The notes beneath the pieces were generated by a model that did not search any database, was not told the DNA's origin, and saw only the letters and a program-made list of their open reading frames with translations. The translations under genes and the position numbers were made by a program. Positions 1 to 64,000 of a stretch of DNA of 64,000 nt are shown here, piece by piece. Origin of the DNA: Escherichia phage phita32; sequence record PQ758395; one strand, given 5' to 3'. How positions within the stretch are numbered: the first letter of the stretch is position 1; each line of letters opens with the position of its first letter.

Positions 1-701
1 AGGAAGTTTACCAGAAAGTCTTCGACCATATCTCTGTTCAGGAATATGACGAGGCAATTGGTGAAATCCTTGTCTGGTTGGAACGCAAGAATGAGTTCAC
101 TACACTTGCAGACAACCTGATTATGAAAGATGGTAAGCTCTATTACTACGGTGTAGAGATGCAATCTACCATTGCAAAGAAAATTGAGGAAGATTATGTA
201 GATGGAACACTGGACGACCGATATGTTAAATTCCTTGTCCGTCTGCTACGCAACCCGTCTGCAAAATCTGTGAACATGCTCTACGATTTCATGCAGGCTA
301 ATGACATCCAGGTTGCAGAAGATGGTCGAATCATTTGCTATAAGGGGGTTCAGTTTAACGGAAGCAAGTGGGTGGATTGGCACAGCGGTAAAGTTCCACA
401 ATACCAGGGTGCTTTTGTATCCATGCCTCGTAACTTTGTAGAAGATGATCCGGAAGCTGCGTGTTCTTATGGCCTGCACTGCGCCAGCAAAGAGTATGCA
501 GCGGGCTATGGCACCGTAATGATGGTTATGGTTGACCCTGCGGATGTGGTTAGTGTGCCATACCAACACAACAGTGCTAAGTGCCGTGCATGCCGCTACG
601 AAATCGTAGCAGCACCGGAATCACGCAAAGATGGCGATCCGATTGAATACGTAGTTGATCGTGACGGTAACACTATCGACATTCTTTACGAGGAGGCGTA
701 A
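1..701 (+). CDS. hypothetical protein, 5'-partial (ORF open to window edge)
   Basis: Frame of track ORF 78..701 has no stop codon back to position 3, so the gene starts upstream of the window; stop TAA 699-701 overlaps next ATG. Confidence 0.5.
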   Translation, partial: EVYQKVFDHISVQEYDEAIGEILVWLERKNEFTTLADNLIMKDGKLYYYGVEMQSTIAKKIEEDYVDGTLDDRYVKFLVRLLRNPSAKSVNMLYDFMQANDIQVAEDGRIICYKGVQFNGSKWVDWHSGKVPQYQGAFVSMPRNFVEDDPEAACSYGLHCASKEYAAGYGTVMMVMVDPADVVSVPYQHNSAKCRACRYEIVAAPESRKDGDPIEYVVDRDGNTIDILYEEA

Positions 702-2071
702 TGGAAAAGGGGCAGTATGATGTAGGCACAGATGCTGCCCTCGTTGCAATCATGAGCGGTGAGAATGTCTTCGTTTCAGGACCCGCAGGTTGTGGGAAGA
801 CGTACCTCATCAACATGATCCAGTCAATGTATGGAGACTCTTGCATAACGGTTGCCCCGACAGGGGTAGCCGCTTTAAACGTTAATGGAGCAACAGCACA
901 CCGAACCTTCGATCTTGCAGCAGGTGTGAGCATGGAGTCAGACTGGACCGCAATAAGGGCAAAAACAGCAAAGCCTTTGAAGAGCAAGGCATTTACCATC
1001 TTAATTATCGATGAAATCTCTATGATCCGTGCTGATAAGTTTATAGAGATGGATAGGAAACTCCGCTTCCTTCGAAAAAATGACAAACCTTTCGGAGGCA
1101 TACAGGTCATATTGTTTGGCGATTTTTACCAGGCACCTCCTGTTGTCTCTTCTATGGAGAAGGAAGCCTACTTCAACTTCTACCATACGGACTTGTGTTG
1201 CTATACCGAATCTTGGAAAGAGCTTGACCTCCACAACATAGCCCTAATAGATCAGTTCCGACAGGAGTCTATTCGATTTGCCACAATGCTTAACTGTGTT
1301 CGTGAGGGTCGTCGCATAAAAGAGGTTGTAGCAGAGCTTAATGCTCACTGTTACAAAGGTGGTGTACCAACAGACGCTCTCACAATTTGCGCCACCAACA
1401 AACAAGCAGAGGAAGTGAACAGAAGGTTCTATGATGCCATCAACGCCCCAGAGAAGGTATACACTGGTGAAATGAAGGGTAAGTTTCCCTCCACCCTGCC
1501 AGTTGAGCAGGAGATGAAGTTGAAAATTGGCATGAAAGTTATGATAACCGCCAATGATGTTGACCCGACGCACAAAGTACCTTATTATGTTAACGGAACA
1601 CGTGCCACAATTGTTAAATTTAAGAACAAGGCAGTGGTGGTAGAGCTTGAAGATGGAACACAGGTTGACATAGAGCAGAGGTTGTGGGAGAATAACGAGT
1701 ATAAGCCCTCTCAGAGATACAACATTGCAGAAAGGAAGATGGAGAAGTTTATAGAGAGGGTAGTGATTGGGTCATACAAGCAACTTCCTCTGAAATCTGG
1801 GTATGCCGTAACATCTCATAAAAGTCAAGGACTTACGCTAGATTGTTACAACCTAGACCTTGGAAAGAACGGAGCTTTCTCTCCTGGGATGACGTATGTT
1901 GCTTTGAGTCGAGTTAAGACAATACAAGGAATAAACTTGTTGCGTCCACTAAGAGAAGTTGACATTATTGTTGACCCGCGAGTCGTAGAGTTTTACAATA
2001 CAACATTCCCTGACTTAGACAAAATTGTCAGGAAAGATTTTGAAACCAGAGCAGAAGAGGGGGACGTATGA
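701..2071 (+). CDS. Dda/PIF1/RecD-like SF1 DNA helicase
   Basis: Walker A GPAGCGKT, Walker B LIIDEISM, C-terminal VTSHKSQGLT motif typical of Dda/RecD/Pif1 helicases. Confidence 0.8.
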   Translation: MEKGQYDVGTDAALVAIMSGENVFVSGPAGCGKTYLINMIQSMYGDSCITVAPTGVAALNVNGATAHRTFDLAAGVSMESDWTAIRAKTAKPLKSKAFTILIIDEISMIRADKFIEMDRKLRFLRKNDKPFGGIQVILFGDFYQAPPVVSSMEKEAYFNFYHTDLCCYTESWKELDLHNIALIDQFRQESIRFATMLNCVREGRRIKEVVAELNAHCYKGGVPTDALTICATNKQAEEVNRRFYDAINAPEKVYTGEMKGKFPSTLPVEQEMKLKIGMKVMITANDVDPTHKVPYYVNGTRATIVKFKNKAVVVELEDGTQVDIEQRLWENNEYKPSQRYNIAERKMEKFIERVVIGSYKQLPLKSGYAVTSHKSQGLTLDCYNLDLGKNGAFSPGMTYVALSRVKTIQGINLLRPLREVDIIVDPRVVEFYNTTFPDLDKIVRKDFETRAEEGDV

Positions 2072-2409
2072 GTTTGTGGAGAAATATAGTTAACTACGTG
2101 TGCGGCAATCCAACTCCTGAAGAGAAGGATGTTGTGATTCACGATTTTACTAAAAGATCTCGTGAAAAAGATCTACTGCTAACAAAGGTGACTGATAAAG
2201 ATCCTGCAGTAGGGGACTGGGCAGGTTTTGCGTTCACATCGGACAAATACACCTTTAACAAAGGTGACTATCTTGTTGTGGATTTTAACGAAGACATCGA
2301 GGGTGCTGAACCTTACTATCAGACCCTTATCGTTGCAGGGTGTGTTAATCTCTCCGCAGGTATGCACAGTTTGATTCTTTTTGAGCTTGACTCTGAAGAC
2401 CTCCAGTAG
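2068..2409 (+). CDS. hypothetical protein
   Basis: ORF with ATGA start-stop overlap to upstream gene; no recognisable motif. Confidence 0.45.
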   Translation: MSLWRNIVNYVCGNPTPEEKDVVIHDFTKRSREKDLLLTKVTDKDPAVGDWAGFAFTSDKYTFNKGDYLVVDFNEDIEGAEPYYQTLIVAGCVNLSAGMHSLILFELDSEDLQ

Positions 2410-2466
2410 TAAGATGTGAGTCTAAAGGGGAGGCACCCTCCCCAAAAACTAAGGAAGCACTAAACG

Positions 2467-2769
2467 ATGAAACGTTATAAACCATACACTTTTGAAATCG
2501 ATTTCGAACTTGACGATATGTTTACTGTGGAAGCTCAGGCAGTTGTCCAGTTGCCAGACCCGGAGTGCCGTGATTCTGATGTTGACTATTATGGATTTAG
2601 GCAGATCACTGATGTGCATGTTTACCACAACGGCGAAGAGATTGACTTCCACCAACTGCCAAACGCTGTGCGCCACTCAATTTACAAACGTGCAGCCCGT
2701 GAACTAGAGTCCTATCTGGATGCAGCGACGACAGCAGCTGCATTTGCTGAAGAAGTGGGAGGTTTCTGA
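2467..2769 (+). CDS. hypothetical protein
   Basis: ORF preceded by AAGGAAG Shine-Dalgarno; GGGGAGG-cac-CCTCCCC hairpin at 2427-2443 upstream. Confidence 0.45.
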   Translation: MKRYKPYTFEIDFELDDMFTVEAQAVVQLPDPECRDSDVDYYGFRQITDVHVYHNGEEIDFHQLPNAVRHSIYKRAARELESYLDAATTAAAFAEEVGGF

Positions 2770-3164
2770 TGATTACAGGTGTGAAGATTATCCAATACCA
2801 CCTAACCAAATTGGAAGATGCTGAAAAAGAGCTTGCAGAAGTTCTGAATAGTGGATATACTTTGTTATCATGCGCCTGCTCAGACACCTACGTTGTGTGG
2901 ACACTTACTAAGAAGGAAGAGCCAGCATGGATCTTAGTGCCAAACCCTAAGATTATTAATGAGGTGGATGACTACTCTCATGACGGCCTGTCGGAAGACT
3001 GGGAAGTATGGGAAGGTGGTGAAAACCCTGCACCAGGTAAGTGGGTAAAATACAAACTACGTAGCGGTGCACAGCACGCTGGATACTCTGATAACATGGA
3101 CTGGAGTCATTCTTCACCGGAATCATTGGTAAGTGCATATGATATCATAGCTTTTAAGGAATAA
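2769..3164 (+). CDS. hypothetical protein
   Basis: ORF translationally coupled (TGATGA overlap). Confidence 0.45.
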   Translation: MITGVKIIQYHLTKLEDAEKELAEVLNSGYTLLSCACSDTYVVWTLTKKEEPAWILVPNPKIINEVDDYSHDGLSEDWEVWEGGENPAPGKWVKYKLRSGAQHAGYSDNMDWSHSSPESLVSAYDIIAFKE

Positions 3165-3176
3165 GGAGAAGGCGGT

Positions 3177-3659
3177 ATGTCAGATTTTATGTGGAAAGTA
3201 GGTTATGCCTCTCCTGAAATGTGCGAGGCTTGCTTTGTAAAAATAGGCCGCGAGGATATTGACAAAGTAATCTTTAAGTTTCGTGATGTATCTGTGATCG
3301 GCAACCGAGTGCTTAAGCACTTAAAGAATCTGAAGCTCACCAAAAAGAAGTTCTTCGGACTTTTCGAAGAGAAAGTTGATGCTTGGACCCATTGCATTCA
3401 GGAAGCTAAATCTCACTACAGTGCTATCGTTACCCCAGAACGGGTAGCCAAGATGGAAGGATTAATCAACAGTACAGAGTTTGAGTGCCTAAAGGCTGCT
3501 CTTAATAGTTATCCAAAGTGCCTCAAACACCTTGACAAGTATGTAGAAAAGGATGGGGAAATGTATCTCACCCTGGACGCATATTATGAGATGCAAGAAA
3601 TTTTAAATTTAGATTTGACATTGGTATCCACCGAGTATACAATAGGTATCCGGGTTTAA
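3177..3659 (+). CDS. hypothetical protein
   Basis: ORF with GGAGAAGG SD; followed by intrinsic terminator. Confidence 0.45.
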   Translation: MSDFMWKVGYASPEMCEACFVKIGREDIDKVIFKFRDVSVIGNRVLKHLKNLKLTKKKFFGLFEEKVDAWTHCIQEAKSHYSAIVTPERVAKMEGLINSTEFECLKAALNSYPKCLKHLDKYVEKDGEMYLTLDAYYEMQEILNLDLTLVSTEYTIGIRV

Positions 3660-3665
3660 CACTAG

Positions 3666-3692
3666 GCCCTGCCCGAAAGGGTGGGGCTTTTT
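3666..3692 (+). terminator. rho-independent terminator (GAAA tetraloop hairpin + T5)
   Basis: GCCCTGCCC-GAAA-GGGTGGGGC 9-bp stem with two G-U pairs followed by TTTTT; same 22-nt hairpin recurs at 15391. Confidence 0.7.
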
Positions 3693-3710
3693 GCATTAGG
3701 AGACAGCAAA

Positions 3711-4475
3711 TTGAAATTTATCTACAAAGAACACTACCACAAAGGTGTTGTGTGGAGCCTATTTGACGGGTCTGGTGGTGCAGTCATTGACTGGGCAAAA
3801 GCTGGGTACCTGTGCCTGTGCTTTAATGCAGAAGGTGCTGATCACGGCAGTTATGCAGAGGTGATAACCGATCATCACAACATTCACTATGTGGATTATT
3901 GGATTGATCCATGGTTCCCTCAGGAAACTTTTTGCATGTATCCAGCTCCAGACTTTATTCTTGCATTTCCTCCGTGCACGCATTTAGCGGTATCAGGTGC
4001 TGCACATTTTAAGAAAAAACTGGCTAAGGACCCCATGATCCAAATTAATGCTGTAAAGGATGCTCGGGTTGCGGAAGAGCTGGGAGAGATTTACGATTGC
4101 CCGTGGCATGTAGAGAATCCTGTGGGTGTTATGTCCACACTGTGGCGTAAACCTGATTACCGTTTTCATCCTTCTGACTATGGTGGGTATTTACCGGAGG
4201 ATGATGTAAACCCTTGGTTTCCTGAATTTATAGCTCCACGTGATGCCTATCCAAAAATAACTTGCGGCTGGATAGGTAATGGATTTATAATCCCGCCCAC
4301 AAAACCTGTCCCGCAAATAGTTGACGCGGTTAGCGGGTATTCCATGCAACACGCCAAGCTGGGTGGAAAGAGTGCAAGAACGAAGATGATTCGAAGTCTC
4401 ACACCACGTGGCTGGGCAAAAGCCGTATTCTTAGCAAACGAGCCTGTAGTAAGGAGCAGAATTAATGGGAAGTAA
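3711..4475 (+). CDS. putative DNA cytosine-5 methyltransferase-like protein
   Basis: Track ORF starts GTG 3681 inside the terminator; TTG 3711 has AGGAGA SD 7 nt upstream. Motifs resemble C5-MTase I (LFDGSGG), IV (FPPCTHLAVSG) and VI (HVENPVG); short for the family and PCT rather than PCQ. Confidence 0.35.
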   Translation: MKFIYKEHYHKGVVWSLFDGSGGAVIDWAKAGYLCLCFNAEGADHGSYAEVITDHHNIHYVDYWIDPWFPQETFCMYPAPDFILAFPPCTHLAVSGAAHFKKKLAKDPMIQINAVKDARVAEELGEIYDCPWHVENPVGVMSTLWRKPDYRFHPSDYGGYLPEDDVNPWFPEFIAPRDAYPKITCGWIGNGFIIPPTKPVPQIVDAVSGYSMQHAKLGGKSARTKMIRSLTPRGWAKAVFLANEPVVRSRINGK

Positions 4476-6543
4476 ATTTATGGCATCTGCATACAACCGT
4501 TTCGGTGAGCCAAACCCGAAAGCAACTAAGTATAAAAGTGGGGGAAGTGTGAAACGAGACTATCGTGATGAAAAAGAAGTTGAAACTGTAGAGACTGTTT
4601 TAGAAAATACTAAAATTGTCCCTGTCCCACAACAAAATATCGGTCTGATGGCTGCACAATATTTTGGTGTGCGATCAGCATTGTCCCAAGAAGACGGTGT
4701 GACAGTCACTGCAACATATTTCCCATATTACGACCGCTACGGAAATCTGTCTGGTTTCAAAAAGCGTGACTGGACTATTCCTAAAGAGCAAAGGGGCCAT
4801 TTCTCCGTTGTTGGCATCGTAAAGGCCAACTCCCAGATGTTTGGTCAAAAGCTGTGTGCATCTTCCAACAACCGTAAGCAGATTAACGTTTGTGAGGGAG
4901 AAGGTGATGTTATTGCAGCATGGCAGGCTGCATATCAGATACAAGTAAAAGGGATTCTCACCAACGCTAAAGCCCCGGCAAAGGTGAAGCAGTGGGCTAA
5001 AGAGGTCCAGGACGGGATCGACGCAGTTATCAACGGTGGTGATCTGGCAGGAAAACCATGCCTACCTTTTGTTGGAATTAACTGTGGATGTGCAAACGCA
5101 GTAGATACTTTTGCAAACAATGAGAAGTTTATCCGTAGCTATGGAACAGTTGTGCTGGCAATGGATAATGATGCAGCTAACGAGGTAGAGAAGCAAAAAC
5201 ACGTCATTAAAGGTGTTGAGGCCACGCATAATATCGCAGCATTTTTGATGGCTGATAACGTTTACCACGTAGAATACCCTGGTGAAGTAAATGACCCTGA
5301 CGGTGTAAAAGATATCCGAGACATGCTGAAGGCTAAAAAGCTGGAAGATATTGTCAACATGTTCCGGCACCCTGTTAAATATGTGCCTGATGCTGTGTCG
5401 GATTTAGAAGACTTCTCTATCGAGTCTTTGCGGAAAAAGACTTCCAACGGGGTAGATATCAGCGCAGAGTTCCCAAAACTGCAAAAAATGCTAAAAGGCT
5501 TGCACAAAGGGACACTCGTAATGCTTACAGGCCCGTCAGGTGGCGGTAAAACAACTGTAGCTAAAAAACTGGAACACTGTATTGCAAGATACCTAATGGA
5601 CCCGACATGTCCGAAGGCCGATGACTACGAAGAGGATGATCGTCTATGCATGATCCATCTTGAGGAGGACCCAGAGGAAGCAATTAACTCCTTGTATGCA
5701 AACCAGTTAGGGTTTGATGTTAAAGAGTTTGTTGAAGATCCTAGCCAGTTTTTAACTGATCAAGAACACGCAGAGATTCACCAATCATGGGCAAAAGCTG
5801 GAAAAATCAAAGTGTTCAAACATTTCGGATCTATTCCGGTGGACGAGTTGATTACTAAGCTTAAGCAAATGGTTTGCCTGTACCATTGTCGTTATATTGT
5901 ACTGGATCACCTGTCCATGGTAATTTCAGGGCTTAATGTTAAGGATGAGCGAAAAGAACTGGACATGGCTATGACCCAACTGGCTGCGTTTTGTAAGCAG
6001 TTTAACGTGTTTATCTTGGTGATCGCTCACCTCAAGCGTATAGAGATTGTGCCTCCTAAGGACAAGGATGGTAACCCGTTACCTTTCTGGTATCCTGTGC
6101 GAAAAGAGAATTTGCGAGGATCGGCTGGGCTTGAACAGTTGAGTTGGGTAGTCATAGGTGTCGAGGCCGAAGAAATGGTGGATCGTTCTCGTGGACGTGT
6201 CCGTCTGGTAGGTCTTAAAAACCGTCCAGCAAAAACTTTAGGTATTGCTGACACTTTAGTTATGGACCCTCACACAGGCAAGTTCCATGATGCCAGCAAT
6301 TGGTACTGGGACAAAGAAATGCAGATGTTTACAGACGGAGAAGGTGGGGAGGTTGTTTGGAGACCTCAGGCTATGTTTGAGGATCAGGAGCATACAGTTG
6401 TAGAAACACCTATGGGTAAGGTTGTGGCTGATAAGGTTGTAACTCCTACTGTTAAGCCTGTTGACACGCAGGAAGACCTCCAGTACGATGATCCATCCTC
6501 TGACCCTGTCCCTGGTTTTGAGGACGATGAAACGCCTTTTTAA
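4465..6543 (+). CDS. bifunctional DNA primase/helicase (Toprim + DnaB-like RecA-fold ATPase, T7 gp4-like)
   Basis: Toprim-like VCEGEGDVIAAW and LAMDNDAANE acidic motifs; Walker A LTGPSGGGKTT; Walker B YIVLDHLSM; AAGGAG SD. Confidence 0.8.
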   Translation: MGSKFMASAYNRFGEPNPKATKYKSGGSVKRDYRDEKEVETVETVLENTKIVPVPQQNIGLMAAQYFGVRSALSQEDGVTVTATYFPYYDRYGNLSGFKKRDWTIPKEQRGHFSVVGIVKANSQMFGQKLCASSNNRKQINVCEGEGDVIAAWQAAYQIQVKGILTNAKAPAKVKQWAKEVQDGIDAVINGGDLAGKPCLPFVGINCGCANAVDTFANNEKFIRSYGTVVLAMDNDAANEVEKQKHVIKGVEATHNIAAFLMADNVYHVEYPGEVNDPDGVKDIRDMLKAKKLEDIVNMFRHPVKYVPDAVSDLEDFSIESLRKKTSNGVDISAEFPKLQKMLKGLHKGTLVMLTGPSGGGKTTVAKKLEHCIARYLMDPTCPKADDYEEDDRLCMIHLEEDPEEAINSLYANQLGFDVKEFVEDPSQFLTDQEHAEIHQSWAKAGKIKVFKHFGSIPVDELITKLKQMVCLYHCRYIVLDHLSMVISGLNVKDERKELDMAMTQLAAFCKQFNVFILVIAHLKRIEIVPPKDKDGNPLPFWYPVRKENLRGSAGLEQLSWVVIGVEAEEMVDRSRGRVRLVGLKNRPAKTLGIADTLVMDPHTGKFHDASNWYWDKEMQMFTDGEGGEVVWRPQAMFEDQEHTVVETPMGKVVADKVVTPTVKPVDTQEDLQYDDPSSDPVPGFEDDETPF

Positions 6544-6601
6544 TGTTTAACAAAGAGCGGGAGGGGTAGTACAACCGCCTCCCCTTTAAGGAGAACTGTA
6601 T

Positions 6602-9025
6602 ATGAGTATGTGGTCTTTCGATCTGGAGGCCTCCGGGCTTTTGGAAGATCTAGATCTTTATTATCACTGCGGTCTGTTTAAAGAGCTGAATAAGAACCGT
6701 TTTATGCTGTTCCTTCCTCTAAATGACCGCACACACTACTCCAAGGAGGATATAGAGAAGGCCAAGAACTTTATTCTGGCAAAGAAAACTCTTTATAAAG
6801 ATTTTGAAGTCCGCATAGCAGATTTTTCGGAGTTGGAAGGTTGGCTTACAGGCAATTCCGACTGGTCACCAACAGCTTTGAACTGCCATAACTGCTACAG
6901 TTATGACTTTATGCTGATGGAGAGATTATCCGGTATTCATTTTGATATGTTCCGTGATCCTAAATGCATGGGGACTATCAACGACCACCAGGTTAATCTG
7001 TTTGATACGTTGGCGATGAGCCGAATCTTGTGGCCTGATCGCCCTTTACCAAAAGGTTGTCCGGACTCTGTATTCAACCCGGTTACTAAGAAAATGCAGC
7101 CTGTTGGTCCTCACGGCCTTATGGCATGGGGCTACGCCCTTGGTAACCAGAAAGTTCAAATTGATGACTGGCGCGATCTTCCGTTGTGGAAGTATGTGGA
7201 TCGTGTATTCGAGGACGTTATCATCCAGGAGCTGCTCTGGAAAGAGCTGGTAGCGGAATCAAAAGGTGTATTCTACGGCAAATCTGACATGCAGAACTTT
7301 ATGTATGATCCTGCCAAAGAGAAGCCGAAAGGGTTCAAGAAGATCACCTGGAAGAACGCATTACGTCGAGGCATGCTGCAGCACTTCCTGATGGAGCTGC
7401 AGGCCCGTCAGGGTGTATACTTCGACATAGATGGAGCTATTGCTTTACGTGACCGTTGCGATGCGTGGATGAAAGAAATCGCTGATCGTGTTGAACCACA
7501 ACTACCTTTAAAAGAGCTGTCAATGTCTCAGCGGCCCAAGTTCCCTGAAAAGCCGTTTAACCAAGACGGGACAATCTCTAATAATGGTTGGAAATGGTTA
7601 AAAGATAAGCTTGGCTATCCTGTAGACATGAGCGCTTTAGAGTTCAAAGCCCCGCCTAAGCGAGCATTTACCTCTACAGGGGATGTCAGCAAGATGGGGA
7701 TAAAATGGTGTGAAGAGATGGGCTGCAAAGACCCCGATAAGATGGCTGATTTCTTGAGAGGCTATATTAAGGGTACCTCCACACCACAACCTTTACCTAA
7801 AGAGCTAATGGATCAGGCAATAAGTGATCTGCAGCAGAAGCGAATGCCTGACTGCAAGATACCTATGAAAATCGGCAATCAGGACGACATCAAGCGATAC
7901 CTAATCAGTGCTGGTTGGCTCCCAACAATGTGGAGAACTAAAGATGTAACTAAAGACAGCAAGAAGAAAGCTTTACCTGATGCAGATGTTGATGCACGAG
8001 TATATGCATACATGGACGAGCTTTTAGAGTCAGAGTATTGTGACCTGATTATCAACTTCTGGAACAAAACTGATGCTAAGTTTCAGACAACCGTGCACAA
8101 GTTCCGAAGCTTTCCTAACTCCGAAAGGATTAAAAAGGAAGTGTTCGGGAAAATACGTAGAAAAGCCAGGGCACTTATTACTTCTCCGCAACTGAAAGAT
8201 ACGTTTGGACACCTATGCCCAAATCTTGAAAAATTGAACGGAGAGATGGCTAAAGATATCGTCTTGTGGTTATCATTGCGAAACCGCAGATCGGTCCTTG
8301 ATCCAATCAAGGAGGATAAGGTTGATACTGGTCTTCTTAATCACCCACGTTTGAAGATTGACCATAAGCTTCCTGCTAAAAGCTCTGGATTAACAAACAC
8401 TTCCAGACAGAAACACAGTATTTGTGCAAACATGCCTAAACCATCTCCTAAAGTGGTTATGGGTAAAGAGATGCGTAGTCTGTGGGGTGTTCCTCCAGGA
8501 TACTTTGAGATCGGTATTGACGGGTCCAACTTAGAGCAGCTTATCGGGGCTTGGGGTGCCTTTGAGTTCGACAACGGCTTGTATTATGATGTTGTAAGTA
8601 ACGGAGACGCACACCAAAACAATGCTGAGGCATATACAAAAGTAGCAGGCAGAGAGGTGTCCCGTAACGACGGTAAACCTATCACGTATGGGGTTATGTA
8701 CGGGGCACAAAAAGATAAAGTTGCAGATATGCTGGACATCTCTCCAGAGTTGGGACAAAGGGTAATCGATGCACTCTGGGATGCCAACCCAGGTCTTAAG
8801 GGGCGCAAAGAGGATCTGGAGAAATTCTGGGAAGCAACAGGTAAGAAGTTTATCTACTCTTTTGATGGTCATGCTATCTGGACCAGATCTAAACACTCTT
8901 TACTTAATGCATACCAACAAAATGGCGGTGCATCGTTGTGTGACTTAGTTGGAATACTCATGCACCACCAGATGGTGAAGCGTGGGTGGTACGATGAAGG
9001 TGTTCGTCGTATTATTTATTACCAT
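6602..9025 (+). CDS. DNA polymerase, family A, exon 1 (3'-5' exo + palm motifs A and B)
   Basis: N-terminal FDLEASG Exo I-like motif; motif A YFEIGIDGSNLEQL; motif B RNDGKPITYGVMYGAQ; ORF runs 2 codons into intron before stop at 9031. Confidence 0.8.
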
Positions 9026-9301
9026 AAATAACATTGTGGCTTCATAGAGTAATCTATGTCGAATAACCTCTTTAACTGCGGGAAGCCTAAACCTTATGGC
9101 AAGGTAATCCGCAACGAAGCGCTCAAAAGAGCGAACGCTCAGAGGCCATTCCGAAAGGAAGTAGACCAGCAAGTGCGGTCGAAATGGGAGGATTCCTGTG
9201 GTTGCTTATTATAGGAATATGAGATGGTCCGATCCTACGTGAAAACGTATGGCTATGCACGTAATGGTGCGGGGTAGCTTAACGACCTACCTGAACTATT
9301 G
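9026..9301 (+). ncRNA. group I self-splicing intron (no ORF) in DNA polymerase gene
   Basis: Exon 1 ends in U (..UACCAU) pairing with intron GUGG guide at 9037-9040; intron ends in G 9301; P/Q/R/S-like core elements AACTGCGGGAAGC 9074-9086, TAATCCGCAACG 9105-9116, GCTCAGAGGCC 9137-9147, GAGATGGTCCGATCC 9221-9235; splicing restores motif C YHDEYQLQV. Confidence 0.6.
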
Positions 9302-9655
9302 GATGAGTACCAACTTCAAGTGCCTGACACACCGAAGTATAAGACTGTGTACACCTTCGACACAATTGAAGAACTGGAAGCATTTAAGGCAGAGCAGGAA
9401 GCCAAACTTCATGTGTTCGACGGTCATAAGTACAAAAAGGCACGCAAGGATGAGGACGGAAACGAAGTGGTTGACAGAGACGGAAACACGGTGTACGATC
9501 CTATCCTGAACGATGACGGAAAGCTTGAACTTATCTGGAGCCCTGTGGGTGAAATGGTGGTGCATTGCTTCTGGCAAGCTTCTAAAATGATGGGAGTCCC
9601 GTTCCAGATCACAGGTGAATACTTGTGTGGGGCTAATTGGGGTAGTTGCCATTGA
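9302..9655 (+). CDS. DNA polymerase, family A, exon 2 (motif C and C-terminus)
   Basis: Begins DEYQLQV (completes HDE motif C) and ends GANWGSCH, matching T7 pol / Pol I C-terminal signature; no start codon or SD of its own. Confidence 0.7.
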   Translation, partial: DEYQLQVPDTPKYKTVYTFDTIEELEAFKAEQEAKLHVFDGHKYKKARKDEDGNEVVDRDGNTVYDPILNDDGKLELIWSPVGEMVVHCFWQASKMMGVPFQITGEYLCGANWGSCH

Positions 9656-9666
9656 TCTGATAAGAG

Positions 9667-10323
9667 ATGTTTGCTATGGAAGAATGGAGAAAACTGGTTG
9701 GCAAGGAGGCCAACTATGAAGTTAGCAGCAAAGGAAGGATTAAAAGGCTGTCTTACCTGAGGAAGTACAGTAACCAAACAGGTAAAGTTACTTTCAAAGC
9801 TGTCCCTGACAGGATTTTAAAAGGTAGCGTAGACAGTAGCGGTTACATTCAAGTAAATGTGGATGGAAGATCGGAATTGCTTCACAGGTTAATTGCCGAG
9901 ACCTTTCTAGAGCCTCCTTCAAAAGAGCTTGTAGAGGAATGTAAGGCAGCAGGGCTGGACTATGTACCGATTAATCATAAAGACCATAACCGCCTAAACA
10001 ATGCTGCTGACAACCTTGAATGGGCCTCGCCTTCAAAAAATGCACAAGATGTGGACTACGATTACTGTAAAACAAGAGGTGAAAATTCATACTGTGCAAA
10101 ACTTAAAGAGCGAGATGTTGACGAAATATTAAAGCTTTCCAAAACAGGTATGTCGCAGCAAGCTATAGCAGATCTTTTCGGTGTTAATCAGATAACCATT
10201 TCCAATATCTTGACAGGAAGGAGTTGGGCATGGTACACTGGGATACCTAAAACCGCAAGGTGTAAAAACAAAAGGAAGAGATCCCCAAAAAGCATGTCCG
10301 AGCAAAATTTCTCGGTAAGCTGA
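9667..10323 (+). CDS. HNH homing endonuclease (NUMOD4 + HNH_3 + C-terminal HTH), free-standing
   Basis: EEWRKLVG..YEVSSKGRIKRL NUMOD4-like; INHKDHNRLNNAADNLEW HNH motif; C-terminal LSKTGMSQQAIADLFGVNQITISNIL helix-turn-helix. Confidence 0.8.
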   Translation: MFAMEEWRKLVGKEANYEVSSKGRIKRLSYLRKYSNQTGKVTFKAVPDRILKGSVDSSGYIQVNVDGRSELLHRLIAETFLEPPSKELVEECKAAGLDYVPINHKDHNRLNNAADNLEWASPSKNAQDVDYDYCKTRGENSYCAKLKERDVDEILKLSKTGMSQQAIADLFGVNQITISNILTGRSWAWYTGIPKTARCKNKRKRSPKSMSEQNFSVS

Positions 10324-10382
10324 TTGTCACTAATGTAAACTATCAACACATGGAAGTGTTGTTGAGCAAAGAGGAGACTTTT

Positions 10383-10667
10383 ATGGTAGTAGAACCAACA
10401 AAAACATTTACATCTATGACTATCCCTGTTATTATGCAGGTGGAGTGTGTTCAGGTATCTCAAGTGTGGCCTGGCACCAAAATCCCAACAGGGCCTGATT
10501 TCTTTCAGGTTGGGAAAGTGTACAATGTCTGGAAGGCACCAGATTGTTACCCTTTCATTAAAGATGACCGTGGAATGTTGTGGTATCTTGGAAATGATTT
10601 GACACTGCACCTTGGGAATGCTATTATTGCAGTATTCAGACTTAACAAGAAGGAGACCGATCAATGA
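10383..10667 (+). CDS. hypothetical protein
   Basis: Start moved from track 10350 to ATG 10383 with AAGAGGAG SD. Confidence 0.45.
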   Translation: MVVEPTKTFTSMTIPVIMQVECVQVSQVWPGTKIPTGPDFFQVGKVYNVWKAPDCYPFIKDDRGMLWYLGNDLTLHLGNAIIAVFRLNKKETDQ

Positions 10668-10891
10668 CAACTTTGGTTAAAGCTACTTTTGTAGAAGAAA
10701 AGATGACAGACCTGTCCTTCTTTAAAGAAGGAAAGACCTACGAGGTTTATTACGATAAAAATCGTGCAAACAAGATGATTAAAGACGAGGAAGGGATTGC
10801 CTGGTTTATCTCCCATCTGGCAAACGGTGAGTATCATATCTACGGAACCACCCTGCTTGCCAAGTTCGTAGCTGTTGAAGAGGACCTATGA
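10664..10891 (+). CDS. hypothetical protein
   Basis: ORF with AAGGAG SD, ATGA overlap. Confidence 0.45.
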   Translation: MTTLVKATFVEEKMTDLSFFKEGKTYEVYYDKNRANKMIKDEEGIAWFISHLANGEYHIYGTTLLAKFVAVEEDL

Positions 10892-11082
10892 AAGTAAAGT
10901 ATCTGGCTGAGGGTATGAGTAGGTATTTCACCCTTGGTGAAGAATATTGGCCCTTTACAAGCAACGGCGATGTATACGTGAAAGATAATTTCGGCACGCC
11001 GTGGTTTCTGCACTCTAATGGGCTGGGATACTCCATTTACTGTGGTGCAGTGAACAACACAACCCTTGCAGAGTTCGTTTAA
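10888..11082 (+). CDS. hypothetical protein
   Basis: ORF, ATGA overlap with upstream gene. Confidence 0.4.
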   Translation: MKVKYLAEGMSRYFTLGEEYWPFTSNGDVYVKDNFGTPWFLHSNGLGYSIYCGAVNNTTLAEFV

Positions 11083-11092
11083 AGGAGGTAGG

Positions 11093-11464
11093 ATGTTAGT
11101 AAAAGGTACCCACACAGTCAAACAACGTATTGAAGTTGAGATTGATGATTGTGAGCTGAAGCATATTTTACGGTCATGCTCCAACGTTTTGCTCCTTAGC
11201 ATTCTTCAGGAGCGGGCAGAGAACGAGTTCTTAAATGCACTGGCAGGCCGTCCTGGTGACTTCTGTGTGCGTAAGCGTGGTGACAACAAGTCATGGTTGT
11301 GGGAAATCGATGCCGACTGGGATTACCACAAAAATGAGGGTATAGATGAGCCTATTCGTGAATTGACAGACAAAGAGATTCAGATGTACAATGAAGTTTG
11401 TCATTGGGCAACACGCCAACAAATTTACCTCGACCCTGTGTGGCTGATTGAAAATAGCCATTGA
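11093..11464 (+). CDS. hypothetical protein
   Basis: Start moved from track 11066 (TTG) to ATG 11093 with AAGGAGG SD. Confidence 0.45.
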   Translation: MLVKGTHTVKQRIEVEIDDCELKHILRSCSNVLLLSILQERAENEFLNALAGRPGDFCVRKRGDNKSWLWEIDADWDYHKNEGIDEPIRELTDKEIQMYNEVCHWATRQQIYLDPVWLIENSH

Positions 11465-11489
11465 CAAGAAGTAAGATTAGATATAAGAT
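11461..11489 (+). promoter_or_regulatory. sigma70-like promoter (TTGACA-17-TAAGAT)
   Basis: -35 TTGACA 11461-11466, 17-bp spacer, -10 TAAGAT 11484-11489, upstream of gene 11541. Confidence 0.4.
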
Positions 11490-11540
11490 GCTTCACACAA
11501 ACAGAGCGTTGATTTTTAAATAACTAAGGAGACTGCCAAG

Positions 11541-11792
11541 ATGAAAATTACTTTGAAGCCAGAATGCGTTGCAAATGACCGAGCTTTTAAAGATTGCACA
11601 GTCGGTGCAATTTATGAAGCAGAGTTTTGTGAGAGCCCTCTGGTAAAAGCCCTTCTGGAAGAAGGCTCTTTATCACAAGAAGAGATCGATGAGCTGGAAA
11701 ACTCAGCACAGTGCCTTACCTTTAAAGATGATGAAGGAGACTCTGTCTGGTGCACTGTTAACGAAGTCGTTTTTGTAAAACCTGAACATTAA
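11541..11792 (+). CDS. hypothetical protein (tandem paralog A)
   Basis: ORF with AAGGAGA SD; shares AF(K/R)DCT and DD(E/N)GD..(W/F)CT motifs with the next gene. Confidence 0.5.
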   Translation: MKITLKPECVANDRAFKDCTVGAIYEAEFCESPLVKALLEEGSLSQEEIDELENSAQCLTFKDDEGDSVWCTVNEVVFVKPEH

Positions 11793-11795
11793 TAC

Positions 11796-11824
11796 TTGAC
11801 AACAGTGATGGGGCCTAATATAAT
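11796..11824 (+). promoter_or_regulatory. consensus sigma70 promoter (TTGACA-17-TATAAT)
   Basis: Perfect -35 TTGACA 11796-11801 and -10 TATAAT 11819-11824 with 17-bp spacer. Confidence 0.6.
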
Positions 11825-11855
11825 GGCCCTATCAAAACGAAAGGGGACCACAGCA

Positions 11856-12116
11856 ATGACCAAACAATATCAACGAATTAAAGCCAAGGTTAAGCCAGAC
11901 TATCTGGAGAAAGACTCTGCTTTTCGGGACTGCACAGCCGACAAAGTTTACACAGGGGCTGTCCTATTGAACGATAAACTTGAAGTAGATGTGCTGGGTA
12001 AAGAGGCCGTTATCGAGGATGACAACGGTGACTGTGTTTTCTGCACCACACGGGAGCTAGAAGTCTTAGAATACTTCGGTGAAATCTTCAACTCCTTAGA
12101 CGACGAGGAAGCGTGA
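11856..12116 (+). CDS. hypothetical protein (tandem paralog B)
   Basis: Start moved from track 11796 (which overlaps the promoter) to ATG 11856; paralog of 11541..11792. Confidence 0.5.
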   Translation: MTKQYQRIKAKVKPDYLEKDSAFRDCTADKVYTGAVLLNDKLEVDVLGKEAVIEDDNGDCVFCTTRELEVLEYFGEIFNSLDDEEA

Positions 12117-12505
12117 TGAAAAATATTTGGGATATTGATATCTTTGAAGCCTCTAAGCTTGACGGTGCTGATGGAGTGATTATGGTGTCTGATGGCAAGG
12201 CAACACTAACTTCCGGAGATATCATCTATGCCTTGGACGAGCTGGCGCTTCTGAAATCTATCGGTAACACTTTGGAGGAGCGTCTTCAAGGCTTCGCTTT
12301 CAAAGAAGGTACAAATACCGCCATGATGTGCACCACACGGACAGTCCAGGTAGGTAACGGTGTCTATATGATCATTGCTGTGTGTCCTAAATTCAGCAAC
12401 GTCAACAAAGATGATACTGACGCTGTCAACGATGTGGTTGTTCTCTTCGTGGGTGACGCTATGGCAGATCTGATGAATGCAGGAGAAGCAGCAAATGAAG
12501 ACTGA
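12113..12505 (+). CDS. hypothetical protein
   Basis: ORF with GAGGAAG SD. Confidence 0.45.
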   Translation: MMKNIWDIDIFEASKLDGADGVIMVSDGKATLTSGDIIYALDELALLKSIGNTLEERLQGFAFKEGTNTAMMCTTRTVQVGNGVYMIIAVCPKFSNVNKDDTDAVNDVVVLFVGDAMADLMNAGEAANED

Positions 12506-12797
12506 AAACATCACCCCCGCAAGGTTCTTAAAAGTATACCGTGAACTGCTATATACTACAGAGGACAGTGTTCTAGAGTATCCAGAATATCTTTTGCTGT
12601 ATAAGTATCTGCAGGAGGCTGGTGAAAATCTGCCAGTTAGTGCAGAAGGTGGTCCGAACTGGATATACAGCGCATGGAGAAAGGTTGACATTCTCCCCGA
12701 CCCAGGTAAAGATATGGTAGTTTGGCAGCTTATCAACAACATCGGGATTCCAATCTTTGATGAAGCTGTTAAAATCTATTTTGAACTTGACGATTAA
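12495..12797 (+). CDS. hypothetical protein
   Basis: Start moved from 12477 to ATG 12495 (AGGAGA SD at 12481). Confidence 0.4.
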   Translation: MKTENITPARFLKVYRELLYTTEDSVLEYPEYLLLYKYLQEAGENLPVSAEGGPNWIYSAWRKVDILPDPGKDMVVWQLINNIGIPIFDEAVKIYFELDD

Positions 12798-12814
12798 TAT
12801 CAGGAGACCTTAAG

Positions 12815-13060
12815 ATGACTGAAGTAGTTGCTCGCGCAGGACAGAAAGTACGTTGTGTTGAAGTAGGTTTTGGTGGCAAAGGGTGTCAAAACTTGACTCA
12901 AGGTAAGGAATACGCTGTTATTTCTGGTGGTGGCGACGAAAGTATTGTGTTCGAGGGCCACATCCTGGATGCTGAAAACTTTGAAATCTTTGACGACGAT
13001 GGGGATCCGATCACCTGCCTGCTGGACGGGAATTGGGGAACTTTTGAAGTGATTGGCTAA
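12815..13060 (+). CDS. hypothetical protein
   Basis: ORF with AGGAGA SD. Confidence 0.45.
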   Translation: MTEVVARAGQKVRCVEVGFGGKGCQNLTQGKEYAVISGGGDESIVFEGHILDAENFEIFDDDGDPITCLLDGNWGTFEVIG

Positions 13061-13143
13061 CAAATATCTATTGTAATTTGCAGAAGGGGATGCTAAAATA
13101 GTGTCTCCTTCTATGTTGTTCAAATAAAATCGGAGATTCCATA

Positions 13144-13509
13144 ATGGAACAAATGAACGATCAAGCGTCGGTTGCGATGAACGAGCAAGAACAACCTCAA
13201 GAATTTTTCTTAGGGTTAAGTAAAGATCAAGTGTCTCTTTTGCTAGTGCTTTCTTCTTTCATGGGAAGACTTCAAGAGCTCACACAACAACCGGAGGCTG
13301 AACAATTATTTCAGGCTCTGCGTGAAGAAGAAAAATATCGTCGTTTGGACTATGCCTTAGGTTGGGTAGCTCAACAACGGGATATGCTGATGGCCCTCTC
13401 TGGGACCACAAGTTTTGCAATGGGCCTGTTGGCTCAAGTTCAGGACAAATTAATTCAAGCAGGGTTCGCACACACGGCAAGCACTAACGAAGAACAAGGA
13501 GACAAATAA
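13144..13509 (+). CDS. hypothetical protein
   Basis: ORF with SD; Gln/Glu-rich. Confidence 0.45.
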   Translation: MEQMNDQASVAMNEQEQPQEFFLGLSKDQVSLLLVLSSFMGRLQELTQQPEAEQLFQALREEEKYRRLDYALGWVAQQRDMLMALSGTTSFAMGLLAQVQDKLIQAGFAHTASTNEEQGDK

Positions 13510-14780
13510 TGAGCGTTATTCAACAATTCGCTAACCCAATGAATCCGCGTGAAACTGTTTTACTGGCTCACGGCATGATTAAACGTGTTAGCATCAAGCC
13601 TATCAAAGGTGCTGATCCTACAACAGGTATTAAAACCACTGTGTGGCAAGGTAAGAAAATTGAATCCAGCCACACCATCTCTTTACTGATTTCTGAACTG
13701 GATTCCTCTGATAACCTGCTTCAAGGTGGTGAAGAAGTCTGGATCAGCATGGGTGATAAGCTGCTTAAACCAGGTCATCAAGACTCTGTCTCTGTTAAGA
13801 TTGATGACAAGTGGGAAACCGTAACGCCAGGATGGATCGTAAATATCCCTTTGAAGGCAAACGAGCATAACGGTAAGACCTATTACAAGGGCTCACTGGC
13901 TAAGATGGTTAAGCTGGGTGCAGGAGAGGCTCCAGCAGCGACTCAGCAGCAAAAACAGCAACAAGGTGCACAATCACAAGGCCAGAAGCAGAAACCTCAG
14001 CAGAATGCCAATCAGGACGTTTTACGCATCTATGGTGATGTGACTCAGATTGTTGGCAACGTGGTTACTGTTAATGACCACAAGATTGGCGAAGGTGCTA
14101 TGGTTGTCACTGATGAGCAGCTTAAAGATCTGGTGGTAGGTGGTCGTGTTGCAGCCATTGTTGACAAAGACACCGGAAACATTATCAGTGGTTTCAAAGC
14201 CTATCCTCCTAAGGCAGAGAACGGCACTCAAGGCTCCGGTGGCAAGCGTAAATCCTCTTACGACCCTATCGGTGTGGAAACGGGGCATAGCATCAATGCG
14301 TTGCAGATCATCCTGGATCGCGGGTTTAAGGTAGACGACCCACTGGGCGTGGCTAAAACACTGCACGTAGTCACCATTGAGCTTAAGAAAGAGTATGCTC
14401 AAGCCACCAACCGAACTGAAGATGAAGTAGGTGCCAGTGTCGGTAATGCGGTGTTGAACGCTTGTCGCCGTATTGACAAGAAAACGAAAGTTGATGATTT
14501 TGCAGCGGCAATTACTGCAGAAGCAAAAGATGTCTTGACTAATCTGGCTGAGCCGTTGTACGATTGGATCAAGAACGGTGCTGGGTCAACTGACCATCAA
14601 GAACCTCAGGCTGCCAAACAGGAAGCAGCTCCACAGCAAAACACTGTAGACGCTCCTCCTGTAAATGATGAGGAAGATGACCCAATGGATCAGAATCCGG
14701 CGCAGTATGACTTCTGTGATGACATACCTTTCGCTCCGGTAGGTTTGCAATATGGCAAAAGTAGAATCCACGCATTGTAA
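13509..14780 (+). CDS. hypothetical protein with Gln-rich linker and SSB-like acidic DDIPF tip (possible ssDNA-binding/replication accessory protein)
   Basis: [20 protein letters not shown] low-complexity linker; acidic [22 protein letters not shown] near C-terminus resembling the E. coli SSB tip; ORF reads 18 aa past DDIPF into the next gene. Confidence 0.4.
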
Positions 14781-15375
14781 GAGGTGCATCAAGTGCGGGG
14801 AGGTGAAAGACCTCTCCGAGTTCTACAAACACCAAAAGATGTCTGACGGTCATCTTAATAAGTGCAAAGAGTGTTGCAAGAAGGCCAGTAGGGAGGCTGA
14901 CCAATTTTCCTACGACTCTTCAGAAAAAGGTGTAATACGCGTGCTGTACAAGGCTCAAAAGTGCAACAGCAAGCAAAGAGGTCACCCGCCTCCGACTTAC
15001 ACCAAAAAAGAGTTTAAGGAGTGGCTATACCTAAACGGTTACAAAGAGTTGTATGATCAATGGGTAGCCAGCGGATACGACAAAAGGAAAAAGCCTTCTT
15101 GTGACAGGATAGATGATTTCAAAGGGTACTCTTTTGATAATATCCGTTTAACGACTTGGGGAGAAAATAAAGACAAGCAGACAGAGGATATTCTGTTGCA
15201 TAGAAGCACCAGCGGTAGACGGTGTAAAAATGTAAGGAGGCTGGACATGAATGGCAACGTTCTTAAAGAATGGGTATCCCACAATTCTTGTAGAAGAGAA
15301 ACCGGAATATGTGTTGATTACTACATTCATGAAAAAATTCCAGCCCCGGATGGATACCTCTATGAATACTTTTAG
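14752..15375 (+). CDS. putative zinc-finger / HNH-like homing endonuclease
   Basis: N-terminal [26 protein letters not shown] zinc-finger pattern common in phage homing endonucleases; [22 protein letters not shown] resembles a degenerate HNH_3 motif. Confidence 0.4.
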
Positions 15376-15390
15376 CACCTAACTAACATA

Positions 15391-15419
15391 GCCCTGCCCG
15401 AAAGGGTGGGGCATTTTTG
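15391..15419 (+). terminator. rho-independent terminator (duplicate of 3666 element)
   Basis: Identical GCCCTGCCCGAAAGGGTGGGGC hairpin followed by ATTTTTGT. Confidence 0.7.
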
Positions 15420-15437
15420 TATAAGGAGATCTGAAAA

Positions 15438-15653
15438 ATGACATTAGAAGATATCATTGTTAAACCTGAGAACTATGACCAATACAACCTGTCAACTCAA
15501 TCTGTAGGCCTCGGATGCGCCACAGTCAGTGCATGGCTGGTTAACGGAAAAGAGCTTGACGAGTGCCTGGAAGCACACATGTCGGTGAATAAATTTCTTG
15601 ATGAAAATACCCACTGGCTGGAGGGTGCAGGAGTATATGCTTCATGGTTGTAG
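15438..15653 (+). CDS. hypothetical protein
   Basis: ORF with AAGGAGA SD. Confidence 0.4.
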   Translation: MTLEDIIVKPENYDQYNLSTQSVGLGCATVSAWLVNGKELDECLEAHMSVNKFLDENTHWLEGAGVYASWL

Positions 15654-15656
15654 AGT

Positions 15657-15854
15657 ATGGGATTCGACTACCAATCTGAAGAGGGGTGGTGGAGCTATTT
15701 AGCTATCTGCCCAGAGACGCTGCAATGCTTCATGAAATATTCTGAAGATTTGGAGTACCGGGCGGTGGTTGATAGTGCTATTGCCCGTTATAGCCGTAAA
15801 CCTTTTTCCCACGACATTAAAACTGTGGAAGAGTTTGTTGAAGTTTTCTGTTGA
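15657..15854 (+). CDS. hypothetical protein
   Basis: ORF immediately downstream, weak SD. Confidence 0.35.
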   Translation: MGFDYQSEEGWWSYLAICPETLQCFMKYSEDLEYRAVVDSAIARYSRKPFSHDIKTVEEFVEVFC

Positions 15855-15950
15855 CACAGGTTGAAAGGTGTGCAATTATAACTTCATAGAACGGGAGGAC
15901 GTGATGAACGAAGAAAACTGGGATGTATAACTAACAGGAGGCCACTGCCC

Positions 15951-16148
15951 ATGATTTATCGAATCCGTGTAAGAGAAGATGTACCAGGCTGTTACTTTGA
16001 CTGGCGTGGGTGGTGGTTTCTCCACCCGATGGATGGACTCACAGATAGAATGCTGGATGCTGCCCTTTATACAGATACCGACATAGAATATAATCTCTAC
16101 CTGAAGGACGGTATAGATAACGGTCTATTTGAAGCAATTCCTGTGTAA
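15951..16148 (+). CDS. hypothetical protein
   Basis: ORF with AGGAGG SD; TTGACA at 15851 upstream. Confidence 0.4.
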   Translation: MIYRIRVREDVPGCYFDWRGWWFLHPMDGLTDRMLDAALYTDTDIEYNLYLKDGIDNGLFEAIPV

Positions 16149-16216
16149 GAGACTGTGATAGCCATGTTTTATGATCTTCCTGTAGCACCACCACCTGTTG
16201 AACCCGGAGAACTAAG

Positions 16217-16642
16217 ATGATCTATGAAATGCCAAAACTGATTCGTGACGATGCCCAAAACGCTCACACCATTATTATGGGCAAACGCATGGATATTATT
16301 TGTCATAAAGATTTCTGGGAAGGAAGTTACTTCACAGAGTATTTTGGTAAACTGGACAATGGTCTGCTGATCCAGTTCTACACCGATGCGGAAAACAATA
16401 TCTGCTGGGAGTTCGAAACTGAAGATATCCATAAACTTTTCACCTTCCTCGGTATTAAGGTTGAGGCCAAGTTTGAAGAAGGTGAGTGCGACGATTGTGG
16501 ATTCTACGAGGTAACAGATTTCTACCTCCCGAGCGGTGAGAACCTTTACTATGAAAGCCACTTCGGTAACTCCAATATGCCACAGTGCTGGACTGAGTTT
16601 TTTGAAATTGCGGAAGAGGAGCTGGCATACCGTGATTATTGA
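16217..16642 (+). CDS. hypothetical protein
   Basis: ORF with GGAGA SD; acidic, Cys pair CDDC. Confidence 0.45.
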   Translation: MIYEMPKLIRDDAQNAHTIIMGKRMDIICHKDFWEGSYFTEYFGKLDNGLLIQFYTDAENNICWEFETEDIHKLFTFLGIKVEAKFEEGECDDCGFYEVTDFYLPSGENLYYESHFGNSNMPQCWTEFFEIAEEELAYRDY

Positions 16643-17090
16643 TACTGTAGGGGGAGATCTAATCTCTCTTTTCAAGAAAGGGTCGGGCCACATGATCCAC
16701 GGTTGTAACTGCTTTCACACAATGGGTGCAGGCATAGCGAAAGACATTGCCCGTGAGTTCCCTCAAGCACTGGCAGCCGACAAAGAGACTGCTTATGGTA
16801 ATCTAGACAAGCTGGGTATGTTTTCTTGTTGGGAGCATTTTGCCAAGAACAGGGTCGTATATGGAATCAACCTGTATACCCAGTTCTACCCAGGGCCCAA
16901 TGCTGAATACTTCTCAATCATGAAAGGTTTTGAGCGAGTCAACGAGGTATTCAAAGGTGTGTCATTGCCGTTCTACATTCCTAAAATCGGATGCGGTATT
17001 GGCGGTCTAAAGTGGGAACATGTAGAAGATGTAATTAATCTTGCAACCACAGATATTGATGTGGTTGTAGTAGAGTACAAAAAGTGTTGA
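16632..17090 (+). CDS. macro domain protein (ADP-ribose binding/hydrolase fold)
   Basis: VGGDLISL..GSGHMIHGCNCFHTMGAGIAKDI and FYIPKIGCGIGGL match macrodomain signature motifs; GTG 16632 (GAGGAG SD) preferred over track start 16536, which overlaps the upstream gene. Confidence 0.6.
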   Translation: MIIDTVGGDLISLFKKGSGHMIHGCNCFHTMGAGIAKDIAREFPQALAADKETAYGNLDKLGMFSCWEHFAKNRVVYGINLYTQFYPGPNAEYFSIMKGFERVNEVFKGVSLPFYIPKIGCGIGGLKWEHVEDVINLATTDIDVVVVEYKKC

Positions 17091-17111
17091 CGACCATCTT
17101 CTGAGGTGATA

Positions 17112-17154
17112 TAGTCTCCACAACAACTAAGAGAGGAGAGCACTGTGGAGACTA
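17112..17154. repeat. inverted repeat (11-bp arms TAGTCTCCACA / TGTGGAGACTA, 21-nt spacer)
   Basis: Perfect 11-bp inverted repeat just downstream of the macro gene; no U-tract, so operator or RNA hairpin rather than canonical terminator. Confidence 0.35.
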
Positions 17155-17341
17155 AAATCTTAATTCTTGCTGTGGTAGATACAACCGAAGGAGCTATATT
17201 CGAATCTGCAGGAGGGTATTTCTACCTACCATACGGAAAAAGAACTTCCGAGCCAAGTAAAGATTCAATCCTCAAAGTGTTCCCGTGTGCTTTCTGGCTG
17301 GAGATTTTGGTATAAGATTGCAGAGGATTTGGGAGAGAATT

Positions 17342-17536
17342 ATGAGAAACAAGAAAGAGCTTTACTCTGGTGAGTGGATCAACGATCAACAGGTGGGAGA
17401 GGTAACCTGCTTCCGATGTTTTACCAGGTACAATCTTAAAACTGCACCAAAAAGTGTTCCAAAGACTGATGGTTATTACATAAAAGAACCTCATTGCCCA
17501 AAATGTAAATGCCGATTATACTGGAGTAACCTGTAA
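17342..17536 (+). CDS. small zinc-ribbon protein
   Basis: Start moved from track 17285 to ATG 17342 (GGGAGAGA SD); CFRC..CPKCKC motif. Confidence 0.4.
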   Translation: MRNKKELYSGEWINDQQVGEVTCFRCFTRYNLKTAPKSVPKTDGYYIKEPHCPKCKCRLYWSNL

Positions 17537-17540
17537 AAGA

Positions 17541-17568
17541 TTGACATCTGAAAACTGCAGTGTATAAT
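17541..17568 (+). promoter_or_regulatory. sigma70-like promoter (TTGACA-16-TATAAT)
   Basis: -35 TTGACA 17541-17546, -10 TATAAT 17563-17568. Confidence 0.55.
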
Positions 17569-17599
17569 ATATGCATAAACTAACAGAGAGTGATGTATT

Positions 17600-17791
17600 A
17601 TGGTAATTTTTAACCGGGATGGTATCATAGTTAGACAGCACCCGTTCCTTGAATACTATCAAATTGAGCAATGGTGCTACGGGGATTGCAGTCACTCCTA
17701 TGGGCAAAGTTGGGGATATCGTACAGTTTTTGAATCAACAGACCTTGACAAAGTAAGACAGAAAGTTTTAGAACTTATTAACAACAAGTGA
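17600..17791 (+). CDS. hypothetical protein
   Basis: ORF downstream of promoter. Confidence 0.4.
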   Translation: MVIFNRDGIIVRQHPFLEYYQIEQWCYGDCSHSYGQSWGYRTVFESTDLDKVRQKVLELINNK

Positions 17792-17798
17792 GTATGAT

Positions 17799-18131
17799 AT
17801 GGTAACATTAGAAAGACGTAAAGCTATCGCCGCCACACTGGCAGACATCTTTTGGGATTGTAATTTAAAATCTACCCGAAATTGTGGTGCATCTGTAGAT
17901 GTATTATTCCCACGGCCTACTATTGTTGCAATGGGCAACCTGCTCGATGTGGTATACGGAGCATGGGACAAGGAAGGTGGATTCTATATCTGGCAACCTG
18001 ACTACGGGACTTGGAAAGAGGTTAGTGGTTCTACGGACTTCACTCCTGCAGTGGCTAAAATGGATGGCTGGAAAATCTATGTCGGTAACGACATGGAACT
18101 GAAAGGCGAAATTGTTTACTGGTTACCTTAA
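17799..18131 (+). CDS. hypothetical protein
   Basis: ORF in same array. Confidence 0.45.
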   Translation: MVTLERRKAIAATLADIFWDCNLKSTRNCGASVDVLFPRPTIVAMGNLLDVVYGAWDKEGGFYIWQPDYGTWKEVSGSTDFTPAVAKMDGWKIYVGNDMELKGEIVYWLP

Positions 18132-18152
18132 AAAAGTCCAGGAGATAAAGTT

Positions 18153-18398
18153 ATGAACAAAGGGTGGACATTTGTAGACGGCGTTAAAAACATGCCTCTA
18201 GGAAAGTATATTGTAGCCATGGCAGATGAGAATGGCAAGGTGGATTTCGGAGTTTGCGAGGTTGTTCTTGCAGGATCTGGTGACTATGCTCACAAAACTG
18301 GGATAATTAACGATCATTTCTACTTTGATTACAACCCTGTTGTGGCGTATATGGCTATGCCAGAGTTAGAGCTCCCAAAGGAGGGTGCAGATGTTTAA
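18153..18398 (+). CDS. hypothetical protein
   Basis: ORF with CAGGAGA SD. Confidence 0.45.
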   Translation: MNKGWTFVDGVKNMPLGKYIVAMADENGKVDFGVCEVVLAGSGDYAHKTGIINDHFYFDYNPVVAYMAMPELELPKEGADV

Positions 18399-18588
18399 GC
18401 TTAAATCTGCATGGAACATCGCTGTGGGGGACGAGATCCGCATCCCAGGTGGAAAGACCATTATGAAGATATCACGTATCGAGTATGAAGGTGATCGTGT
18501 ATTTCATATCTTTGCAGAAGATGGCCGAGAAATTTATATACAGGCAGGCTCTCACATCTATATCCGTAAGAAAGGGGACGACAAATGA
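18385..18588 (+). CDS. hypothetical protein
   Basis: ORF with AAGGAGGG SD. Confidence 0.4.
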   Translation: MQMFKLKSAWNIAVGDEIRIPGGKTIMKISRIEYEGDRVFHIFAEDGREIYIQAGSHIYIRKKGDDK

Positions 18589-18917
18589 CAGAGATCATCG
18601 TTTCAACTGCAGGGTATGTATTCCTGACAATCATTGCGCTGGCTATTCTGGTGGCGGTGTATGGATTTGTTATCCTGCCTATTCTTGAGACATTTAGTTT
18701 GTGTCGGTGCTGGAGAAAAGCTTACGGACCACAACCGTGGAAAGACTGGTTCCATTTGGTGCGTATAGCGTTCTCTTATGCCTATGACCACTCTAGCAGT
18801 GCATGCGTAACCGGGTACCATGCCTACAACTGGAACTGGGAAGGGCTGGGGAGATGGACTGTTACAAAAACTATACCCTTACGGTTGTATAAAGGAAAGA
18901 ACACACTGGGAGCCTGA
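18585..18917 (+). CDS. putative membrane protein
   Basis: N-terminal hydrophobic helix IVSTAGYVFLTIIALAILVAVYGFVILPIL; AAAGGGGA SD. Confidence 0.45.
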   Translation: MTEIIVSTAGYVFLTIIALAILVAVYGFVILPILETFSLCRCWRKAYGPQPWKDWFHLVRIAFSYAYDHSSSACVTGYHAYNWNWEGLGRWTVTKTIPLRLYKGKNTLGA

Positions 18918-18929
18918 TATTTTAAGTTA

Positions 18930-19500
18930 TCAGGTTGCCAGAGATCAGGAGGATTTCTAAAATGGATTTCCTCCTTTTGATATTTTACCTACCAGGATAT
19001 TTTAAAATCCTTAGAAAATCAGAAAATGGATCGAAAACTAAAATGGATTTTTCAGAGCAGGCACGACGAGATGAACCACTCATCCTATCGTTTGCACCAT
19101 ATTCCAGACCACCATTACAGATTTCCCGCACATGCTCACATCCTTCTCCTAGAACTTCCCCCACTTACCCTTGACCTTTTATGGTAATGATATAACCACT
19201 ATCTTGAAGTTGCGGTGCAGCTTTCCAAGTACTCGATCTGTTTTTCGTTTCAAAGATTGAATTTTCTGAAAATTTTTCTCGATAAATTTCTCAGTACTCG
19301 ATCTGTTTTTCGTTTTCTGAATCGGATTTTCTGGAAATCGTTCCGGCTCTCGACCTGAAATTTTTGGGGACGAAATCGATTTTTCGTTTTCAGAAATGGA
19401 TTTTTAAAATTTCTATATGGGAATATTTTAGTGGATACTATTTTATAGGAAATTGTTACGGAGGGTAATTAGCGTGCTAATTAAATTTATTAAATGCGAG
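18930..19500. repeat. ORF-poor region with short direct-repeat families
   Basis: AAATGGAT(T/C) four times (about 18961, 19024, 19040, 19405); TACTCGATCTGTTTTTCGTTT twice (19221, 19293); TTTTCGTTTTC variants. Confidence 0.4.
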
Positions 19501-19518
19501 GAGTTCTAATTTAGAATT

Positions 19519-19537
19519 TTGAATGATAATCATTCTC
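19519..19537. promoter_or_regulatory. Fur-box-like site 1
   Basis: ttgAATGATAATCATTcTC matches 15 of 19 positions of the Fur consensus GATAATGATAATCATTATC. Confidence 0.3.
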
Positions 19538-19552
19538 GTTTGCAGAATAACG

Positions 19553-19575
19553 GGCAGGCCCGGTGATTGTCTCCC
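19553..19575 (+). repeat. GC-rich 23-bp element GGCAGGCCCGGTGATTGTCTCCC (left copy)
   Basis: Recurs degenerate at 19696-19712 and as an exact inverted copy at 29118-29140. Confidence 0.45.
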
Positions 19576-19655
19576 GGCCCCTGTTGCCCCGGCTTGTTAT
19601 TATAGTATCACGCAGGACAAAGAAAGCAAGGATTTTTTGCATAAATTTTTAGACG

Positions 19656-19674
19656 ATAATGATAACCGTTCTCA
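19656..19674. promoter_or_regulatory. Fur-box-like site 2
   Basis: GATAATGATAAcCgTTcTC matches 16 of 19 positions of the Fur consensus. Confidence 0.3.
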
Positions 19675-20059
19675 TTCTATCTAGCGCCCATCCCCAGTGA
19701 TTGTCTCCCCCGTCACCAGGGCCTGCCGTCCTTTCGATAGGTATATTGTGCCACCTGGCGGGGCCGCTGTCAACACCTTTCAAAAAAAAAAAATTATAAC
19801 CAGGTGCGCCCACTGCCAGGACCTGGCGGGGCCAACCTGGCAGGTCCGCGCTATAAAGTGAACAGCTACAGAAGAGGTACAAAAATGAAAGGTAATGCTA
19901 CTCACCTGGAAAATAGTAATTGATGATACGGAAGCTATCGCCCTGGTCGAGAAGGCTAAAACTGAAGCACCGGAACATAAAGAAGAGTACGAAAAACGGT
20001 GGTGATCTGGCAGGGCGGCGGCAGGTGGATTCTATCATAAAAATAATTTAAAATAATTG

Positions 20060-20088
20060 TTGACAACCGGGGGAGTCCTGCTATTCTT
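20060..20088 (+). promoter_or_regulatory. sigma70-like promoter (TTGACA-17-TATTCT)
   Basis: -35 TTGACA 20060-20065; weaker -10. Confidence 0.4.
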
Positions 20089-20138
20089 ATCCTACAAGGT
20101 GAACAACACCGCACTAACTAGTAAAGAGGATAAAAATC

Positions 20139-20351
20139 ATGAACGCATACGGAATCAAAGTACGTCGCAACACTCGCCAGGTGGTAACCGATCAAGTGGT
20201 TTGCCTGGTGGATGTAACCATCAACAACGGGCAAGGCCTTTATAAATTTCGTCGCGGTCATAGTTATACCCTGCAACAGCTTAACCGTTGCGCCCTGACA
20301 AAAGGTCAGATCAACCACTGGTTTAATAAAAAAATAAATATTGACATGTAG
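20139..20351 (+). CDS. hypothetical small protein
   Basis: ORF with AAGAGGA SD. Confidence 0.5.
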   Translation: MNAYGIKVRRNTRQVVTDQVVCLVDVTINNGQGLYKFRRGHSYTLQQLNRCALTKGQINHWFNKKINIDM

Positions 20352-20369
20352 TCTGAAACAAAATATACT
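20341..20369 (+). promoter_or_regulatory. sigma70-like promoter (TTGACA-17-TATACT)
   Basis: -35 20341-20346 overlaps the upstream stop; -10 TATACT 20364-20369. Confidence 0.55.
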
Positions 20370-20401
20370 AAAAGCACAAAAGACACTAAGAGGATAAAAT
20401 C

Positions 20402-20800
20402 ATGAAAACCACAACCTTTAATTTTGATAATGCTAACTTCTCTTTTTCTGATGTTAAGAACTGCCGCCGTGATCGCGGATTCTACAAGGCCTATAATCTG
20501 GTTGGCCTTGACGATGATAATAATTTGCACGAAGTGGCGGAGATCCGGTACTATGCCGCCGCCAGTGGTAACACTAACTACTGCGTTTTTTGGATACACG
20601 ACAACAAGAACAATAAGTACGGTTATACTGGCGGCAAGGCGAGCGGTCACGGTTATGATAAAGCCAACGCTGCACTTGAAAGCGCATTAAATGCCATGGG
20701 AATCACTGCTAACGGCTGGATCTATGAAGAAGAATTTTTGGCGGCACTTGCTGCCCACCTGGGCTATAAAAAGCACATTGTAACATGCGCCCACGAATAA
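20402..20800 (+). CDS. hypothetical protein
   Basis: ORF with AAGAGGA SD; Gly/Tyr-rich. Confidence 0.5.
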   Translation: MKTTTFNFDNANFSFSDVKNCRRDRGFYKAYNLVGLDDDNNLHEVAEIRYYAAASGNTNYCVFWIHDNKNNKYGYTGGKASGHGYDKANAALESALNAMGITANGWIYEEEFLAALAAHLGYKKHIVTCAHE

Positions 20801-20811
20801 AAAAAAAATAT

Positions 20812-20839
20812 TTGACACGCCACAAAATTTAAGTAGACT
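20812..20839 (+). promoter_or_regulatory. sigma70-like promoter (TTGACA-16-TAGACT) with leader hairpin
   Basis: -35 20812-20817, -10 20834-20839; GGCGGGAAACATCCCGCC hairpin 20849-20866 then CA-rich leader and SD. Confidence 0.5.
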
Positions 20840-20883
20840 ATATACAAAGGCGGGAAACATCCCGCCAACACAGAGGAAAAGCT

Positions 20884-21279
20884 ATGAATAAGAACGTACG
20901 CCGCATCATGAACGAACTGGCAAACGATGAAAAAATTATTGACATGCATTTGGTCAACATTTGCCGCCGTTGTGTAACATACAACAACCGCGCCGCAAAA
21001 GCGCGTGAGATGAACGCAAAAGGCACCTTAAAGCCCTTTCAGGTGGTTGTAAAATCTATAACTAATGCAGCAGGCCAGGCGCATGATCACAACAACGAGA
21101 GCACTAATATTGATCCGTCTTACGTAATGAAACGGATCCGGACTTGCAAGAATAAAGAGCAGGTGTATAACGTCATAGATTGGCTTGATTCCATGGGCGA
21201 CGTGGTTTACAATAGATTTTCTGCAGCTATTGAAATTCAGTTAGACAGGTTGGACGGGAAAGTACTAAAAACTTACTGA
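20884..21279 (+). CDS. hypothetical protein
   Basis: ORF with GAGGAAAAG SD. Confidence 0.5.
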   Translation: MNKNVRRIMNELANDEKIIDMHLVNICRRCVTYNNRAAKAREMNAKGTLKPFQVVVKSITNAAGQAHDHNNESTNIDPSYVMKRIRTCKNKEQVYNVIDWLDSMGDVVYNRFSAAIEIQLDRLDGKVLKTY

Positions 21280-21290
21280 GTTTATTTTTA

Positions 21291-21327
21291 GATGGCCTTG
21301 ACTCCAGGGCCATCAATAAAGTAAACT
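21291..21327 (+). promoter_or_regulatory. palindrome-embedded promoter (GATGGCC-TTGACT..-GGCCATC, -10 TAAACT), copy 1
   Basis: 7-bp inverted arms flank the -35; near-identical copies at 21912 and 25629. Confidence 0.45.
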
Positions 21328-21359
21328 AATCCCAGTTAAGCGAAAAAGGAGGCTTGAAG

Positions 21360-21479
21360 ATGAGCACTACACGCCAGCACACAAAGGTAACTATTATCGT
21401 TTGCATCATTGGTTATATCCTGGCGCAAATGTTGATGGGTAGCGCCAACGGTGTCGCAAAATTTTTCTTAAACTTTTAA
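21360..21479 (+). CDS. small hydrophobic peptide (39 aa, not in ORF track)
   Basis: ATG 21360 with AAAAAGGAGG SD; MSTTRQHTKVTIIVCIIGYILAQMLMGSANGVAKFFLNF. Confidence 0.4.
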   Translation: MSTTRQHTKVTIIVCIIGYILAQMLMGSANGVAKFFLNF

Positions 21480-21507
21480 TTGACAAGCTAACTTAGATCA
21501 GTATACT
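21480..21507 (+). promoter_or_regulatory. sigma70-like promoter (TTGACA-16-TATACT)
   Basis: -35 21480-21485, -10 21502-21507. Confidence 0.55.
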
Positions 21508-21558
21508 AAACACATAAACGGGAAAACTTCCCAGAACACACAAAAGGAGAAAAACACC

Positions 21559-21900
21559 ATGACTACTATGACCGCCGCAGAAAAAGCTATTCAGGTTGCA
21601 GCACTGAAAAAACAGATCGCAGACCTTGAGAACAAGATCGATAACTTTGAAATCGACGAGGACAAGTACGACGAAAACTATGATGAATGGTTAGACGAGA
21701 TCTACGGCGAAATTATGATCGGAAACATTTCTTTTCTTCCGTCGCGTATCCTCAAGGAGCTAGATCCTATCGCTTACCGCTGCGGATTTAGCGACTACAT
21801 CGACAGCCTGGATATTGAGGACGATGAAGAATACCAGGAATTACAGACAGAGTTGGAAGAAGCAAAAGAAGAGCTTGCAGAACTGGAAGAAAACGAGTAA
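21559..21900 (+). CDS. hypothetical acidic coiled-coil protein
   Basis: ORF with AAGGAGA SD; highly acidic C-terminus. Confidence 0.5.
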   Translation: MTTMTAAEKAIQVAALKKQIADLENKIDNFEIDEDKYDENYDEWLDEIYGEIMIGNISFLPSRILKELDPIAYRCGFSDYIDSLDIEDDEEYQELQTELEEAKEELAELEENE

Positions 21901-21911
21901 ATTTATTTTTA

Positions 21912-21948
21912 GATGGCCTTGACGCCAGGGCCATCGATAAAGTAAACT
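21912..21948 (+). promoter_or_regulatory. palindrome-embedded promoter, copy 2
   Basis: GATGGCC TTGACG CCAG GGCCATC .. TAAACT. Confidence 0.45.
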
Positions 21949-21989
21949 TTATACTGTTAACACTGAACTAATACAGAGGAGTTAAAACC

Positions 21990-22235
21990 ATGGCAGCACT
22001 AATCACCAAATACTATGCACCGACCAACACCAAAAGCGCACGCATCTTGGTAAAAGGATTCGGACGTAAAAAGGTTTACACCTGGGATTATGCCTTAGAC
22101 ATGGAAGACAACTACACCAACGCGATGACAGATTTTATTAATGAACTAAATAAACAGATCTTAACCAATTATAAGGTGACCGACATCGCCTATGTTGGGG
22201 AAGGTGGGATCTGTTTTGTCGGTATTGTCAAATAA
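21990..22235 (+). CDS. hypothetical protein
   Basis: ORF with GAGGAG SD. Confidence 0.5.
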   Translation: MAALITKYYAPTNTKSARILVKGFGRKKVYTWDYALDMEDNYTNAMTDFINELNKQILTNYKVTDIAYVGEGGICFVGIVK

Positions 22236-22247
22236 GCTGTTTTTCGG

Positions 22248-22267
22248 TGGCCCTGGTGGCAGGGCCA
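22248..22267. promoter_or_regulatory. variant palindrome TGGCCCTG-gtgg-CAGGGCCA
   Basis: 8-bp arm hairpin/operator followed by TATAAAG; related to the GATGGCC..GGCCATC family. Confidence 0.3.
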
Positions 22268-22309
22268 TCTATAAAGATAGTTTATTAACACCATGAAAGG
22301 AGAAAGTAC

Positions 22310-22663
22310 ATGATCAGTGGGGCTAGTTTTATTATTGGCGCTATTGCTACGGCTTTAATTGTAAACAAGATCCAGGATAAAAAGGAAAGAGGAAGTACCG
22401 ACCTTGCAGAATATCCATTTTGGACATTCAATGATAACGAAGATTATATTGTAAAGTATAAAAATAAAGAAGGTGACCAAGTAACACCGCGACCGATCCC
22501 GGCTTACAAGATGCAGGAAACACTATACCGCTTGGAGGCGGGAGGCGCAAAAATTGTGGACTTTTGGGGATACGATCACACAGATCAGGAAGTTATAAAG
22601 CGCCGTATCCGGGCTATTCAGGCCAATATTGAAGTTAGCAAGGGGGGAATATATGAAGATTAA
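22310..22663 (+). CDS. putative membrane-anchored protein
   Basis: N-terminal helix ISGASFIIGAIATALIVNKI; AAAGGAGAAAG SD. Confidence 0.5.
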   Translation: MISGASFIIGAIATALIVNKIQDKKERGSTDLAEYPFWTFNDNEDYIVKYKNKEGDQVTPRPIPAYKMQETLYRLEAGGAKIVDFWGYDHTDQEVIKRRIRAIQANIEVSKGGIYED

Positions 22664-22850
22664 TTTTGAGAAGATTGTAAAGCGATCTCATGATTCCGAA
22701 GAGCTGCCGGAACGCCGCCAGCGTAACAATAAACTGAATAAGCCAAAAAGATTTGGGAAGATCTGGCGGAATCATTATGATCGTAAATTGCCGGGCCTCC
22801 TTTTGGAACGTGAACGACAGGCGGAACGATACCGCCACAAAGGCAAATAA
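22653..22850 (+). CDS. hypothetical basic protein
   Basis: Start moved from track 22629 to ATG 22653 (AAGGGGGG SD); Arg/Lys-rich. Confidence 0.4.
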   Translation: MKINFEKIVKRSHDSEELPERRQRNNKLNKPKRFGKIWRNHYDRKLPGLLLERERQAERYRHKGK

Positions 22851-22859
22851 CAACCAACG

Positions 22860-22888
22860 CCCCGCTATTGTGCGGGGCTTTTTATTTC
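22860..22888 (+). terminator. rho-independent terminator
   Basis: GCCCCGC-tattgt-GCGGGGC followed by TTTTTATTT. Confidence 0.7.
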
Positions 22889-23008
22889 TATCCCGCCGAT
22901 AGCGCCCCTGGTTGGCCCCACAACGCCCTAAAGGCCCCCTACCTATGCAATCTCCTTTCTTAACCTGAAAACATCGTCAAAGGCCGTTTTAAAGCGTTAA
23001 AAATATTG

Positions 23009-23036
23009 TTGACATCTAAAATATTCTAGATATACT
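23009..23036 (+). promoter_or_regulatory. sigma70-like promoter (TTGACA-16-TATACT)
   Basis: -35 23009-23014, -10 23031-23036. Confidence 0.55.
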
Positions 23037-23071
23037 AATCACATCAAAGCGAGAAGTAAGGAGTAAACGCC

Positions 23072-23341
23072 ATGCGTAAATTGAAAAATTTTGATAAAGT
23101 CGATGTTGTCCTAAATAATTTTTACTACTGCAATAATAAAGCCGTTTGGTGGCGCGATAATTCCACCGATAAGGTTAAGGCGCGCTTTCTCCAAGGGTAC
23201 TGGCAAGGCCGTCCAGTGATTAAAATCCTGGGGCAATTGGTAGCGTTTAAAAATTGCCGCCGTGTTGACGACGTTGAAGAGATTTTAAACATTTTGCGCC
23301 ACAATAATTTAAAAATAGTGTTGACAAGTAAATATCGATAA
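23072..23341 (+). CDS. hypothetical protein
   Basis: ORF with AAGGAG SD. Confidence 0.5.
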   Translation: MRKLKNFDKVDVVLNNFYYCNNKAVWWRDNSTDKVKARFLQGYWQGRPVIKILGQLVAFKNCRRVDDVEEILNILRHNNLKIVLTSKYR

Positions 23342-23348
23342 GTATACT
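23321..23348 (+). promoter_or_regulatory. sigma70-like promoter (TTGACA-16-TATACT) with leader hairpin
   Basis: -35 23321-23326 inside 3' end of upstream gene; GGCGGGAAAACTTCCCGCC hairpin 23359-23377. Confidence 0.55.
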
Positions 23349-23405
23349 TAAACACACAGGCGGGAAAACTTCCCGCCACTAACAAAGAAAATAGGAGAAA
23401 ATATC

Positions 23406-24029
23406 ATGACCACCGTTAACATTACTACAGGTTACAATTTATCTTTCGACGTGCTGACCGACGAACAAAAAGAAAAAGCCGTTGAAATGGTCCGCGAAAG
23501 AGAAGAACACAGCGGGGATAACTTTTTTGCAGAAAGTGTAATTGAATACTATAAAGAGTATGTTTTTCCAGAGTACGGGCTTGAAGATACAGAGGTACAT
23601 TGGTCCGGCTTTTGGTGCCAGGGTGACGGCGCGTCAATCAGTGCTGAAAACGTGGACTTAGAAAAATTCTTGCGTAAAGTCAAGTCTCTGACTAAATTCC
23701 GCTCAATTCGCCACTTGTTCGGCACAATGCATGACGGGGAATTATCAGCCAGTGTTGAACGTGACACATACAGCCGCTATAGTCACGAAAACACTGTAAA
23801 CGGATACATCGATACTACTTGGCTAGACCTAACCGCCAAACAAGAAAACAAAGTGGAAGATTTGGAAGAGCTGATCACCGAGACGGTACGGGAGTTATCC
23901 CGCAAGGTTTACGTAGACTTGGAAGCGGCCTATTTGGAGCAATTCACATCTGAAAACTTGATCGGCCTTATCGAGGCCAATGATTGGCGGTTTGATGTCG
24001 ATGAATATGGTGAGATGACTTTTTCATAA
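23406..24029 (+). CDS. hypothetical acidic protein (207 aa)
   Basis: ORF with AGGAGAAAA SD; no motif assigned. Confidence 0.5.
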   Translation: MTTVNITTGYNLSFDVLTDEQKEKAVEMVREREEHSGDNFFAESVIEYYKEYVFPEYGLEDTEVHWSGFWCQGDGASISAENVDLEKFLRKVKSLTKFRSIRHLFGTMHDGELSASVERDTYSRYSHENTVNGYIDTTWLDLTAKQENKVEDLEELITETVRELSRKVYVDLEAAYLEQFTSENLIGLIEANDWRFDVDEYGEMTFS

Positions 24030-24037
24030 ATAAAGTG

Positions 24038-24065
24038 TTGCAATAACCTAAAAACCTGTTATATT
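24038..24065 (+). promoter_or_regulatory. sigma70-like promoter (TTGCAA-16-TATATT) with leader hairpin
   Basis: GGGGGCAAGACGTTTGCCCC hairpin 24075-24094. Confidence 0.45.
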
Positions 24066-24118
24066 AAAACTCAAGGGGGCAAGACGTTTGCCCCACACAA
24101 AACAAAGAGGAAAACATC

Positions 24119-24499
24119 ATGAAAAACACTACTAAAGCTATTGACACCGTTATGTTTAACCTGGTTACCTTTCGCGAGGATATGAAAGATCTTCCACGTG
24201 AAACAGTGTGCGACCATATCGAAAACTATCGCAAACTAATCAAAGAGTTGCCTTTAAAACGTGACCAGTATGCGGCTAACGCTATGCTTAACGCTATGAT
24301 CAAAAAGATGATCCAGTGTGATTTAACTCTGGCCTATGATTATGCAGGTGGTCGTTTTGCAGTATACAATCGGCCCGTGCCTGGTATGAGCACCACCGAA
24401 GAATTGCACGCGCTCAATCTAAAACAAGACGTGTGGGATAGTATGCCCCGCGTGGTGGTGTGGGCAGAAAGCGGAAAGATTTACGGCGATAATTTTTAA
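24119..24499 (+). CDS. hypothetical protein
   Basis: ORF with AGAGGAAAA SD. Confidence 0.5.
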   Translation: MKNTTKAIDTVMFNLVTFREDMKDLPRETVCDHIENYRKLIKELPLKRDQYAANAMLNAMIKKMIQCDLTLAYDYAGGRFAVYNRPVPGMSTTEELHALNLKQDVWDSMPRVVVWAESGKIYGDNF

Positions 24500-24509
24500 T
24501 CAGGTAACA

Positions 24510-24538
24510 GGCGGCGGCATATTTGCCGCCTTATTGTT
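24510..24538 (+). terminator. probable rho-independent terminator
   Basis: GGCGGC-atattt-GCCGCC then TTATTGTT. Confidence 0.55.
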
Positions 24539-24566
24539 AAACAGAACTGTAAAAGAGGTACATAGA

Positions 24567-24926
24567 ATGGAATTTATTATTCTGACTGTATTAGTTGCCT
24601 TGTTCAACGCCTGGATCGCTGGCAAGGTAGGCAGATCCGCTTTCTTATGGTTTATTATATCTATTTTCCTGGGAGTGGTTGCAACTATCATATTGGTTAT
24701 CCTTGCAATTGTTGACAAAGGTAATAATAGAAAGGGTAAAGTATTTTCCGACCTGTATGACGCACAAACGTTCGTCAACGCCTATTATGGTGATCTCCCG
24801 GTATCCCTACGCTGCAGCCTGGCACAACAGGTTTTTGATGAAGCTAAAACCAGAGATCAAGCCCATGAGATATGTTTAACTGAGGCGGATCGCCTATTTG
24901 AGAGGAATAGAAAATATGTGGGCTAA
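24567..24926 (+). CDS. putative membrane protein (two TM helices)
   Basis: Start moved from track 24534 to ATG 24567 (AAGAGG SD); helices IILTVLVALFNAWIAG and FLWFIISIFLGVVATIILVILAIV. Confidence 0.5.
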   Translation: MEFIILTVLVALFNAWIAGKVGRSAFLWFIISIFLGVVATIILVILAIVDKGNNRKGKVFSDLYDAQTFVNAYYGDLPVSLRCSLAQQVFDEAKTRDQAHEICLTEADRLFERNRKYVG

Positions 24927-25161
24927 CCGTTTAAATAACTCCGCGCTAATTAATCCCTTTAGTGAAGATTTGAAGCCAGCCGCCTGGCGTGATGGATTCA
25001 ATACCGAAGGATTTATTTTCAGGCCTGATCTTGAGGAATTTTATAACAATGGATCGAACAACGACAGAGATAATTTTTCTTGTGATGTGCGTAGCGATGG
25101 TACTCCTGGGGGCCATTGCAAACCACATCACTACTACCAGGGGGAAAGGGGGAGACGATGA
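24916..25161 (+). CDS. hypothetical protein (uncertain)
   Basis: ORF with GAGAGGAA SD; overlapping alternative-frame ORF 24989..25174 makes the assignment ambiguous. Confidence 0.25.
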   Translation: MWANRLNNSALINPFSEDLKPAAWRDGFNTEGFIFRPDLEEFYNNGSNNDRDNFSCDVRSDGTPGGHCKPHHYYQGERGRR

Positions 25162-25277
25162 CAACCAAGGATAAGCCCCGCACCGATAAGGCGCGCCGGG
25201 TTATGGTATGGCTTGAGATCATCGCCCTTGAAATATTGCTAGGCGTAGGGATGTACTTTATCGCTGTAAGTAACTAA
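25158..25277 (+). CDS. small membrane peptide (39 aa, not in ORF track)
   Basis: ATG 25158 with AGGGGGAAAGGGGGAG SD; MTTKDKPRTDKARRVMVWLEIIALEILLGVGMYFIAVSN; terminator follows. Confidence 0.4.
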   Translation: MTTKDKPRTDKARRVMVWLEIIALEILLGVGMYFIAVSN

Positions 25278-25282
25278 GAACG

Positions 25283-25310
25283 GCCCCCGATCATGGGGGC
25301 TTATCTTTTT
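25283..25310 (+). terminator. rho-independent terminator
   Basis: GCCCCC-gatcat-GGGGGC then TTATCTTTTT. Confidence 0.7.
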
Positions 25311-25332
25311 AAAAAATTTCCCTTCCAGGGTG

Positions 25333-25361
25333 TTGCAATCCGGTCCGCAATATGGATAATA
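25333..25361 (+). promoter_or_regulatory. sigma70-like promoter (TTGCAA .. GATAAT) with leader hairpin
   Basis: GGGGAGCTAATCCCC hairpin downstream; same architecture at 26149. Confidence 0.45.
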
Positions 25362-25416
25362 ACAATCAACGGGGAGCTAATCCCCACCAACACAAAAACC
25401 AGAAAGGAGAAACAAA

Positions 25417-25617
25417 ATGAGCAACAATATCCGCGTTATTAACTTCAAAAAAGAAGAAAAAATTGCCGTGCTGATTGACGGTCAAGAAATCTTCAAGGGC
25501 TATTATGAAGATCATCAAACGGCGATTAGTATCACTCGCGTGATCGGTTACCATAATTTCTACCCCCAAGGCGCTGAGGCAGCGGTTAAACGAATCAAAG
25601 AGATTGTAGGCCTGTAA
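25417..25617 (+). CDS. hypothetical small protein
   Basis: ORF with AAAGGAGAAA SD. Confidence 0.5.
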   Translation: MSNNIRVINFKKEEKIAVLIDGQEIFKGYYEDHQTAISITRVIGYHNFYPQGAEAAVKRIKEIVGL

Positions 25618-25628
25618 ATTTATTTTTA

Positions 25629-25665
25629 GATGGCCTTGACTCCAGGGCCATCAATAAAGTAAATT
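25629..25665 (+). promoter_or_regulatory. palindrome-embedded promoter, copy 3
   Basis: GATGGCC TTGACT CCAG GGCCATC .. TAAATT; near-identical to 21291 copy. Confidence 0.45.
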
Positions 25666-25707
25666 TTAATCGTGATAAAATAATCAGTGCAAAAAGGAGT
25701 AATGATC

Positions 25708-26007
25708 ATGTTCATACCCGCCAATAATCTTTATTTCTTTGATGGTCAAATCGTAGACGGTGTGGAGGTGGAGATCACCGGGTGCCCTGGTGGTCAGGTT
25801 ATGACTTTCCGGAATAATGCCTTTGATGATTCTCATATCGTTATGAGAATGGAAGTTAGTAAGCTAGATGATAAGAAAACATTGATTGACTATTCCGTCA
25901 AAGATCATCCAGACTACCACATGATCTATGGTGATTTGTGCATTGTTGACCGTGACAAGGTGGGCGGCATTGTGATCGCTATTGTGAACGATGTTTTCTC
26001 TGTATAG
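25708..26007 (+). CDS. hypothetical protein
   Basis: Start moved from track 25687 to ATG 25708 (AAGGAG SD 8 nt upstream). Confidence 0.5.
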   Translation: MFIPANNLYFFDGQIVDGVEVEITGCPGGQVMTFRNNAFDDSHIVMRMEVSKLDDKKTLIDYSVKDHPDYHMIYGDLCIVDRDKVGGIVIAIVNDVFSV

Positions 26008-26065
26008 TTCCGGTAAATGATGCAAAATAAGGCCCCTAGCAGGGCCTGCAGCGATATAATCACAT

Positions 26066-26100
26066 AAAGGCCATGCAACCGCATGGCCTTTATTATTTTG
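26066..26100 (+). terminator. rho-independent terminator
   Basis: AAAGGCCATGC-aacc-GCATGGCCTTT then ATTATTTTG. Confidence 0.6.
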
Positions 26101-26148
26101 GCGTTACAGCGGCCCCCAAGGTGCTTAAAAAATTTTTTAAAGAAGTAC

Positions 26149-26177
26149 TTGCATCAAGCCCTACAATATGGATAATA
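26149..26177 (+). promoter_or_regulatory. sigma70-like promoter (TTGCAT .. GATAAT) with leader hairpin
   Basis: GGGGGCGGCCCCC hairpin downstream. Confidence 0.45.
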
Positions 26178-26232
26178 GGACGTGTCGGGGGGCGGCCCCC
26201 AATCATTAACCGGATAGATAGGAGTTAAAATC

Positions 26233-26517
26233 ATGGCTATTGTTACCGTTGGCGATGTAGTAGAAATGGAAGCAAAATACTTAAAAGCGGGTATGCATAT
26301 CCTACGGAATGATCAAGAGTTACTATTAACGATGGTCGACTATAATCCCGGCCAGGATTATCCAAGCATCGACTACTTTTTTGAGTATGTTGATGAAGAG
26401 TTGAAAGAGGATGAGGCCTATTGCGGTGAGTTCTGCAACTTCTTTTGTCCTGATGAGGTTGTAAAGGTTATTTATCAACCTGGCGTAGCTTTCCCGCTGC
26501 ACGCTATCAATAAATAA
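26233..26517 (+). CDS. hypothetical protein
   Basis: ORF with AGGAG SD. Confidence 0.5.
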   Translation: MAIVTVGDVVEMEAKYLKAGMHILRNDQELLLTMVDYNPGQDYPSIDYFFEYVDEELKEDEAYCGEFCNFFCPDEVVKVIYQPGVAFPLHAINK

Positions 26518-26582
26518 ACCTGGCGGGGCCGAAAAGGCCCCTACAGCATAAAATCATAAAAAATAAAGAGAGGCAAATCATC

Positions 26583-26816
26583 ATGATGGAACAAATTAAA
26601 CGCGCCGAGGCTATTAATGGCAATGTGATCTATTTTGTTAGCAATAACGAAAAAGGCGTACCATATGCAGCGGTAATAGTGCAGCCTGACGGCGATTATT
26701 GGTTTACTGTATACGGATCTTATTCTTTCGGGCGTCCGGTGCATGATAGAATTTTAAAAGTAGCTAATCCAACCGGGAAGAATATCACAGCAGAAAAATT
26801 TTTTGAAAATAGTTGA
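26583..26816 (+). CDS. hypothetical protein
   Basis: ORF with AGAGAGG SD; GGGGCCGAAAAGGCCCC hairpin upstream. Confidence 0.5.
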   Translation: MMEQIKRAEAINGNVIYFVSNNEKGVPYAAVIVQPDGDYWFTVYGSYSFGRPVHDRILKVANPTGKNITAEKFFENS

Positions 26817-26840
26817 CATGACCGTATAAGACTGTAGTAT
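26813..26840 (+). promoter_or_regulatory. sigma70-like promoter (TTGACA-16-TAGTAT) with leader hairpin
   Basis: -35 overlaps stop of upstream gene; GGGGGCAAGCCCC hairpin 26851-26863. Confidence 0.55.
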
Positions 26841-26889
26841 ATAAATCAAAGGGGGCAAGCCCCACCAACCACAAAGAGGATAAAAAATC

Positions 26890-27069
26890 ATGGCTATTAT
26901 TGCAAAGACCGAGATTTTAGGTTTAGATTCTATTCTCCTGGCATACGAGGAAGCTATAGAAATGTATGTGGTTTCCTATGGTGAGTATATCCGTGAATAT
27001 GAATCTATTGATCTAGCTTTTGAATGTTATATTCACCAGGTAAATAAGGCATATGATGATTATCGTTAA
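26890..27069 (+). CDS. hypothetical small protein (59 aa, not in ORF track)
   Basis: ATG 26890 with AAGAGGATAAAAAA SD. Confidence 0.4.
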   Translation: MAIIAKTEILGLDSILLAYEEAIEMYVVSYGEYIREYESIDLAFECYIHQVNKAYDDYR

Positions 27070-27151
27070 AATAGTTTGACAACAGTCAACAATCTGGTAA
27101 AGTGTACTACATAGCGCGGGAATACTTCCCGCCATTAATGAGGGTAATTTA

Positions 27152-27298
27152 ATGAAAACTTTCAACGCAACGGCCTCGACAATTGGTTATATTATTACAG
27201 TACAAGCCGTGGATCTGGTAGCAGCAGCAAACAAGATTAAAAAGATGATTCCGCCAGGCAGTGAATTTTCCGTTTGGGAAGTAAAAAATAAATCTTGA
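27152..27298 (+). CDS. hypothetical small protein (48 aa, not in ORF track)
   Basis: ATG 27152 downstream of GCGCGGGAATACTTCCCGCC leader hairpin and GAGGGTAA SD. Confidence 0.35.
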   Translation: MKTFNATASTIGYIITVQAVDLVAAANKIKKMIPPGSEFSVWEVKNKS

Positions 27299-27322
27299 CG
27301 ATAATTTGTTATCTGATAGAAT
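27295..27322 (+). promoter_or_regulatory. sigma70-like promoter (TTGACG-16-TAGAAT) with leader hairpin
   Basis: GGGCG..CGCCC hairpin 27335-27358. Confidence 0.5.
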
Positions 27323-27382
27323 GTATTTCGTAGGGCGGGGAAATAAGGCAACGCCCCACATCAACCGGAAGAGGAAAACAAG

Positions 27383-27619
27383 ATGAGTATTGCGACAATA
27401 TTAACCGCTGTTAAAACCGCTGAACGTTCCGGCCTGCAAGTTGAGATTATAGATCAACCAGGTGGCGATCTCCTTGTCCAAGTTTACCCGCCGAAAGTAG
27501 GGGATGATTATTATTGGTGTTATTCTGATACGTTCGAACAAGTAGACACGAAAGCAATAACCGCCTTTATTTTAAAAGCCGTTGAAGAAAATAACTTGCA
27601 CAATAACGTCAATCAATAA
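27383..27619 (+). CDS. hypothetical protein
   Basis: ORF with AAGAGGAAAA SD. Confidence 0.5.
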   Translation: MSIATILTAVKTAERSGLQVEIIDQPGGDLLVQVYPPKVGDDYYWCYSDTFEQVDTKAITAFILKAVEENNLHNNVNQ

Positions 27620-27673
27620 ACCATAAGCGAAGTGGTAACGCCCCATTAAACGCAATAGAAAGAGGATAACTAC

Positions 27674-27778
27674 ATGAAACAGAAATTAATTGATGCGGTG
27701 ATCCTGGTTATTGCCCTAGGTATTGGCCTGATTGCAACCATGGCTAATATGATCTTGTCTTCCAACGGTATCGGATAA
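27674..27778 (+). CDS. small membrane peptide (34 aa, not in ORF track)
   Basis: ATG 27674 with AAGAGGATAA SD; MKQKLIDAVILVIALGIGLIATMANMILSSNGIG. Confidence 0.35.
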   Translation: MKQKLIDAVILVIALGIGLIATMANMILSSNGIG

Positions 27779-27787
27779 GGTGGGCAA

Positions 27788-28003
27788 ATGATCACCAACA
27801 AAACAGGCAAAACAGAATTTTTACGCAACTTGCAGATCGGCAAGCCTGAGATCTGGTATTGCACTAAAACACCACGTGACGAAATGAAAGACTTCACCGC
27901 CACGCTGCAACGGGTGAAGATATCTATCACACAGAAAAAGGCCTTACTAGTGGTGGAAGGTGAGATCCCCCAAACCGTTGTTATAGTTGAGCGTACAGCA
28001 TAG
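27788..28003 (+). CDS. hypothetical protein
   Basis: ORF with AAGGTGGG SD. Confidence 0.45.
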   Translation: MITNKTGKTEFLRNLQIGKPEIWYCTKTPRDEMKDFTATLQRVKISITQKKALLVVEGEIPQTVVIVERTA

Positions 28004-28094
28004 TTTAATTTATACAGATACCTGAAAATTAACCAACAAAGCATAAACAGGCGGTTACCGCCGCCTTAAACGTAGCAGAAAGAGGATAGACACA

Positions 28095-28379
28095 ATGAAA
28101 AAGATGATCGCAGTGGTTTCCCTGGTTGTTGGACTTAATGCGCCTGTAATGGCTAAAGAGCTGGCAAAAGAGGTTGATCTAACGGATATCCATGCCGTCA
28201 ATCAAATCGGGGTTACTTATCGCTTATGCCTTGCCGCTAAAACTTTTAATGACGGCACAACAGAGTACTACGGATTCGAGGGTATCCGGTGCGGTGAGCT
28301 TGCTCGCGACCTTAAGGAAGATCCAGACCTGGAAGATCTGCCCATCACCGTAAACGGTAAAGCTTACGTAGACCGTTAA
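28095..28379 (+). CDS. putative secreted/periplasmic protein
   Basis: N-terminal signal-peptide-like MKKMIAVVSLVVGLNAPVMA; AAGAGGATAG SD. Confidence 0.5.
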   Translation: MKKMIAVVSLVVGLNAPVMAKELAKEVDLTDIHAVNQIGVTYRLCLAAKTFNDGTTEYYGFEGIRCGELARDLKEDPDLEDLPITVNGKAYVDR

Positions 28380-28381
28380 CC

Positions 28382-28522
28382 ATGAGAAAGATAATCATCA
28401 CCTTGGGGATTGTGGTAGCAATATTGGCGCTCTTTCCCCTTATGGTTAGATATGTGCTGATACGTGCTGTTCTAGTGGTCAGCGATCTGGTGTTATATAT
28501 ATATATTAACTTACTGTTTTAG
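28382..28522 (+). CDS. small hydrophobic peptide (46 aa, not in ORF track)
   Basis: ATG 28382 directly after upstream stop; MRKIIITLGIVVAILALFPLMVRYVLIRAVLVVSDLVLYIYINLLF. Confidence 0.3.
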   Translation: MRKIIITLGIVVAILALFPLMVRYVLIRAVLVVSDLVLYIYINLLF

Positions 28523-28718
28523 GTGCGATAATGACCACTGATGAAGCTGTAAAAGTGTTGGCGGTATTGAGATAACATAATCAGACAAAAGTTATAAACG
28601 ATCCTGATTATGTTGACTCAAAGCGTGAAGATGAGACATTGACCGCAATAGGGATTATTCAAGAATTGCTAAAGCGCATGACAGAGAAAAACCGACCTGA
28701 CTACATAGGGGGTAAAAT

Positions 28719-29030
28719 ATGATCGCTATTACGCCAACCGTTTTAGATTGGTATCGGCAACGCATAGCGCTTCCGCTGGCTATCTTCAAAGATGCGGAAG
28801 CAAAACAACGCCGGATCTCAATACATGAGATCATCAACCTTAACGCTGGAGGCACACCATACCGTCCAGGACCTGGCCGTGAGATGGACAATACGTTAGC
28901 GATCCTGAAGATACGCCGTAAACGGTCCTCCCTTACGCTGGACTCATTACACACAATGCAGTCTCCGTTCCAGGTGACCGGGAAACGGATCGCCAGGTCC
29001 TGGACAAAGGCCAATGATCGGACCGTATAA
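28719..29030 (+). CDS. hypothetical protein (uncertain; lies in GC-rich repeat-containing segment)
   Basis: ORF with AGGGGGTAAAAT SD on the array strand; region carries CCAGGACCTGG / CCAGGTCCTGG inverted motifs and could be non-coding. Confidence 0.3.
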   Translation: MIAITPTVLDWYRQRIALPLAIFKDAEAKQRRISIHEIINLNAGGTPYRPGPGREMDNTLAILKIRRKRSSLTLDSLHTMQSPFQVTGKRIARSWTKANDRTV

Positions 29031-29117
29031 ATAAAAAGTGTTTTGGTACTGATTTTGGGGTTGACTTGTTCGGCCCCTTTTGCTATTCTTATTAAACGGG
29101 CGGCACTTGGGAACAGG

Positions 29118-29140
29118 GGGAGACAATCACCGGGCCTGCC
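29118..29140 (-). repeat. GC-rich 23-bp element (inverted right copy)
   Basis: Plus strand GGGAGACAATCACCGGGCCTGCC is the reverse complement of 19553-19575. Confidence 0.45.
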
Positions 29141-29165
29141 TGTCATATAAGAACTATAAAAACCT

Positions 29166-29194
29166 TTGACATCTGCCATGGGGTGAGGTAACAT
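29166..29194 (+). promoter_or_regulatory. sigma70-like promoter (TTGACA-17-TAACAT) with leader hairpin
   Basis: GGGGGCAAAAGTGCCC hairpin downstream. Confidence 0.5.
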
Positions 29195-29249
29195 TTATCT
29201 TGAAGGGGGCAAAAGTGCCCACACAACAACCAGGAGAGAGGAAAACACT

Positions 29250-29522
29250 ATGTCAAGCTGGATTAATCAAGAAGTCGAATCACGTTTTAATGCTATTTGG
29301 GATCTCATCGAAAAAGAGGACGGAACATCAAGCCCCTACCTCAACAATTTGGAATTCCATTTTGTGGAAGCGATGAACGCAGAACATGATCACGAAGGTG
29401 GCGCGGATGAGTTCGCTAAAGGTTATGGCTTTAACAATGCCAACGAAATGATCGAGGCGGTAGTACTCCAGGCTGAGGAAGATTATCAATTAAAAACTCT
29501 TGAATTCTGCCGCCGCAAGTAA
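29250..29522 (+). CDS. hypothetical protein
   Basis: ORF with AGGAGAGAGGAAAA SD. Confidence 0.5.
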   Translation: MSSWINQEVESRFNAIWDLIEKEDGTSSPYLNNLEFHFVEAMNAEHDHEGGADEFAKGYGFNNANEMIEAVVLQAEEDYQLKTLEFCRRK

Positions 29523-29582
29523 TAAGATAATGACACGGGCCGAAAGGCCCACTAATCAAGATCACATAGAGAGGAAAACATC

Positions 29583-29846
29583 ATGAAACGCATCGATCAG
29601 CTTAAAGTAGTTCAACATATGGCTTACCGTATCCTTGAAGTTCAAAAAGGCAGCAAAAAAGAAGTTTGTGAAAAAGCCTATAAAATTTTCACCCGCAAAA
29701 AGGACGACTGGATGTTACGCCAGACTAAAAAGGACGATATCTTGGGATACTTGGAAGAAGAGATCCGCCTTGCCGAGCAAGAAGAGATCCGCCGTGATGA
29801 AGCAGAATATCAGGCAAGTTGGGAATACTGGATGAATAACAAGTAA
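29583..29846 (+). CDS. hypothetical protein
   Basis: ORF with AGAGAGGAAAA SD; GGGCC-GAAA-GGCCC hairpin upstream. Confidence 0.5.
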   Translation: MKRIDQLKVVQHMAYRILEVQKGSKKEVCEKAYKIFTRKKDDWMLRQTKKDDILGYLEEEIRLAEQEEIRRDEAEYQASWEYWMNNK

Positions 29847-29907
29847 TACAGCAAGCCATGCAACCAGGGCGAAAGCCCCTTGATTCTGAAAAATAATGCT
29901 ATCCTTA

Positions 29908-29936
29908 TTGACAAGGATCGGCAGTTTTGCTATATT
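29908..29936 (+). promoter_or_regulatory. sigma70-like promoter (TTGACA-17-TATATT)
   Basis: -35 29908-29913, -10 29931-29936. Confidence 0.55.
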
Positions 29937-29983
29937 CTTTTTCAGAAGGAAGTTGTAAGAAAATTATCTAAGAGGTAAACACC

Positions 29984-30403
29984 ATGAATATTAAATCTAA
30001 CAATCCCGCATACAGCTTTGATAACGCTTTTTGTCACGGCCCAGCCGCAAAAGGTTTTGAAATTGATGGTAAACTGGTTATTGTGAATGTTGACGGGGAA
30101 GAGGTTGCAGTATATCCGGTGGCAGACGTTAAAAGCCGTTTACAATGCCGCATTGATGTTACCGCATATCAGCTTGATCCGGTCCGCGTAGTTGCCCTGG
30201 TCCTGGAGGAAGAAATCAAAGCGATGCACCATAGTAACAGGTTTATTGGTGACGCGCAGGATAATATGAAGGTGTGCCGTTATAAAGTTAATGAAGTGCT
30301 TAAAGAATATGGATTTAAGGATCTGATGATCAAACGTGATGAAAAATTTCGTTATCGTAACGACCTGGCAAATCGAATCTATGAAATATACGAATCATTA
30401 TAA
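29984..30403 (+). CDS. hypothetical protein
   Basis: ORF with AAGAGGTAAA SD; last gene of the rightward array. Confidence 0.5.
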   Translation: MNIKSNNPAYSFDNAFCHGPAAKGFEIDGKLVIVNVDGEEVAVYPVADVKSRLQCRIDVTAYQLDPVRVVALVLEEEIKAMHHSNRFIGDAQDNMKVCRYKVNEVLKEYGFKDLMIKRDEKFRYRNDLANRIYEIYESL

Positions 30404-30421
30404 TTTTTTAACTGAATTATC

Positions 30422-30448
30422 AAGGGGCTTAAAGCCCCTTTCTTTTTG
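30422..30448 (+). terminator. rho-independent terminator
   Basis: AAGGGGCTT-t-AAGCCCCTT hairpin then TCTTTTTG. Confidence 0.7.
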
Positions 30449-30449
30449 T

Positions 30450-33020
30450 CTCCTCTTTTCCTACCACAAACGGCCAAGCCTGGCAAGTGGAATAATTGAC
30501 TAGCCAGCAATTACCAACACTGTACAAACATACATGTAAAATAGCTATTGCATAATATTTCATTGTGTGGTAGCAGGGCCATTTTTACCCGCTTTTCCTT
30601 CCAAAACTGCATGTAATTCCACTATTGCACAAAATTTAACCTGATGCACAATATCTCTTTCTTGTCAACAACTAAAAATCTTTATAAGTCATACACTTAC
30701 ATAACCACAAAAGCGTGTTCTACGTGAAAAATCGGGTATAACTATAGCCACTAAATTCCAGAATTCACGTAGCGTCACCATTCTATAGCCCGCTAAGTAT
30801 TTATTCCGACCATAGAATAACGGAATAGTCAATACCTGCATAAAATAATTATTCGTGTAAACTGCATAACATAAATCAGCTAGGGTGTCAACATTTTTCG
30901 TAAACAGCTTGAAATTATCACGGTGAGTTATCATAAGCAGATAAATCTTTAGTCGTCTAATGTTTACTGTACGTTACTATACTAACTGAAATCATTAGAT
31001 GACTAAGAGAAAGATAAGAAATCATTAACAATGCAATTGTTTTATTCGTAACAATAAGGCAACTATGCAAACGAATGGCATGGCGCGACGGAGTCGCGAC
31101 ATAATATAAAAGCAGTAACCATCACCCCCGTGATAGTTTGTCTGCAAACTATTAATCAGATCATAGTTGCCTTGTATTTAGTTAATCATGACATAAACTC
31201 AGGCATAGCCTTCGTCTCGAGGATGTTAACAAGCAAGGCAACTATAGATCTGCTAATAGTTGCCCTGCTTTTATATTATGTCATAGAAACACCCGAAGGG
31301 GTGACCAAAGGTCACCTGGCATAGCCAGTGAAAGATTATTAACTTGCTAATTGTCAACTTGTTGGCTGTTAGCTTGTCAATTGTAAACTAGTTAATTGTT
31401 ATCATGCAAACGAATGGCATGGCTTATCATCTATGCGTGAACTATCCAGGCGTAAACAGTCTATGTGGGAACAATCTATACGTGAACAGTGAAACATGAA
31501 ATAATAACAGTCGTTATTGTGGCGTATTGTGCTGCAGTATGTCATATTGTGTCAGACAAGTTTTTCTCCTCTTTGTCAAGTGCTGCATGAAAAATTTACA
31601 ATCTTGTATGGTAGCATTTTGCGGCCCTGTTTACATTCAGGAATGTATGTATAATCCTTGTTGTGTGGGCGTTTAGACGTCTGGACGGTCAGAAGTCTGC
31701 AGGTTAATATCTAATCTATTGGCTGCTAACTATATCCCCCACAAATAATAAGAAATATAATTGTTATATGTGTAAACCGTAACTCATGTTATCAATCCCT
31801 GTATGTATCGCCAGTGGTGCGCATAATGGGTATTATGTTAAATTGCCCGTAATGATAACTATTCTCACAATGATAGGTATTCTCATTCACCCCACAAGAT
31901 AGGTTGCAAATGTTGTGCCACTGTGTGAACGGCCTCACCTATTAATTTGCCTCACTGCCTCGATATTTGAGAATTATTATAAGAATGAAAAGTATTCCCA
32001 TTTCGTCCGCCTGGCAGCACTCCAGTCGCTACCGGCTCCTGACAGGGAAGCACTCCTGTAGGACAAGCACAAAATCGTGGTATAACTGGACCTGTTCAGA
32101 TATTTCTGGCTGGCTCTTCAGGTCTGTGTGGGAAAAGTCAACCTCTCTGGCGGGGCAGGGGATCATGACGGGAAAATTGCAGGTCAATTAAAAAATTTAC
32201 GTGGTGTATGAAGCGCTCTTCAGGTAAGGCATGTATTATGGGATGAAACCCTCTTCAGGCAATGATATTTGTGGGTGTGATATTTGCTGGAAAGCCAGAT
32301 ATGACGGGACTCCCGTCGGGGCAGGGGTAGTACAGACAGGGAAAATATGGGGATGTAGTTGGGGAAATTGATCAGACAGGTAGAGTATGGAATATGTTAC
32401 AAGTATGTTAACTATGGAGGGTGAATATCTGTAGGATTTGTGTGTAAAATCAAAGACTTAAGTGGTGTTGTGGTATTTTCTATAAATAATTCAAGTTTAA
32501 TAGGTAATATTTGTCTCTATCCGCTTTGTGTGGTAAACAGATTCAGATGAGATTGGTTTACAAGTGTATACATAATATACAAATTAAAGATACAAGAAAC
32601 CCCCCTCCCCCTTCAGCTACCATTCACCTTTTCCTCTGACTGGTACTTAAACACTTATTCAGACTCTTCAGGTTATCACCCATATATCATATGGCAGTGA
32701 CTGGTGTCCTCCGGCCCCTCTTTCGTCACCCGTCCGCTTCGCCATGCTAATGCCATAGCCAAATGTTCGGTTGTTCACCCTGTTCACTCAGGTGTATCTC
32801 CATACCCCTTCAAACCGAAGAGAACAGAAAACCCGAATTACTCGGTAAAAGAAAAGAGAAGAACTTAATTTTATCAGGATAGGCAAGAATGTCAAGGCAT
32901 GACTGCTCACTAAACAAGCAAACAGTCATGTGTGGTAGGTAAGTGATTGTGGTGGTAGGAAATTTAGTTGAAAGATGTGTTATAGGTGCTTCCAGCACTT
33001 TAGCCGGGCAACTAATTGTG
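30450..33020. other. 2.6-kb ORF-free, repeat-dense region between convergent gene blocks (candidate origin/regulatory or ncRNA locus)
   Basis: No ORF of 60 aa or more except one weak hit; repeat families GGCAACTAT/ATAGTTGCC (x4, 31050-31280), CTATRYGTGRAAC direct repeats (31431-31490), CAAACGAATGGCATGGC (x2), CTCTTCAGG (x4-5), GGGGCAGGGG (x2). Confidence 0.5.
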
Positions 33021-33022
33021 TG

Positions 33023-33238
33023 TCAGTCCAGTGGTTCATCACCTACTTCACTGAAATCGATGTTCATGGTCTCCTCCCAACCATCAATCTCAGCACCAGA
33101 GTAGAGATCTTTAGGACTCACTCCCAAAGCCTCAGCAACAGAATCCATGTTTAACACTTCTGGCAGGTACGATTCATCGAATTCGAGGTAAATCAGGCCA
33201 CGAGTGTTGTCAGCTCCACCAAATATTTCTATCTTCAT
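33023..33238 (-). CDS. hypothetical acidic protein
   Basis: ORF with AGGAGA SD; first/most distal gene of leftward block. Confidence 0.45.
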   Translation of the reverse strand: MKIEIFGGADNTRGLIYLEFDESYLPEVLNMDSVAEALGVSPKDLYSGAEIDGWEETMNIDFSEVGDEPLD

Positions 33239-33359
33239 GAAATCTCCTCTAGAAATGAGAGTGTGAACAGGGTTTTATACGTTCCAATGCACAGGAATTA
33301 TGCACGTTTGCCTCTTCAGGCCATGCTTTAGCATGAGGAACCTGTGTGGGCTCGGTGCT

Positions 33360-33572
33360 TCATAGTCTACCACCCCTGAACTCTTCGTGCTCAGGCATAA
33401 TAGAGAACCAGATATCTACGATGTCCTCCCACGTCAGGTCATCAGCCTCAGGATCCACCTGGAGCAAAGATGGAGAGTCTTCAGAATCGAAGTTTTCCTC
33501 TTTAACTGGCTCAGCCAAGGGACATATGGTCACTCCTTTGGATGTTTCTTCAGATGCATGTGTGTTGATCAT
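33360..33572 (-). CDS. hypothetical acidic protein
   Basis: ORF; ATGA overlap with upstream small peptide gene. Confidence 0.45.
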   Translation of the reverse strand: MINTHASEETSKGVTICPLAEPVKEENFDSEDSPSLLQVDPEADDLTWEDIVDIWFSIMPEHEEFRGGRL

Positions 33573-33670
33573 GTTCCACCCGTGAGTATTCCGGCAACAG
33601 CCGCTATGGACGTAATGATCATCAGGATCACCACTAAAACCTCGGATAATGTTCTCATTGTGTATCCCAT
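33569..33670 (-). CDS. small membrane peptide (33 aa, not in ORF track)
   Basis: ATG at 33670 downstream of minus-strand promoter; MGYTMRTLSEVLVVILMIITSIAAVAGILTGGT. Confidence 0.35.
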   Translation of the reverse strand: MGYTMRTLSEVLVVILMIITSIAAVAGILTGGT

Positions 33671-33690
33671 ATTCTACAAATTATGTGTGG

Positions 33691-33719
33691 ATACTATCAC
33701 TGGAGCGGTAATGTGTCAA
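33691..33719 (-). promoter_or_regulatory. sigma70-like promoter, minus strand (TTGACA-17-TAGTAT)
   Basis: Minus-strand -35 is the complement of 33714-33719, -10 the complement of 33691-33696. Confidence 0.55.
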
Positions 33720-33879
33720 CAGAAACGCCGCGAGGGTTTGGTTAAAATCCGAGCGTATGGTGATTTGGGTCAAAACGGACGTGCGTTCTCGCTACGCTCG
33801 AAAGAGGGATTTGTTTGTAGACCGTCCTTAAACGCTCTGTAACGAGACTATCTGTCCAAGGTATGCAATCGTGCACCAG

Positions 33880-33908
33880 ATAAAGAAAAGGACGCCACAG
33901 AGCGTCCT
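33880..33908 (-). terminator. probable rho-independent terminator, minus strand
   Basis: Minus-strand AGGACGC-tctgtg-GCGTCCT then TTTCTTTAT. Confidence 0.55.
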
Positions 33909-33932
33909 AGGTGTCTTAAATTTGATATTTTG

Positions 33933-34235
33933 CTATACCCATGAGGGTTTATCAAGGTTGGAGTAGCTAAAAGGTGTCAAAAGGTGATTGTCAAAATCTC
34001 TCAAACTATCCAGATCTTTTTCCTCGTCCTGACACCATCTGTGTCTACATTTATTGTTGTAGTGCATAGAATGCATAGCGTTCTGCAACTTAACAGGCAC
34101 AAGTGATTCAAGTATTGTTGGGTATGCCAGAACCACCTCAAACAGTGGAAACACATCGAAACTAAAGTCTACCTCTGCAAAGGTTGATGGCATGTAGGAG
34201 TATTTAGCCGCCTTTGTAGACATAATCCACCTCAC
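33933..34235 (-). CDS. hypothetical protein
   Basis: ORF in leftward operon. Confidence 0.45.
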   Translation of the reverse strand: MRWIMSTKAAKYSYMPSTFAEVDFSFDVFPLFEVVLAYPTILESLVPVKLQNAMHSMHYNNKCRHRWCQDEEKDLDSLRDFDNHLLTPFSYSNLDKPSWV

Positions 34236-34564
34236 ACAGGTTTGATAATACCTTTACCGAATAACTCTTCGTATCTAATCCTATCCGGATCCCACCCCTG
34301 GATAATTTCGAAGACAATATCCAACCCTGGGATGATCACTTCTCCAGTGTCAAGCTTAGCAAGAACAAAACCGGAAGGTTGAATGGTTTCCCAGTTACAG
34401 CGATCAGAGTAAAGTACTTCGAAAATATTACCAACCTCAATCCGTTTCTGTTGCTCAAGATGCTCCAGGTTCTCTTTCATGCGGATGCAGCGGATTTTTC
34501 GTGCAGGCCATAGACCGCCTGCATCACGTTCATTTAGCTCTTTTACAGTAATCGGTATACCCAT
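34232..34564 (-). CDS. hypothetical protein
   Basis: ORF, ATGA overlap. Confidence 0.45.
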   Translation of the reverse strand: MGIPITVKELNERDAGGLWPARKIRCIRMKENLEHLEQQKRIEVGNIFEVLYSDRCNWETIQPSGFVLAKLDTGEVIIPGLDIVFEIIQGWDPDRIRYEELFGKGIIKPV

Positions 34565-34620
34565 CTCAAATCTCCTTCATAGATAGTAAAAAAGAGGGGC
34601 CCAAGCTCCCCTCTTTGTCA

Positions 34621-34926
34621 TTATTCTACAGAGCGTTTGAACAGAATGTCTGCCTCAGACATGTGCTCAACCTCTTCTTCGATTTTAGCTCGACGTTTTT
34701 CAGCCTCATAGCGAATATCGAACTCAGTAGCCACCAGAGATTTGATGAATTTAGGAGAATACAGATGATCCTGCTTCTCAACGAGAATGATATCCTTAAT
34801 GGCATCTTTCAGATCTTTAATCTGAAGTTGGAGTTCCACCAGTTCTTCGATTGTTTTGCGAAGGCGATCACGCTCTGCAGTGTCAGAAGGAAGAGAGGTG
34901 AACAGTTCAACTTTAGATTTAGCCAT
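34621..34926 (-). CDS. hypothetical coiled-coil protein
   Basis: ORF with SD. Confidence 0.45.
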   Translation of the reverse strand: MAKSKVELFTSLPSDTAERDRLRKTIEELVELQLQIKDLKDAIKDIILVEKQDHLYSPKFIKSLVATEFDIRYEAEKRRAKIEEEVEHMSEADILFKRSVE

Positions 34927-34954
34927 AGTAAGAGTCTCCTTATGTTGTTTTAAA

Positions 34955-35206
34955 TTAACGTTCTACAAAAATACCGTTCAGTTCAATAACCAGGAATTTC
35001 TGGTCTTCACTATCGTCTCGTGCCAGCACCTCACAGACGTATCGGTCATCCCCATCATCATCGCAGTCAAATACAAGACTGAGGACTTTATCATGATAAA
35101 CCTTCGCCACTACCGCCTCGTAAGTATTGCCGATTGTGAATCCAAGATAATCTCCAATGCATTTGACAACAACATGATCACCAGCATTCAAGTCAATCTT
35201 CGTCAT
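34955..35206 (-). CDS. hypothetical protein
   Basis: Start moved from track 35272 to ATG 35206 with AAGGAG SD. Confidence 0.45.
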   Translation of the reverse strand: MTKIDLNAGDHVVVKCIGDYLGFTIGNTYEAVVAKVYHDKVLSLVFDCDDDGDDRYVCEVLARDDSEDQKFLVIELNGIFVER

Positions 35207-35361
35207 TACTGCGCTCCTTGGGTAATAATACTGTATGTAAAACTTTAACCAGAGATGTGAACAACGCCCCAAAACACACCGATAGCGCTAAAACAGACAA
35301 GGCCATCATTAAAGCTTCAGTAAAATCAGTCATTCCTCACCTCTTGTTAGTCACTATACTA

Positions 35362-35625
35362 TCATTTATCCTTGCCGTCAAGAACTTTTTTAAATCTTTC
35401 AGGTATATCACCCGTTCTTAGATAGCTCATGACCTCACAAGGTTCCCACTTGAATTTCTTACAGAGCAGGGCGGCTGAGATTGTTTCATTGCGAAAAGAA
35501 AGGATATTAATATCCCACTCTGAGAACCCCAATTTACGAAGAGTAGCTACAGAAATCCTCACCGCAACCCAGCAGCAAAAACATGCAACAAACGCCACTG
35601 CTACAACCCACATCAGGATGTTCAT
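35362..35625 (-). CDS. putative membrane protein
   Basis: N-terminal helix NILMWVVAVAFVACFCCWVAV. Confidence 0.45.
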   Translation of the reverse strand: MNILMWVVAVAFVACFCCWVAVRISVATLRKLGFSEWDINILSFRNETISAALLCKKFKWEPCEVMSYLRTGDIPERFKKVLDGKDK

Positions 35626-35714
35626 ATAAGCACCTTACTGAAATACAAGACACAGGGTTAAGGTTACTGACCAGCAAATAATTAACAGTGCCGTTGCAAC
35701 CTTGGCAAGATTTA

Positions 35715-36002
35715 TCATAGTGCCTCTAAGATTTCATACCCTTCGGGTCGGAATACAAGCCACTCCGTGGCTCCGTTTGGTCGATATGCTTTATACAAAA
35801 CAACCTGATCTCGGCACATACACATGGCTACATAGTTTTCATCCACACCTGCAGCCTGCATTGCATCTTCTTCTCCGGCAACTGCTTTGCTTACAACTTC
35901 CTTGGTAGGCAGGTGTGCGATCAGCTCGTCACCATCATTAATTCCAAAATGGCTGAGTTCTCCATTGGTATCTTTAATCTTAATCTTAACCAGATCTTTC
36001 AT
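35715..36002 (-). CDS. hypothetical protein
   Basis: ORF in operon. Confidence 0.45.
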   Translation of the reverse strand: MKDLVKIKIKDTNGELSHFGINDGDELIAHLPTKEVVSKAVAGEEDAMQAAGVDENYVAMCMCRDQVVLYKAYRPNGATEWLVFRPEGYEILEAL

Positions 36003-36331
36003 TGGTCTTTCTCCAGGTTCAAAGGCCCTAAGATTTCATATGCCAGATTAGAAGTTACCAGAGGGTCTTCTACATCTTTAGTATTATACCACCCGTGAAT
36101 AACCAGAGTCCCACTCTGTTTCATATCTAACTGGAACTGTTCTGCAGTTTCTTCATCCATCTCTAAGATCTCCATAAGGTATTTGATGTTAGGAAGGTAT
36201 GCAGCTGTTACAGTTCCCTCCACCAAACCTTCTGGCCAACCTACATCTGGATGACAAGTAGGAACCAGGTTGGTCAGCTTAATGGTGTACGCTTTTTCTG
36301 CACGAGCCTTCAGTAGCTGGTCAATCTTCAT
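35999..36331 (-). CDS. hypothetical protein
   Basis: ORF, overlapping stop/start. Confidence 0.45.
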   Translation of the reverse strand: MKIDQLLKARAEKAYTIKLTNLVPTCHPDVGWPEGLVEGTVTAAYLPNIKYLMEILEMDEETAEQFQLDMKQSGTLVIHGWYNTKDVEDPLVTSNLAYEILGPLNLEKDQ

Positions 36332-36681
36332 TATTCGTCCTCCTCTTCGGTGCCTGCTTCCAGTAATAAGTTAAGAATATCTTCTGCACAAGGCTCATAG
36401 AACTCTTGGCCTTCATTATCGATGATTTTGTAGTCATCTCCGCGAATAATCAGAGGATCACTCTCAAAATTATCGAGACCTTTAACAACGACAACACGAT
36501 CGATTGCCATCATTGTAAGAACTTTATCGACATCTTCCTCTGCTACACCATACTGCAGCAGAATGTCTTTGGTAGGAGGGACAGCATCCACCACAACACC
36601 GTTACCAAAACCTTCCGGCAAGTTAGCTAAAATATCTTCCGGAACCACATTCACATCAAAACCGGTAATTTCTACTTTCAT
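36331..36681 (-). CDS. hypothetical acidic protein (MK-V/I family)
   Basis: Starts MKVEITG, acidic tail EEEDE. Confidence 0.45.
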   Translation of the reverse strand: MKVEITGFDVNVVPEDILANLPEGFGNGVVVDAVPPTKDILLQYGVAEEDVDKVLTMMAIDRVVVVKGLDNFESDPLIIRGDDYKIIDNEGQEFYEPCAEDILNLLLEAGTEEEDE

Positions 36682-36942
36682 TTACAGCACCTCTTCGTCA
36701 ACTACTTCATAAAAATGGCCTGGGATTGCAATAGCGTTCTCACCTTCACCTACAAACACAGTTCCGTCAAGAATCAACATCATAAGAATTTCTGGAATAT
36801 CCTCTTCCGGAACGTTGCCAAAACCTTTAATCAGTGTGTAGGTTGGAAGATTTACCTCTAAGATGTCACCATCTTTAGAGCGGAAATCAACACCATCCTG
36901 AATCTCTGCCATTTCAAGGTTTTTCAGTTTAATCTTCATCAA
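36682..36942 (-). CDS. hypothetical acidic protein (MK-V/I family)
   Basis: Starts MMKIKLKN, ends EVVDEEVL. Confidence 0.45.
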   Translation of the reverse strand: MMKIKLKNLEMAEIQDGVDFRSKDGDILEVNLPTYTLIKGFGNVPEEDIPEILMMLILDGTVFVGEGENAIAIPGHFYEVVDEEVL

Positions 36943-37018
36943 TCAGTCTCCCGTCTTGTTAAGATGAAGGTATTATTTCACACAGAGTTGGTGTTGTCAA
37001 CACCTGTGTGCAAGAAAA

Positions 37019-37414
37019 TTACTGAAACAGTGCAGATAAATTACCTTCTGGTGGGAACTTATCTGCCAAAAACGGTGTTAGCACAGTAGCCTTCTGAAGA
37101 TCTGGGGTCCACTCGTTGTTCAGAACATCCCAGTAGTACGCAATGTTGCTGTGTGGGTGCCGCATTACGAACTTTTTCCCTTCGTAGTCATCTGAAACCT
37201 CTACAGAAGAAATAACAACAGAATCTTCAAGGGTTTCTTCATAGAAAGATCCGCCTTCAAATTTCCAACGAGATGCAAGAGCCCCTGCCTTGAACGCTGC
37301 AGATAACGGACTGTCGGCAAGAACATACATTTCTTGCACTCTGTCGCTGCGATCTTTGCTTCTTACGTTGTACACAGTATCTGAGCTATACTCAACACGG
37401 TATAGGCTTACCAT
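37019..37414 (-). CDS. hypothetical protein (paralog of 39222..39620)
   Basis: Shares HP(H/D)S..(Y/H)YW...WTP motif with 39222..39620. Confidence 0.45.
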   Translation of the reverse strand: MVSLYRVEYSSDTVYNVRSKDRSDRVQEMYVLADSPLSAAFKAGALASRWKFEGGSFYEETLEDSVVISSVEVSDDYEGKKFVMRHPHSNIAYYWDVLNNEWTPDLQKATVLTPFLADKFPPEGNLSALFQ

Positions 37415-37746
37415 TACCGCACCTCCTCAATAACTTCCACATCTGAACCCACCACAAATGCAAAAGGACAGGTTTCATGAAAGACATCCGGATCGCCGCC
37501 AAGCTTGCTAACAATTTCTCCACCACTAATAAACACAAGCTCACCGATATTAATCAGATTGCTGAAATAGTATCCATAATGATTAAAGAATGCAGCAGGG
37601 TCAGGTAGACTAGTGGCCTCAAGTTCTACATCGGTTGAGATTACTTTCTTATCATAACCTCTCGCCTTCTGAGATGCAAGATCTGCAGAATCTTCAGGCG
37701 ACCGGAGATGCACAGGAATTGTTTCACCAATAAAGCGTACTTTCAT
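37414..37746 (-). CDS. hypothetical protein (MKV family)
   Basis: Start moved from track 37773 (TTG) to ATG 37746 (MKVRFIGE); ends VEVIEEVR. Confidence 0.45.
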   Translation of the reverse strand: MKVRFIGETIPVHLRSPEDSADLASQKARGYDKKVISTDVELEATSLPDPAAFFNHYGYYFSNLINIGELVFISGGEIVSKLGGDPDVFHETCPFAFVVGSDVEVIEEVR

Positions 37747-37750
37747 ATTA

Positions 37751-38015
37751 TCACCCAACAACCATAGCTTCAAAAGGGGTCATGAACGAATAAACGGCAT
37801 CATCATCTGCTTCAGGGAATGCTCCCAAAGACTTCATGTCTGAGCCCTTGACAAATACAAGGTTTTGATCAAAAGCTTCTTGGGGGGTCAATCCGATACA
37901 TATTTCGTAGAATATCACCTACCTCTTCATCAAGAGGTGAGTATGCTGTGCACGTTTTTCCGATCAAGCTTTGAGAATCAGGGTATCCACCTGAAGTTTT
38001 AAAATAAACAATCAT
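37751..38015 (-). pseudogene. frameshifted member of the MKV small-protein family
   Basis: ATG 38015 with GAGGTGA SD opens a 46-codon ORF that stops; a second frame continues ..LVFVKGSDMKSLGAFPEADDDAVY resembling NVVFILGSDLITAGAPE of 39633..39887. Confidence 0.4.
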
Positions 38016-38106
38016 ATAGTATCACCTCTGGTAAGAGATTGGGATTCCTTTCCCACAAATAATTACAAATCTTCCTTATCGAGGAAGTATGCTAATCCAA
38101 GCAGGA

Positions 38107-38376
38107 TTATTCCTCTACAATCTCATACACATCAGGAGTTACAATCAACTCTTCTCCGTTACCCGGTGCAACAAACACCACCAAACCTTCAGGTGTGTGC
38201 TTTTTAGCCATTTCGATAACATCTTCTCGCAGAGCTGGCTCCATCAGATCAAAACCTTCACCCAGGGCATCACGAACCACCTTCATATAGTCAACTGGTT
38301 GTGCTTCGACAATCATGCCTTCAACCAGTCCACAGTTTTTGTCTGCCAGCTCAGTTTTGAATAATTTAATTTTCAT
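38107..38376 (-). CDS. hypothetical acidic protein (MK-V/I family)
   Basis: Starts MKIKLFK, ends VYEIVEE. Confidence 0.45.
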   Translation of the reverse strand: MKIKLFKTELADKNCGLVEGMIVEAQPVDYMKVVRDALGEGFDLMEPALREDVIEMAKKHTPEGLVVFVAPGNGEELIVTPDVYEIVEE

Positions 38377-38402
38377 TTAGAGGTCTCCTCAATTATTTGA
38401 TA

Positions 38403-38504
38403 TTAATAGCCGTAACCTAACACATTAACTACAACTGCGATTGCAAACATAATTTCAAAGCATGCAATCTCTACATTTGGGACTAATTTCTTAATCACGC
38501 CCAT
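38403..38504 (-). CDS. small hydrophobic peptide (33 aa, not in ORF track)
   Basis: ATG 38504 with GAGGTG SD 10 nt after the HPF stop; MGVIKKLVPNVEIACFEIMFAIAVVVNVLGYGY. Confidence 0.3.
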   Translation of the reverse strand: MGVIKKLVPNVEIACFEIMFAIAVVVNVLGYGY

Positions 38505-38513
38505 TGTAGCACC

Positions 38514-38831
38514 TCATTCTCCAAAGTCAATCTTTACTTTGCCTTTCCCCTTACCTTTCTTTCCACCGCATTTAGCCAGCTGACGTGCTGCAACATCTAC
38601 CATACGGTCAGTTGCCTCGTAAGCATCACTACCTTTAGCCTTGGCAATAACTTCTTTTCCAGAATTGTCAAAAATGAGCGCCATAACTCCCTGGTGATCA
38701 TTTTCAACTTTTACACTCACACGTGCATAGTTGGCAGAGGGGTGCAAACGCTCCAGCTTAGACATTTTGTGGGAAATGAAAGACACCATACCTTCAGTGA
38801 TTTCTACGTTGCCAGTGATTTCAATTTGCAT
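38514..38831 (-). CDS. ribosome hibernation promoting factor / RaiA (YfiA) family protein
   Basis: MQIEITGNVEITEGM..KLERL..VSVKVEN..AKGSDAYEATDRMVDVAARQLAK aligns along its length with E. coli HPF/RaiA (MQLNITGNNVEITEAL..KLEQY..VVLKVEK..AEGQDMYAAIDGLIDKLARQLTK). Confidence 0.75.
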   Translation of the reverse strand: MQIEITGNVEITEGMVSFISHKMSKLERLHPSANYARVSVKVENDHQGVMALIFDNSGKEVIAKAKGSDAYEATDRMVDVAARQLAKCGGKKGKGKGKVKIDFGE

Positions 38832-38878
38832 AACGTGTTCCTTTTAAAGAAGAGGGAACCAAACCCTCTTTGAAAACA

Positions 38879-38907
38879 ATGATACTAAATCTGAAGCGTT
38901 GTGTCAA
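38879..38907 (-). promoter_or_regulatory. sigma70-like promoter, minus strand (TTGACA-17-TATCAT) for the HPF gene
   Basis: Minus-strand -35 is the complement of 38902-38907, -10 of 38879-38884; AGAGGG..CCCTCT leader hairpin 38850-38869. Confidence 0.55.
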
Positions 38908-38913
38908 CAGTTT

Positions 38914-39204
38914 TTACAGCTTGTTGTCGATAGTTTTTAAAATATCCACAGCGAGATCTGCCATTTTTCGAACATACTCTGCAAACTCAACAGGATCCTT
39001 GATCAAAGAATTCACAGGGTCGTACCCTAGAGCGTTTAAAATGGCTGCAGCATCTACAACCTTCTCATCATTTGCGAAGATCTCTCCGTCAAACTTGTAG
39101 GTCCATTTTGAGTCAACCTTAGCAGAGCAGGGTTTGTCCATGCTTGTTACACCATCGTCTTTAAACTCTCCTGCGTTATCAATATTTAGAATTAAATCCA
39201 TCAT
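38914..39204 (-). CDS. hypothetical protein
   Basis: ORF in operon. Confidence 0.45.
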   Translation of the reverse strand: MMDLILNIDNAGEFKDDGVTSMDKPCSAKVDSKWTYKFDGEIFANDEKVVDAAAILNALGYDPVNSLIKDPVEFAEYVRKMADLAVDILKTIDNKL

Positions 39205-39221
39205 GGTGACACCTCACTGTT

Positions 39222-39620
39222 TCAGTTTAGCTTTTCTTCAACAACCCCATAACTTGGGGCAGAGTCAAGAGCTTTCTGGTTTAAAAGTGGCGTAGCAGAA
39301 TCTGCAAACGGTGTCCAAGTTTTTGTTCTGGCATTCCAGTAATGCTTCACTCTGGAATCTGGATGCACTATAACAAAAACTTTTTCACTTGTCAACACAT
39401 TAATTTCTTCTACACCCTTGCTGATAATTTCTCCGTCATAGCCCCCAGTCTGGTATCCTTCGTACCAGGTTCTTGCATAGGCATAGCCAGCCTGCCAGCA
39501 TGCAGCCTCCTCCGAGGTGGAGACTACGTAGAAGTCTTTCTCAAATTCTGGAATACGCCCTTGCTTTACGCTCCAAGCCCCGCGAATTTTCATTGTAACT
39601 TTAAACAGTTTATTTTTCAC
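39222..39620 (-). CDS. hypothetical protein (paralog of 37019..37414)
   Basis: Shared HPDS..HYW..WTP motif. Confidence 0.45.
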   Translation of the reverse strand: MKNKLFKVTMKIRGAWSVKQGRIPEFEKDFYVVSTSEEAACWQAGYAYARTWYEGYQTGGYDGEIISKGVEEINVLTSEKVFVIVHPDSRVKHYWNARTKTWTPFADSATPLLNQKALDSAPSYGVVEEKLN

Positions 39621-39632
39621 AACGGTTACCCA

Positions 39633-39887
39633 TCACAGCTCTACAATATCTGCATCTGACCCTACCCCAAAGGCATAGTAGGACTCTTCCCCGAAATAAT
39701 ATTCAGGTGCACCAGCGGTGATCAGGTCTGATCCCAAGATAAACACCACGTTGTGGCCTACATAACTGTGATGTTGCCGCACAGGATCATCCCACGGCAA
39801 CCCTTCAAAGTATACCGCAGGAGCGACCTTTCCCTTCAGGAAGGATTGTCCCAAGTAGACGTTAGAATCAAGAATTTTAACCTTCAT
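39633..39887 (-). CDS. hypothetical protein (MKVK family)
   Basis: MKVKILDSNVYLGQ..GKV..DLITAGA shared with 39877 and 43531 genes. Confidence 0.45.
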   Translation of the reverse strand: MKVKILDSNVYLGQSFLKGKVAPAVYFEGLPWDDPVRQHHSYVGHNVVFILGSDLITAGAPEYYFGEESYYAFGVGSDADIVEL

Positions 39888-40104
39888 GATCGTCCTCCAC
39901 TACCTCTACATCCTCGCCTAGGGCAAAGTTGTAGGTCCACTGACTGTCAAAGCAGTCCTGAGATGCACCAGCGGCAATAAGATCTGCTCCTTTTATTTTT
40001 AAAAGGTCAGGGTAATCTTCGTTAGGGACAGCAGTAAACACTTTTCCTACTAAAGGCTCCTGACCAATATAGAAGCTTGAATCTAAAACTTTAACTTTCA
40101 TCAA
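39877..40104 (-). CDS. hypothetical protein (MKVK family)
   Basis: MMKVKVLDSSFYIGQ..GKV..DLIAAGA, acidic tail VEVVEDD. Confidence 0.45.
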   Translation of the reverse strand: MMKVKVLDSSFYIGQEPLVGKVFTAVPNEDYPDLLKIKGADLIAAGASQDCFDSQWTYNFALGEDVEVVEDDHEG

Positions 40105-40388
40105 CGGTCTCCATCAGGTGGTTGTGGGACGTAAACACTGTTACGAATATCGTCCGCAGTATAGTAATAAGTGTCTCCAACCCTATCTCTGGCTGCAATG
40201 TACTCTGCTATACCAATAAGTGCCATTGATTTGGTGGCGTATCTTCCCAACTCGTTAGCTCCCCAGTAGAATTTAGACCAATAGGGAATAAGACCGAACA
40301 AATATACCTTTTGACGAACTTCCCAGTAAGTGCCTTTCCCGACAAGTTTAAACTCAACTTCACCACTGTTAATCTTTTTCATTATCAA
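40101..40388 (-). CDS. hypothetical protein
   Basis: ORF, overlapping stop/start. Confidence 0.45.
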   Translation of the reverse strand: MIMKKINSGEVEFKLVGKGTYWEVRQKVYLFGLIPYWSKFYWGANELGRYATKSMALIGIAEYIAARDRVGDTYYYTADDIRNSVYVPQPPDGDR

Positions 40389-40681
40389 TCTCCCTCCACC
40401 GTGGTTGGATTGTCAGTAAGAAATTGAGCATTAGCTGGAGGCACGCCTGACATTTTCCACACAACCATAAGTTTGTAACCAGGCACTCTATTAAGTGCAG
40501 ATCGAGTAGAGTTTGTGCACGTATATTTTCGCTTTCCAAACCCGTTCTCAAGCATGATCCAGTATCCCGTGTCTTTATCACCTGGAATTGGTAATCCCTC
40601 ATCGTCCACCCATTGAATGGACCATGGCACGATGGCTACAGCTTTATATTTAAACTTTTTAAACCACTCAAAAAGTTTCAT
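40385..40681 (-). CDS. hypothetical protein
   Basis: ORF, overlapping stop/start. Confidence 0.4.
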   Translation of the reverse strand: MKLFEWFKKFKYKAVAIVPWSIQWVDDEGLPIPGDKDTGYWIMLENGFGKRKYTCTNSTRSALNRVPGYKLMVVWKMSGVPPANAQFLTDNPTTVEGD

Positions 40682-40776
40682 AATTCAGCCTCGCATAGAC
40701 ATAATCACTATAAACAGGCAAACAATGAATCCGAATGCCACGCCACTCATAAACGTTAATATTGATGCAATCATAG

Positions 40777-40962
40777 TCAATCAGCCTCGCTTGGCAACTC
40801 TTCCACCTTAACATGCCGAAAAGTGTTACCGTAATGGTTGATCCATGACATCAGCTCACTTTCTTGCTCTTCCTCTGAGATGGACTCTCGAATGCTGACA
40901 AGTTTTAAGAAAACCCAATCACAATCTGAACCCATTCTACCAGACAGACAATAGTGCTTCAT
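40777..40962 (-). CDS. hypothetical protein
   Basis: short ORF. Confidence 0.35.
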   Translation of the reverse strand: MKHYCLSGRMGSDCDWVFLKLVSIRESISEEEQESELMSWINHYGNTFRHVKVEELPSEAD

Positions 40963-40981
40963 AAAAACCCTCCACCCTGGT

Positions 40982-41182
40982 TTAGAATACTGCCTCTTTT
41001 AATGATCCAAGGAGCAGCAGGTGTGAAATCTGATCCACATTCATGGTAGATTCAATCTCCTCTCTTTTGAAAGGTTCTCGGCAAAACAGTACTACATTCG
41101 GGTTTTCGCTACGCACTATATAATACAGATCGTTCAAATCATTCTCATAGTAGGTATTAAATTTAAGAATTTTGTCACTCAT
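40982..41182 (-). CDS. hypothetical protein
   Basis: short ORF. Confidence 0.4.
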   Translation of the reverse strand: MSDKILKFNTYYENDLNDLYYIVRSENPNVVLFCREPFKREEIESTMNVDQISHLLLLGSLKEAVF

Positions 41183-41241
41183 TTTCTAATCCTCTTCTTA
41201 GATTTTTGGGGAGAAACGCTTTCTGCAATACGGGACAAACG

Positions 41242-41466
41242 TTATTCTGAAGCCTTGCCTATTCCAGGTTTTTTGAGTGGATTATCTTTATGACCACAAT
41301 CCAATTGGATATTGGATACCTCTCCAACCTTGTAAGTCAATTCTAGCAAAAGGTTGTCGTCCTTGTCAAATGTTCTTACGATAAATTTTTTATCGTTCTC
41401 CTGAACTTCATATCTGGTACCTGCAGTATACAGCATGGTGCCATCAGCATAAGATATCCAGATCAT
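41242..41466 (-). CDS. hypothetical protein
   Basis: short ORF. Confidence 0.4.
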   Translation of the reverse strand: MIWISYADGTMLYTAGTRYEVQENDKKFIVRTFDKDDNLLLELTYKVGEVSNIQLDCGHKDNPLKKPGIGKASE

Positions 41467-41810
41467 TGAGCCTCCTTCTGCTGCAACAGCATTAACTCTT
41501 TGTTAGAGATCTTTACTGCTGTTTTTATTGTTCCATCTTTACGGAACCACGACCAGAACTCTACAGTGTCCCCACTATCAAGCAAAGCATGCCCATGGTA
41601 GAAGTCTTTGTCCTTGGACAGTTTCTCATCTATGTCTGCATCGACACATTCGTGATCCATAGCATTTTGCCTGAATGCATCGGTTATGCCAATGCACGCC
41701 TTGCTCTCAAGACTGGCATATCCGATATCTTTTAATTCAGTTTCCCAAACCCATGACCCTATAAAAGCCACAACAGCTACCCACATTAATATCGATTTAA
41801 TCTTTGACAT
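41463..41810 (-). CDS. putative secreted/membrane-anchored protein
   Basis: N-terminal hydrophobic MSKIKSILMWVAVVAFIGSWVW. Confidence 0.45.
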   Translation of the reverse strand: MSKIKSILMWVAVVAFIGSWVWETELKDIGYASLESKACIGITDAFRQNAMDHECVDADIDEKLSKDKDFYHGHALLDSGDTVEFWSWFRKDGTIKTAVKISNKELMLLQQKEAQ

Positions 41811-41870
41811 TCTCTCTACCTCTTTCTTAGTTTATTTAGTTATGGCACATCCTTTGTGCCTTATTGCACG

Positions 41871-42332
41871 CTACTTAAACAACAGTTCAAGATAGTGCAA
41901 AATTAACAGAAGTTGAATTACGCCTAGCACAACGGCAAGTATGTTAATCTTAGAATCAAAAAACTTCTTAACTTTTACCCTAAAAGGCTCCTTGATGTCC
42001 TTTACGATCCTATTTATAGATGATTTCATATCCCTGATTACCATCCTAAACATTAGGGACGGATCTTCCTTCTCTGTAACAGAATCGAAAACATACTCTC
42101 TTCGGTCATAAGGACCTCCAGATCTGCGTATTAACCTCTCCACAGAGACCTCGTACGACACACCTGTAACGTAATCATCTATGATAAGTAGTGACGGGTC
42201 TTTATCGTCCAAGGGTATCAAAGTTATCTTTCCAGATTTTGTTAAAATTTCTCCTTTTTCAAGCAAGGTGTACCAATGCTCTCTACCAAGATTGTTGAGG
42301 CACGTTTTTACATATTTAACAAACATCGTCAC
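41871..42332 (-). CDS. hypothetical protein with C-terminal membrane anchor
   Basis: C-terminal ILAVVLGVIQLLLILHYLELLF helix. Confidence 0.45.
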   Translation of the reverse strand: MTMFVKYVKTCLNNLGREHWYTLLEKGEILTKSGKITLIPLDDKDPSLLIIDDYVTGVSYEVSVERLIRRSGGPYDRREYVFDSVTEKEDPSLMFRMVIRDMKSSINRIVKDIKEPFRVKVKKFFDSKINILAVVLGVIQLLLILHYLELLFK

Positions 42333-42532
42333 CCCTCATCGCACGTCTGATATAACCACTCTATAAAATCTTGATACCATTCGCCCTCTGAGCGCTCCGT
42401 AGGCCAATAATCTTCACCCTCTCGTGCATTAAAATCTGAGTATTCAACTTTCCACTCCTTTACCAGCTCGTGGAGAAGGTTTTCAGCCTGCTCTAAAGAT
42501 TTATTTTTTGCCATTGCTGTCTCCTTTTTCAA
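42329..42532 (-). CDS. hypothetical protein
   Basis: short ORF. Confidence 0.4.
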   Translation of the reverse strand: MKKETAMAKNKSLEQAENLLHELVKEWKVEYSDFNAREGEDYWPTERSEGEWYQDFIEWLYQTCDEG

Positions 42533-42733
42533 GATAGTTATACATCAGAACTGCACCACCTAAGATGGCTACCAGTAACAATACCCCAGATAGCATCTCA
42601 ATAAACATGGCTTGAAACACTGGAAGGTCTCCCTAAATTAACGCACCATTTTAAATACATGCTCTTTTCCCATAAAGGTGCTTGGCTAAGATCTGCGTAG
42701 AACGCAATCTCTTTAAGAACAGTATAAACAGTT

Positions 42734-42970
42734 TTAGGTGCGGTATCCATCCCTACTCTCCTTTTTCTCCTTACGGATATTCTTGTAGTAATCAACTAGG
42801 CACATTATTACGATGAAGATAACAATAGGCCAAAAAGGTGCAGCAGTGATGATGGTGATAAAATCATCAAACTTCACCTTTCGTCTAGCCACGATGCATA
42901 CACCTGTCAAGAATACCGCTGTTATAACGGCTATCACCAGGTAACCTATTAGCACAACATTTATACTCAT
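42734..42970 (-). CDS. putative small membrane protein (two TM helices)
   Basis: VVLIGYLVIAVITAVFLTGVCIV and AAPFWPIVIFIVIMCLV helices. Confidence 0.4.
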   Translation of the reverse strand: MSINVVLIGYLVIAVITAVFLTGVCIVARRKVKFDDFITIITAAPFWPIVIFIVIMCLVDYYKNIRKEKKESRDGYRT

Positions 42971-43000
42971 TAGTCCTCACTTTGTAGGTTAAATTGTATA

Positions 43001-43534
43001 CTACAGATGGTTGCTGATGGTGTCAAGAAAATTATCCCGTTCTTTCTCAGAGTTTTCACGGGTGTATCTGAAAAACATATCGAGAATAACCTTATTGATA
43101 TATTCCAGCTCCTCTGTGTTCAGGTACTTAGCAGGATCTACAATGACATCCCAAATATCATACAGACCACACTCATGATATCCATAACGCCACTCAATTG
43201 TCAAGCTGAGCGGCAAATCTTTACCGTCACAAACAACCTTCCATCTACATATGTTGGTATCTGGGCGTATCTGTGCACGGTATACCTGTACAAAATCCAA
43301 TTTGAATTTGAGGTATTCGTCATGCAATTTAAGCACAAAGCTCTCGATTTGTGGAGACACTTTTGCAGCAAACTGTGCGTATTTGTATTTGCACTGGATG
43401 ATCTTTCTGCGTTTTGCAGTTAAATTTTTTGCCGCCAGTTGTTCTTCAGTGTATCTCCACCTACGATCAACAAACGCAACAGGGTCTTTGTCCCCATAGA
43501 GGTCTTCCCAGTTAATCAGAAGCATACCTGTCAC
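43001..43534 (-). CDS. hypothetical protein
   Basis: 177-aa ORF. Confidence 0.45.
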   Translation of the reverse strand: MTGMLLINWEDLYGDKDPVAFVDRRWRYTEEQLAAKNLTAKRRKIIQCKYKYAQFAAKVSPQIESFVLKLHDEYLKFKLDFVQVYRAQIRPDTNICRWKVVCDGKDLPLSLTIEWRYGYHECGLYDIWDVIVDPAKYLNTEELEYINKVILDMFFRYTRENSEKERDNFLDTISNHL

Positions 43535-43764
43535 TCCTCCACAACTTCAAGTCCTTTACCGCCTCGCTCTGGCAGATTACTTAAAGATAGGTAATACATA
43601 TAATCAGGAGAGATCCTGCCAGACTCTGCACCTGCAGATAGTAAATCTTTTCCCTTAACCATGACAACATTATCGTTTGCAGATAGCCGTTTTGCTTCCA
43701 CAATTTTACCAACGCAGTCAACCAAGGAAGGGTACCCTAAATCTGTAAGAAATTTAACTTTCAT
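43531..43764 (-). CDS. hypothetical protein (MKVK family)
   Basis: MKVKFLTDLGY..GKIVEA..DLLSAGA, ends LEVVEE. Confidence 0.45.
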   Translation of the reverse strand: MKVKFLTDLGYPSLVDCVGKIVEAKRLSANDNVVMVKGKDLLSAGAESGRISPDYMYYLSLSNLPERGGKGLEVVEE

Positions 43765-43803
43765 GCTACCTCCTACTTCTACCGTCCCTGGTAAGATGAA
43801 TTA

Positions 43804-44202
43804 TTACTGAACAGAGCGCGGGGCTGGGAAGGATAACTCTTCTAAAGAGAAGATTTCATTTCCCACAATCCATGTTGCCGGATCATCTGGGTTGACCGGA
43901 TAGATAATCATCACCTCGTCAGTGTTACATACCCGCTTTTTACCTGTGGAGTCATCAGCAACCAGCATGCGCGGTTCTTCAGAAATGCACAGGTAGCCTC
44001 CTCGGCCCACTGTTCCTTCCACAGGGTCTTGTCCTTTGATCACGATGATTATCTTCTCTCCTGAGGCGATATTACCTTGCACACTCACCGTTTGACCAAC
44101 CTTGGATGTGCCAATCTTAGTGACTTCGAACATTACATCCCGAATTACTGTTGCATAATCGCCAGACACTTTCTTACCTTCTTTAGTGATCTCAATCTTC
44201 AT
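43804..44202 (-). CDS. hypothetical protein
   Basis: Starts MKIEITKEG. Confidence 0.45.
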   Translation of the reverse strand: MKIEITKEGKKVSGDYATVIRDVMFEVTKIGTSKVGQTVSVQGNIASGEKIIIVIKGQDPVEGTVGRGGYLCISEEPRMLVADDSTGKKRVCNTDEVMIIYPVNPDDPATWIVGNEIFSLEELSFPAPRSVQ

Positions 44203-44471
44203 ACACTGGGCCTCTTAAATGAATCTATGTAATCAATTAAATCCCAAGCATCCCTATGACCTGTCAGAGGGTATACTTCTCCAAGAGGGATCATAGCAAT
44301 AAGTCTATCAAAAACCCAATCTGGACGCAACATTTTATGGTGATACTCCCACTCACCTTCTACAGACTTTTTCTGAGTGATCAGGATCTCTGTGTAGTGT
44401 TTCGCCTGTCTTGAGTAGATTGAGAATGACTTGTACATAAATGGCTCCCTCTTGTTGAAAACAAAATACAC
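44199..44471 (-). CDS. hypothetical protein
   Basis: ORF, overlapping stop/start. Confidence 0.4.
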   Translation of the reverse strand: MYFVFNKREPFMYKSFSIYSRQAKHYTEILITQKKSVEGEWEYHHKMLRPDWVFDRLIAMIPLGEVYPLTGHRDAWDLIDYIDSFKRPSV

Positions 44472-44473
44472 TA

Positions 44474-44758
44474 CTACCAGGTCACTGTCAAGTAGGCAAC
44501 TGTGTTATTTTTCTCCGGAGAGATGCCAACAACATCCACCTGCAGACCTCCTTCCCTCAAATCCCCAACAATGTGTGGGAAGTAGTCTGAGAGGTGTGAT
44601 GGGAGATTTATCGAAAATCCACATCCCAGAAAGCCTGCTAACGCTTTATTTTGTATCTCCCCTACAATCGCATCATAAATAGAGTTAAGCTCGTCAGGAA
44701 GCGTTACAGGGCGTTTTAGCGCTAACTGGTGCAACTTGTCCTTAGCACTCATTTTCAT
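44474..44758 (-). CDS. hypothetical protein
   Basis: Start moved from track 44827 to internal ATG 44758 to remove overlap with the MTase gene. Confidence 0.4.
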   Translation of the reverse strand: MKMSAKDKLHQLALKRPVTLPDELNSIYDAIVGEIQNKALAGFLGCGFSINLPSHLSDYFPHIVGDLREGGLQVDVVGISPEKNNTVAYLTVTW

Positions 44759-45288
44759 TTCAAGTCTGCCTCTGGAGGTGCCAACCACATAAATGGCGGC
44801 AGGTCTAAACGGTTCTTCTTGTCCCACACAAAATATGCATATGCTTGCCCGTCAGTTCTGCCATTCGATTGGAATGATGGACGCTTAGATATTGTGATCA
44901 CAGTGGTAGGTGCATTATCAAGCCACCATTCAAATCTGGCTTTGCTTTCCAGAAAATTAAGACGCAAAAGCATAATAACTACGTCAGCATCTTTCAACGC
45001 CTTGTCTACAAACTCACGAGCCAAGCTGTACGGTGGGTTGGTGATAATACAGTCAACATGGTTGTATTCTGTATTCAGATAGTCAACACCTTCTTGGATT
45101 TCTCCCCATGCAGATCCTAACGGCATACGGGAGTAGAACACGCCTGAGGCGCTATTTCTGCAAGGCTCCAAATAGGTCCAATCTTCTGGGAACGGAATGA
45201 GGTCATACAGCCCTTCTGCACACCACTCCGGTGTCACATACTCATCGTAGGCGTTACGTTGTTCATCAGGTTTTCTAGCACAAGTCAT
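44755..45288 (-). CDS. small DNA methyltransferase (N6-adenine / N4-cytosine type)
   Basis: Motif IV DCIITNPPYS (NPPY). Confidence 0.6.
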   Translation of the reverse strand: MTCARKPDEQRNAYDEYVTPEWCAEGLYDLIPFPEDWTYLEPCRNSASGVFYSRMPLGSAWGEIQEGVDYLNTEYNHVDCIITNPPYSLAREFVDKALKDADVVIMLLRLNFLESKARFEWWLDNAPTTVITISKRPSFQSNGRTDGQAYAYFVWDKKNRLDLPPFMWLAPPEADLK

Positions 45289-45339
45289 GCAAATCTCCAG
45301 ATCATAAAAGCCCTCCGAAGAGGGCTTTAGAATTAATGT

Positions 45340-46389
45340 TTAAGCTTCTTCGACAATTCCTGCGCCCAGGATTTTTTCATTGAGCTCTTTTGCTGTTTTA
45401 ATAATATTGTCCACCAGACGCTTACGGGTCTTATCTTTCACCTGAACTTCTTCGCCGCCGTTCAGGGTGGTTTTCAATTGGGACAAAATGTCCTGAAGCT
45501 CTACCACAGAGAATCGCTGCAGATCTTCCGAGGTAATCTCACCCAGTGCAATCTTAACGGTCTCACCACTCTCCATCTGCAGATTCAGGAACACAGTGTG
45601 AACATCACCTTTCGAACCACCCGCTTTTGCAGATTCAACAGCATGAACTAACTCATCTAAAGATGTGCACTGGTGAATCTCCGGAAGACCTGCTTCACCT
45701 AACACGCCTTCTTCATCACCTTTTGCCAGAAGCTTTTTCGGTTTTTGTCCGTTCTGGATGCGTTGTATGTTGCCTTCATCCAGAATAATAGCTCCAGTGC
45801 GTGCTGCCAGCTCTTCTCCGTCCAACCACACTTCGCCACCAGCTGTGATGGATGCGATCTCATCTTCTGTCAGCACCCCACCGTAGTATTTTTCGATCAG
45901 GCGTTCAAAACGTTTTTTCCAGTAGCTGACCTGAGTATTCATGTTCACACCGTTACCATAAGTGCCACCTTGATAGTAGTGGAACATAAATTCTGTGTCC
46001 GGAGCCACAGTACGTTCTTTACAACCAAGCCATAAGATTGTTCCAGCAGAGCAGCACATCCCTTCAGCATGTGCAACAACGCTTGCCTGAGACTCGCGGA
46101 ATGCCTGCAGATAAGCCATTGCAATGTGCACGCAACCCCCAGGGCTATTGATGATCACCCGAATGCTTTCTTCCGGCTGAGCCATACGGATCGTCTGCAG
46201 ACGAGACATATGATCTTGTAAGTCTTCCAAATCGTCGATATAAAGAACGTGGTCAACAACAGGTGTTGGGTAGCTGTATGTTTCCATAATACCACCCGGC
46301 ATACCAAACATTTTATTACTCATAGGTTCGAAACCGTTCTGTTTTTCTTTCATGCCGTGTACTATGGTGCTGCGAGGTGTTAAATTCAT
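45340..46389 (-). CDS. ClpP-like (S14 fold) serine protease domain protein with C-terminal extension
   Basis: RVIINSPGGCVHIAMAY and AHAEGMCCSAGTIL resemble ClpP INSPGG and catalytic Ser region; about 150-aa charged C-terminal extension. Confidence 0.6.
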   Translation of the reverse strand: MNLTPRSTIVHGMKEKQNGFEPMSNKMFGMPGGIMETYSYPTPVVDHVLYIDDLEDLQDHMSRLQTIRMAQPEESIRVIINSPGGCVHIAMAYLQAFRESQASVVAHAEGMCCSAGTILWLGCKERTVAPDTEFMFHYYQGGTYGNGVNMNTQVSYWKKRFERLIEKYYGGVLTEDEIASITAGGEVWLDGEELAARTGAIILDEGNIQRIQNGQKPKKLLAKGDEEGVLGEAGLPEIHQCTSLDELVHAVESAKAGGSKGDVHTVFLNLQMESGETVKIALGEITSEDLQRFSVVELQDILSQLKTTLNGGEEVQVKDKTRKRLVDNIIKTAKELNEKILGAGIVEEA

Positions 46390-46449
46390 GAGAAATCCTT
46401 AATATTGGAAGTTGAAAGCTATTTATTTAAACCTGATTCACATTTACCT

Positions 46450-46761
46450 TTATTTAGCAATCACTAAGGAATACTTACGATTGTCAGAAGCATCACAGCT
46501 CAATGATTGCCAGTCTACCACATACCACGTATCATTGTCAACAATTACTTTATCGCCTGTTCTGTAGCAGGTGCTGCTTTCAATAATCCGAGACTCGATA
46601 AAGAATCTGTGTCGGCACTCACGTAGCAACGCTAAGTTGATTATATTACCACCACTGTCCTTGATCCACACATTCTTGTATCCTTTATTTGCCAAAATTG
46701 TCTCGCCTTTATAGACAAACAGGCAGTATATTTTATTCAGTCTCTCTTGTATTGTAGCCAT
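46450..46761 (-). CDS. hypothetical protein
   Basis: ORF with AGGAGA SD downstream of its own promoter. Confidence 0.45.
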   Translation of the reverse strand: MATIQERLNKIYCLFVYKGETILANKGYKNVWIKDSGGNIINLALLRECRHRFFIESRIIESSTCYRTGDKVIVDNDTWYVVDWQSLSCDASDNRKYSLVIAK

Positions 46762-46791
46762 ACTATCTCCTTCTACTTGTCTTGTCCGATA

Positions 46792-46820
46792 ATAATATCT
46801 AAAGCTTACCTGTTTGTCAA
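46792..46820 (-). promoter_or_regulatory. sigma70-like promoter, minus strand (TTGACA-17-TATTAT)
   Basis: Minus-strand -35 is the complement of 46815-46820, -10 of 46792-46797. Confidence 0.55.
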
Positions 46821-46864
46821 CAACTGTTTTAGATATTTAAGGGTGGAATAACCACCCTTCTGTA

Positions 46865-47653
46865 TTACTCGGAAACAGGGGTCCAAATATGATTTGCACG
46901 ATCCTCTATAAGATTGAGAGCAATCTGACGACCCAACCCGGAACGAACGACATCGTCTGGACTATCAAAGCTGATCATTCCAACCTCGGGATCTGGATGA
47001 CGAGTAAAGAAATCCGTCACCCATGCAAGGCCAGATTTACCAGGGATGTCACGTTGACTATTATCGCCCATAATTACAAGGGTGGCCTGATCAGAGATCC
47101 TTGTAATAATTGACAACATTTCTTCAGGGTTAGTTTGCTGTGCCTCGTCAATCAGGACAAAGCATCGCTCATCGAAACTACGACCACGAATGCTTTCAAC
47201 TTCACAAATCTCGATACGGCTGTTCTGACCATCTCCCAGCATTGCGGCAAAAGCACCTTTGCCAACACGACGACAAATCGTGTCCATCATGCTTCGAAGA
47301 TAGGGCCACAGTTTTTGCATTGCATTCCCTGGTTTAAATCCTGAAGTCTTTCCTGTCTGAACGTAAGGACGTGCAACAATGATCTTATCAATCTCGTTCT
47401 TACGCAGAAGATCACCTGCATATGCAGATGCCATGAATGTCTTACCGGATCCAAACACACCGTTTACAATAATAATCTTACGTGACCCTAGATAATCAAG
47501 ATACTTTTGCTGCTTCTTATTCATTGGTCGGAGAGCTGGAGCAGTGTGCTCTCTTTCGTCAGCAAATTTCTCAGCAGCCTTACGCAGGCGATCAGATTTG
47601 CGAGCCTCTCTAGCTTCATCACGCATGCGTTTTGTTTCTTTAGCTCGACCCAT
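46865..47653 (-). CDS. phoH: PhoH-like ATPase
   Basis: Walker A GVFGSGKTF, Walker B FVLIDEAQ and overall PhoH-family pattern. Confidence 0.8.
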   Translation of the reverse strand: MGRAKETKRMRDEAREARKSDRLRKAAEKFADEREHTAPALRPMNKKQQKYLDYLGSRKIIIVNGVFGSGKTFMASAYAGDLLRKNEIDKIIVARPYVQTGKTSGFKPGNAMQKLWPYLRSMMDTICRRVGKGAFAAMLGDGQNSRIEICEVESIRGRSFDERCFVLIDEAQQTNPEEMLSIITRISDQATLVIMGDNSQRDIPGKSGLAWVTDFFTRHPDPEVGMISFDSPDDVVRSGLGRQIALNLIEDRANHIWTPVSE

Positions 47654-47691
47654 GTTGGGACTCCTTTCAGATTGAGATGTGCCAAGTACTT

Positions 47692-48042
47692 TTACTGCAA
47701 CAGTTTTTCAATAGCCGCTTCCATGCTGCTTGCAACAGCCTGAACTCGGATATTCATCTCTTCTTGGTGGATCAGCTCCTTAAGCTCTTTAACGGTAAAT
47801 TCTTTAGAGAAACCTTCCACCATGATCTTGTGCAAGGCTTCTTGCGTGTCCACTTGCAAGAACTTTTCCAGTTTGTTGGCAGAGGCTTCTAAATCAGCCC
47901 GAATACGAGGGTCATCTGTGCGATTCAGCATTAGGCGTAAGCCATCAAGATTAGTAGAAATAGCGTCTGCATGTTGAGTAACTAACCGTGGCAAAATGAG
48001 ATCTACAAACTTATTAGCCAAATCGATACGTTCTTGTGTCAC
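47692..48042 (-). CDS. hypothetical protein
   Basis: ORF (GTG start). Confidence 0.45.
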   Translation of the reverse strand: MTQERIDLANKFVDLILPRLVTQHADAISTNLDGLRLMLNRTDDPRIRADLEASANKLEKFLQVDTQEALHKIMVEGFSKEFTVKELKELIHQEEMNIRVQAVASSMEAAIEKLLQ

Positions 48043-48152
48043 TGTTGCACCCCCTCTTCATCCTCATGATATTTCTTTTCACGCTTGTGTTTTTTCTTAA
48101 GCTCAAGCGCAATCTCTTTTTTGTACGCCTTCTTCAAGGCTTTTTTAGCCAT
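48039..48152 (-). CDS. small basic protein (37 aa, not in ORF track)
   Basis: ATG 48152 with AGGAGG SD; MAKKALKKAYKKEIALELKKKHKREKKYHEDEEGVQQ. Confidence 0.3.
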   Translation of the reverse strand: MAKKALKKAYKKEIALELKKKHKREKKYHEDEEGVQQ

Positions 48153-48214
48153 TTGGCACCTCCTCTGCTCTCATTACGCTAATTATAACCAACTTAACAA
48201 AGCTTTGTCAACGA

Positions 48215-48688
48215 TTAGTCAACCTGAACCCAACCATCTGCTACCTTTTTAAACATTCTTTGGTTATCACTACCTCTGAATGGTTTTTTGGTGGGGTTAT
48301 CTTTTTCGTACTTACCATCCATAATGTAATCGACACTATCTTTAATGTAATCTGGGACTTCTTCAAACAAATACCCTGTGTACACCCAGATAGTTTTTGT
48401 GTTGCCGAAGCGTTCACGGATAGCGAGAATGATCGAGTACATACCATCGATATTGTAAGGCGCTAAAGGTTCGCCACCACACAATGTAACTCCGGTAATA
48501 TGTTTCGGCTCTATAGAGTGGAGTATACTCTCAATTGTGTCATTTGTTAACGGTTCCCCTTTAGCGGGTGACCAAACACTTTTGTTTTGGCAACCAACGC
48601 AGTGATGTGGACAACCAGAACAGAACACCGTTGTCCTAATGCCTGGGCCGTCAACCATGCTACACTCTAGAATATTAACAACATTCAT
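48215..48688 (-). CDS. nrdG: anaerobic ribonucleotide reductase activating protein (radical SAM)
   Basis: N-terminal CPHHCVGC (CxxxCxxC) radical-SAM cluster motif, NrdG size, adjacent to nrdD. Confidence 0.8.
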   Translation of the reverse strand: MNVVNILECSMVDGPGIRTTVFCSGCPHHCVGCQNKSVWSPAKGEPLTNDTIESILHSIEPKHITGVTLCGGEPLAPYNIDGMYSIILAIRERFGNTKTIWVYTGYLFEEVPDYIKDSVDYIMDGKYEKDNPTKKPFRGSDNQRMFKKVADGWVQVD

Positions 48689-48921
48689 TCCTTATCCTCT
48701 TTGAGGTAGGGAGATTCAGGCCCACAATAAGCCCTATCTAAGAAAACAGCTTCTTCCCCTCTGGAATCAGTAGATTTATAATACCCATCACCCTGGTAAC
48801 TAACGAACCAGTAGCACCCATCATCGCTTTCTACTGTTGTGGCTCTGTCCGAATGAAAGATAATTTCATAATCCTTATCGAATGTAAACCATCTGTTGGC
48901 TTTTATGCAGGCACCTATCAT
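48685..48921 (-). CDS. hypothetical protein
   Basis: ORF, overlapping stop/start with nrdG. Confidence 0.4.
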   Translation of the reverse strand: MIGACIKANRWFTFDKDYEIIFHSDRATTVESDDGCYWFVSYQGDGYYKSTDSRGEEAVFLDRAYCGPESPYLKEDKE

Positions 48922-49072
48922 AAGGGACCTCTCTTCTGTGGTGTGCTTCTATTCAAGATAGACCTATAAAAGTCCATTTGATGAATCCGTATACCTTTCT
49001 ATACTTACACTTCAGTGCTAACAATTTTATCTTGATTTTCTTGATAAATTTCTGCATTTCAACCCCTTATGC

Positions 49073-49189
49073 TTATAAGTACTCCGCATCGCATTCAGGG
49101 CAATGCCAAATAAAATCATCAAGTGCCTTGCACCAACGAAGATTGCAACGACAACCACACTTGCAAATTTTATAAATACCTTTAGACAT
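49073..49189 (-). CDS. small Cys-rich zinc-ribbon peptide (38 aa, not in ORF track)
   Basis: ATG 49189 with AGGAGG SD; MSKGIYKICKCGCRCNLRWCKALDDFIWHCPECDAEYL. Confidence 0.3.
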   Translation of the reverse strand: MSKGIYKICKCGCRCNLRWCKALDDFIWHCPECDAEYL

Positions 49190-49250
49190 ACTGTACCTCC
49201 TAGTTCACTGTGCCAACAATATGCCACATCCTTGTGGCTTTTGTCAAGTA

Positions 49251-50222
49251 TCAGCAACCACAACTTCCGTAGTGCTTAACCCGTTCTATAACTTCCGCTT
49301 GCTTACCCTTATTGTAAGGACGGGAGTTAGGACTGGAAAGGTATCCAGACACACGTCGAATTACGCTGATCGTTCCCTCTTCATGGTTTCCACACTCTGG
49401 GCATACAAAGCCTTTAGCTGTTGCACTGAACTCACCAGAGAAACCACACTTGAGACATTTATCCACAGGCTGGTTGATACCAAAATACATAATGTGTTTA
49501 TATCCGAAATCAACAAGAGCTTCCAAAGCATCTAAGTTGTTTTTCAGATTTGGTGTCTCTACGTATCCGATGTTGCCACCAGAGGAGATCATAGCAAAAC
49601 CTTCCTCATACTCCCACTTATCAAAAGGAGAGCTATTGATCCATACTGGCTGATGGAAACTGTTGGTGAGATATTCATGCTCGTGCTTCAACACTTCAGG
49701 ATATTCACGATCCAGACAGGTTGCAGCTTTATAGCATAGACTCTCAGAAGGGGTGCCGTACAAGCTAAACGCTAGTCTACTTTCCTTCTTGTATCGCTCA
49801 CAAGCATCTCTCATGTGCTGAAGTATTCCAAGAGCTAAAGCCTTGTCACCCTCCCTGCCCAAAATCTGACAGGTTTCATACACACCAATATACCCAATAC
49901 TGATGGAAGCGTACCCGTCATAGAAGAGTTTATCAATACTCTCTTCAGGATCCAGGCGAGCAAGAGCGCCTTCACACCACATGATAGGGTTCTGCCCTGC
50001 CTTTGTTCCTTTTAGACGGTTAACCCTTACAAGGTGAGCCTCGTATGCAAGATCCAGGTATTCGTCAAGAACTGCAAAGAAATCAACACCTTCCGTTTTA
50101 GCTTTTGCCGCAATCATTGGCAGGTTAAGGCTAACAACGCCTAAGTTAAATCTGCCAAGGTATTTCTCCTCGCCTGTTACAGGGTCGCTATATTTCGATA
50201 AGAAACTTCTACACATTATGTT
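49251..50222 (-). CDS. nrdD: anaerobic ribonucleoside-triphosphate reductase NrdD, exon 3
   Basis: CRSFL..NLGVVSLNLP .. glycyl-radical RVSGYL and C-terminal Cys cluster, colinear with E. coli NrdD residues about 390-712. Confidence 0.8.
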   Translation of the reverse strand, partial: NIMCRSFLSKYSDPVTGEEKYLGRFNLGVVSLNLPMIAAKAKTEGVDFFAVLDEYLDLAYEAHLVRVNRLKGTKAGQNPIMWCEGALARLDPEESIDKLFYDGYASISIGYIGVYETCQILGREGDKALALGILQHMRDACERYKKESRLAFSLYGTPSESLCYKAATCLDREYPEVLKHEHEYLTNSFHQPVWINSSPFDKWEYEEGFAMISSGGNIGYVETPNLKNNLDALEALVDFGYKHIMYFGINQPVDKCLKCGFSGEFSATAKGFVCPECGNHEEGTISVIRRVSGYLSSPNSRPYNKGKQAEVIERVKHYGSCGC

Positions 50223-50993
50223 CAGGGTGGTTCGCAAGTCCACCCCCGCACCTTTACGTGCTGCTGCATGTTCCCATGCAGATCAGACTATATCTTCACA
50301 CTTAGTGTGTCTACCATTTCGAGTGTCATCGGCTTACACCCTACACCGCTACATTCATCACGGTTAGTCGTTAGGCATTTCGTAACAGAACTCGTAATCA
50401 TAGTTATTAGGCGCACCACGTTTCAGGATAGCAGATATTCTTTTTCTATCTACTCCTAAAACATCAGCACAACATCTCAGACTTTTAAAGTGGAAAACCT
50501 CACCAGTTAATTTGTTGGTGGCTTTCACACCGTGGCATCTTGTGTAAAAAGCATAACAGTTGTTGTTGTATCCTTCTTGCGTATTGTCTGGGCAAGCTCC
50601 CCACTCAAGGTTGTATACACTGTTATCTTTCCTGTTGTCCCCTTTGTGCTTAACATAGGGTAAATTGTCTGGATTTGGTAAGAACGCTTCAGCAACAAGT
50701 CTGTGAACCCTTAGGCAAACAGTCTTTTTGTTCTTGCGTATCCTAACAAGACGGTAACCTGTGTTTATCTCTTCCCACGAATGAATAATTCTTTCATTTT
50801 CGTAGCGGGTGCAATAAACATTGCCCATCTCGTCAATTTCATAACCTTCAAAATCACGAATTTGTTTTCTCATTTCAGGACTCCTCTTGGTCAGGAGTTC
50901 TGTTACGTTTAGCACGGGATTGTCCGTTCTGGAGTTTCCCCGTTTAGATAGATTTTACATGAGCAGTTATAGTTTACCCATGCTCGTTACTTT
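50223..50993 (-). mobile_element. group I intron 2 in nrdD carrying an HNH homing endonuclease gene
   Basis: NrdD frame breaks after KVTGSTDG and resumes at NIMCRSF with no start codon; upstream exon ends in U, intron ends in G (complement of 50223); junction uncertain by about 3 nt. Confidence 0.55.
50364..50915 (-). CDS. HNH homing endonuclease (intron-encoded)
   Basis: HNH_3 motif VKHKGDNRKDNSVYNLEW; C-terminal HTH SLRCCADVLGVDRKRISAIL. Confidence 0.8.
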   Translation of the reverse strand: MLNVTELLTKRSPEMRKQIRDFEGYEIDEMGNVYCTRYENERIIHSWEEINTGYRLVRIRKNKKTVCLRVHRLVAEAFLPNPDNLPYVKHKGDNRKDNSVYNLEWGACPDNTQEGYNNNCYAFYTRCHGVKATNKLTGEVFHFKSLRCCADVLGVDRKRISAILKRGAPNNYDYEFCYEMPND

Positions 50994-51275
50994 ACCATCT
51001 GTCGAGCCTGTCACTTTACGATTTAGTGGAACAGAAACAAAGTCAGGATAAATCCGCTCTGCAGAGCATTCCAGAGCTAATCGTTTCAAATCATAGTTAG
51101 GATCTCCAGGGTTCATGTTGACACCCTCTTCTAGGAAGAACAGCACTTTAGGGAACACAGGTGTGATACGTTCTTCACCAAGACCCATTTTGTGGACTTT
51201 CAAGTAATTTTTGGTAATCATTCTACCAAAGACCGAGGTATCCAGTCCTAAACTTAATGTGATGAATGGAGTCTG
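50994..51275 (-). CDS. nrdD: anaerobic ribonucleotide reductase NrdD, exon 2
   Basis: QTPFITLSLGLDTS..ITPVFPKVLFF..GDPNYDLKRLALECS colinear with E. coli NrdD residues about 296-390; no start codon. Confidence 0.7.
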
Positions 51276-52072
51276 CTGTCTCCTCCCTGTGTTTCCACAG
51301 GGCCAGACTATCTCTTACTCTACTTCAATAAGATAATAACCCTTTATTGTGAGATGCTTACCTTCGGCATTTCCTTCGATAGCCCTGTGAACGTTACCTA
51401 CGTTCAAATTTAAGGCTTTTGCACAGGCGTAGAGTGAAGGATATTCACCCACCAAGATTTTCCCTTTGTATGCCTGCACTTTCCTATAGCACTTACCTGG
51501 ACAAAGTCCTGTTCGGAAAGCATGTCTCTTATTATCTTCCGGCAAAACCCACTCTAGGTTAGACGGATGATCATTCAATGTATTGCCATCTTTATGATTC
51601 ACTTCCCAATTTTCAGGGTCTTCTGGGACATCTGGCAAACAATACAAGGCAACAACCCTTGAGGTTTGGATTCGAATCTTTTTACCTTTGTGGTTGAAAG
51701 AGTACATATAACGGCGTTTAACATGCTTATTACCTTTTCCATAACCTCCCCACAATATTGGGTGTAGCATTCCACGTTTTCCGTATACGTTTCCAACTTC
51801 ATCAATCACATAGTTTGATTCTTCACCATTAAGAATGATCTTTTTCATAGAGCCTCTCCATTTCGAAGTTAGTATTTCAACTAACCCCTACACTACTTGG
51901 TTCAGAAATGTTTGTCAAGCATCTCTGCCTTTCGTTAGTCGTTACAACCGTTCCAACTCCTGTAAGAACTAGTCACGGGATTGGCATAGCTTTCGCCTTA
52001 GCGTTCCCCGTTAGCCGGATTTACCGACCCCTCTTATGAGGTTAGGAGAGTTTTACAACGGCCAGTTTGTTA
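51276..52072 (-). mobile_element. group I intron 1 in nrdD carrying an HNH homing endonuclease gene
   Basis: Exon 1 ends ..AACGGU; intron starts UAAACAAACUGGCCGUUG, whose GCCGUU can pair with the exon end including the U-G wobble (P1); intron ends in G (complement of 51276); exon 2 resumes QTPF. Confidence 0.65.
51315..51848 (-). CDS. HNH homing endonuclease (intron-encoded)
   Basis: HNH_3 motif VNHKDGNTLNDHPSNLEW; C-terminal HTH; in same frame as exon 2, separated by a stop. Confidence 0.8.
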   Translation of the reverse strand: MKKIILNGEESNYVIDEVGNVYGKRGMLHPILWGGYGKGNKHVKRRYMYSFNHKGKKIRIQTSRVVALYCLPDVPEDPENWEVNHKDGNTLNDHPSNLEWVLPEDNKRHAFRTGLCPGKCYRKVQAYKGKILVGEYPSLYACAKALNLNVGNVHRAIEGNAEGKHLTIKGYYLIEVE

Positions 52073-52933
52073 ACCGTTGACAGAAGTTAACGTATTGATT
52101 TGATAGAGCAAAGTCTGCATGCTGTCAAATACGTCTTTATCTGTCATTTGCATTGCAACAGTCTCAGCATCTGGCAACCAATGTTCCTGGCAAAATTTAA
52201 GGTTCTTCTCATAGGTCGCTTCAGCATACTGTGCCAGATAATGATCAATATGGCTCATAGTCTGACCCCCATATTGAGCACTAGCTACTGCACTAGAGAT
52301 TTGGCTAAGGATTGTTGTTGCAACCCCTATTGACTTCGGCTTACTGACATGTGCGTTACCAATGTTGAATCCGTTTTCCAACATATCTGGATAATTTACC
52401 AAACAACAGTTTGTTAACGGACTGATCAAGTAGTCAAGATCATGCACATGGATGAAGCCTTTATTGTGCTCTTCTGAGACACGGTCTGGCAGGATCTGTG
52501 TTGATGCAAGGTGTTTGCTAAGGATGCCTGCAAGCAGGTCACGATGAGTGTGTACATGATTGGTAGGCTTATTTGCGTTTTCTTTTGTAAATTCATCACA
52601 AGTTCGATCCAAGAAGCCACTAATATCTGCAAGCAGTTTTCCACCTGCCTCTCTGTTATTATCTCTTGTCTGTCTATACTGGATGTATTCTCTGGCTGCA
52701 CATTTTAAACCCATATCCATAAGAGCATCTTCAACAAGGATATGGATATTTTTTACAGAGATCGTGTACTGGTCGGTTGGCAGATTGTTAGCAACAACTT
52801 CATTAACCGCACAAGCGATCCGGTAAGCTTCTTCTTCAGTATGTCCAGACTCAAGTAAGGCGGACTCTGCCGCCTTGATCACCTTAATTCCGTTATAGAA
52901 CTCTTCTCTACCGTCCCGTTTTACAACTTTCAC
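52073..52933 (-). CDS. nrdD: anaerobic ribonucleotide reductase NrdD, exon 1 (ATP-cone N-terminus)
   Basis: MKVVKRDGREEF ATP-cone start; ENANKPT..HRDLLAGI..HVHDLDY..NAHVSKPKSIG..YQINTLTSVNG colinear with E. coli NrdD residues 1-295. Confidence 0.8.
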
Positions 52934-53205
52934 TTTTTCTCTCCAAAACCATTCTTAACAAAAGAGATGAAATCGTCGGCACCGCCTATATGGATACTGT
53001 CAAGATCGCTTTCTAAGAAGATCTGCGGCAACGTTCGGGGGACGATTGGACTACACTTCTCAATAAGCTCTTCTTTTGTGTATCCCTCGCCAAGTGTCTT
53101 ATATACAAAAGGCAGACCTTTGCTGATTGCAAATTCTTTTGCTCTGACACAATGTGGGCAGTTATCCTTACCGTAAATGATGAAAAAAGATTTTTCGCAG
53201 CTCAT
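52930..53205 (-). CDS. glutaredoxin-like redoxin
   Basis: CPHC active-site dithiol near N-terminus, TLPQIF and GGADDF motifs typical of the glutaredoxin fold. Confidence 0.65.
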   Translation of the reverse strand: MSCEKSFFIIYGKDNCPHCVRAKEFAISKGLPFVYKTLGEGYTKEELIEKCSPIVPRTLPQIFLESDLDSIHIGGADDFISFVKNGFGEKK

Positions 53206-53208
53206 ATA

Positions 53209-54297
53209 TTAAAACTCCCAAATTTCTTCTTCAGCGTCGTTAACAGTTGTGTTGACGCGGTAGTCAGTGTTCGACATTTCTTGGTTCGCCGTCTGTTGCA
53301 ATGAAGGTTTCATCCACACCTGCATAAACGGTAGCGGGTCCTTTGTTGGCGGCACAAAGTCTTTGTCGATGTCGTAGTAATCATAAATCGGTGAACAGTT
53401 ATAGTCAACCCATTCTTTAAGCAACGGTGAGTTAAGACCTATAATCGCTCTTCCTTCGCTGAAAATATAGTCACTCCAACCGTACTCTTTGGTTCGTACT
53501 TCATCAAGAATCTCTTTTAACTCCCCTTTTATCTCCAGGAAGCTTTTCTCCCATGCGGGATCGTTAAGCAAGATATCAATGATGGCAAAATCACCTTTCG
53601 AATGTAGCATTTCGTCAAGCATGATTTTTTGAACAAGCTGCGCCACCTGAACAAAAATACCCTGTTCAGCTACTGCGAAAGTGCATGCAAAACTTGCAAT
53701 AAACTCAATACTTTCTAGAGCTAAAAGTGCAAAAAGCGCTCTAAGAATGCATTTCCGCACAATATCTTCTTCAACACTAGAAGGATCCAGGCGGTATTTT
53801 GCACCAATAACCTCAAGCTCTTGCATGTATTTGACAATAACGCCGGATCTGCTCAGAACGTTTTGGTTTTCCTGAATCTCTTCTATAATCTCACGGGCAT
53901 TGGGGAGGCATTGTCTAACAATCTCTGAGTAAGTTAGTGCGTGAAGAACTTCAATCTCTGACTGTTTCATCAATAGAGTGAAAAGCTCACTATTAGTGAT
54001 GAATGGTGAAAAGAGGCAGATGATCGATCTTGCCGCAACGCTATCAGCCTCCCATTGCCACATCAAGGTCTGCACCATCACGTCATAAGTTGACTTTGAG
54101 CATGTTACAAAATCTGAAATAGATTGCGACAAATCCACTTCATCCTCTGCCCAATCTTGCTCTTTTTGTTTTTTGTATAGTTCAAACAGTTGTGGATATT
54201 TTTTGTTGATAGAGTCGTACATACCCATTTGCTGTCCCAGAAACAGCGGATAGTCACCAGTTTTATGAGCGGTGTTCTCAGCATTAAATACAGCCAT
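53209..54297 (-). CDS. nrdB: ribonucleotide reductase class Ia beta subunit
   Basis: Colinear with E. coli NrdB (PLFLGQ..; EF..SFACSFA-like ESIEFIASFACTFA); start moved from track 54357 to ATG 54297 (AGAGGTAG SD). Confidence 0.8.
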   Translation of the reverse strand: MAVFNAENTAHKTGDYPLFLGQQMGMYDSINKKYPQLFELYKKQKEQDWAEDEVDLSQSISDFVTCSKSTYDVMVQTLMWQWEADSVAARSIICLFSPFITNSELFTLLMKQSEIEVLHALTYSEIVRQCLPNAREIIEEIQENQNVLSRSGVIVKYMQELEVIGAKYRLDPSSVEEDIVRKCILRALFALLALESIEFIASFACTFAVAEQGIFVQVAQLVQKIMLDEMLHSKGDFAIIDILLNDPAWEKSFLEIKGELKEILDEVRTKEYGWSDYIFSEGRAIIGLNSPLLKEWVDYNCSPIYDYYDIDKDFVPPTKDPLPFMQVWMKPSLQQTANQEMSNTDYRVNTTVNDAEEEIWEF

Positions 54298-54335
54298 TAT
54301 TCTACCTCTAAAATGGGGCCGAAGCCCCTTTAAAA

Positions 54336-56651
54336 TTATAGTGCACAGCTTTCGCAATACGGATCTTCAACTGAACTATCTGCAATCAAAGGATAGTTCT
54401 TTCTGGTTTCATCTTCAGCCTGTTTCTTGGCATGAAGTTCCTCTGCCAAGGAGTCACCAGCACCAACCCTAGAGTTTAAATAATACCATGTCTTCATCCC
54501 GAATTTAGTGGCACGGATAAGGTACCCTAACTGCTCCTTCATTGAAATTTTACCATCTTTCAACTTGGTGTAGTCTATGTATAAATCCGCGCTGATTGCC
54601 TGACCTGTGAATTTTTGAATCACAGCATACATATCGATCATGTCGTTAGTATCAACGTCCCAAGCCGAGGTGTAATACTCTTTCAACTCATCATAGTCAG
54701 GAACGATAAACAGCACCTGCCCTTGTGGCGATTTTTTAAAGATAATGTGCTCACGGACAGGATAAACCCCATTAGTGGTGTTTGTTGCCAGCGAAGAGCT
54801 TTCATTAGGCATATATGCTTCAAGAACGCTATTACGTAGCCCACCATTTTCAATGATTTCTTTACGTAACCCTTCCCAATCCTGTTTAAGAGAAGGATCT
54901 TTCACCACGCTATCGACCTCTTTGTTATAGGTGTCGATTGGTAACCAACCTTCTGGATATTTTGTTTTATGCATCCACTCGCAGACACCCCGCTCTTTTG
55001 CCAACCGTAAACTTGCCTTATGCAAGCTGTAGCTGTGAAGTTCTGCAAGATCGTGAACAAGCTGTTTACTTTCAGGAGATCCGTAAGTAACCTTGTGGCT
55101 GGCAATAAAATGTGCAACATTGGTAAGGCCAACCCCGATGGATCTGCGTTTTTTAACAGTACTCTCCATATTTTCATACGGATATGTCATGATTTCCATA
55201 ACATTGTCAATCATAAGCACCGTGTAGTATGCAACATCCTCATACTCCTCTGGGGTAACCCTTCCAGCTACAAGAGATGACAGGAAGCACAATGCAACCT
55301 CACCATCATCAACATCGTACTTGAAGATATTACGCATATCTGAATAGCCTTTTGTCGGGAGGGCTATTTCTGCACACAGGTTACTTGAATAGATCACATC
55401 TTTAAAAGGTGTATGTCTATTCATCTCATCTGTCCAGTATACGTACAGCCTTCCCACCTCAGTACGCTGCGTGATCAGCTCAACAGCAAGATCTCTAGCC
55501 CGGATCCATGTCTTAGGAATACTGTCATCTTTAGCAATACGCTCAACCTCTGCATCGAACTCCTCCATAGACATGGTGAAGATACCCTCATGCAGTTGAG
55601 GAGCGTGCTTATAAGAAACAAGCATCCAATCTAAATTCTTAGCCACACGGTTGATAAACGACCTATTAATACCGATGGAGTAGTCCATGGTGTTGATTCT
55701 TTTTGAAGCAACAGTCATAGGGTTTCTCAAACGGATTAGCTCATCAATCTGCGGGTCCAGTGCAAGGAATGATACTGTTGCAGAACCGCCACGTGATTGT
55801 TGTCTGTTCTCCTTAACACCAGCATCAATACCTCGATAATATGGAATCTTACCCATGTGTTTAATAGTGTTACCGCGAACACCATCACCTGCAGATCTTG
55901 ATGATAAATAGTAGCCGATACCTGCTTGGTTAACCGTCATTGTGTACGCAACTTCACGTGCCACACCAATAGATTTTGCTGTATCGTCAGCTTTTATTAC
56001 ACAACAAGATGCATACCCTGTCTTACCTGTGCGCAGCCCGTTTAAGTACGGTGTCGGGGCATTGATCTTTAAGTCGGACAGATAAGTGTATAATTTTACA
56101 ACATCGTTGATACGACGTTCTTTCGGCATATTCTTCATGACAGCCATTGCTATCCCCATAAACATCATCTGGGGAGATTCAAACAAGGTGTCTTTAAGAG
56201 TATCCTTGATCCCGTATTTGTCGCGAAACTGTTTAAGGACTGCATAGCCATAACCGAGATCTTTACTGTGGTCAATAACAGCGTCTAAAGTGTTTAGCTC
56301 GGTAAAGCTATATCCCATATCCTCCCAATACCCTTTCTCAACCATGTCGTTGTAAAATGATGGTAAGGAAGGGATCTTTGTAAACCCTCCAAAAGCCTCT
56401 TTATAAATCTGACCAATAAGAACACGACCAGCCATACGGGAATGTGCTTCGTCTTTACGGCTAACACAGGAGTCTATGATAGCTTGGTTAACTTCTTTGG
56501 TTGTACATCCATCATACAGTCGTTTGTATGCATCCAGTGCAATATGTGACCAATTGCCGTTACCGTCGTCACCGAAAATAGCTGCCTTATTTAAACGTTC
56601 TGGATCGAATGCCACTCCACATCCGTTGCTTTTAATTACCTTGGTGATCAA
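54336..56651 (-). CDS. nrdA: ribonucleotide reductase class Ia alpha subunit
   Basis: 771 aa; ATP-cone VIKSNGCGVAFDPERL; large RNR catalytic body; adjacent to nrdB. Confidence 0.85.
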   Translation of the reverse strand: MITKVIKSNGCGVAFDPERLNKAAIFGDDGNGNWSHIALDAYKRLYDGCTTKEVNQAIIDSCVSRKDEAHSRMAGRVLIGQIYKEAFGGFTKIPSLPSFYNDMVEKGYWEDMGYSFTELNTLDAVIDHSKDLGYGYAVLKQFRDKYGIKDTLKDTLFESPQMMFMGIAMAVMKNMPKERRINDVVKLYTYLSDLKINAPTPYLNGLRTGKTGYASCCVIKADDTAKSIGVAREVAYTMTVNQAGIGYYLSSRSAGDGVRGNTIKHMGKIPYYRGIDAGVKENRQQSRGGSATVSFLALDPQIDELIRLRNPMTVASKRINTMDYSIGINRSFINRVAKNLDWMLVSYKHAPQLHEGIFTMSMEEFDAEVERIAKDDSIPKTWIRARDLAVELITQRTEVGRLYVYWTDEMNRHTPFKDVIYSSNLCAEIALPTKGYSDMRNIFKYDVDDGEVALCFLSSLVAGRVTPEEYEDVAYYTVLMIDNVMEIMTYPYENMESTVKKRRSIGVGLTNVAHFIASHKVTYGSPESKQLVHDLAELHSYSLHKASLRLAKERGVCEWMHKTKYPEGWLPIDTYNKEVDSVVKDPSLKQDWEGLRKEIIENGGLRNSVLEAYMPNESSSLATNTTNGVYPVREHIIFKKSPQGQVLFIVPDYDELKEYYTSAWDVDTNDMIDMYAVIQKFTGQAISADLYIDYTKLKDGKISMKEQLGYLIRATKFGMKTWYYLNSRVGAGDSLAEELHAKKQAEDETRKNYPLIADSSVEDPYCESCAL

Positions 56652-56899
56652 TTTGCTTCCTCCACTTCATCAACGTATTTATCAAGGCAGGTATCAGTAT
56701 CTTGCTGGATAAAGTTATCCTCTTCTACAGAGATATTTATAATTTTACCTGTATACTCGTCATAATAAACATCATCATACATTTTAATATCGTTTGTCAG
56801 GCCGTTGAACCAAAGCCAACCAACATATTCTGCCCGACTTGCAAAACCAAGATCCTTCCACTTGGAGTTATGACTCATCTTCACCACCTTAGCTTTCAA
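56648..56899 (-). CDS. hypothetical protein
   Basis: ORF, overlapping stop/start. Confidence 0.4.
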   Translation of the reverse strand: MKAKVVKMSHNSKWKDLGFASRAEYVGWLWFNGLTNDIKMYDDVYYDEYTGKIINISVEEDNFIQQDTDTCLDKYVDEVEEAN

Positions 56900-57389
56900 T
56901 ACCGAATAATTTTTCTAGGCGATGCAGATCTTCAAAATTGAAAGGTTCATCAACAATATGAATATCTTCAGCCTTTTCAGATTGTTTTGTATACTTTCTT
57001 ACATTAACACGATCCTCTACAGGGATATCATACGGAAGATCTTGAACAAGCATTGCCTCACCGGGTGCTTTATCTACATCTAAAATATCTACACCGTTAT
57101 ACATTTGCGGGTATCTAAAGTCTGCACGCATGACACCAGCAAATACATCTGCCTTTCGATAATGTGTTGGCTTATTTTTGCATCGAACGTTTTTTCCACG
57201 AAGAACATCAATACTTTTTAAATCAAACCCTACGGCAAAGAGTGCAGCTCGGAGACCGTTTCGTGTGCGAACGTTAAACCCTGGAACGGTAGATAGGAAA
57301 TCCAAAGTAACTGAAATAAATGTCTTTTTAGGAATCATAACATTACTCATATCTGTCTCCATTTCTGGCTCACCAACAAAGTGAGCCAT
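56889..57389 (-). CDS. hypothetical protein
   Basis: 166-aa ORF in nucleotide-metabolism operon; no motif assigned. Confidence 0.4.
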   Translation of the reverse strand: MAHFVGEPEMETDMSNVMIPKKTFISVTLDFLSTVPGFNVRTRNGLRAALFAVGFDLKSIDVLRGKNVRCKNKPTHYRKADVFAGVMRADFRYPQMYNGVDILDVDKAPGEAMLVQDLPYDIPVEDRVNVRKYTKQSEKAEDIHIVDEPFNFEDLHRLEKLFGIES

Positions 57390-57448
57390 TATTATAGATT
57401 ATCTGATAATATTAGTCAACACAGAAGTTACCTATCGCTGTGATAGGA

Positions 57449-58432
57449 TTAACCTTTCACGAAGTGGTTATTAAGCAGTTGTCTGTGCTGAACCCACCCA
57501 CAAAAGTTGGCAGACCAGAATTTACCATCACGGTCTTGATGGGTTACACCTTCCTGCCAAACACAGCTGTCTTGTGTGATTTCACATGAAGATAGATAGT
57601 AGTTTAAACGTTCCATTGCGTTATCGTGATCCATAGGTGTTGCCTGGTGCTCGTAAGGGCTTGCATGAATACGATCCCCACCAATCAATTTTTTAGCCAC
57701 ACTGTCTGCCTTTTCAAAAGTGCTGTCAATATTTCGATAAGATACTTGTGCACAGCAACTAGCACTAATAGACAGAGCTTCTCCAGTATCGAGAATGCAA
57801 AGCTTTCCTTCTGTGTCACGTACAGCATAGTTAAACTCGCCGTCCAAATAAACGTGCTCTACATATGGTGTGTGCCATTGACCAGGTTTAAGGATTTCAG
57901 GAGTGCTATTCATAAGAGCCTCCCACATGCAATTAGCCAACATCTGAATAGTAGGGTCAGCATCGTGCCAGCAACGGAGATGGAAGAAATTATTCCACTC
58001 TGTGCTTGTTACAACTGTTTTCATGCGCTGAAACGGCTCCACTAAACGGTTACATACTTGCTTATGGTAACCAGCAAGGGCGAACTTCTCTGCATGCCAA
58101 GCGGCGTTTTTTGCAGCTTCTTTCCAAAACTCTTCAGGAGTTAACTCCATGTCAGTGTACTCTACACGGATCTTTTGATCGTGTTCCCCACCATCTTCCA
58201 TCCCCCGCTTATTTACACCGAAGCGAACTGGCATTGCCGGATTCTCCACAATCTGTTGTAGCATCTTGCCGACAGGCACTGCACGGGAAGACATGGCGTT
58301 TCGGCTGAACACTCGATGTGTCATAAGCTCTGAGTGAATAATTCGAGGATACTCTAGCTCAAAAGTGGTGATACGCTTACCTTTCTCGGAAATACTGTCA
58401 GCAATGATCTTTGCAGTGCACAGTTTTAGCAT
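57449..58432 (-). CDS. thyX: flavin-dependent thymidylate synthase
   Basis: ThyX signature HSELMTHRVFSRNAMSSRA (RHR-x7-S variant) and downstream R..DADPTIQ region, comparable to Thermotoga ThyX. Confidence 0.65.
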   Translation of the reverse strand: MLKLCTAKIIADSISEKGKRITTFELEYPRIIHSELMTHRVFSRNAMSSRAVPVGKMLQQIVENPAMPVRFGVNKRGMEDGGEHDQKIRVEYTDMELTPEEFWKEAAKNAAWHAEKFALAGYHKQVCNRLVEPFQRMKTVVTSTEWNNFFHLRCWHDADPTIQMLANCMWEALMNSTPEILKPGQWHTPYVEHVYLDGEFNYAVRDTEGKLCILDTGEALSISASCCAQVSYRNIDSTFEKADSVAKKLIGGDRIHASPYEHQATPMDHDNAMERLNYYLSSCEITQDSCVWQEGVTHQDRDGKFWSANFCGWVQHRQLLNNHFVKG

Positions 58433-58632
58433 TATTTAGCTCTCCTTGTTTTAATTTTGGAAATTTCGTCTGGGTTTATGTTAGCCTTAAATGCAAGATA
58501 TCTGTTAAACATATCAGAGCACATGTCTTGGGTGATCCTGGAGGCATACACTAGCTTACCACCCAGATCATATACCTCCAGCCAGTCACCGTATCTGACT
58601 ACAGGATCGCCACCTTTAGAACATCTGCCCAT
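58432..58632 (-). CDS. hypothetical protein
   Basis: short ORF, overlapping stop/start. Confidence 0.4.
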   Translation of the reverse strand: MGRCSKGGDPVVRYGDWLEVYDLGGKLVYASRITQDMCSDMFNRYLAFKANINPDEISKIKTRRAK

Positions 58633-58633
58633 T

Positions 58634-59227
58634 TCAAATACCTTCTAAAAACTTTCCTATTTTATACCAGCTATTAGTGGTATAGTCAACACTGACCTTT
58701 AACTCCTCGAATTGCTCATAAGGTGTGTCTTTTAGGATTTTAATAACTTCAGGTCGTGAAGCGAATTGGTTCAGGTATTCATGCCTGTCGTCAATTATAA
58801 CATCTACAGCCACATTACCTTTGAAATGTGTGGCGTAGAAGCCGTGACCCTGGGTGTGATCATCCAGATCCATAAAATCACTGGTCCAACGCTTTAAGAA
58901 CCTTGATTTAGATGCAAGGTGACCTTTCTTGCATACCGAGATAAATGCGAGCTTGTGACCGCGAGCCACCAAATCTTTCATAACCTCAATAGCCCCCTCT
59001 TCAGGCTTAAGAAAGTCGTAGAGGAACGGATCACTCCAGAAATCAAAAGGTCCTATGATGTTTTCTTTGGGGCGATCAGGCCAATACTTTGACAGATCGT
59101 AATACATCAGCCCATTAGAAGGTTTAACGACTGTCTTACTGGCTGGACCATACAAACGCTCCAACCACTCCCACCATGCTGTTCCTGAATCTACCAGTGT
59201 CAAATCTACATCAATTCCGATTAACAT
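58634..59227 (-). CDS. HAD-superfamily phosphatase, 5'(3')-deoxyribonucleotidase-like
   Basis: N-terminal IGIDVDLTLVDSG resembles HAD motif I (DxDxT). Confidence 0.45.
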   Translation of the reverse strand: MLIGIDVDLTLVDSGTAWWEWLERLYGPASKTVVKPSNGLMYYDLSKYWPDRPKENIIGPFDFWSDPFLYDFLKPEEGAIEVMKDLVARGHKLAFISVCKKGHLASKSRFLKRWTSDFMDLDDHTQGHGFYATHFKGNVAVDVIIDDRHEYLNQFASRPEVIKILKDTPYEQFEELKVSVDYTTNSWYKIGKFLEGI

Positions 59228-59838
59228 TCTTCTTGTGCCTCTTTAGCATCAATATACTTGCACACAATCTCCGATGCACATTCCCAAGGTGCACCTTCAG
59301 GATTTACAACATCGAACTCAATCCCTTTTATTCCGTTCTTTTCCAGACTTAGATAGGTTCTGGAATCATTTCCCCAGTCATATCCGACACGGTGAATACG
59401 GAACAACAACAGATCTCCACCTGTGCTGTATGCGTACTCGCTAAGGCATGCCAGCTCCTCTTTGAAGCCACCATCGGAGTAAACAACAACCCCTTTACCT
59501 TTAGGGAAATCTTTCTTCAAAGATTCGACTGCGGCTTTACCGAAAGCATCTTCACCAAAAATAGGTTTAATCAGATTTTCACTACAATGGATCATCCATT
59601 CTCGCGGAGAAACATGCTTGCCGTCTATCATTAAGAAAGGGCAAGGCTCTTCTTTGTAGTGGCGGTCATAAAGTGCATTCCAGAGCTGAGGAGTTACACC
59701 AGCTGCCTTAATTGCCACACTGAATAGCATCTCCTTAACCTCACGGTGGTGTGAGTTAGGAATAGCTTCCAACAAGAGATCTGCAATGTGATCCTTACCA
59801 CTGCTAGGTGGGGCGTTAAGAACAATAATATCCATCAA
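59221..59838 (-). CDS. deoxynucleoside monophosphate kinase-like P-loop kinase
   Basis: N-terminal IIVLNAPPSSGKDHIADLL resembles T4 gp1 dNMP kinase LIFLSGVKRSGKDTTADFI. Confidence 0.55.
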   Translation of the reverse strand: MMDIIVLNAPPSSGKDHIADLLLEAIPNSHHREVKEMLFSVAIKAAGVTPQLWNALYDRHYKEEPCPFLMIDGKHVSPREWMIHCSENLIKPIFGEDAFGKAAVESLKKDFPKGKGVVVYSDGGFKEELACLSEYAYSTGGDLLLFRIHRVGYDWGNDSRTYLSLEKNGIKGIEFDVVNPEGAPWECASEIVCKYIDAKEAQEEC

Positions 59839-60038
59839 AAACCTCCGTGGTATTCTTCAACTGCATCAATAATACTTTTACACTTATCTACCAGCTCGTT
59901 AGCCACTACAGCATCGTCTTCCCAAACAGCTTCCTCGATCTGATCAAGCAATGATCGCATCTTACCCATCATTTCTGGGATAAAGTTTTCTGAAAAGCTG
60001 TCTGGAATTGTTAACTTTAGTGTCATTGCGGTCCCCAA
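59835..60038 (-). CDS. hypothetical protein
   Basis: short ORF, overlapping stop/start. Confidence 0.4.
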   Translation of the reverse strand: MGTAMTLKLTIPDSFSENFIPEMMGKMRSLLDQIEEAVWEDDAVVANELVDKCKSIIDAVEEYHGGF

Positions 60039-60053
60039 TCATACTATACGTTA

Positions 60054-60512
60054 TTAGAAGTTTGTTTTTACACGTCCCTTTTCATCGACCTCGTTATTAG
60101 CTAAAAGCGTTACAAAGTCTGTGAAACGGACATGAAGAACTCTTTTCTTATCAAGGTATCCTAAAGCCACCCCTGAGAAATTTAGCATCAAAGGGGCTAA
60201 AGAAGCTCTGGCACTGAAATGCTGTTGTTCTACCCTTCCAACACCCTTAGTGTAGGATGGGTTAAGATTGTAAGTTCTGAATCCTAGTTTTGTTGGAGCT
60301 TTAGAATTAAAAACAACTTTATAGCGTTTCTTACTCAACTTATGCTCCAGGATAAGCATTCCCTTATCACCCTTGATAAGTTGAAAATCTGTAAAGTGCT
60401 CTTTTAAGACGAAAGGTAGTGCCAGCCCCATCGCCTGCCCCCTTTGTACCGCTGTCTCACCAAAAGCTTTTGCATCAGTAAGTTCTTTGGTCAAGTCTAT
60501 GCTTTTGATCAT
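60054..60512 (-). CDS. hypothetical protein
   Basis: ORF; overlaps 3' end of the MTase ORF by 38 nt, so one boundary is uncertain. Confidence 0.4.
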   Translation of the reverse strand: MIKSIDLTKELTDAKAFGETAVQRGQAMGLALPFVLKEHFTDFQLIKGDKGMLILEHKLSKKRYKVVFNSKAPTKLGFRTYNLNPSYTKGVGRVEQQHFSARASLAPLMLNFSGVALGYLDKKRVLHVRFTDFVTLLANNEVDEKGRVKTNF

Positions 60513-61323
60513 ACCTAGTCTCCAAAATGTATTGTAGTTCTTTCTTACCTATACTCTTCATTCCGGCAGTCTTACCTGCTTCTTCTTGAAAAGAAGAATA
60601 GCATTCAGCAAACACTCTGTCAACACCGTCAACTAAAGATTTTATGAAATATGTTGATTCTTCAGATTTTGGGTCATCATCCCCCAATACTTTTCCAGCA
60701 TTATACCCAACACGTCTTACACAGAAGTCGTAGTCATCTGGTGTGCTAAAAGAAAATAACTTATTCTCTCCAATCTTTACAGGATCCCTATTGCACTCCT
60801 TTTTCTCCCAAATTTGGAAAACACATGGCACGTCATAAGGTTTGCCATTAAGTAAAAACGAGTTCTTAGGGCACCTTTCGCTGTAGACAAGGTGCATCGA
60901 CATGTCCAGTTTGTTTGCAAAAAATATTTTTTCAAATGTCCGTGGCAAGATGAAGGCTATAGCCCCTCCAGGCTCTAGCAATGATGCACAATGGTTAAAG
61001 AATTTGCAAGCTAAAGATGAATTCTTGCCAAAGGGTGGGTTACCTATGAAGACATCTGCCTTGGGATGCACCTCCAAGAAGTTTGCCTGAATGCACGGTG
61101 TTGGTCCTTCAAATTCAGGATCTGGTACTAAATCGTACGACAGTATCTCTGAAAATAGTTTTGAAAAAGAACCCCTTCCAGCAGAAGGCTCAACGTATGC
61201 ACAATTCCCATACTTATCTTTTACTTTACCAACAAGGTATTCTGCATACTCAGGGTTTGTGTAATATTTGTCGTTGGACTCTTTCTTACTCAAAGTGCCT
61301 CCAAAAGGAAAAGGGAGGCGCAA
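60475..61323 (-). CDS. DNA N6-adenine methyltransferase
   Basis: Motif I-like YVEPSAGRGSF and motif IV FIGNPPFG (NPPF). Confidence 0.7.
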   Translation of the reverse strand: MRLPFPFGGTLSKKESNDKYYTNPEYAEYLVGKVKDKYGNCAYVEPSAGRGSFSKLFSEILSYDLVPDPEFEGPTPCIQANFLEVHPKADVFIGNPPFGKNSSLACKFFNHCASLLEPGGAIAFILPRTFEKIFFANKLDMSMHLVYSERCPKNSFLLNGKPYDVPCVFQIWEKKECNRDPVKIGENKLFSFSTPDDYDFCVRRVGYNAGKVLGDDDPKSEESTYFIKSLVDGVDRVFAECYSSFQEEAGKTAGMKSIGKKELQYILETRYDQKHRLDQRTY

Positions 61324-61338
61324 GCCTCCCTATACTTG

Positions 61339-62322
61339 TTAGATTATCTGAATCAGGGTGTTTTTCATTTCTTCTCTGGTACGGATGTTGTTACGGTCAC
61401 GAACAACAGATCCACAACCTTCGCAGCGGTATGTTTTAAATGCACTCAGCTGAGTATACGCCAAAGCTTCTTCCTCGTGAAGGTGTTCTCCACCACAGCG
61501 TGGGCAACGAACTTTTGGCTCCTCATCCTGGTAGTACAATGACATGTTGGGGTGCTGCTTAGCAAACGGGCGCGCCAGCAAATACAGGCCTTCCAGAGAT
61601 AGGATATCACCAACATTGTACTCCCGCATCTGTTTAAACGCCTCAAGATCACCGTGAACACACTTGATCCACATTTCAAATGTGTGGTCAATCAGTTTCT
61701 GTCGGGCAAGTTGGAAGTATTTGCATGCATACTCCAAAGTGTTTGCATTCAAACGGAATGCCTTCTTGATCATTTTAAGGGTGTCAACCTCTTTGTATGG
61801 GCTTGTTGGCGGAAACCCGTGAAATGCAAATCGTTGGTTGGCCCACCCACAGTCAAAACCTGAATTGTGGGCTACTGCGACATCACATTTATCCAGATAA
61901 TACCACAAGTCCTGAATCAATTCGAGATCATTGTGAATATCCTCATCCCACATTTTGTAATCAGGAAGAGCGCAGTCAACCACACTAGGACTGTCTAACC
62001 ACTTACCTGCGAAAGTTAGCATATAGGGCATAATTTCAATACCGCAGGTTTGAATGTTGGTCTTATAGTGCCCAAAGAACCAGCCGTTTGTTGGGGATGT
62101 CTCTGTATCATACACCCAAACTTTAGCGCCTTTGTGTTCTTCAAGGAAGCGCTCCGTTGCCTCTCCTACAATCTCTGACATATTCTCTTGTGCACGTTTA
62201 AGCTGTAGTCGGATCCAGCTCTCACGTGACTCACGGCCTAAAAATTCACGGGCAATTTGTCTATTAGTGTATCCCTGTTGCTTTAGTGTTAAAATTTGCT
62301 CAAGAGTTAACTTTGTCATCAT
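61339..62322 (-). CDS. DEDD-type 3'-5' exonuclease with N-terminal HTH and C-terminal zinc ribbon
   Basis: Exo I VWVYDTET, Exo II VAVAHNSGFD; N-terminal LKQQGYTNRQIAREF HTH-like; C-terminal CPRCGG..CEGCG. Confidence 0.55.
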   Translation of the reverse strand: MMTKLTLEQILTLKQQGYTNRQIAREFLGRESRESWIRLQLKRAQENMSEIVGEATERFLEEHKGAKVWVYDTETSPTNGWFFGHYKTNIQTCGIEIMPYMLTFAGKWLDSPSVVDCALPDYKMWDEDIHNDLELIQDLWYYLDKCDVAVAHNSGFDCGWANQRFAFHGFPPTSPYKEVDTLKMIKKAFRLNANTLEYACKYFQLARQKLIDHTFEMWIKCVHGDLEAFKQMREYNVGDILSLEGLYLLARPFAKQHPNMSLYYQDEEPKVRCPRCGGEHLHEEEALAYTQLSAFKTYRCEGCGSVVRDRNNIRTREEMKNTLIQII

Positions 62323-62334
62323 CGTTAAGATTCC

Positions 62335-62556
62335 TTAGTAAAACTGAAGAATGTCTTTTAAAGCGAAGTCACGATATTCGCCCTTGTCTACATCAAAGGC
62401 ACGCATCAACCACTGCTCTTCTTTATGATACTCTGTAGAGCCAAACCATAAATTAGGCTCAGTAACGCAGCGATCTGCAACAACACCTTTCCAGTTACGG
62501 TATTTCATCCTGATCAGGACTGAGTCGCAAGGATTGAATACCTTTTTCATCCCCAT
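62335..62556 (-). CDS. hypothetical protein
   Basis: short ORF. Confidence 0.4.
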   Translation of the reverse strand: MGMKKVFNPCDSVLIRMKYRNWKGVVADRCVTEPNLWFGSTEYHKEEQWLMRAFDVDKGEYRDFALKDILQFY

Positions 62557-63100
62557 AGAAATCTCTCTCCTCAGTTTTCTTTATAAACTCCTGCATGTAG
62601 GACTCAATAGCCTCATGCTTGGTGCACTCTGGATTAATGACAAGATTGAGATCTGATTCTGCTCGTGCAATAATCGTAGCTTTAGAGCATCTCCTCAAGA
62701 ACTTTGTCATATCATCTCTGTAGTTTTTGTGGAGCGGGAAGTCGCTGTAGTCTTTCTCCAGATAGTCAGCCATCCGGCGCAACGCCTCTGATAAACTGCA
62801 ATCTGTATACTCGTTACAGTATTTCATCCAGTATTTAAGCACATACCCCTCAAAGGTATTAGTGCACTGAGACAAAACACCCCTGCAACGACCAGTCAGA
62901 TGATCATGATCTAAACAAGGCTTACGAAGTGGCTCGCACAAGATCGGATCAAGACCATCCTGCTCCTCTGACAATTCTTTTCGAAAGTTGGCTATGTCCT
63001 TAGAATCTTTTAGCCACCCGCTATGAACGGGGGCTTTGACAGCTTTCTTTCTTATTTTACGCTTTGCGATAACCCCTCCAGATGCGCCCTGCCTATCCAA
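62495..63100 (-). CDS. endonuclease VII-like (HNH-type) junction-resolving nuclease
   Basis: PCLDHDHLTGRCRGVLSQCTN matches the T4 endonuclease VII signature HLDHDH..G.VRGLLC..CN. Confidence 0.65.
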   Translation of the reverse strand: MDRQGASGGVIAKRKIRKKAVKAPVHSGWLKDSKDIANFRKELSEEQDGLDPILCEPLRKPCLDHDHLTGRCRGVLSQCTNTFEGYVLKYWMKYCNEYTDCSLSEALRRMADYLEKDYSDFPLHKNYRDDMTKFLRRCSKATIIARAESDLNLVINPECTKHEAIESYMQEFIKKTEERDFYGDEKGIQSLRLSPDQDEIP

Positions 63101-63681
63101 TAAGCATCTGCGAGATCGGCCTTACCTTGTACCAAATTGATCCCATCTAGGAACCCTGGTTCAGATACTTCGCAGGCCTTAACCATCAACTTTTTATCCA
63201 TCGTAACAGGTTTCTTCACAGTATGCTCTTTACCTGTCTTTTTGTCAAGCTTTTTCTTCTCCTCAAAAGCAAGTTCTTCAGGAAGATGACTACGAGCAAA
63301 CTTTTTGGCAGTTGTTGGTGTCACTGTGTGAACCTTAAACAGGCCGTCATTTTCACAATCAGCTAAAGCATCCCAAAGCATAACTTCGAGACCGTAAAAC
63401 AACCCAGCCAGTTCACGTGTGGCATCCCCGCGAGATCCGAAGGAAAGTCCTTCCATAACCACGGTGTCAACTCCGTGCGTGTGGATATAATATCTGACCT
63501 GTTTGCAGATCCAGTCAATACGCTCAGCAGCTGTTGCAAAAGAAACCGTCCCTGGTTTCTTCTCTTTTGCAGATGAGCTTTGAGTTCGTAACACAACCTT
63601 ATGAACAGGCTTTCCATCGTCCCATACAACGCAAGCTGTGTGTGTCAACGACTGGTCTATGGATAATAGACGCTCTCTCAT
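63052..63681 (-). CDS. hypothetical protein, possibly RuvC/RNase H-fold nuclease
   Basis: Weak resemblance only: LSIDQSLTHTACVVW and DTVVMEGLSFGS loosely recall RuvC-like resolvase motifs. Confidence 0.3.
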   Translation of the reverse strand: MRERLLSIDQSLTHTACVVWDDGKPVHKVVLRTQSSSAKEKKPGTVSFATAAERIDWICKQVRYYIHTHGVDTVVMEGLSFGSRGDATRELAGLFYGLEVMLWDALADCENDGLFKVHTVTPTTAKKFARSHLPEELAFEEKKKLDKKTGKEHTVKKPVTMDKKLMVKACEVSEPGFLDGINLVQGKADLADAYWIGRAHLEGLSQSVK

Positions 63682-63980
63682 ACTTCCTCATCCTCCTCTC
63701 CTTCATCAGGAGCATAAGCCTTATCTTTGAACAAGACGAGAGAGCAAAGCTTAACATCTGTTTCCACACTGGTGAACATGCATAACCGCTCGCCCTCAAT
63801 CAGTTCACAATCCTCTTTTAAAACAGCAGACCATACACGGTCATCTGCGTAATCATCAGTGTACAGGATGTATGAAATGGTGTCATCTTCATACAACCGC
63901 CACATACCTGTGGCAACAACGAATGTATTTTTTGTTTTAAGTGTCCCTGTTGTATGATCATCCTCAAAAACAGCTTCCAT
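63678..63980 (-). CDS. hypothetical protein
   Basis: ORF, overlapping stop/start; start codon 63978-63980 lies inside the window. Confidence 0.4.
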   Translation of the reverse strand: MEAVFEDDHTTGTLKTKNTFVVATGMWRLYEDDTISYILYTDDYADDRVWSAVLKEDCELIEGERLCMFTSVETDVKLCSLVLFKDKAYAPDEGEEDEEV

Positions 63981-64000
63981 AATTGCACTATCTACAGAAT

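Follow-up and report, generated by a model that had tools for sequence, protein, structure and literature searches.

Why does a phage carry several DNA methyltransferase genes, which sites do their products modify, and from what could that modification protect? The window analyzed here, the whole 64,000-nucleotide stretch of Escherichia phage phita32 DNA, was read in an earlier note as encoding up to three methyltransferases of different classes that shield the phage against several host restriction systems. All three open reading frames are present on the strands assigned to them, and comparison with the relative Bas51 (WalterGehring) additionally reveals the empty site of a fourth gene:

3711..4475, plus strand: P1, predicted small Dcm-like C5-cytosine DNA methyltransferase (254 aa from TTG; phrog_757)
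44755..45288, minus strand: P2, minimal N6-adenine DNA methyltransferase (GATC, Dam-like; 177 aa; NPPY at residues 84–87)
60475..61293, minus strand: P3, predicted gamma-class, type II-like N6-adenine methyltransferase (272 aa from TTG; NPPF)
2410..2466, no strand: empty site of the fourth methyltransferase cassette, from comparison with Bas51

Three orphan methyltransferase genes in a Vequintavirus core

The window shares 95 to 97% nucleotide identity with the Vequintavirus phages rV5, Bas49, and Bas51 (≈97% for Bas51), which places the source phage, as judged from sequence, in the rV5-like Vequintavirus lineage. By the number of phage records with at least 90% identity (116 for P1, 118 for P2, and 120 for P3), all three count as core Vequintavirus genes. 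They are also largely known, being annotated already in relatives and in many GenBank records. The finding of three methyltransferases as originally stated adds little, because the genes are annotated, P2 has the same sequence as an adenine methylase of demonstrated GATC specificity, and P1 belongs to a proven phage C5 family.

Profile searches bore out the methyltransferase calls. P1 and P2 match PHROGs labeled "DNA methyltransferase" (phrog_757, 1e-86, and phrog_799, 5e-67, respectively), and P3 matches phrog_5172 (function unknown; 5e-129) as well as the PADLOC MTase_II model; none of the three reaches a Pfam-A curated cut-off. Of the window's 216 stop-to-stop frames with a length of 80 aa or more, only 3 bear [DNS]PP[YFWH], namely P2, P3, and an 84-aa frame at 24946..25200, so the NPPY and NPPF motifs are not chance occurrences. 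The proposed diversity of classes holds in that one enzyme is C5-cytosine-like and two are N6-adenine enzymes, but these two are not really distinct classes, since P2 aligns to the catalytic core of P3 (hhalign probability 88%).

P1 lies in a replication module and P2 and P3 in a nucleotide-metabolism module; each gene is preceded by a terminator-like hairpin and then a ribosome-binding site of its own. As the earlier note had supposed, no recognizable restriction endonuclease gene lies beside any of them: the flanks hold replication or nucleotide-metabolism genes or PHROGs of unknown function, and the open reading frame at 60054..60512, which overlaps the 3′ end of P3, is unrelated to the profile of the partner protein encoded beside bacterial P3 relatives. 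Because no cognate endonuclease gene adjoins them, P1, P2, and P3 are orphan methyltransferases.

P1 belongs to a phage C5-cytosine methyltransferase family

The longest P1 frame (3681..4475; 264 aa) begins at a GTG inside the terminator-like hairpin. The TTG at 3711, the coordinate given in the earlier note, is preceded by an AGGAG Shine-Dalgarno sequence at 3698–3702 and gives the 254-aa form, in agreement with the GenBank annotation of relatives, and the stop overlaps the start of a primase/helicase gene at 4465. The protein contains the characteristic C5-methyltransferase elements, comprising the SAM loop (motif I, LFDGSGG), the Pro-Cys with the catalytic cysteine (motif IV, FPPCT), and motif VI; G20/S21, P87-P88-C89, and E135-N136-P137, the last followed by V138, are invariant in 37 family members. 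This had been considered the weakest of the three calls, for its PCT in place of PCQ. Throughout the family, however, motif IV invariably has PCT, and the DNMT3 version is PCN.

PF00145 gives no match to P1 even at E up to 1 (3 of the 120 P1 homologs listed carry a precomputed match), so membership in the C5 class rests on fold and motifs and not on a curated model. The AF2 model (pLDDT 89.5) finds 49 Foldseek PDB matches at E up to 1e-3, all of which are DNMT3A/3B catalytic domains or 3g7u, the DNA methyltransferase of prophage CP-933R; the best are DNMT3A/3B at 4e-6, with TM-scores of only about 0.5. In addition, P1 aligns along its full length with the KarlJaspers Dcm, bas06_0055, at 54% identity (E 1e-87). 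Motifs and predicted fold together mark P1 as a real C5-methyltransferase-like protein, and the "weak" call can be upgraded to a solid one. The K42 ortholog of KarlJaspers Dcm, from a phage 95% identical, was found by LC-MS to place 5mC on msDNA, with CCWGG specificity assumed from E. coli Dcm and msDNA motif mutagenesis (bioRxiv 10.1101/2023.08.16.553469). By analogy, P1 probably makes 5mC, in a Dcm-like CCWGG context.

P2 methylates GATC

The ATG start of P2 is preceded by a GGAG ribosome-binding site, and the protein consists of the catalytic core alone, with no separate target-recognition domain. Its scores against PF05869 (Dam) and PF13651 (EcoRI_methylase) fall below the gathering thresholds (19.2 versus 28.1 and 20.1 versus 26.4 bits), as does its TIGR01712 score of 16 against a cut-off of 97. 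P2 is nonetheless identical at 177 of 177 residues to bas51_0176, including D69, D79, and T83, which are published retron-escape positions in Bas51 (PMC12548924). Among the annotated adenine methyltransferases of Bas51, only bas51_0176 has these residues; the others carry Q/A/I and C/G/E.

A methylation run on Bas51, in which 6mA was the only modification called, reported 1405 GATC adenines and 509 GTAC adenines (PMC12548924 S4 Table). The Bas51 genome contains 703 GATC and 258 GTAC sites, so that 1405 of 1406 and 509 of 516 adenines, respectively, are methylated, and the modified bases predicted for phage DNA are indeed present in this relative. In the T83P mutant, GATC calls fall from 1405 to 35 in a dam+ host (PMC12548924). 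Because its sequence is identical to that of bas51_0176, P2 shares this specificity and makes G(m6A)TC, as shown for the identical protein.

P3 is a predicted DNA adenine methyltransferase

The longest P3 frame spans 60475..61323 (282 aa); a hairpin and GGAGG precede the TTG at 61293, from which the protein has 272 aa, with NPPF at residues 85–88. Motif X (YYTNP), motif I (EPSAGRGSF), and motif IV (GNPPFG) are followed by a C-terminal domain of ≈105 aa, and T12, E35-P36-S37/G39/G41/F43, D54, and G84-N85-P86-P87-F88-G89 are invariant in the family. The motif order X-I-IV with NPPF on an M.TaqI-like core is that of the gamma class. The AF2 model (pLDDT 92.9) is closest to M.TaqI (top match, 1e-7), HsdM, M.BseCI, and CamA. 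Residues 8–253 match positions 2–249 of the 269 in PADLOC MTase_II PDLC03255 (5.3e-34), one of a set of REBASE-derived type II methyltransferase models, whereas the Pfam Eco57I score remains below its cut-off (18.5 versus 25.3).

Bacterial relatives bear on the substrate. In 25 of 80 bacterial P3-family loci, the methyltransferase gene is followed directly, in the same orientation, by a conserved open reading frame of ≈200 to 220 aa (median gap 14 nt). This frame matches the PADLOC REase_II model (2e-12), which argues that the P3 family acts on DNA. This partner (≈210 aa) has the conserved motifs QxHGKxFE, D...SIK, and NPKIDSKxQRRLQCS. Its sequence has no match in Pfam, NCBIfam, or the PDB, R.PabI included, and it is thus not recognizably the half-pipe glycosylase that accompanies M.HpyAXII/M.PabI.

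We consider it very improbable that P3 instead acts as an m6A methyltransferase on RNA (rRNA or tRNA), like METTL5/Ta1320 (COG2263). A sequence-profile search of the PDB ranks Ta1320 first (3e-4) and METTL5 next, and Ta1320 and PH1948 recur among the fold matches; some homologs are named "predicted RNA methylase" by JGI, and the family-wide conservation of the C-terminal domain is unusual for restriction-modification methyltransferases of variable specificity. These resemblances are outweighed by the DNA enzymes that head the fold matches, by the full-length match to a type II DNA methyltransferase model, and by the operonic REase_II-like partner, which in one of the 25 loci sits inside a type I restriction-modification island. 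P3 is, on sequence and model, a predicted DNA adenine methyltransferase.

The source of GTAC methylation

The GTAC 6mA of Bas51 occurs on both strands and is independent of P2; the source paper ties it to no enzyme, and 349 "other" 6mA calls remain in the T83P mutant (PMC12548924). P3 is our favored candidate for the GTAC activity. Bas51 also encodes a fourth methyltransferase, bas51_0070 (441 aa; type III Mod-like, beta class, DPPF), which is present in some three quarters of relatives, with 88 records having at least 90% identity, compared with about 116 to 120 for P1 to P3. In Bas51, the cassette exactly fills the interval from the hairpin/ribosome-binding site, shared with the window, to the ATGAAACGTTATAA start of the gene that follows, and a tblastn search of the whole window found no bas51_0070 homolog.

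It is somewhat unlikely that this Mod-like enzyme, rather than P3, makes GT(m6A)C in Bas51. The gene there is intact with its DPPF, and palindromic targets do exist among beta-class methyltransferases; P3 would then have another DNA target among the "other" calls, which persist in T83P, or be poorly active, and phita32 would have no GTAC methylation. Along its entire length, however, bas51_0070 fits models of type III Mod (PADLOC MTase_III, 1.5e-205), a class whose targets are normally asymmetric and modified on a single strand, whereas GTAC is methylated fully on both strands. By chance, an asymmetric 5-bp site should occur about 275 times on both strands of 140 kb, a number in keeping with a Mod-type enzyme behind the "other" calls. 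P3 is a small enzyme that resembles type II methyltransferases, and its relatives are found together with a putative endonuclease. Because phita32 naturally lacks the cassette, it offers a ready-made test of P3 for complete GTAC methylation.

If P3 is the GTAC enzyme, it would also supply a specificity for an uncharacterized bacterial family of methyltransferase plus partner. In the pooled bacterial loci with both genes, depletion among 4-bp palindromes is strongest for GTAC (171 observed versus 291 expected). This depletion is driven by ≈5 loci, with none in two others (L013 and L052), and is not significant per locus (Mann-Whitney p = 0.09). We tentatively entertain the fuller scenario, although it is not one we would expect to hold in every part, that P3 is a GT(m6A)C methyltransferase, that its bacterial relatives form a two-gene family of type II restriction-modification systems not described before, in which the partner is a new GTAC-directed nuclease, and that the phage captured only the methylase half as an antidote.

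Narrow masking and its cost

During infection, P1 to P3 would methylate newly replicated phage DNA, for which host Dam would be too slow: P2 would produce G(m6A)TC, P1 would produce 5-methylcytosine, probably in CCWGG as suggested by its 54%-identical relative, and P3 would most likely produce GT(m6A)C. The likely benefit would be that a few short sites are masked in advance from nucleases that cleave them when unmethylated, such as those of the MboI/DpnII, RsaI/KpnI/PabI, and EcoRII types and possibly MutH; this would not amount to general anti-restriction. In BASEL assays, Vequintavirinae were "exceptionally susceptible" to EcoKI, EcoCFT_I, EcoRI, EcoRV, EcoCFT_II, and EcoP1_I (PMC8594841). 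Since these phages are so susceptible to the six systems tested, any protection can concern only the specific motifs that are methylated. The proposed broad anti-restriction function should be narrowed to plausible self-protection at a few of these, GATC and probably GTAC and CCWGG.

The consequence documented so far is the opposite of protection. The P2 ortholog bas51_0176 triggers retrons Asa1 and Squ1 (PMC12548924), and the P1-family Dcm-like C5 cytosine methyltransferase of K42/KarlJaspers (711-bp gene) triggers retron Ec86/Eco1 (bioRxiv 10.1101/2023.08.16.553469). The cost would arise because these activities are sensed, as shown in relatives, by retrons whose msDNA contains the same motifs. 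Because retrons sense them, these methyltransferases are double-edged.

Rather than countering restriction, these enzymes might serve phage DNA metabolism: they might tag replicated DNA so that it is packaged or recombined, keep MutH from nicking GATC that lacks methylation, or set when genes are expressed. P1 to P3 do lie in replication and nucleotide-metabolism modules near helicase, primase, DnaQ-like exonuclease, and EndoVII genes, and form a strictly conserved core while the accessory fourth methyltransferase varies; phages of this kind also stay highly restriction-sensitive, and the genome shows no avoidance of GATC (O/E 1.0). We nevertheless judge this explanation unlikely. Bas51 mutants T83P, D69G, and D79G plate as wild type on a retron-free host (PMC12548924), so P2 is dispensable in the laboratory, and GTAC is strongly under-represented (O/E 0.59–0.62), the usual signature of restriction pressure on a site. 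The likely overall explanation, in our view, is that three orphan core methyltransferases methylate phage DNA, mask a narrow set of motifs, and expose the phage to retrons.

Comparison with known systems

The closest counterpart of P2, bas51_0176, occupies the same position, adjoining a ClpP-like protease, and differs only in the carrier phage. P1 resembles the K42/KarlJaspers Dcm in its small size, minimal target-recognition region, and DNMT3A-like predicted fold, and shares the catalytic cysteine, glutamate, and first lysine (C82/E128/K175 in K42/KarlJaspers Dcm; C89/E135/K182 in P1). It has an N terminus longer by 18 residues and I183 where K42 Dcm has K176, and comes from Vequintavirinae, whereas its counterpart is found in Drexlerviridae. 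P3 shares its X-I-IV motif order, M.TaqI-like catalytic fold, and short C-terminal domain with M.TaqI and other gamma-class type II enzymes. The m6A methyltransferases specific for GTAC include M.HpyAXII, M.PabI, and M.CviQI. Of these, M.HpyAXII is a small gamma-class enzyme (331 aa) that makes GT(m6A)C and has Asn87 in motif IV (PMC2588503). Likened through this published description, its catalytic asparagine holds nearly the same position as that of P3, which is smaller and, as a phage copy, has no nuclease partner.

The host enzymes are related in neither fold nor class. P1 is about half the size of E. coli Dcm and has no PF00145 match, and P2 differs from E. coli Dam, its only Pfam matches being the subthreshold ones to EcoRI_methylase and the small phage Dam family. 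The phage methyltransferases nevertheless reproduce the host methylation pattern, with the same GATC product as Dam and possibly the same CCWGG product as Dcm.

Three methyltransferase genes in an rV5-like phage

The presence of three methyltransferase genes in the window, reported in the earlier note, is confirmed, and the reading of them as self-protection against several host restriction systems is partly supported. The genes, here called P1, P2, and P3, are genuine ORFs with strong PHROG matches (1e-86, 5e-67, and 5e-129, respectively) and starts preceded by ribosome-binding sites. Upstream of each lies a GC-rich hairpin with its T-run, followed by a Shine-Dalgarno sequence; longer ORFs for P1 and P3 (264 and 282 aa) start within the hairpins.

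Methyltransferase genes of the window, with likely starts
P1: 3711..4475, + strand, TTG at 3711, 254 aa, Dcm-like C5-cytosine methyltransferase
P2: 44755..45288, - strand, ATG at 45288, 177 aa, NPPY N6-adenine methyltransferase
P3: 60475..61293, - strand, TTG at 61293, 272 aa, NPPF gamma-class N6-adenine methyltransferase

Of the HMM searches that had been proposed as a check, those against PHROG gave very strong matches for all three proteins, whereas Pfam-A and NCBIfam returned sub-threshold matches only, none above curated cut-offs. P1, P2, and P3 are divergent phage versions rather than typical members of their families. The tetrapeptide (D/N/S)PP(Y/F/W/H) occurs in 3 of the 216 long reading frames of the window, two of which are P2 and P3. 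A motif scan, together with tblastn using the type III Mod-like protein that relatives carry as a fourth methyltransferase, found no further methyltransferase-like ORF within the window.

Megablast searches with both window ends returned more than 100 phage records with 80% or more query coverage. The best matches are 95-97% identical and all rV5-like Vequintavirus, including rV5, EmilHeitz/Bas49, and WalterGehring/Bas51. Curated records of the BASEL collection already annotate P1 as a "Dcm-like C5 cytosine methyltransferase" and both P2 and P3 as a "putative N6 adenine methyltransferase." Five hits (H3, H9, H17, H18, and H29) are unannotated MG0656xx records labelled as Campylobacter jejuni phages; at 95-97% identity to the E. 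coli rV5-like window sequence, their host label looks doubtful.

P1 belongs to a family of C5-cytosine methyltransferases

A database search retrieved 3548 relatives of P1. Most are 225-250 aa long, and most lie on contigs of phage size. Among 37 that were aligned, the SAM loop DGSG, the PPC motif (C89), and the ENP motif (E135) are invariant. The AlphaFold model of P1 is predicted with confidence (pLDDT 89.5), and all its significant PDB fold matches are DNA C5-methyltransferases, namely DNMT3A/3B and 3g7u. The C5 assignment, previously graded the weakest because the ORF has PCT rather than PCQ and is only 264 aa long, is well supported by the invariant motifs, the fold matches, and the finding that PCT is the norm in this family; DNMT3 enzymes carry PCN.

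KarlJaspers bas06_0055, a 711-bp gene in MZ501090, encodes a protein 54% identical to P1 (E 1e-87). The K42 genome is 95.4% identical to that of KarlJaspers, and its 711-bp dcm gene triggers retron Ec86 and raises 5mC in msDNA as measured by LC-MS (bioRxiv 10.1101/2023.08.16.553469). K42 Dcm residues C82, E128, and K175 correspond to C89, E135, and K182 of P1. The CCWGG specificity of K42 Dcm is that paper's assumption, backed by mutagenesis of the msDNA motif (bioRxiv 10.1101/2023.08.16.553469); by homology, CCWGG may also be the target of P1.

In the window, the end of P1 and the beginning of the primase/helicase gene share 11 nt (4465..4475). In EmilHeitz (locus L001), a homing endonuclease gene is inserted between the two (5812..6483), and the polymerase, NrdD, and terminase genes of relatives also hold homing endonucleases. 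Because the insertions differ among relatives, homing-endonuclease content is polymorphic.

P2 is a GATC adenine methylase

P2 is identical to bas51_0176 of Bas51 at 177 of 177 positions, and its activity is settled by the literature on that protein. Nakamura et al. 2025 obtained Bas51 mutants that escape retrons Asa1 and Squ1 (PMC12548924). Bas51 has three annotated adenine methyltransferases, of which bas51_0176 alone carries D, D, and T at the escaper positions (69, 79, and 83); the corresponding residues of the other two are Q/A/I and C/G/E. The escaper residues sit in the SAM-binding and NPPY region. Wild-type Bas51 gave 1405 6mA calls at GATC, 509 at GTAC, and 576 at other sites, and the T83P mutant 35, 511, and 349, respectively (PMC12548924, supplementary table). 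The Bas51 genome contains 703 GATC and 258 GTAC sites, so essentially all adenines of both palindromes are methylated in virions, and host Dam contributes almost nothing to GATC methylation in the mutant.

The alignment of P2 to P3 (hhalign probability 88%, 148 columns) covers only the catalytic core of P3 and stops where the P3 C-terminal domain starts; P2 is thus a minimal enzyme with no distinct recognition domain. A sequence search found no relative of P2 with a solved structure. The Bas51 enzyme is reportedly toxic upon expression in E. coli, and P2 is dispensable for laboratory plating in relatives (PMC12548924). About 1.2 kb downstream of P2, 43001..43534 (-) is the counterpart, by position and length, of the "putative glycosidase" bas51_0171, in which a premature stop (R87*) also gives escape from retron Asa1 (PMC12548924).

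P3 and its bacterial relatives

P3 is the only remaining question among the three methyltransferases. Its motif order (YYTNP, EPSAGRGSF, GNPPFG) is that of the gamma class, and PF26055 is listed for many homologs. We considered an RNA target of the METTL5 kind because the P3 sequence profile weakly matches Ta1320 and METTL5. However, P3 matches a PADLOC model for type II DNA methyltransferases along its entire length (5e-34), and for the predicted structure, modeled with confidence (pLDDT 92.9), the top-ranking folds are those of M.TaqI, a type I HsdM, M.BseCI, and CamA, with METTL5-like RNA enzymes ranking below. A BFVD fold search yielded no named specificity.

The bacterial loci also argue against an RNA target. 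Searching one genome per bacterial and archaeal species, we found 199 P3 relatives and surveyed the best 80 loci. In 25 of these 80 (including L013, L023-L028, L030, and L036), the P3 homolog is immediately followed, after a median gap of 14 nt, by a conserved same-strand ORF of ~200-220 aa (at about 4770..5450, alignment A3). The first two loci examined (L004 and L005) have non-homologous downstream ORFs, and the partner emerged in the 80-locus survey. Its invariant residues are H7, G8, F11, E12, D35, K42, K151, Q157, R159, Q161, and C162, including a D...SIK motif. No Pfam, NCBIfam, or PDB entry matches the partner, which the sources name only "hypothetical"; its sole model match is PADLOC REase_II (2e-12). 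It may represent an undescribed family of restriction enzymes. Given the PADLOC matches and the conserved partner, P3-family proteins in bacteria appear to supply the methylation component of a type II-like system. The phage gene stands alone, in keeping with the earlier statement that no partner endonuclease lies nearby: we considered phage ORF 60054..60512 as a degenerate nuclease partner and rejected it, as it does not match the bacterial partner profile.

The Bas51 authors did not name the GT(m6A)C enzyme (PMC12548924). The candidates are bas51_0200, the P3 ortholog, and bas51_0070, a 441-aa beta-class DPPF protein whose whole length aligns to type III Mod models (1.5e-205). Enzymes of that class normally act on an asymmetric site and modify a single strand of it, which argues against bas51_0070; a 5-bp asymmetric site would occur ~275 times by chance in 140 kb and would fit the residual "other" 6mA calls. 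In favor of P3, no other 4-bp palindrome is as depleted as GTAC in the pooled bacterial loci with methyltransferase and partner (171 observed versus 291 expected), and GTAC also differs most between these and methyltransferase-only loci. We favor P3 as the GTAC enzyme, with a modest lean and no more, because the pooled depletion is driven mainly by ~5 loci and the per-locus test is not significant (p=0.09). In the Lachnospiraceae, Bacteroidetes, Faecalibacterium, and Clostridia MAG loci (L016, L075, L080, and L081), local GTAC depletion is extreme, with 5 occurrences against ~56 expected, summed; in L016, L080, and L081, the partner precedes the methyltransferase gene. The depletion is absent in L013 and L052.

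The bas51_0070 cassette is present in ~88 of ~118 close relatives (P1-P3 genes in ~116-120), intact in Bas51 (L003 1957..3282), frameshifted in EmilHeitz/Bas49 (L001 2409..3797), and cleanly absent from the window, between 2409 and 2467. Lacking it, this phage is a natural discriminating experiment for the GTAC maker.

Discussion

Complete GATC and GTAC methylation of phage DNA has been shown in relatives (PMC12548924), and P1-P3 would protect it against enzymes that cleave GATC, GTAC/GGTACC, or CCWGG in the unmethylated form. GTAC is rarer than expected both in the window (O/E 0.62) and in Bas51 (0.59), consistent with selection at this site, whereas GATC is not under-represented. GTAC is as under-represented as CTAG (O/E 0.59-0.62), yet fully methylated in Bas51. 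The PvuI site CGATCG occurs once in the window versus 7.6 expected. BASEL phenotyping covered six restriction systems and found Vequintavirinae "exceptionally susceptible" to all of them (PMC8594841), which counts against a broad anti-restriction role; none of the six targets GATC, GTAC/GGTACC, or CCWGG. We found no rV5 restriction-digest or methylome data in the literature beyond the Bas51 paper.

Retrons are triggered by the P2 ortholog (PMC12548924) and by a P1-family enzyme (bioRxiv 10.1101/2023.08.16.553469). The three-gene feature is already known and annotated, with one gene experimentally characterized; what is new is that GTAC methylation can probably be assigned to P3, together with the putative bacterial partner family.

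Follow-up and report, generated by a model that had tools for sequence, protein, structure and literature searches.

Phage polymerase genes have been recognized as hosts of group I introns since SPO1. Pol I position 674 is the site of the introns in the SPO1 and Bastille polymerase genes, and position 881 is the site reported for ΦI and W31, two T7-like phages whose introns are described as self-splicing (PMC3428280). Subgroup IA2 is recognized by P7.1 and P7.2 elements that lie between P7 and the 3′ strand of P3 and are joined by G-U-A (PMC3428280). In Pectobacterium phage CB7 (genus Certrevirus), splicing of the polymerase introns has been established by RT-PCR and sequencing (PMC7344957).

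Two modes of homing are relevant to introns that lack an endonuclease gene of their own. Collaborative homing is defined by cleavage at the site where the intron inserts (PMC3984707). In trans homing of the type described for T4 MobE and nrdB, the cut is made elsewhere and the intron hitch-hikes (PMC2790892). For the phages closest to the one described here, the rV5 paper gives a 775-aa polymerase and mentions introns only for the terminase (PMC3606486), and the BASEL paper set intron boundaries via comparative annotation (PMC8594841). A search of the literature found no experiment on the 276-nt intron of Vequintavirus.

The window, which is the whole 64,000-nt stretch of DNA analyzed here, comes from an rV5-like coliphage (Vequintavirus). 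An earlier note on this DNA had proposed that a group I intron lacking an ORF interrupts motif C of the DNA polymerase gene. The present results support this proposal: with a probability of roughly 0.93, the element is a genuine self-splicing group I intron, without its own endonuclease gene, that separates the His codon of motif C from the Asp codon. As near-identical copies are public and one of them is annotated as an intron, the element is already known and ordinary.

The interrupted polymerase gene

Over 3.8 kb around the intron, the window is 96–98% identical to Escherichia phage rV5 and about 100 other Vequintavirus genomes. A primase-helicase gene (4465–6543) is followed by the family A DNA polymerase gene, with 58 nt separating 6543 and 6602. 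The first polymerase ORF (6602..9031) terminates in ...RRIIYYHK*, and the second frame, which opens at 9302 and has its stop codon at 9653–9655, reads DEYQLQVPD...GANWGSCH*. The earlier note had read both ends in this way and had found no start codon or Shine-Dalgarno sequence for the second frame, and both points hold: a Shine-Dalgarno sequence is absent from the region upstream of exon 2, the frame has no ATG or GTG start, and the sole possible start in the ORF list is a TTG made of the last three bases of the intron.

In silico removal of 9026–9301 (276 nt, a multiple of three) joins 6602–9025 and 9302–9655 in frame and produces an ORF of 2778 nt (925 aa) with the junction ...IIYYH|DEYQLQV; the length of exon 1 equals that in the FFH2 annotation. 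The C-terminal third of the polymerase matches T7 DNA polymerase (E=1.5e-13, phmmer), and YYHDEYQL aligns opposite T7 WVHDEIQV, residues 651–658. The HDE of family A motif C, which the earlier note had expected splicing to restore, is present in the spliced translation and corresponds to T7 H653-D654-E655, with the insertion falling between the counterparts of His653 and Asp654. The whole protein scores 31.8 bits against Pfam DNA_pol_A, slightly under the cut-off of 34.3.

Several relatives carry additional insertions around this gene. In Escherichia phage 241Ecol014PP (comparison locus L002, 2498–3495, equivalent to window 8614–8642), an in-frame insertion of about 1 kb in exon 1 extends the CDS to 1132 aa and gives a weak Hint-domain match; it is probably an intein, and the window has no such insertion. 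In FFH2 (L003, 1–505) and Ro1 (L012, 162–785), an ORF that is either HNH or unknown separates the primase-helicase gene from the polymerase gene; the window has none in this place. In some relatives, therefore, the polymerase gene is bracketed by endonuclease genes.

Identity and boundaries of the intron

The Rfam search that the earlier note had put forward as a check gave a clear result. RF00028 (Intron_gpI) matches 9016–9251 with 63.1 bits (E=1.2e-13; gathering score 50), covering model positions 1–253 of 253, and this is the only Rfam hit at the gathering threshold within the 64 kb; 13 comparison loci were scanned with Rfam as well. The last base of exon 1, U9025, is held in a U·G wobble opposite G9036, which belongs to the guide UUGUGG (9034–9039), and the terminal guanosine (omega-G) is G9301, in keeping with the exon-end U and intron-end G that had been noticed before.

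The position of the omega-G is set by an intronless allele. In JeffSchatz (MZ501082), a phage of the same genus, the polymerase CDS is uninterrupted and exactly 2778 nt long, and it is identical to the exons of the window over 46 nt on the 5′ side of the junction, TATTACCAT|GATGAGTACC, and over 20 nt on the 3′ side; the intronless junction sequence is TATTACCAT|GATGAGTA. This allele makes the intron boundaries unambiguous, as the insertion cannot be shifted by even one base, and the coordinates first proposed, 9026–9301, proved exact. Furthermore, three polymerases without an interruption, from Salmonella phage SPLA5a, Raoultella phage Ro1, and Vibrio phage PWH3a-P1, align without a gap at the junction and have YYHDE or FVHDE there. 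In the window, an in-frame UAA lies inside the intron at 9029–9031, two codons in.

Two small ORFs overlap the intron, 9056–9214 (52 aa) and 9249–9509 (86 aa), and neither has a Pfam match. By the ORF list and Pfam, the intron contains no ORF for a homing endonuclease, which agrees with its earlier description as ORF-less. The same two ORFs are annotated in the rV5 RefSeq record (comparison locus L001, 2958–3116 and 3151–3411) as the "hypothetical proteins" gp222 and gp221. They are contained in the intron or span its 3′ boundary, and almost certainly represent artefacts of annotation.

Secondary structure and covariation

The window intron was aligned with five ORF-less introns from the same codon boundary, those of coliphage HMD-6, Avunavirus 18-1-2, and Vibrio phages K412, 10AMN, and 424E50-1 (366 columns). 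A P1–P9.2 structure was drawn by hand and tested by counting pairs on this six-phage alignment (Table 1). Over its 72 pairs, 95.1% of cells are paired, and compensatory changes on both sides occur in 31. When the 3′ partners were slid by 1–3 columns as controls, 34–42% of cells were paired and 1–6 pairs were compensatory, and none of 500 shuffles reached the observed values. Minimum free energy (MFE) folding independently yields P1, P2, P3, P4, P5, P6a, P7.1, P7.2, P8, P9, P9.1, and P9.2; its z-score of −1.79 is not significant alone, and the structural support therefore comes from covariation rather than from the z-score. The conserved core elements that had been suspected from the sequence are thus borne out by compensatory change.

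Within P7, the bulged A9143 is followed by G9144-C9229, a pair that is invariant in 6/6 and that, by analogy, is presumed to be the guanosine-binding pocket. P6a, a regular 5-bp hairpin capped by AAAA, is free of ORF remnants. P7.1, which is missing from the Vibrio homologues, is joined in the window to P7.2 by GUA between P7 and the 3′ strand of P3, which places the intron in subgroup IA2. Inspection of the P1 loop (9028–9033) against the start of exon 2 (GAUGAG) for a P10 revealed no convincing pairing. Together, the Rfam match, the P1 U·G pair, the omega-G, and the covarying P3–P9 core with its P3/P7 pseudoknot identify the element as a group I intron.

Table 1. Coordinates of the polymerase exons, the intron and its structural elements, and the downstream insertion (window numbering)
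Feature	Position	Strand	Description and basis
DNA polymerase (family A) exon 1	6602..9025	+	808 codons, ending ...IIYYH (CAT); ORF list, spliced translation, T7 alignment
ORF-less group I intron, 276 nt, IA2-like	9026..9301	+	Starts AAAUAA, ends omega-G9301; Rfam, covariation, intronless JeffSchatz
P1	9022..9039	+	CCAU|AA (9022–9027) with UUGUGG (9034–9039); invariant in 6/6; also in MFE fold
P2 hairpin CAUAG/CUAUG	9043..9058	+	3/5 pairs compensatory
P3 5′ strand	9067..9072	+	Partner 9186–9191; 2 compensatory pairs, C-G<->U-A and U-A<->C-G
P4	9077–9082/9108–9113	+	Structure and pair counting on alignment
P5	9085–9088/9102–9105	+	A-rich J4/5 and J5/4 between P4 and P5
P6	9115–9116/9136–9137	+	Within 9115..9137; structure and pair counting
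P6a hairpin	9120–9124/9129–9133	+	Loop where FFH2-type relatives hold HNH ORF
P7 5′ strand	9142..9148	+	Partner 9225–9230; 6 pairs, 100% paired, 2 compensatory; pseudoknot with P3
P7.1	9149–9160	+	GAAA loop
GUA linker	9161–9163	+	GUAG invariant in alignment
P7.2	9164–9180	+	Between P7 and P3 3′ strand, after GUA linker
P8 hairpin	9192..9218	+	4/6 pairs compensatory
P9	9234–9252	+	GAAA loop; 5/7 pairs compensatory
P9.1	9257–9270	+	1/4 pairs compensatory
P9.2	9273–9291	+	4/5 pairs compensatory
DNA polymerase exon 2	9302..9655	+	DEYQLQV...GANWGSCH*; opens with catalytic Asp-Glu of motif C
Recoded polymerase 3′ end	9631..9655	+	GGG GCT AAT TGG GGT AGT TGC CAT TGA; alignment with rV5, MaxTheCat, HMD-6, FFH2
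Candidate free-standing homing-endonuclease cassette, 678 nt	9644..10321	+	Missing in rV5, MaxTheCat, HMD-6, FFH2, JeffSchatz
HNH endonuclease gene	9676..10323	+	215 aa with ATG 9676 as the start, 218 aa with ATG 9667; I-HmuI-like
Native polymerase-end remnant	10322..10333	+	GATTGTCACTAA (D C H stop); first two bases complete HNH stop codon

Distribution and natural alleles

By BLAST, the intron is at least 99% identical in 22 GenBank phage records, including rV5, whose copy is 99.6% identical to that of the window. A search with the spliced junction found 116 matching Vequintavirus-type records, and an evenly spaced sample of 60 was classified: 31 lack an intron, 11 contain the 276-nt form, 2 contain one of about 328 nt, 15 contain one of about 842 nt that holds an HNH gene, and 1 is partial. 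With intronless alleles and three intron lengths in one sample, the site is polymorphic within the genus.

The TACCAT| ... |GAYGAR site also bears introns in seven further myovirus groups. In Seunavirus, the SSE121 intron has an HNH ORF and the PVP-SE1 intron a LAGLIDADG ORF; Mydovirus AV124 and Klebsiella phage K54_rec2 (a record without genus) have HNH-bearing introns; and introns occupy the site in Certrevirus CR9, Avunavirus 18-1-2, Pakpunavirus SPA01, Pseudaeromonas phage KLEP7, and Vibrio phages. ORF-less versions are found in the Vibrio phages and an Avunavirus as well. Exon 1 ends in CAU in every intron-bearing allele examined, as P1 requires; of the three polymerases from other genera that lack an intron, two have CAC instead.

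A direct derivation of the window intron by deletion from an FFH2-type intron was considered and rejected. The FFH2 intron is of the 328-nt HMD-6 type with an ORF in the P6 loop, and the shorter P5 and P7.1 of the window variant leave such a derivation unsupported.

Annotation of the locus varies among records. The rV5 RefSeq record has two "DNA polymerase" CDSs and two hypothetical ORFs in the intron region, and FFH2 also has two polymerase CDSs. In the BASEL phage MaxTheCat, the polymerase is annotated as a two-piece joined CDS (3054 nt = 2778 + 276). Across the polymerase region, 16 "Campylobacter phage" records (MG0656xx) are about 93–97% identical to rV5-like coliphages; this identity and their sharing of the intron polymorphism make the Campylobacter host label look doubtful.

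Intron-like segments were also noticed in other genes. In Escherichia phage Av-05 (KM190144, 120740–120872), a segment annotated within the terminase large subunit is 73% identical to positions 8–148 of the intron query, which suggests, from sequence similarity, a related intron in a different gene. In the window itself, nrdD (anaerobic ribonucleotide reductase; 49251–52933, minus strand) falls into three exon ORFs (52933..52073, 51221..50970, and 50243..49254). The two intervening segments each contain an I-HmuI-like HNH ORF (51848..51318 and 50915..50367) and give sub-threshold Rfam Intron_gpI matches of 28.8 and 35.3 bits; both are probably further introns of group I that hold an endonuclease gene.

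The downstream HNH cassette

The HNH gene that the earlier note had placed just downstream (9667/9676..10323) lies outside the intron, 20 nt after the polymerase stop codon and 374 nt from the intron. Pfam finds NUMOD4 (35.5 bits) and HNH_3 (28.4 bits) in its product, both above cut-off, and helix-turn-helix matches below it. The protein matches I-HmuI (1U3E) weakly (E=0.008), with the HKDxN...NL.W catalytic residues aligned, and is about 34% identical to sequences annotated I-BasI; its homologues begin MExW. It has the I-HmuI-like domain plan of NUMOD4, HNH, and C-terminal helix-turn-helix.

The gene belongs to an insertion that begins within the last four polymerase codons and supplies AGT TGC CAT TGA (S C H stop) in their place. 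In HNH-minus relatives, the polymerase ends GGT CGT AAT TGG GGT GAT TGT CAC TAA; the native region of these alleles is GGTGATTGTCACTAA, and the recoded allele of the window is AGTTGCCATTGA. The remnant downstream of the cassette is the native end, GAT TGT CAC TAA. Over 9302–9630, exon 2 of the window has a single mismatch to MaxTheCat and a single, different one to rV5; over its last 25 nt, 8 positions differ, and its new GCT (Ala) codon is the codon of the HNH+ alleles of AV124 and K54_rec2. Polymerases end in CAT TGA in HNH+ alleles from three genera and in CAC TAA in the HNH-minus alleles examined.

At the DNA level, the cassette occurs in only one other phage record, 241Ecol014PP, and it is rare in the genus. 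Protein homologues with 49–52% identity lie directly after the intronless polymerases of SPLA5a, Ro1, and PWH3a-P1, in which the sequence of the intron insertion site is intact, and directly after the polymerases with HNH-bearing introns of AV124 and K54_rec2. The occurrence of homologues behind both kinds of polymerase leaves a dedicated partnership of intron and endonuclease unsupported. HNH proteins encoded within the introns of relatives reach an identity of only about 33% with the window HNH protein. Furthermore, the exon-2 haplotypes next to the intron differ between the two HNH+ Vequintavirus genomes, which indicates that the intron and the cassette were not inherited as one block. From these sequence comparisons, we conclude that the HNH gene is most plausibly an independent free-standing homing-endonuclease cassette with its home at the polymerase 3′ end.

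The HNH protein downstream of the polymerase in Vibrio phage K412 was considered as the same endonuclease and proved unrelated by comparison. An unrelated HNH gene at the same place makes the polymerase 3′ end look like a general landing site for endonuclease genes. In Ro1 (L012, 3440–3553), the annotated polymerase has no ...W..CH end and reads into the HNH gene; TGGCAGATTCGCATTGA resembles TGG GCA GAT T.. CAT TGA minus one G, which would be either a frameshift or an error of sequencing where the cassette joins.

Proposed mechanism and alternative explanations

Splicing in the window phage is inferred here by analogy with described group I introns. The polymerase pre-mRNA would fold into the P1–P9.2 core, and free guanosine bound in the P7 pocket (G9144-C9229, beside the bulged A9143) would attack after U9025, held in the P1 wobble. 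The freed 3′-OH of exon 1 would then attack after omega-G9301, and ligation of the exons would yield ...UAC CAU|GAU GAG..., from which a single 925-aa polymerase could be translated. On unspliced RNA, ribosomes would be halted at the UAA near the start of the intron.

The intron would have no means of its own movement and may persist through descent and through recombination between co-infecting relatives. The HNH cassette appears to be a recent and separate arrival at the last four polymerase codons, which would have brought the recoded copy with it. The most likely substrate of its enzyme is an HNH-minus allele, cut or nicked close to the 3′ end of the polymerase gene, and the intron, 342 nt upstream of the cassette insertion, would at most be carried along by co-conversion.

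An alternative is that the two elements form a two-part mobile element by collaborative homing, in which the HNH enzyme cuts intronless alleles at the site of intron insertion, while the intron shields its carrier from self-cleavage. The layout fits the scheme in PMC3984707 and PMC10448857, with a free-standing endonuclease gene 374 nt from an intron that has no ORF, and both HNH+ Vequintavirus genomes bear the 276-nt intron, although two possibly related genomes are weak evidence for a functional link. However, the homologues with 49–52% identity stand behind intronless polymerases whose insertion sites are intact, the recoded tract is the last 25 nt of the polymerase gene and not the insertion site, and the two HNH+ phages differ in their exon-2 haplotype beside the intron. 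Collaborative homing is therefore improbable here. An extension of this scheme, in which the cassette and the ORF-less intron are a collaborative or trans-homing pair now spreading through the intronless half of Vequintavirus, with the recoded copy of the essential C-terminal codons as a clade-wide self-immunity device, is equally improbable. If it were true, it would, together with the natural series of intronless, ORF-less, HNH-bearing, and LAGLIDADG-bearing alleles at one site, provide an E. coli phage system where crosses could be used to score every step by which a mobile intron forms.

Far less likely is that the 276-nt element is a decaying intron, left over by deletion from one that contained HNH, and now dependent on a protein helper or poor at splicing. 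At the same site, relatives do hold HNH or LAGLIDADG ORFs in the P6 loop region, and the homing-cycle model predicts loss of the ORF after fixation, but P6a carries no trace of an ORF and all core helices are intact. In addition, the intron is preserved at 99% identity or more in 22 records, the polymerase being presumably essential, and ORF-less versions are also present in Vibrio phages and an Avunavirus.

Finally, it is very improbable that the polymerase is made unspliced as two associating polypeptides of 809 aa and about 118 aa, in the way that the nrdA product of phage Aeh1, split by mobE, is reportedly made. The stop codon almost directly after exon 1, the two separate "DNA polymerase" CDSs in the RefSeq records of rV5 and FFH2, and a non-splicing HNH insertion in a different CB7 gene (PMC7344957) would suit such a split gene, but exon 2 lacks both an ATG or GTG start and a Shine-Dalgarno sequence, the catalytic triad is interrupted between its His and its Asp, intronless alleles code for one continuous protein, and a full group I core with abundant compensatory changes would be unexplained if it were functionless.

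Significance and comparison with known systems

A self-splicing intron at this position has a practical consequence for annotation. The RefSeq record of rV5 and many relatives present two polymerase fragments and spurious hypothetical proteins inside the intron, and the correct product is one 925-aa enzyme. Biologically, the intron is nothing new in kind, as the same codon boundary has been reported previously for T7-like phages. Vequintavirus genomes show the empty site, the ORF-less intron, and the HNH intron; LAGLIDADG cargo is found elsewhere at the same site and a free-standing HNH gene next door. Many of these phages can be obtained as isolates, so that the turnover of introns and endonucleases could be studied experimentally at this locus.

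The closest known elements are the introns of rV5 and other Vequintavirus phages (MaxTheCat/Bas57, LL12, and O157 typing phage 5), which have the same site and exons as the window and a 276-nt sequence that is 99.6% identical. The downstream HNH cassette is absent from rV5 and MaxTheCat and present in the window.

Compared to the introns of ΦI and W31, the window intron shows both likenesses and differences. First, Pol I position 881 is His881 of the motif C H881-D882-E883, the same codon boundary as that of the window intron. Second, the ΦI and W31 introns are described as also belonging to subgroup IA2 with P7.1 and P7.2 joined by GUA. Third, they encode an HNH endonuclease in P6a, whereas the window intron is ORF-less. 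Moreover, ΦI and W31 are podovirus genomes and the window is that of a myovirus, and no T7-like phage is among the BLAST matches of the window intron.

In CB7, which belongs to the same subfamily according to the NCBI taxonomy, the polymerase gene is split by two group I introns, as the window gene is split by its intron, but the CB7 introns carry HNH ORFs and the window intron does not. CR9, a Certrevirus related to CB7, has an intron at the same H|DE site. The window HNH protein shares its plan of NUMOD4, HNH, and C-terminal helix-turn-helix with I-HmuI and I-BasI, the HNH nicking endonucleases of the SPO1 and Bastille polymerase introns; those enzymes are intron-encoded, whereas the window enzyme is free-standing and downstream of the gene.

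Like the collaborative homing systems of T7-like phages and of cyanophage S-PM2 (psbA with F-CphI) (PMC3984707), the window has an endonuclease-less intron beside a free-standing endonuclease gene. It differs from them in that the comparative sequence data disfavor cleavage at the insertion site. The T4 MobE-type case is the better analogy for this locus than strict collaborative homing.

Follow-up and report, generated by a model that had tools for sequence, protein, structure and literature searches.

Homing-endonuclease gene load of the window

Does this stretch of phage DNA carry a high density of homing-endonuclease genes, and do those genes behave as mobile elements? The window (i.e., the whole 64-kb stretch analysed; 64,000 nt) comes from an rV5-like coliphage, a myovirus of the genus Vequintavirus, with 95–98% identity to phages isim, WalterGehring and rV5. 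The original prediction named five nuclease ORFs, and all five lie where it placed them and match nuclease families on Pfam, PHROG or motif evidence. Four of these very probably act as homing endonuclease genes; they represent two nuclease types and are accompanied by three group I introns—missed in that first reading—that interrupt nrdD and pol. As no additional nuclease or NUMOD family was found in the 55 other window ORFs of at least 100 aa, the count comes to four candidate homing genes and a single resolvase, namely:

62495..63100, minus strand: Endonuclease VII-type gene (Pfam Endonuclease_7, 31.7 bits; PDB 1E7D, E=1e-4)

This gene had been included in the endonuclease tally. We rejected it as a homing gene because it is kept, full length and at ≥95% identity, in 120 of 120 matching records from relatives, where it is annotated as a packaging and recombination endonuclease; by homology, it is a T4 gp49-like junction resolvase or packaging nuclease.

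The four homing genes occupy 2,367 nt (3.7% of the 64-kb DNA). Four such genes in 64 kb is a real load, but "high density" holds only in a relative sense, as it is below that of T4 (15 homing genes, ~11% of coding potential; PMC2988022) and of the related Certrevirus phage CB7 (23 such genes, ~7% of the genome; PMC7344957). Homing genes are indeed present within 9667–51848, but at three separate loci rather than as one feature; the predicted placement in or beside pol and nrdD and next to the SSB-like gene holds, and it can be made more precise, with two genes inside nrdD introns, one 9 nt before the pol stop and one overlapping the end of the SSB-like gene. Likewise, "at least four clear HNH_3" genes reduces to three HNH_3 proteins, all of which retain the His...Asn...Asn motif (with I-HmuI_NUMOD-like Pfam matches among the window HNH proteins), and one PacI-like, His-less protein (14752..15375).

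An intron and a nuclease cassette in the polymerase gene

At the polymerase locus, an intron and a free-standing nuclease gene occur in close succession:

6602..9025, plus strand: DNA polymerase (family A) exon 1, 808 codons (Pfam DNA_pol_A; colinear with the intron-less MaxBurger pol to 9025)
9026..9301, plus strand: ORF-less group I intron, 276 nt (Rfam RF00028; borders from the intron-less allele)
9302..9655, plus strand: DNA polymerase exon 2, 117 codons and stop (colinear with MaxBurger after splicing)
9667..10323, plus strand: free-standing homing endonuclease gene, 218 aa, with NUMOD4, HNH_3 and HTH (Pfam, PHROG)

Exon 1 ends in TAT TAC CAT (Y-Y-H), and the intron splits catalytic motif C of the polymerase (YYH|DEY). 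It matches RF00028 at 63.1 bits (E=1.2e-13 over 9016–9251; gathering score 50), with a minimum-free-energy z-score of −2.46, and the spliced product is a MaxBurger-colinear polymerase of 925 aa. About half of the relatives lack this intron; in others it is 842 nt long and contains an HNH ORF.

The HNH gene lies 350 nt downstream of the intron, and its product matches NUMOD4 (35.5 bits) and HNH_3 (28.4 bits; cut-off 24.8) in addition to the HTH. Comparison with the empty sites of WalterGehring and MaxBurger places the cassette at ~9652–10320, with an insertion point 9 nt upstream of the original stop codon of pol; the former pol end, TTGTCACTAA, persists at the 3' junction. The polymerase terminates in GANWGSCH* in the window vs. 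GRNWGDCH* in empty-site alleles, and its last nine codons are evidently a recoded copy supplied by the HNH cassette. Because the cassette brings its own recoded pol end, the carrier's target site would be destroyed, and this recoding suggests the pol terminus itself as the target. The gene is rare (just one other phage record among 50,697), and homologues (48–52% identity) likewise occupy the 3' end of pol in phages of other genera, Klebsiella phages among them.

A zinc-finger nuclease at the end of the SSB-like gene

13509..14780, plus strand: SSB-like gene, 423 aa (OB-like N-terminal domain, Q-rich linker, acidic tail)
14752..15375, plus strand: free-standing homing endonuclease gene, 207 aa (PHROG 1035, E=7e-41)

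The nuclease ORF overlaps the final 29 nt of the SSB-like gene. The acidic tail of the SSB-like protein ends in DDIPF at residue 408 and is followed by a 15-aa tail (14733–14777), which together with the nuclease gene forms a 640-nt cassette (~14733–15372) at the SSB-like stop. The cassette's nuclease is found in 51 of 115 records, and in L019 it has decayed such that its two ends alone remain.

The encoded protein combines an N-terminal CxxC...CxxC zinc finger, a nuclease core and a C-terminal NUMOD-like domain, and the ORF has no Pfam match. Assignment to HNH_3 was rejected in favour of a His-less, PacI-like beta-beta-alpha-Me nuclease (PS-DR-D...GY...N...N), in which Tyr and Arg stand in for the HNH histidine, as in PacI. 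The missing histidine could be taken to mean that the set of four includes inactive fossils—i.e., ORFs that look intact, encode no cleavage activity and persist by linkage—and T4 I-TevIII, a defunct intron enzyme mobilised in trans, offers a precedent (PMC2790892, PMC2988022). We regard this as unlikely. Arg119, Tyr126, the Asp/Asn metal ligands and the four zinc cysteines show little or no variation among 36 homologues, the most distant at 33% identity, the residues of the family match the active site of PacI (PMC4081073), and the three HNH_3 proteins keep their H...N...N motif; moreover, all four ORFs are full length, whereas true decay products are visibly truncated.

As a separate observation, the SSB-like protein exists in two C-terminal forms, and in Vequintavirus the DDIPF tip is capped by a tail of 15 residues that comes with the endonuclease cassette.

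Two group I introns in nrdD

Two group I introns, each with an I-HmuI-like HNH gene, cut nrdD into three exons:

52073..52933, minus strand: nrdD exon 1, 287 codons, ATP-cone and NRDD N-terminus (Pfam; colinear with rV5 nt 1–861)
51276..52072, minus strand: intron 1, 797 nt, group I-type (in-frame interruption relative to intron-less rV5)
51848-51315, minus strand: HNH ORF in intron 1, 177 aa, I-HmuI-like (HNH_3, 29.5 bits; PDB 1U3E, E=1.8e-4)
50976..51275, minus strand: nrdD exon 2, 100 codons (Pfam NRDD profile positions 180–263; rV5 nt 862–1161)
50214..50975, minus strand: intron 2, 762 nt, group I (RF00028; gap-free absence in relatives)
50915-50364, minus strand: HNH ORF in a peripheral loop of intron 2, 183 aa (PHROG 59 "HNH endonuclease", E=1.9e-33; HNH_3 19.8 bits, under the Pfam cut-off)
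49251..50213, minus strand: nrdD exon 3, 320 codons and stop, glycyl-radical domain (Pfam NRDD 263–562, Gly_radical)

All three introns of the window obey the splice-site rule (U at the 5' exon end, G at the intron end), and their in-frame spliced products are colinear with the intron-less alleles of rV5 (nrdD) and MaxBurger (pol). Splicing in vivo, as expected from the intron family, would give back a 707-aa NrdD, and splicing has been proven by RT-PCR in a phage of the same subfamily (PMC7344957). An alternative is that splicing fails for one nrdD insert or for both and that NrdD is made as separate, assembling polypeptides. Intron 1, which opens with an in-frame TAA, scores below the Rfam gathering threshold with and without its ORF (28.8 bits, E=1.6e-4, in the window; 29.8 bits in AlexBoehm, whose version has no ORF; gathering score 50); nrdD is annotated as two genes in many GenBank relatives; and CB7 is reported to carry a non-splicing HNH insert (PMC7344957), with the nrdA of Aeromonas phage Aeh1, split by mobE, as a further precedent (cited in PMC7344957). 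Even so, we consider this alternative very improbable, as both inserts follow the U/G rule and restore the reading frame exactly, exon 2 does not open with a start codon (its first in-frame ATG lies 18 codons in), intron 1 has recognisable P1, P3–P6, P7 and P9 elements, and intron 2 has a clear group I ribozyme core. The latter scores 35.3 bits against RF00028 (70.4 bits in the ORF-less ECGD1 homologue) and shows ~80% identity to the corresponding core in the nrdD (sunY) intron of a T4-like phage (core homology to HY03).

Intron 1 is full length with its HNH gene in 27 records, ORF-less in others and absent in rV5. Intron 2 is full length with its HNH gene in 17 Vequintavirus and 11 Stephanstirmvirinae records, absent with a zero-nucleotide gap in rV5, WalterGehring, AlexBoehm and CM1, and decayed in ECGD1, where just the final codons of the ORF are left. 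It is also common to Phapecoctavirus, at ~85% identity; across the subfamilies, the intron is ~84% identical vs. 74–76% for the flanking exon. The first 35 nt of exon 3 form a dense substitution tract: 16 of the 42 exon mismatches to rV5 fall in nt 1164–1196 of spliced nrdD, no further than 35 nt from the intron 2 site on its 3' side. Intron-carrying phages of another subfamily share nt 1–16 of this tract, and nt 17–35 match neither allele type compared. On these comparisons, intron 2 evidently drags a co-converted exon tract and has moved between subfamilies.

Probable homing and a possible benefit to the phage

The original prediction hinged on relatives differing in presence or absence of these elements, and we observed such polymorphism for all four genes. 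In a redundant, unevenly sampled database, they are carried by about 2 (pol-end HNH), 17 (intron 2), 27 (intron 1) and 51 (zinc-finger nuclease) of about 115 genomes, and exact empty sites were recovered for each among relatives. Homing, which together with co-conversion is well described in general (PMC2988022), would account for them as follows. In a mixed infection, each enzyme would nick or cut the element-free allele of a co-infecting relative—activity, target site and type of cleavage being those expected of the respective families, with I-HmuI-type HNH enzymes known as nickases (PMC3428280)—and recombinational repair would transfer the element to the cut genome along with flanking sequence (from a few to a few dozen nt). 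Once fixed, a copy would decay and be lost. The co-conversion tracts and decayed copies are consistent with this life cycle.

The nucleases might instead be kept mainly for the benefit of the phage, either as weapons against co-infecting phages (interference, marker exclusion) or in a domesticated role in replication or packaging. T4 homing enzymes are established agents of marker exclusion (PMC2988022), competition between jumbo phages in co-infection has been traced to an intron-encoded endonuclease (PMC11620839), copies in several phages are near-identical (99.6–99.9%), and all four ORFs are uninterrupted and retain the conserved catalytic residues. We hold this reading to be possible, if somewhat doubtful: each element is absent from most sequenced relatives, which are viable isolates, and decayed copies are known (ECGD1, L019). 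Nor would benefit exclude homing, with which it is compatible because one cleavage yields both effects. The homing nucleases and introns here are ordinary selfish elements of large lytic phages; their biology is already known and the elements are already annotated in close relatives.

Comparison with known systems

The window HNH_3 enzymes resemble I-HmuI, I-HmuII, I-BasI, I-TwoI and I-PfoP3I (PDB 1U3E) in having an N-terminal HNH_3 followed by a NUMOD/HTH-type DNA-binding domain and in being encoded within group I introns, hosted by phage genes for replication or nucleotide metabolism. The intron 1 enzyme directly matches 1U3E in sequence, though identity to this group is only 20–30%. The host gene differs (pol or nrdE there, nrdD here), and one of the three window genes is free-standing at the pol stop codon, unlike the intron-borne I-HmuI group. 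Intron 2 shares its host gene with the T4 nrdD (sunY) intron, but the insertion codons are distinct (~275 in T4 vs. 387 here, in window numbering) and the HNH gene occupies a 5'-proximal peripheral loop, whereas T4 carries a GIY-YIG-type I-TevII gene 3' of the core.

Pectobacterium phage CB7 (Certrevirus, Vequintavirinae) likewise has HNH-bearing group I introns, located in pol and in ribonucleotide reductase genes, and a free-standing HNH at the pol end (CB7_54), although its reductase introns are in nrdA and nrdB rather than nrdD (PMC7344957). By motif equivalence, the motif C split of the window pol corresponds to the "site 881" introns in the family A polymerase genes of the T7-like phages PhiI and W31 (PMC3428280), and the W31 intron encodes I-TslI whereas that of the window is ORF-less.

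PacI (His-Me finger group 20; PDB 3LDY/3M7K), a bacterial type II restriction enzyme, has 142 aa; the 14752 protein adds a zinc finger at the N-terminus and a NUMOD-like domain at the C-terminus and behaves genetically as a free-standing homing element. The match between the two is moderate, and the 14752 protein is a candidate member of group 20. Like T4 seg and mob genes, the free-standing genes are promoter-less cassettes that separate conserved genes or adjoin their ends, with co-converted flanks. Finally, an ORF-less intron near a free-standing HNH gene recalls the cases of trans- or collaborative homing (mobE/I-TevIII; cyanophage psbA; PMC2790892, PMC2988022); in the window, the recoded pol 3' end suggests that the HNH enzyme would target the pol terminus.

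Genomic Context and Nuclease Complement

Conventional homing is very probably the best explanation for the nuclease genes scattered through the replication and nucleotide-metabolism genes of this phage, given that comparison with relatives demonstrates polymorphism, empty sites, adherence to splice rules, co-conversion, inter-subfamily transfer, and decay. The window aligns with rV5-like E. coli myoviruses (genus Vequintavirus) at 95–98% identity across most of its length, among them isim, WalterGehring, 241Ecol014PP, and rV5 itself, and the phage collection used for comparison holds about 115–120 Vequintavirus records. Genes lie on the plus strand to ~33.9 kb and on the minus strand thereafter, with a coincident switch in GC skew.

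Gene content of the two blocks (annotation from WalterGehring and rV5)
Plus block: rIIB, helicase, Dcm methylase, primase/helicase, DNA polymerase, and many small early genes
Minus block, first part: ClpP-like protease, PhoH, nrdG, nrdD, and glutaredoxin
Minus block, remainder: nrdB, nrdA, ThyX, methylase, DnaQ-like exonuclease, and Endo VII

All five nuclease ORFs named in the original prediction are present, with the coordinates given there.

Nuclease ORFs of the window
9667–10323, plus strand: HNH gene at the polymerase (pol) end; Pfam NUMOD4, HNH_3 (28.4 bits, cut-off 24.8), and HTH; PHROG 59 (E = 2e-38)
14752–15375, plus strand: zinc-finger nuclease gene; no Pfam match; PHROG 1035 (E = 7e-41)
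50364–50915, minus strand: HNH gene of nrdD intron 2; Pfam HNH_3 (19.8 bits, under the cut-off); PHROG 59 (E = 2e-33)
51315–51848, minus strand: HNH gene of nrdD intron 1; Pfam HNH_3 (29.5 bits); PHROG 59 (E = 4e-26)
62495–63100, minus strand: Endo VII-type gene; Pfam Endonuclease_7 (31.7 bits, cut-off 23.6); PHROG 423 and 29095

Four of these are candidate homing genes. Three belong to HNH_3, the product of 14752–15375 is PacI-type, and the Endo VII gene is not a homing gene. In an alignment of the three HNH_3 proteins, the catalytic His and the Asn/Asn(His) metal-site residues are kept throughout, within the common motif (I/V)(N/K)HK(D/G)...NLEW...(D/K)N. As these proteins share only 22–34% identity with one another and with other Vequintavirus HNH genes, they represent old paralogues and not recent duplicates. 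Matches to I-HmuI_NUMOD-like domains (E = 5e-4 and 1.7e-3, under the Pfam cut-off) point to a C-terminal DNA-binding module, the pol-end HNH protein matches HTH_23/HTH_3, and the nrdD intron 1 enzyme aligns with I-HmuI over residues 8–160 (PDB 1U3E; E = 1.8e-4). Enzymatic activity, target sites, the choice between nicking and double-strand cutting, and intron splicing would be expected to follow what is known of the respective families (PMC3428280, PMC2988022, PMC7344957).

When 55 other ORFs (≥100 aa) were scanned, no GIY-YIG, LAGLIDADG, NUMOD, or other nuclease family was detected, so that the window total is four candidate homing genes plus one Endo VII gene. The four occupy 2,367 nt, or 3.7% of the 64 kb; the predicted “high density” is relative, being lower than that of T4 (15 such genes, ~11% of coding potential; PMC2988022) or of CB7, a phage of the same subfamily with 23 such genes and demonstrated splicing (PMC7344957). 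The anticipated homing-type polymorphism was borne out for the HNH_3 genes, which occur sporadically, each at a single exact position where close relatives have empty alleles.

The Endo VII-type protein, which had been listed together with the homing nucleases, is homologous to T4 gp49 (PDB 1E7D, E = 1e-4), and its gene shows no presence/absence polymorphism, being full length at ≥95% identity in 120 of 120 matching records. Its sequence and distribution mark it as a core junction-resolving and packaging nuclease rather than a homing endonuclease.

Other features of the window were noted in passing. The whole early region is only 88–90% identical to that of WalterGehring, and within its small-gene part 27119–27660 and 28724–29078 have no WalterGehring counterpart. 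An antisense ORF of 179 aa (28655–29194, minus strand) matched nothing in Pfam or PHROG and is probably not a gene. The gene at 38514–38831 (minus strand), whose homologue is annotated as a ribosome hibernation factor in relatives (Pfam Ribosomal_S30AE, E = 2.7e-12), and one of the 55 scanned ORFs, with a Macro domain match (E = 1.7e-5), are auxiliary and bear no relation to the homing elements. A tRNA search of the window returned nothing useful. Some 16–20 unannotated GenBank records (MG0656xx) titled “Campylobacter phage” (host C. jejuni) are 95–99.9% identical to rV5-like coliphages over the window; they appear to be wrongly labelled or to stem from coliphage contamination.

The Polymerase Locus

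The original prediction omitted three introns, one in pol and two in nrdD, that we assign to group I. Rfam RF00028 matches the pol intron at 9016–9251 (63.1 bits, gathering threshold 50; E = 1.2e-13), directly 3′ of an 809-codon polymerase ORF, and comparison with the intron-less MaxBurger polymerase sets its borders at 9026–9301 (276 nt). A U ends the 5′ exon and a G ends the intron, the predicted spliced polymerase (925 aa) is colinear with the MaxBurger product, and the insertion point, Y-Y-H/D-E-Y, falls in the His-Asp-Glu of family A polymerase motif C, which by motif equivalence corresponds to the “site 881” introns of the T7-like phages PhiI and W31 (PMC3428280).

The pol intron is present in 58 of 115 Vequintavirus records, about half being without it, and takes two forms: an ORF-less one of 276 nt (rV5 and the window) and one of 842 nt with an HNH ORF (WalterGehring, FFH2, and isim). 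The first could be seen as a recent deletion derivative of the second, yet window and WalterGehring are only ~84% identical in the common parts of the intron as against ~96% in the exons; we therefore rejected a recent deletion and regard the ORF-less and HNH-bearing introns as separate lineages.

The pol-end HNH gene was found in a single other record, 241Ecol014PP (97.3% identity). Empty alleles read ...GGT GAT TGT CAC TAA TGTAAAC... at this position (the MaxBurger pol 3′ end being ...GGTGATTGTCACTAATG...), and the cassette (~9652–10320) is inserted 9 nt before the stop of such an end. It brings a recoded polymerase terminus (GANWGSCH-stop vs. GRNWGDCH-stop in empty alleles), while the former pol end, TTGTCACTAA, persists at its 3′ junction. 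The closest proteins (48–52% identity) are encoded by Klebsiella, Salmonella, Raoultella, and Cronobacter phages belonging to the same subfamily; the gene in Klebsiella phage K54_rec3 overlaps the last pol exon at its end, an arrangement resembling that of the free-standing CB7_54 of phage CB7 (PMC7344957). With homologues located at the pol end, this HNH lineage appears to be specific to the polymerase 3′ end.

The ORF-less pol intron (9026–9301) lies 350 nt upstream of the free-standing HNH gene at the pol stop (9667–10323; compared loci L011 and L020), and 241Ecol014PP, the sole other carrier of this gene, has the same ORF-less intron. Such geometry resembles trans or collaborative homing; a link of that kind between intron and HNH gene is no more than possible, since in K54_rec3 the pol upstream of the homologous HNH gene has introns bearing HNH genes of their own.

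The nrdD Locus and Footprints of Homing

The nrdD gene lies in three pieces, matching positions 1–154, 180–263, and 263–562 of the Pfam NRDD profile, and was laid out against the uninterrupted rV5 nrdD (707 aa).

Exon and intron layout of nrdD
52933–52073, minus strand: exon 1, 861 nt
52072–51276, minus strand: intron 1, 797 nt
51275–50976, minus strand: exon 2, 300 nt
50975–50214, minus strand: intron 2, 762 nt
50213–49251, minus strand: exon 3, 963 nt

Both introns obey the U/G splice-site rule and present an in-frame stop no more than three codons from the 5′ splice site, and excision of all three introns of the window restores the conserved reading frame of the intron-less rV5 and MaxBurger alleles. 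Splicing, demonstrated by RT-PCR for the CB7 introns only (PMC7344957), would be expected here from family knowledge. Intron 2 scores 35.3 bits against RF00028 with its ORF in place and its ORF-less ECGD1 homologue 70.4 bits (gathering threshold 50). Intron 1 (28.8 bits) and its ORF-less AlexBoehm form (29.8 bits) both fall below the threshold; P1, P3–P6, P7, and P9 elements are recognizable, and intron 1 is likely, if less securely, a group I intron.

The core of intron 2 (intron nt 12–71 and 585–715) is ~80% identical to that of the nrdD (sunY) intron of the T4-like phage HY03, which scores 70.9 bits against RF00028. The T4-type intron, however, sits ~110 codons upstream (~codon 275 vs. 387) and has its endonuclease gene (I-TevII-type) 3′ of the core, whereas the HNH gene of intron 2 occupies a 5′-proximal peripheral loop, probably P6 to judge from the Rfam alignment. 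Set side by side, window 50214–50975 and the HY03 (L008) and ECGD1 (L009) loci present one ribozyme lineage in the same host gene, nrdD, at another site and with another endonuclease.

Intron 1 with its HNH gene is full length in 27 records; an ORF-less variant of ~260–310 nt, which has in common with it only the 5′ 139 nt and 3′ 40 nt, occurs in ~60, and the site is uninterrupted in rV5-type genomes. Full-length copies of intron 2 with its HNH gene occur in 17 Vequintavirus records (97–99.9% identity) and in 11 Phapecoctavirus-type records (~85% identity), and Justusliebigvirus ECGD1 and phages like it have an ORF-less form; rV5, WalterGehring, AlexBoehm, and CM1 lack the intron, the gap at the site being zero nt. 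Partial matches to intron 2 at “95–99%” were considered as extra Vequintavirus alleles and rejected: they are group I core matches of 43–130 nt in FelixO1-like and T4-like phages, and none lies within the fetched segments of WalterGehring, rV5, AlexBoehm, and CM1.

Over the 2,124 nt of spliced nrdD, the window differs from rV5 at 42 positions, 16 of which fall in nt 1164–1196, i.e., within 35 nt directly 3′ of the intron 2 site; three further mismatches flank the intron 1 site. At the intron 2 tract all four intron-2-minus alleles examined read TGC(C/A)GGAGTTTTCTTAGC..., whereas the window reads TGTAGAAGTTTCTTATCG..., the first 16 nt of which are common to the intron-carrying alleles of the other subfamily. 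Between subfamilies the intron 2 cassette is ~84% identical, compared with 74–76% for the adjoining 200 nt of exon, as predicted by lateral transfer with co-conversion of flanks, a mechanism described for intron transfer (PMC2988022). Traces of decay are also visible: the ORF-less intron 2 of ECGD1 still has the last codons of the HNH ORF.

The window itself is empty at sites that are occupied in WalterGehring by a 244-aa HNH gene between primase/helicase and pol (window 6601–6605), a 168-aa HNH gene within the pol intron (9090–9160), a 330-aa endonuclease gene after the nrdD stop (49201–49222), and an N6-adenine methyltransferase gene (~2470). The 330-aa “putative homing endonuclease” was suspected of being a mis-annotated nrdD exon 3, as the exon 3 ORF of the window is also 993 nt; this was rejected, BLAST showing the two to be different sequences.

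A PacI-Type Nuclease and a Cassette-Linked SSB Tail

The zinc-finger nuclease gene (14752–15375) is present in 51 of 115 records, most of the others matching its flanks alone, collapsed to 261 bp. Its product, of beta-beta-alpha-Me fold, is without the catalytic His of the HNH_3 pattern “...H.D......N.L...N”. Across 36 homologues (33–91% identity), C12, C15, C38, C41, P115, S116, R119, Y126, and N139 never vary, and D118 and N130 hardly do; we read the active site as a conserved variant and not as decay. A PDB sequence search gave PacI as the only match, a weak one (E = 0.16) over the motif DRSD..GYS..N....N, with which D118-R119...Y126...N130...N139 aligns. In PacI a loop Tyr replaces the catalytic His while Asp and Asn hold the metal (reviewed in PMC5714182, PMC4081073). 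Two structural Cys4 zinc sites flanking the active site would be expected of a PacI-like nuclease; one invariant CxxC...CxxC set (C12, C15, C38, and C41) was identified here, N-terminal to the nuclease domain, and no second one was found. Some homologues have C-terminal I-HmuI_NUMOD-like or NUMOD1 domains; a Foldseek search of the model against the PDB gave nothing useful. We conclude that the gene, which behaves like a homing gene of the free-standing kind, encodes a putative PacI-type nuclease of beta-beta-alpha-Me fold with a zinc finger and, for DNA binding, a NUMOD-like tail. The earlier label “zinc-finger/HNH-like” was a fair one.

The SSB-like gene at this locus (13509–14780, plus strand) encodes 423 aa (PHROG 4477, no assigned function), with no match in Pfam or the PDB (phmmer); its model comprises a disordered Q-rich linker, a second beta domain, a helical domain, and a disordered acidic C-terminus. 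A D-[DE]-x-[IVL]-P-F tip is found in 35 of 35 homologues, P407 and F408 being invariant. In the window protein this tip is not at the extreme C-terminus, as 15 residues follow it, while tail-less alleles of relatives end at the tip. The predicted “SSB-tip” gene is thus a reasonable label at the level of fold, and at that level only.

Three junction forms were distinguished. In the empty allele of AlexBoehm, ...DDIPF-TAA is followed by a terminator (SSB-like 3′ end ...GACATACCGTTTTAACAATTAG...); WalterGehring-type cassettes supply their own stop, DDSIPF-TGA; and rV5/window-type cassettes have no stop there, so that a 15-residue tail (14733–14780 including the stop) follows the tip and the endonuclease ORF begins at an ATG within the tail codons. 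Among sampled Vequintavirus genomes, tail and endonuclease are gained or lost as one 640-nt unit. Related tails follow the tip in homologues 36–45% identical, e.g., AYAGLQYATHAIHCLY, with the consensus [AS]P[VI]GLQY[GA]xxx[IV][HY]xL. The linkage to the cassette might suggest that the tail is accidental read-through. Two tail-bearing lineages (L013 and L015), however, have no endonuclease gene downstream, the terminator lying directly 3′ of the stop, and their tail codons differ from those of the window mostly synonymously in the SSB-like frame; read-through was rejected on these grounds. Two other loci (L016 and L017) combine the tail with an intact endonuclease gene, and the metagenomic L019 combines it with a decayed one: between the tail stop codon and the terminator, all that L019 (3255–3380) keeps of the nuclease gene is ~17 nt at the 5′ end and ~40 nt at the 3′ end, its SSB-like protein being 83% identical. 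L019 offers a snapshot of homing-gene loss with the tail left behind; loci compared for their tails also include L006 and L007.

We raise as a tentative idea, and one we think rather improbable, that the endonuclease cassette switches the SSB-like protein between two functional C-terminal isoforms, beyond parasitizing its gene. If so, the tail would be a selected interaction or regulatory module spread by co-conversion or, alternatively, a payload making a selfish element tolerable or even advantageous. The two-form C-terminus is relevant to how strict the requirement for a C-terminal SSB tip is.

Significance and Comparison with Known Systems

The main biology is already known. GenBank records of relatives (the BASEL phages, isim, FFH2, and FV3) annotate homing endonucleases as such and give nrdD and pol as joined exons, and large phage genomes are called “infested with homing endonucleases” in the BASEL paper (PMC8594841); the rV5 paper mentions introns in the terminase gene only (PMC3606486). 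The sole points for which we found no description are that a homing gene encodes an active site of PacI type and that the SSB tail is linked to a cassette.

Annotators should treat nrdD as a single gene of three exons and pol as one of two, and both loci are gene-conversion hotspots that distort phylogenies. The exact empty/occupied pairs define candidate recognition sequences for four uncharacterized enzymes, including one whose active site is of the rare PacI type that has no histidine, and intron 2 provides a clear natural case of one lineage crossing two phage subfamilies together with a short exon tract. The main finding itself matters little, in that this Vequintavirus joins T4, SPO1, Twort, and the Certrevirus CB7 in carrying many homing genes and group I introns within genes for replication and nucleotide metabolism.
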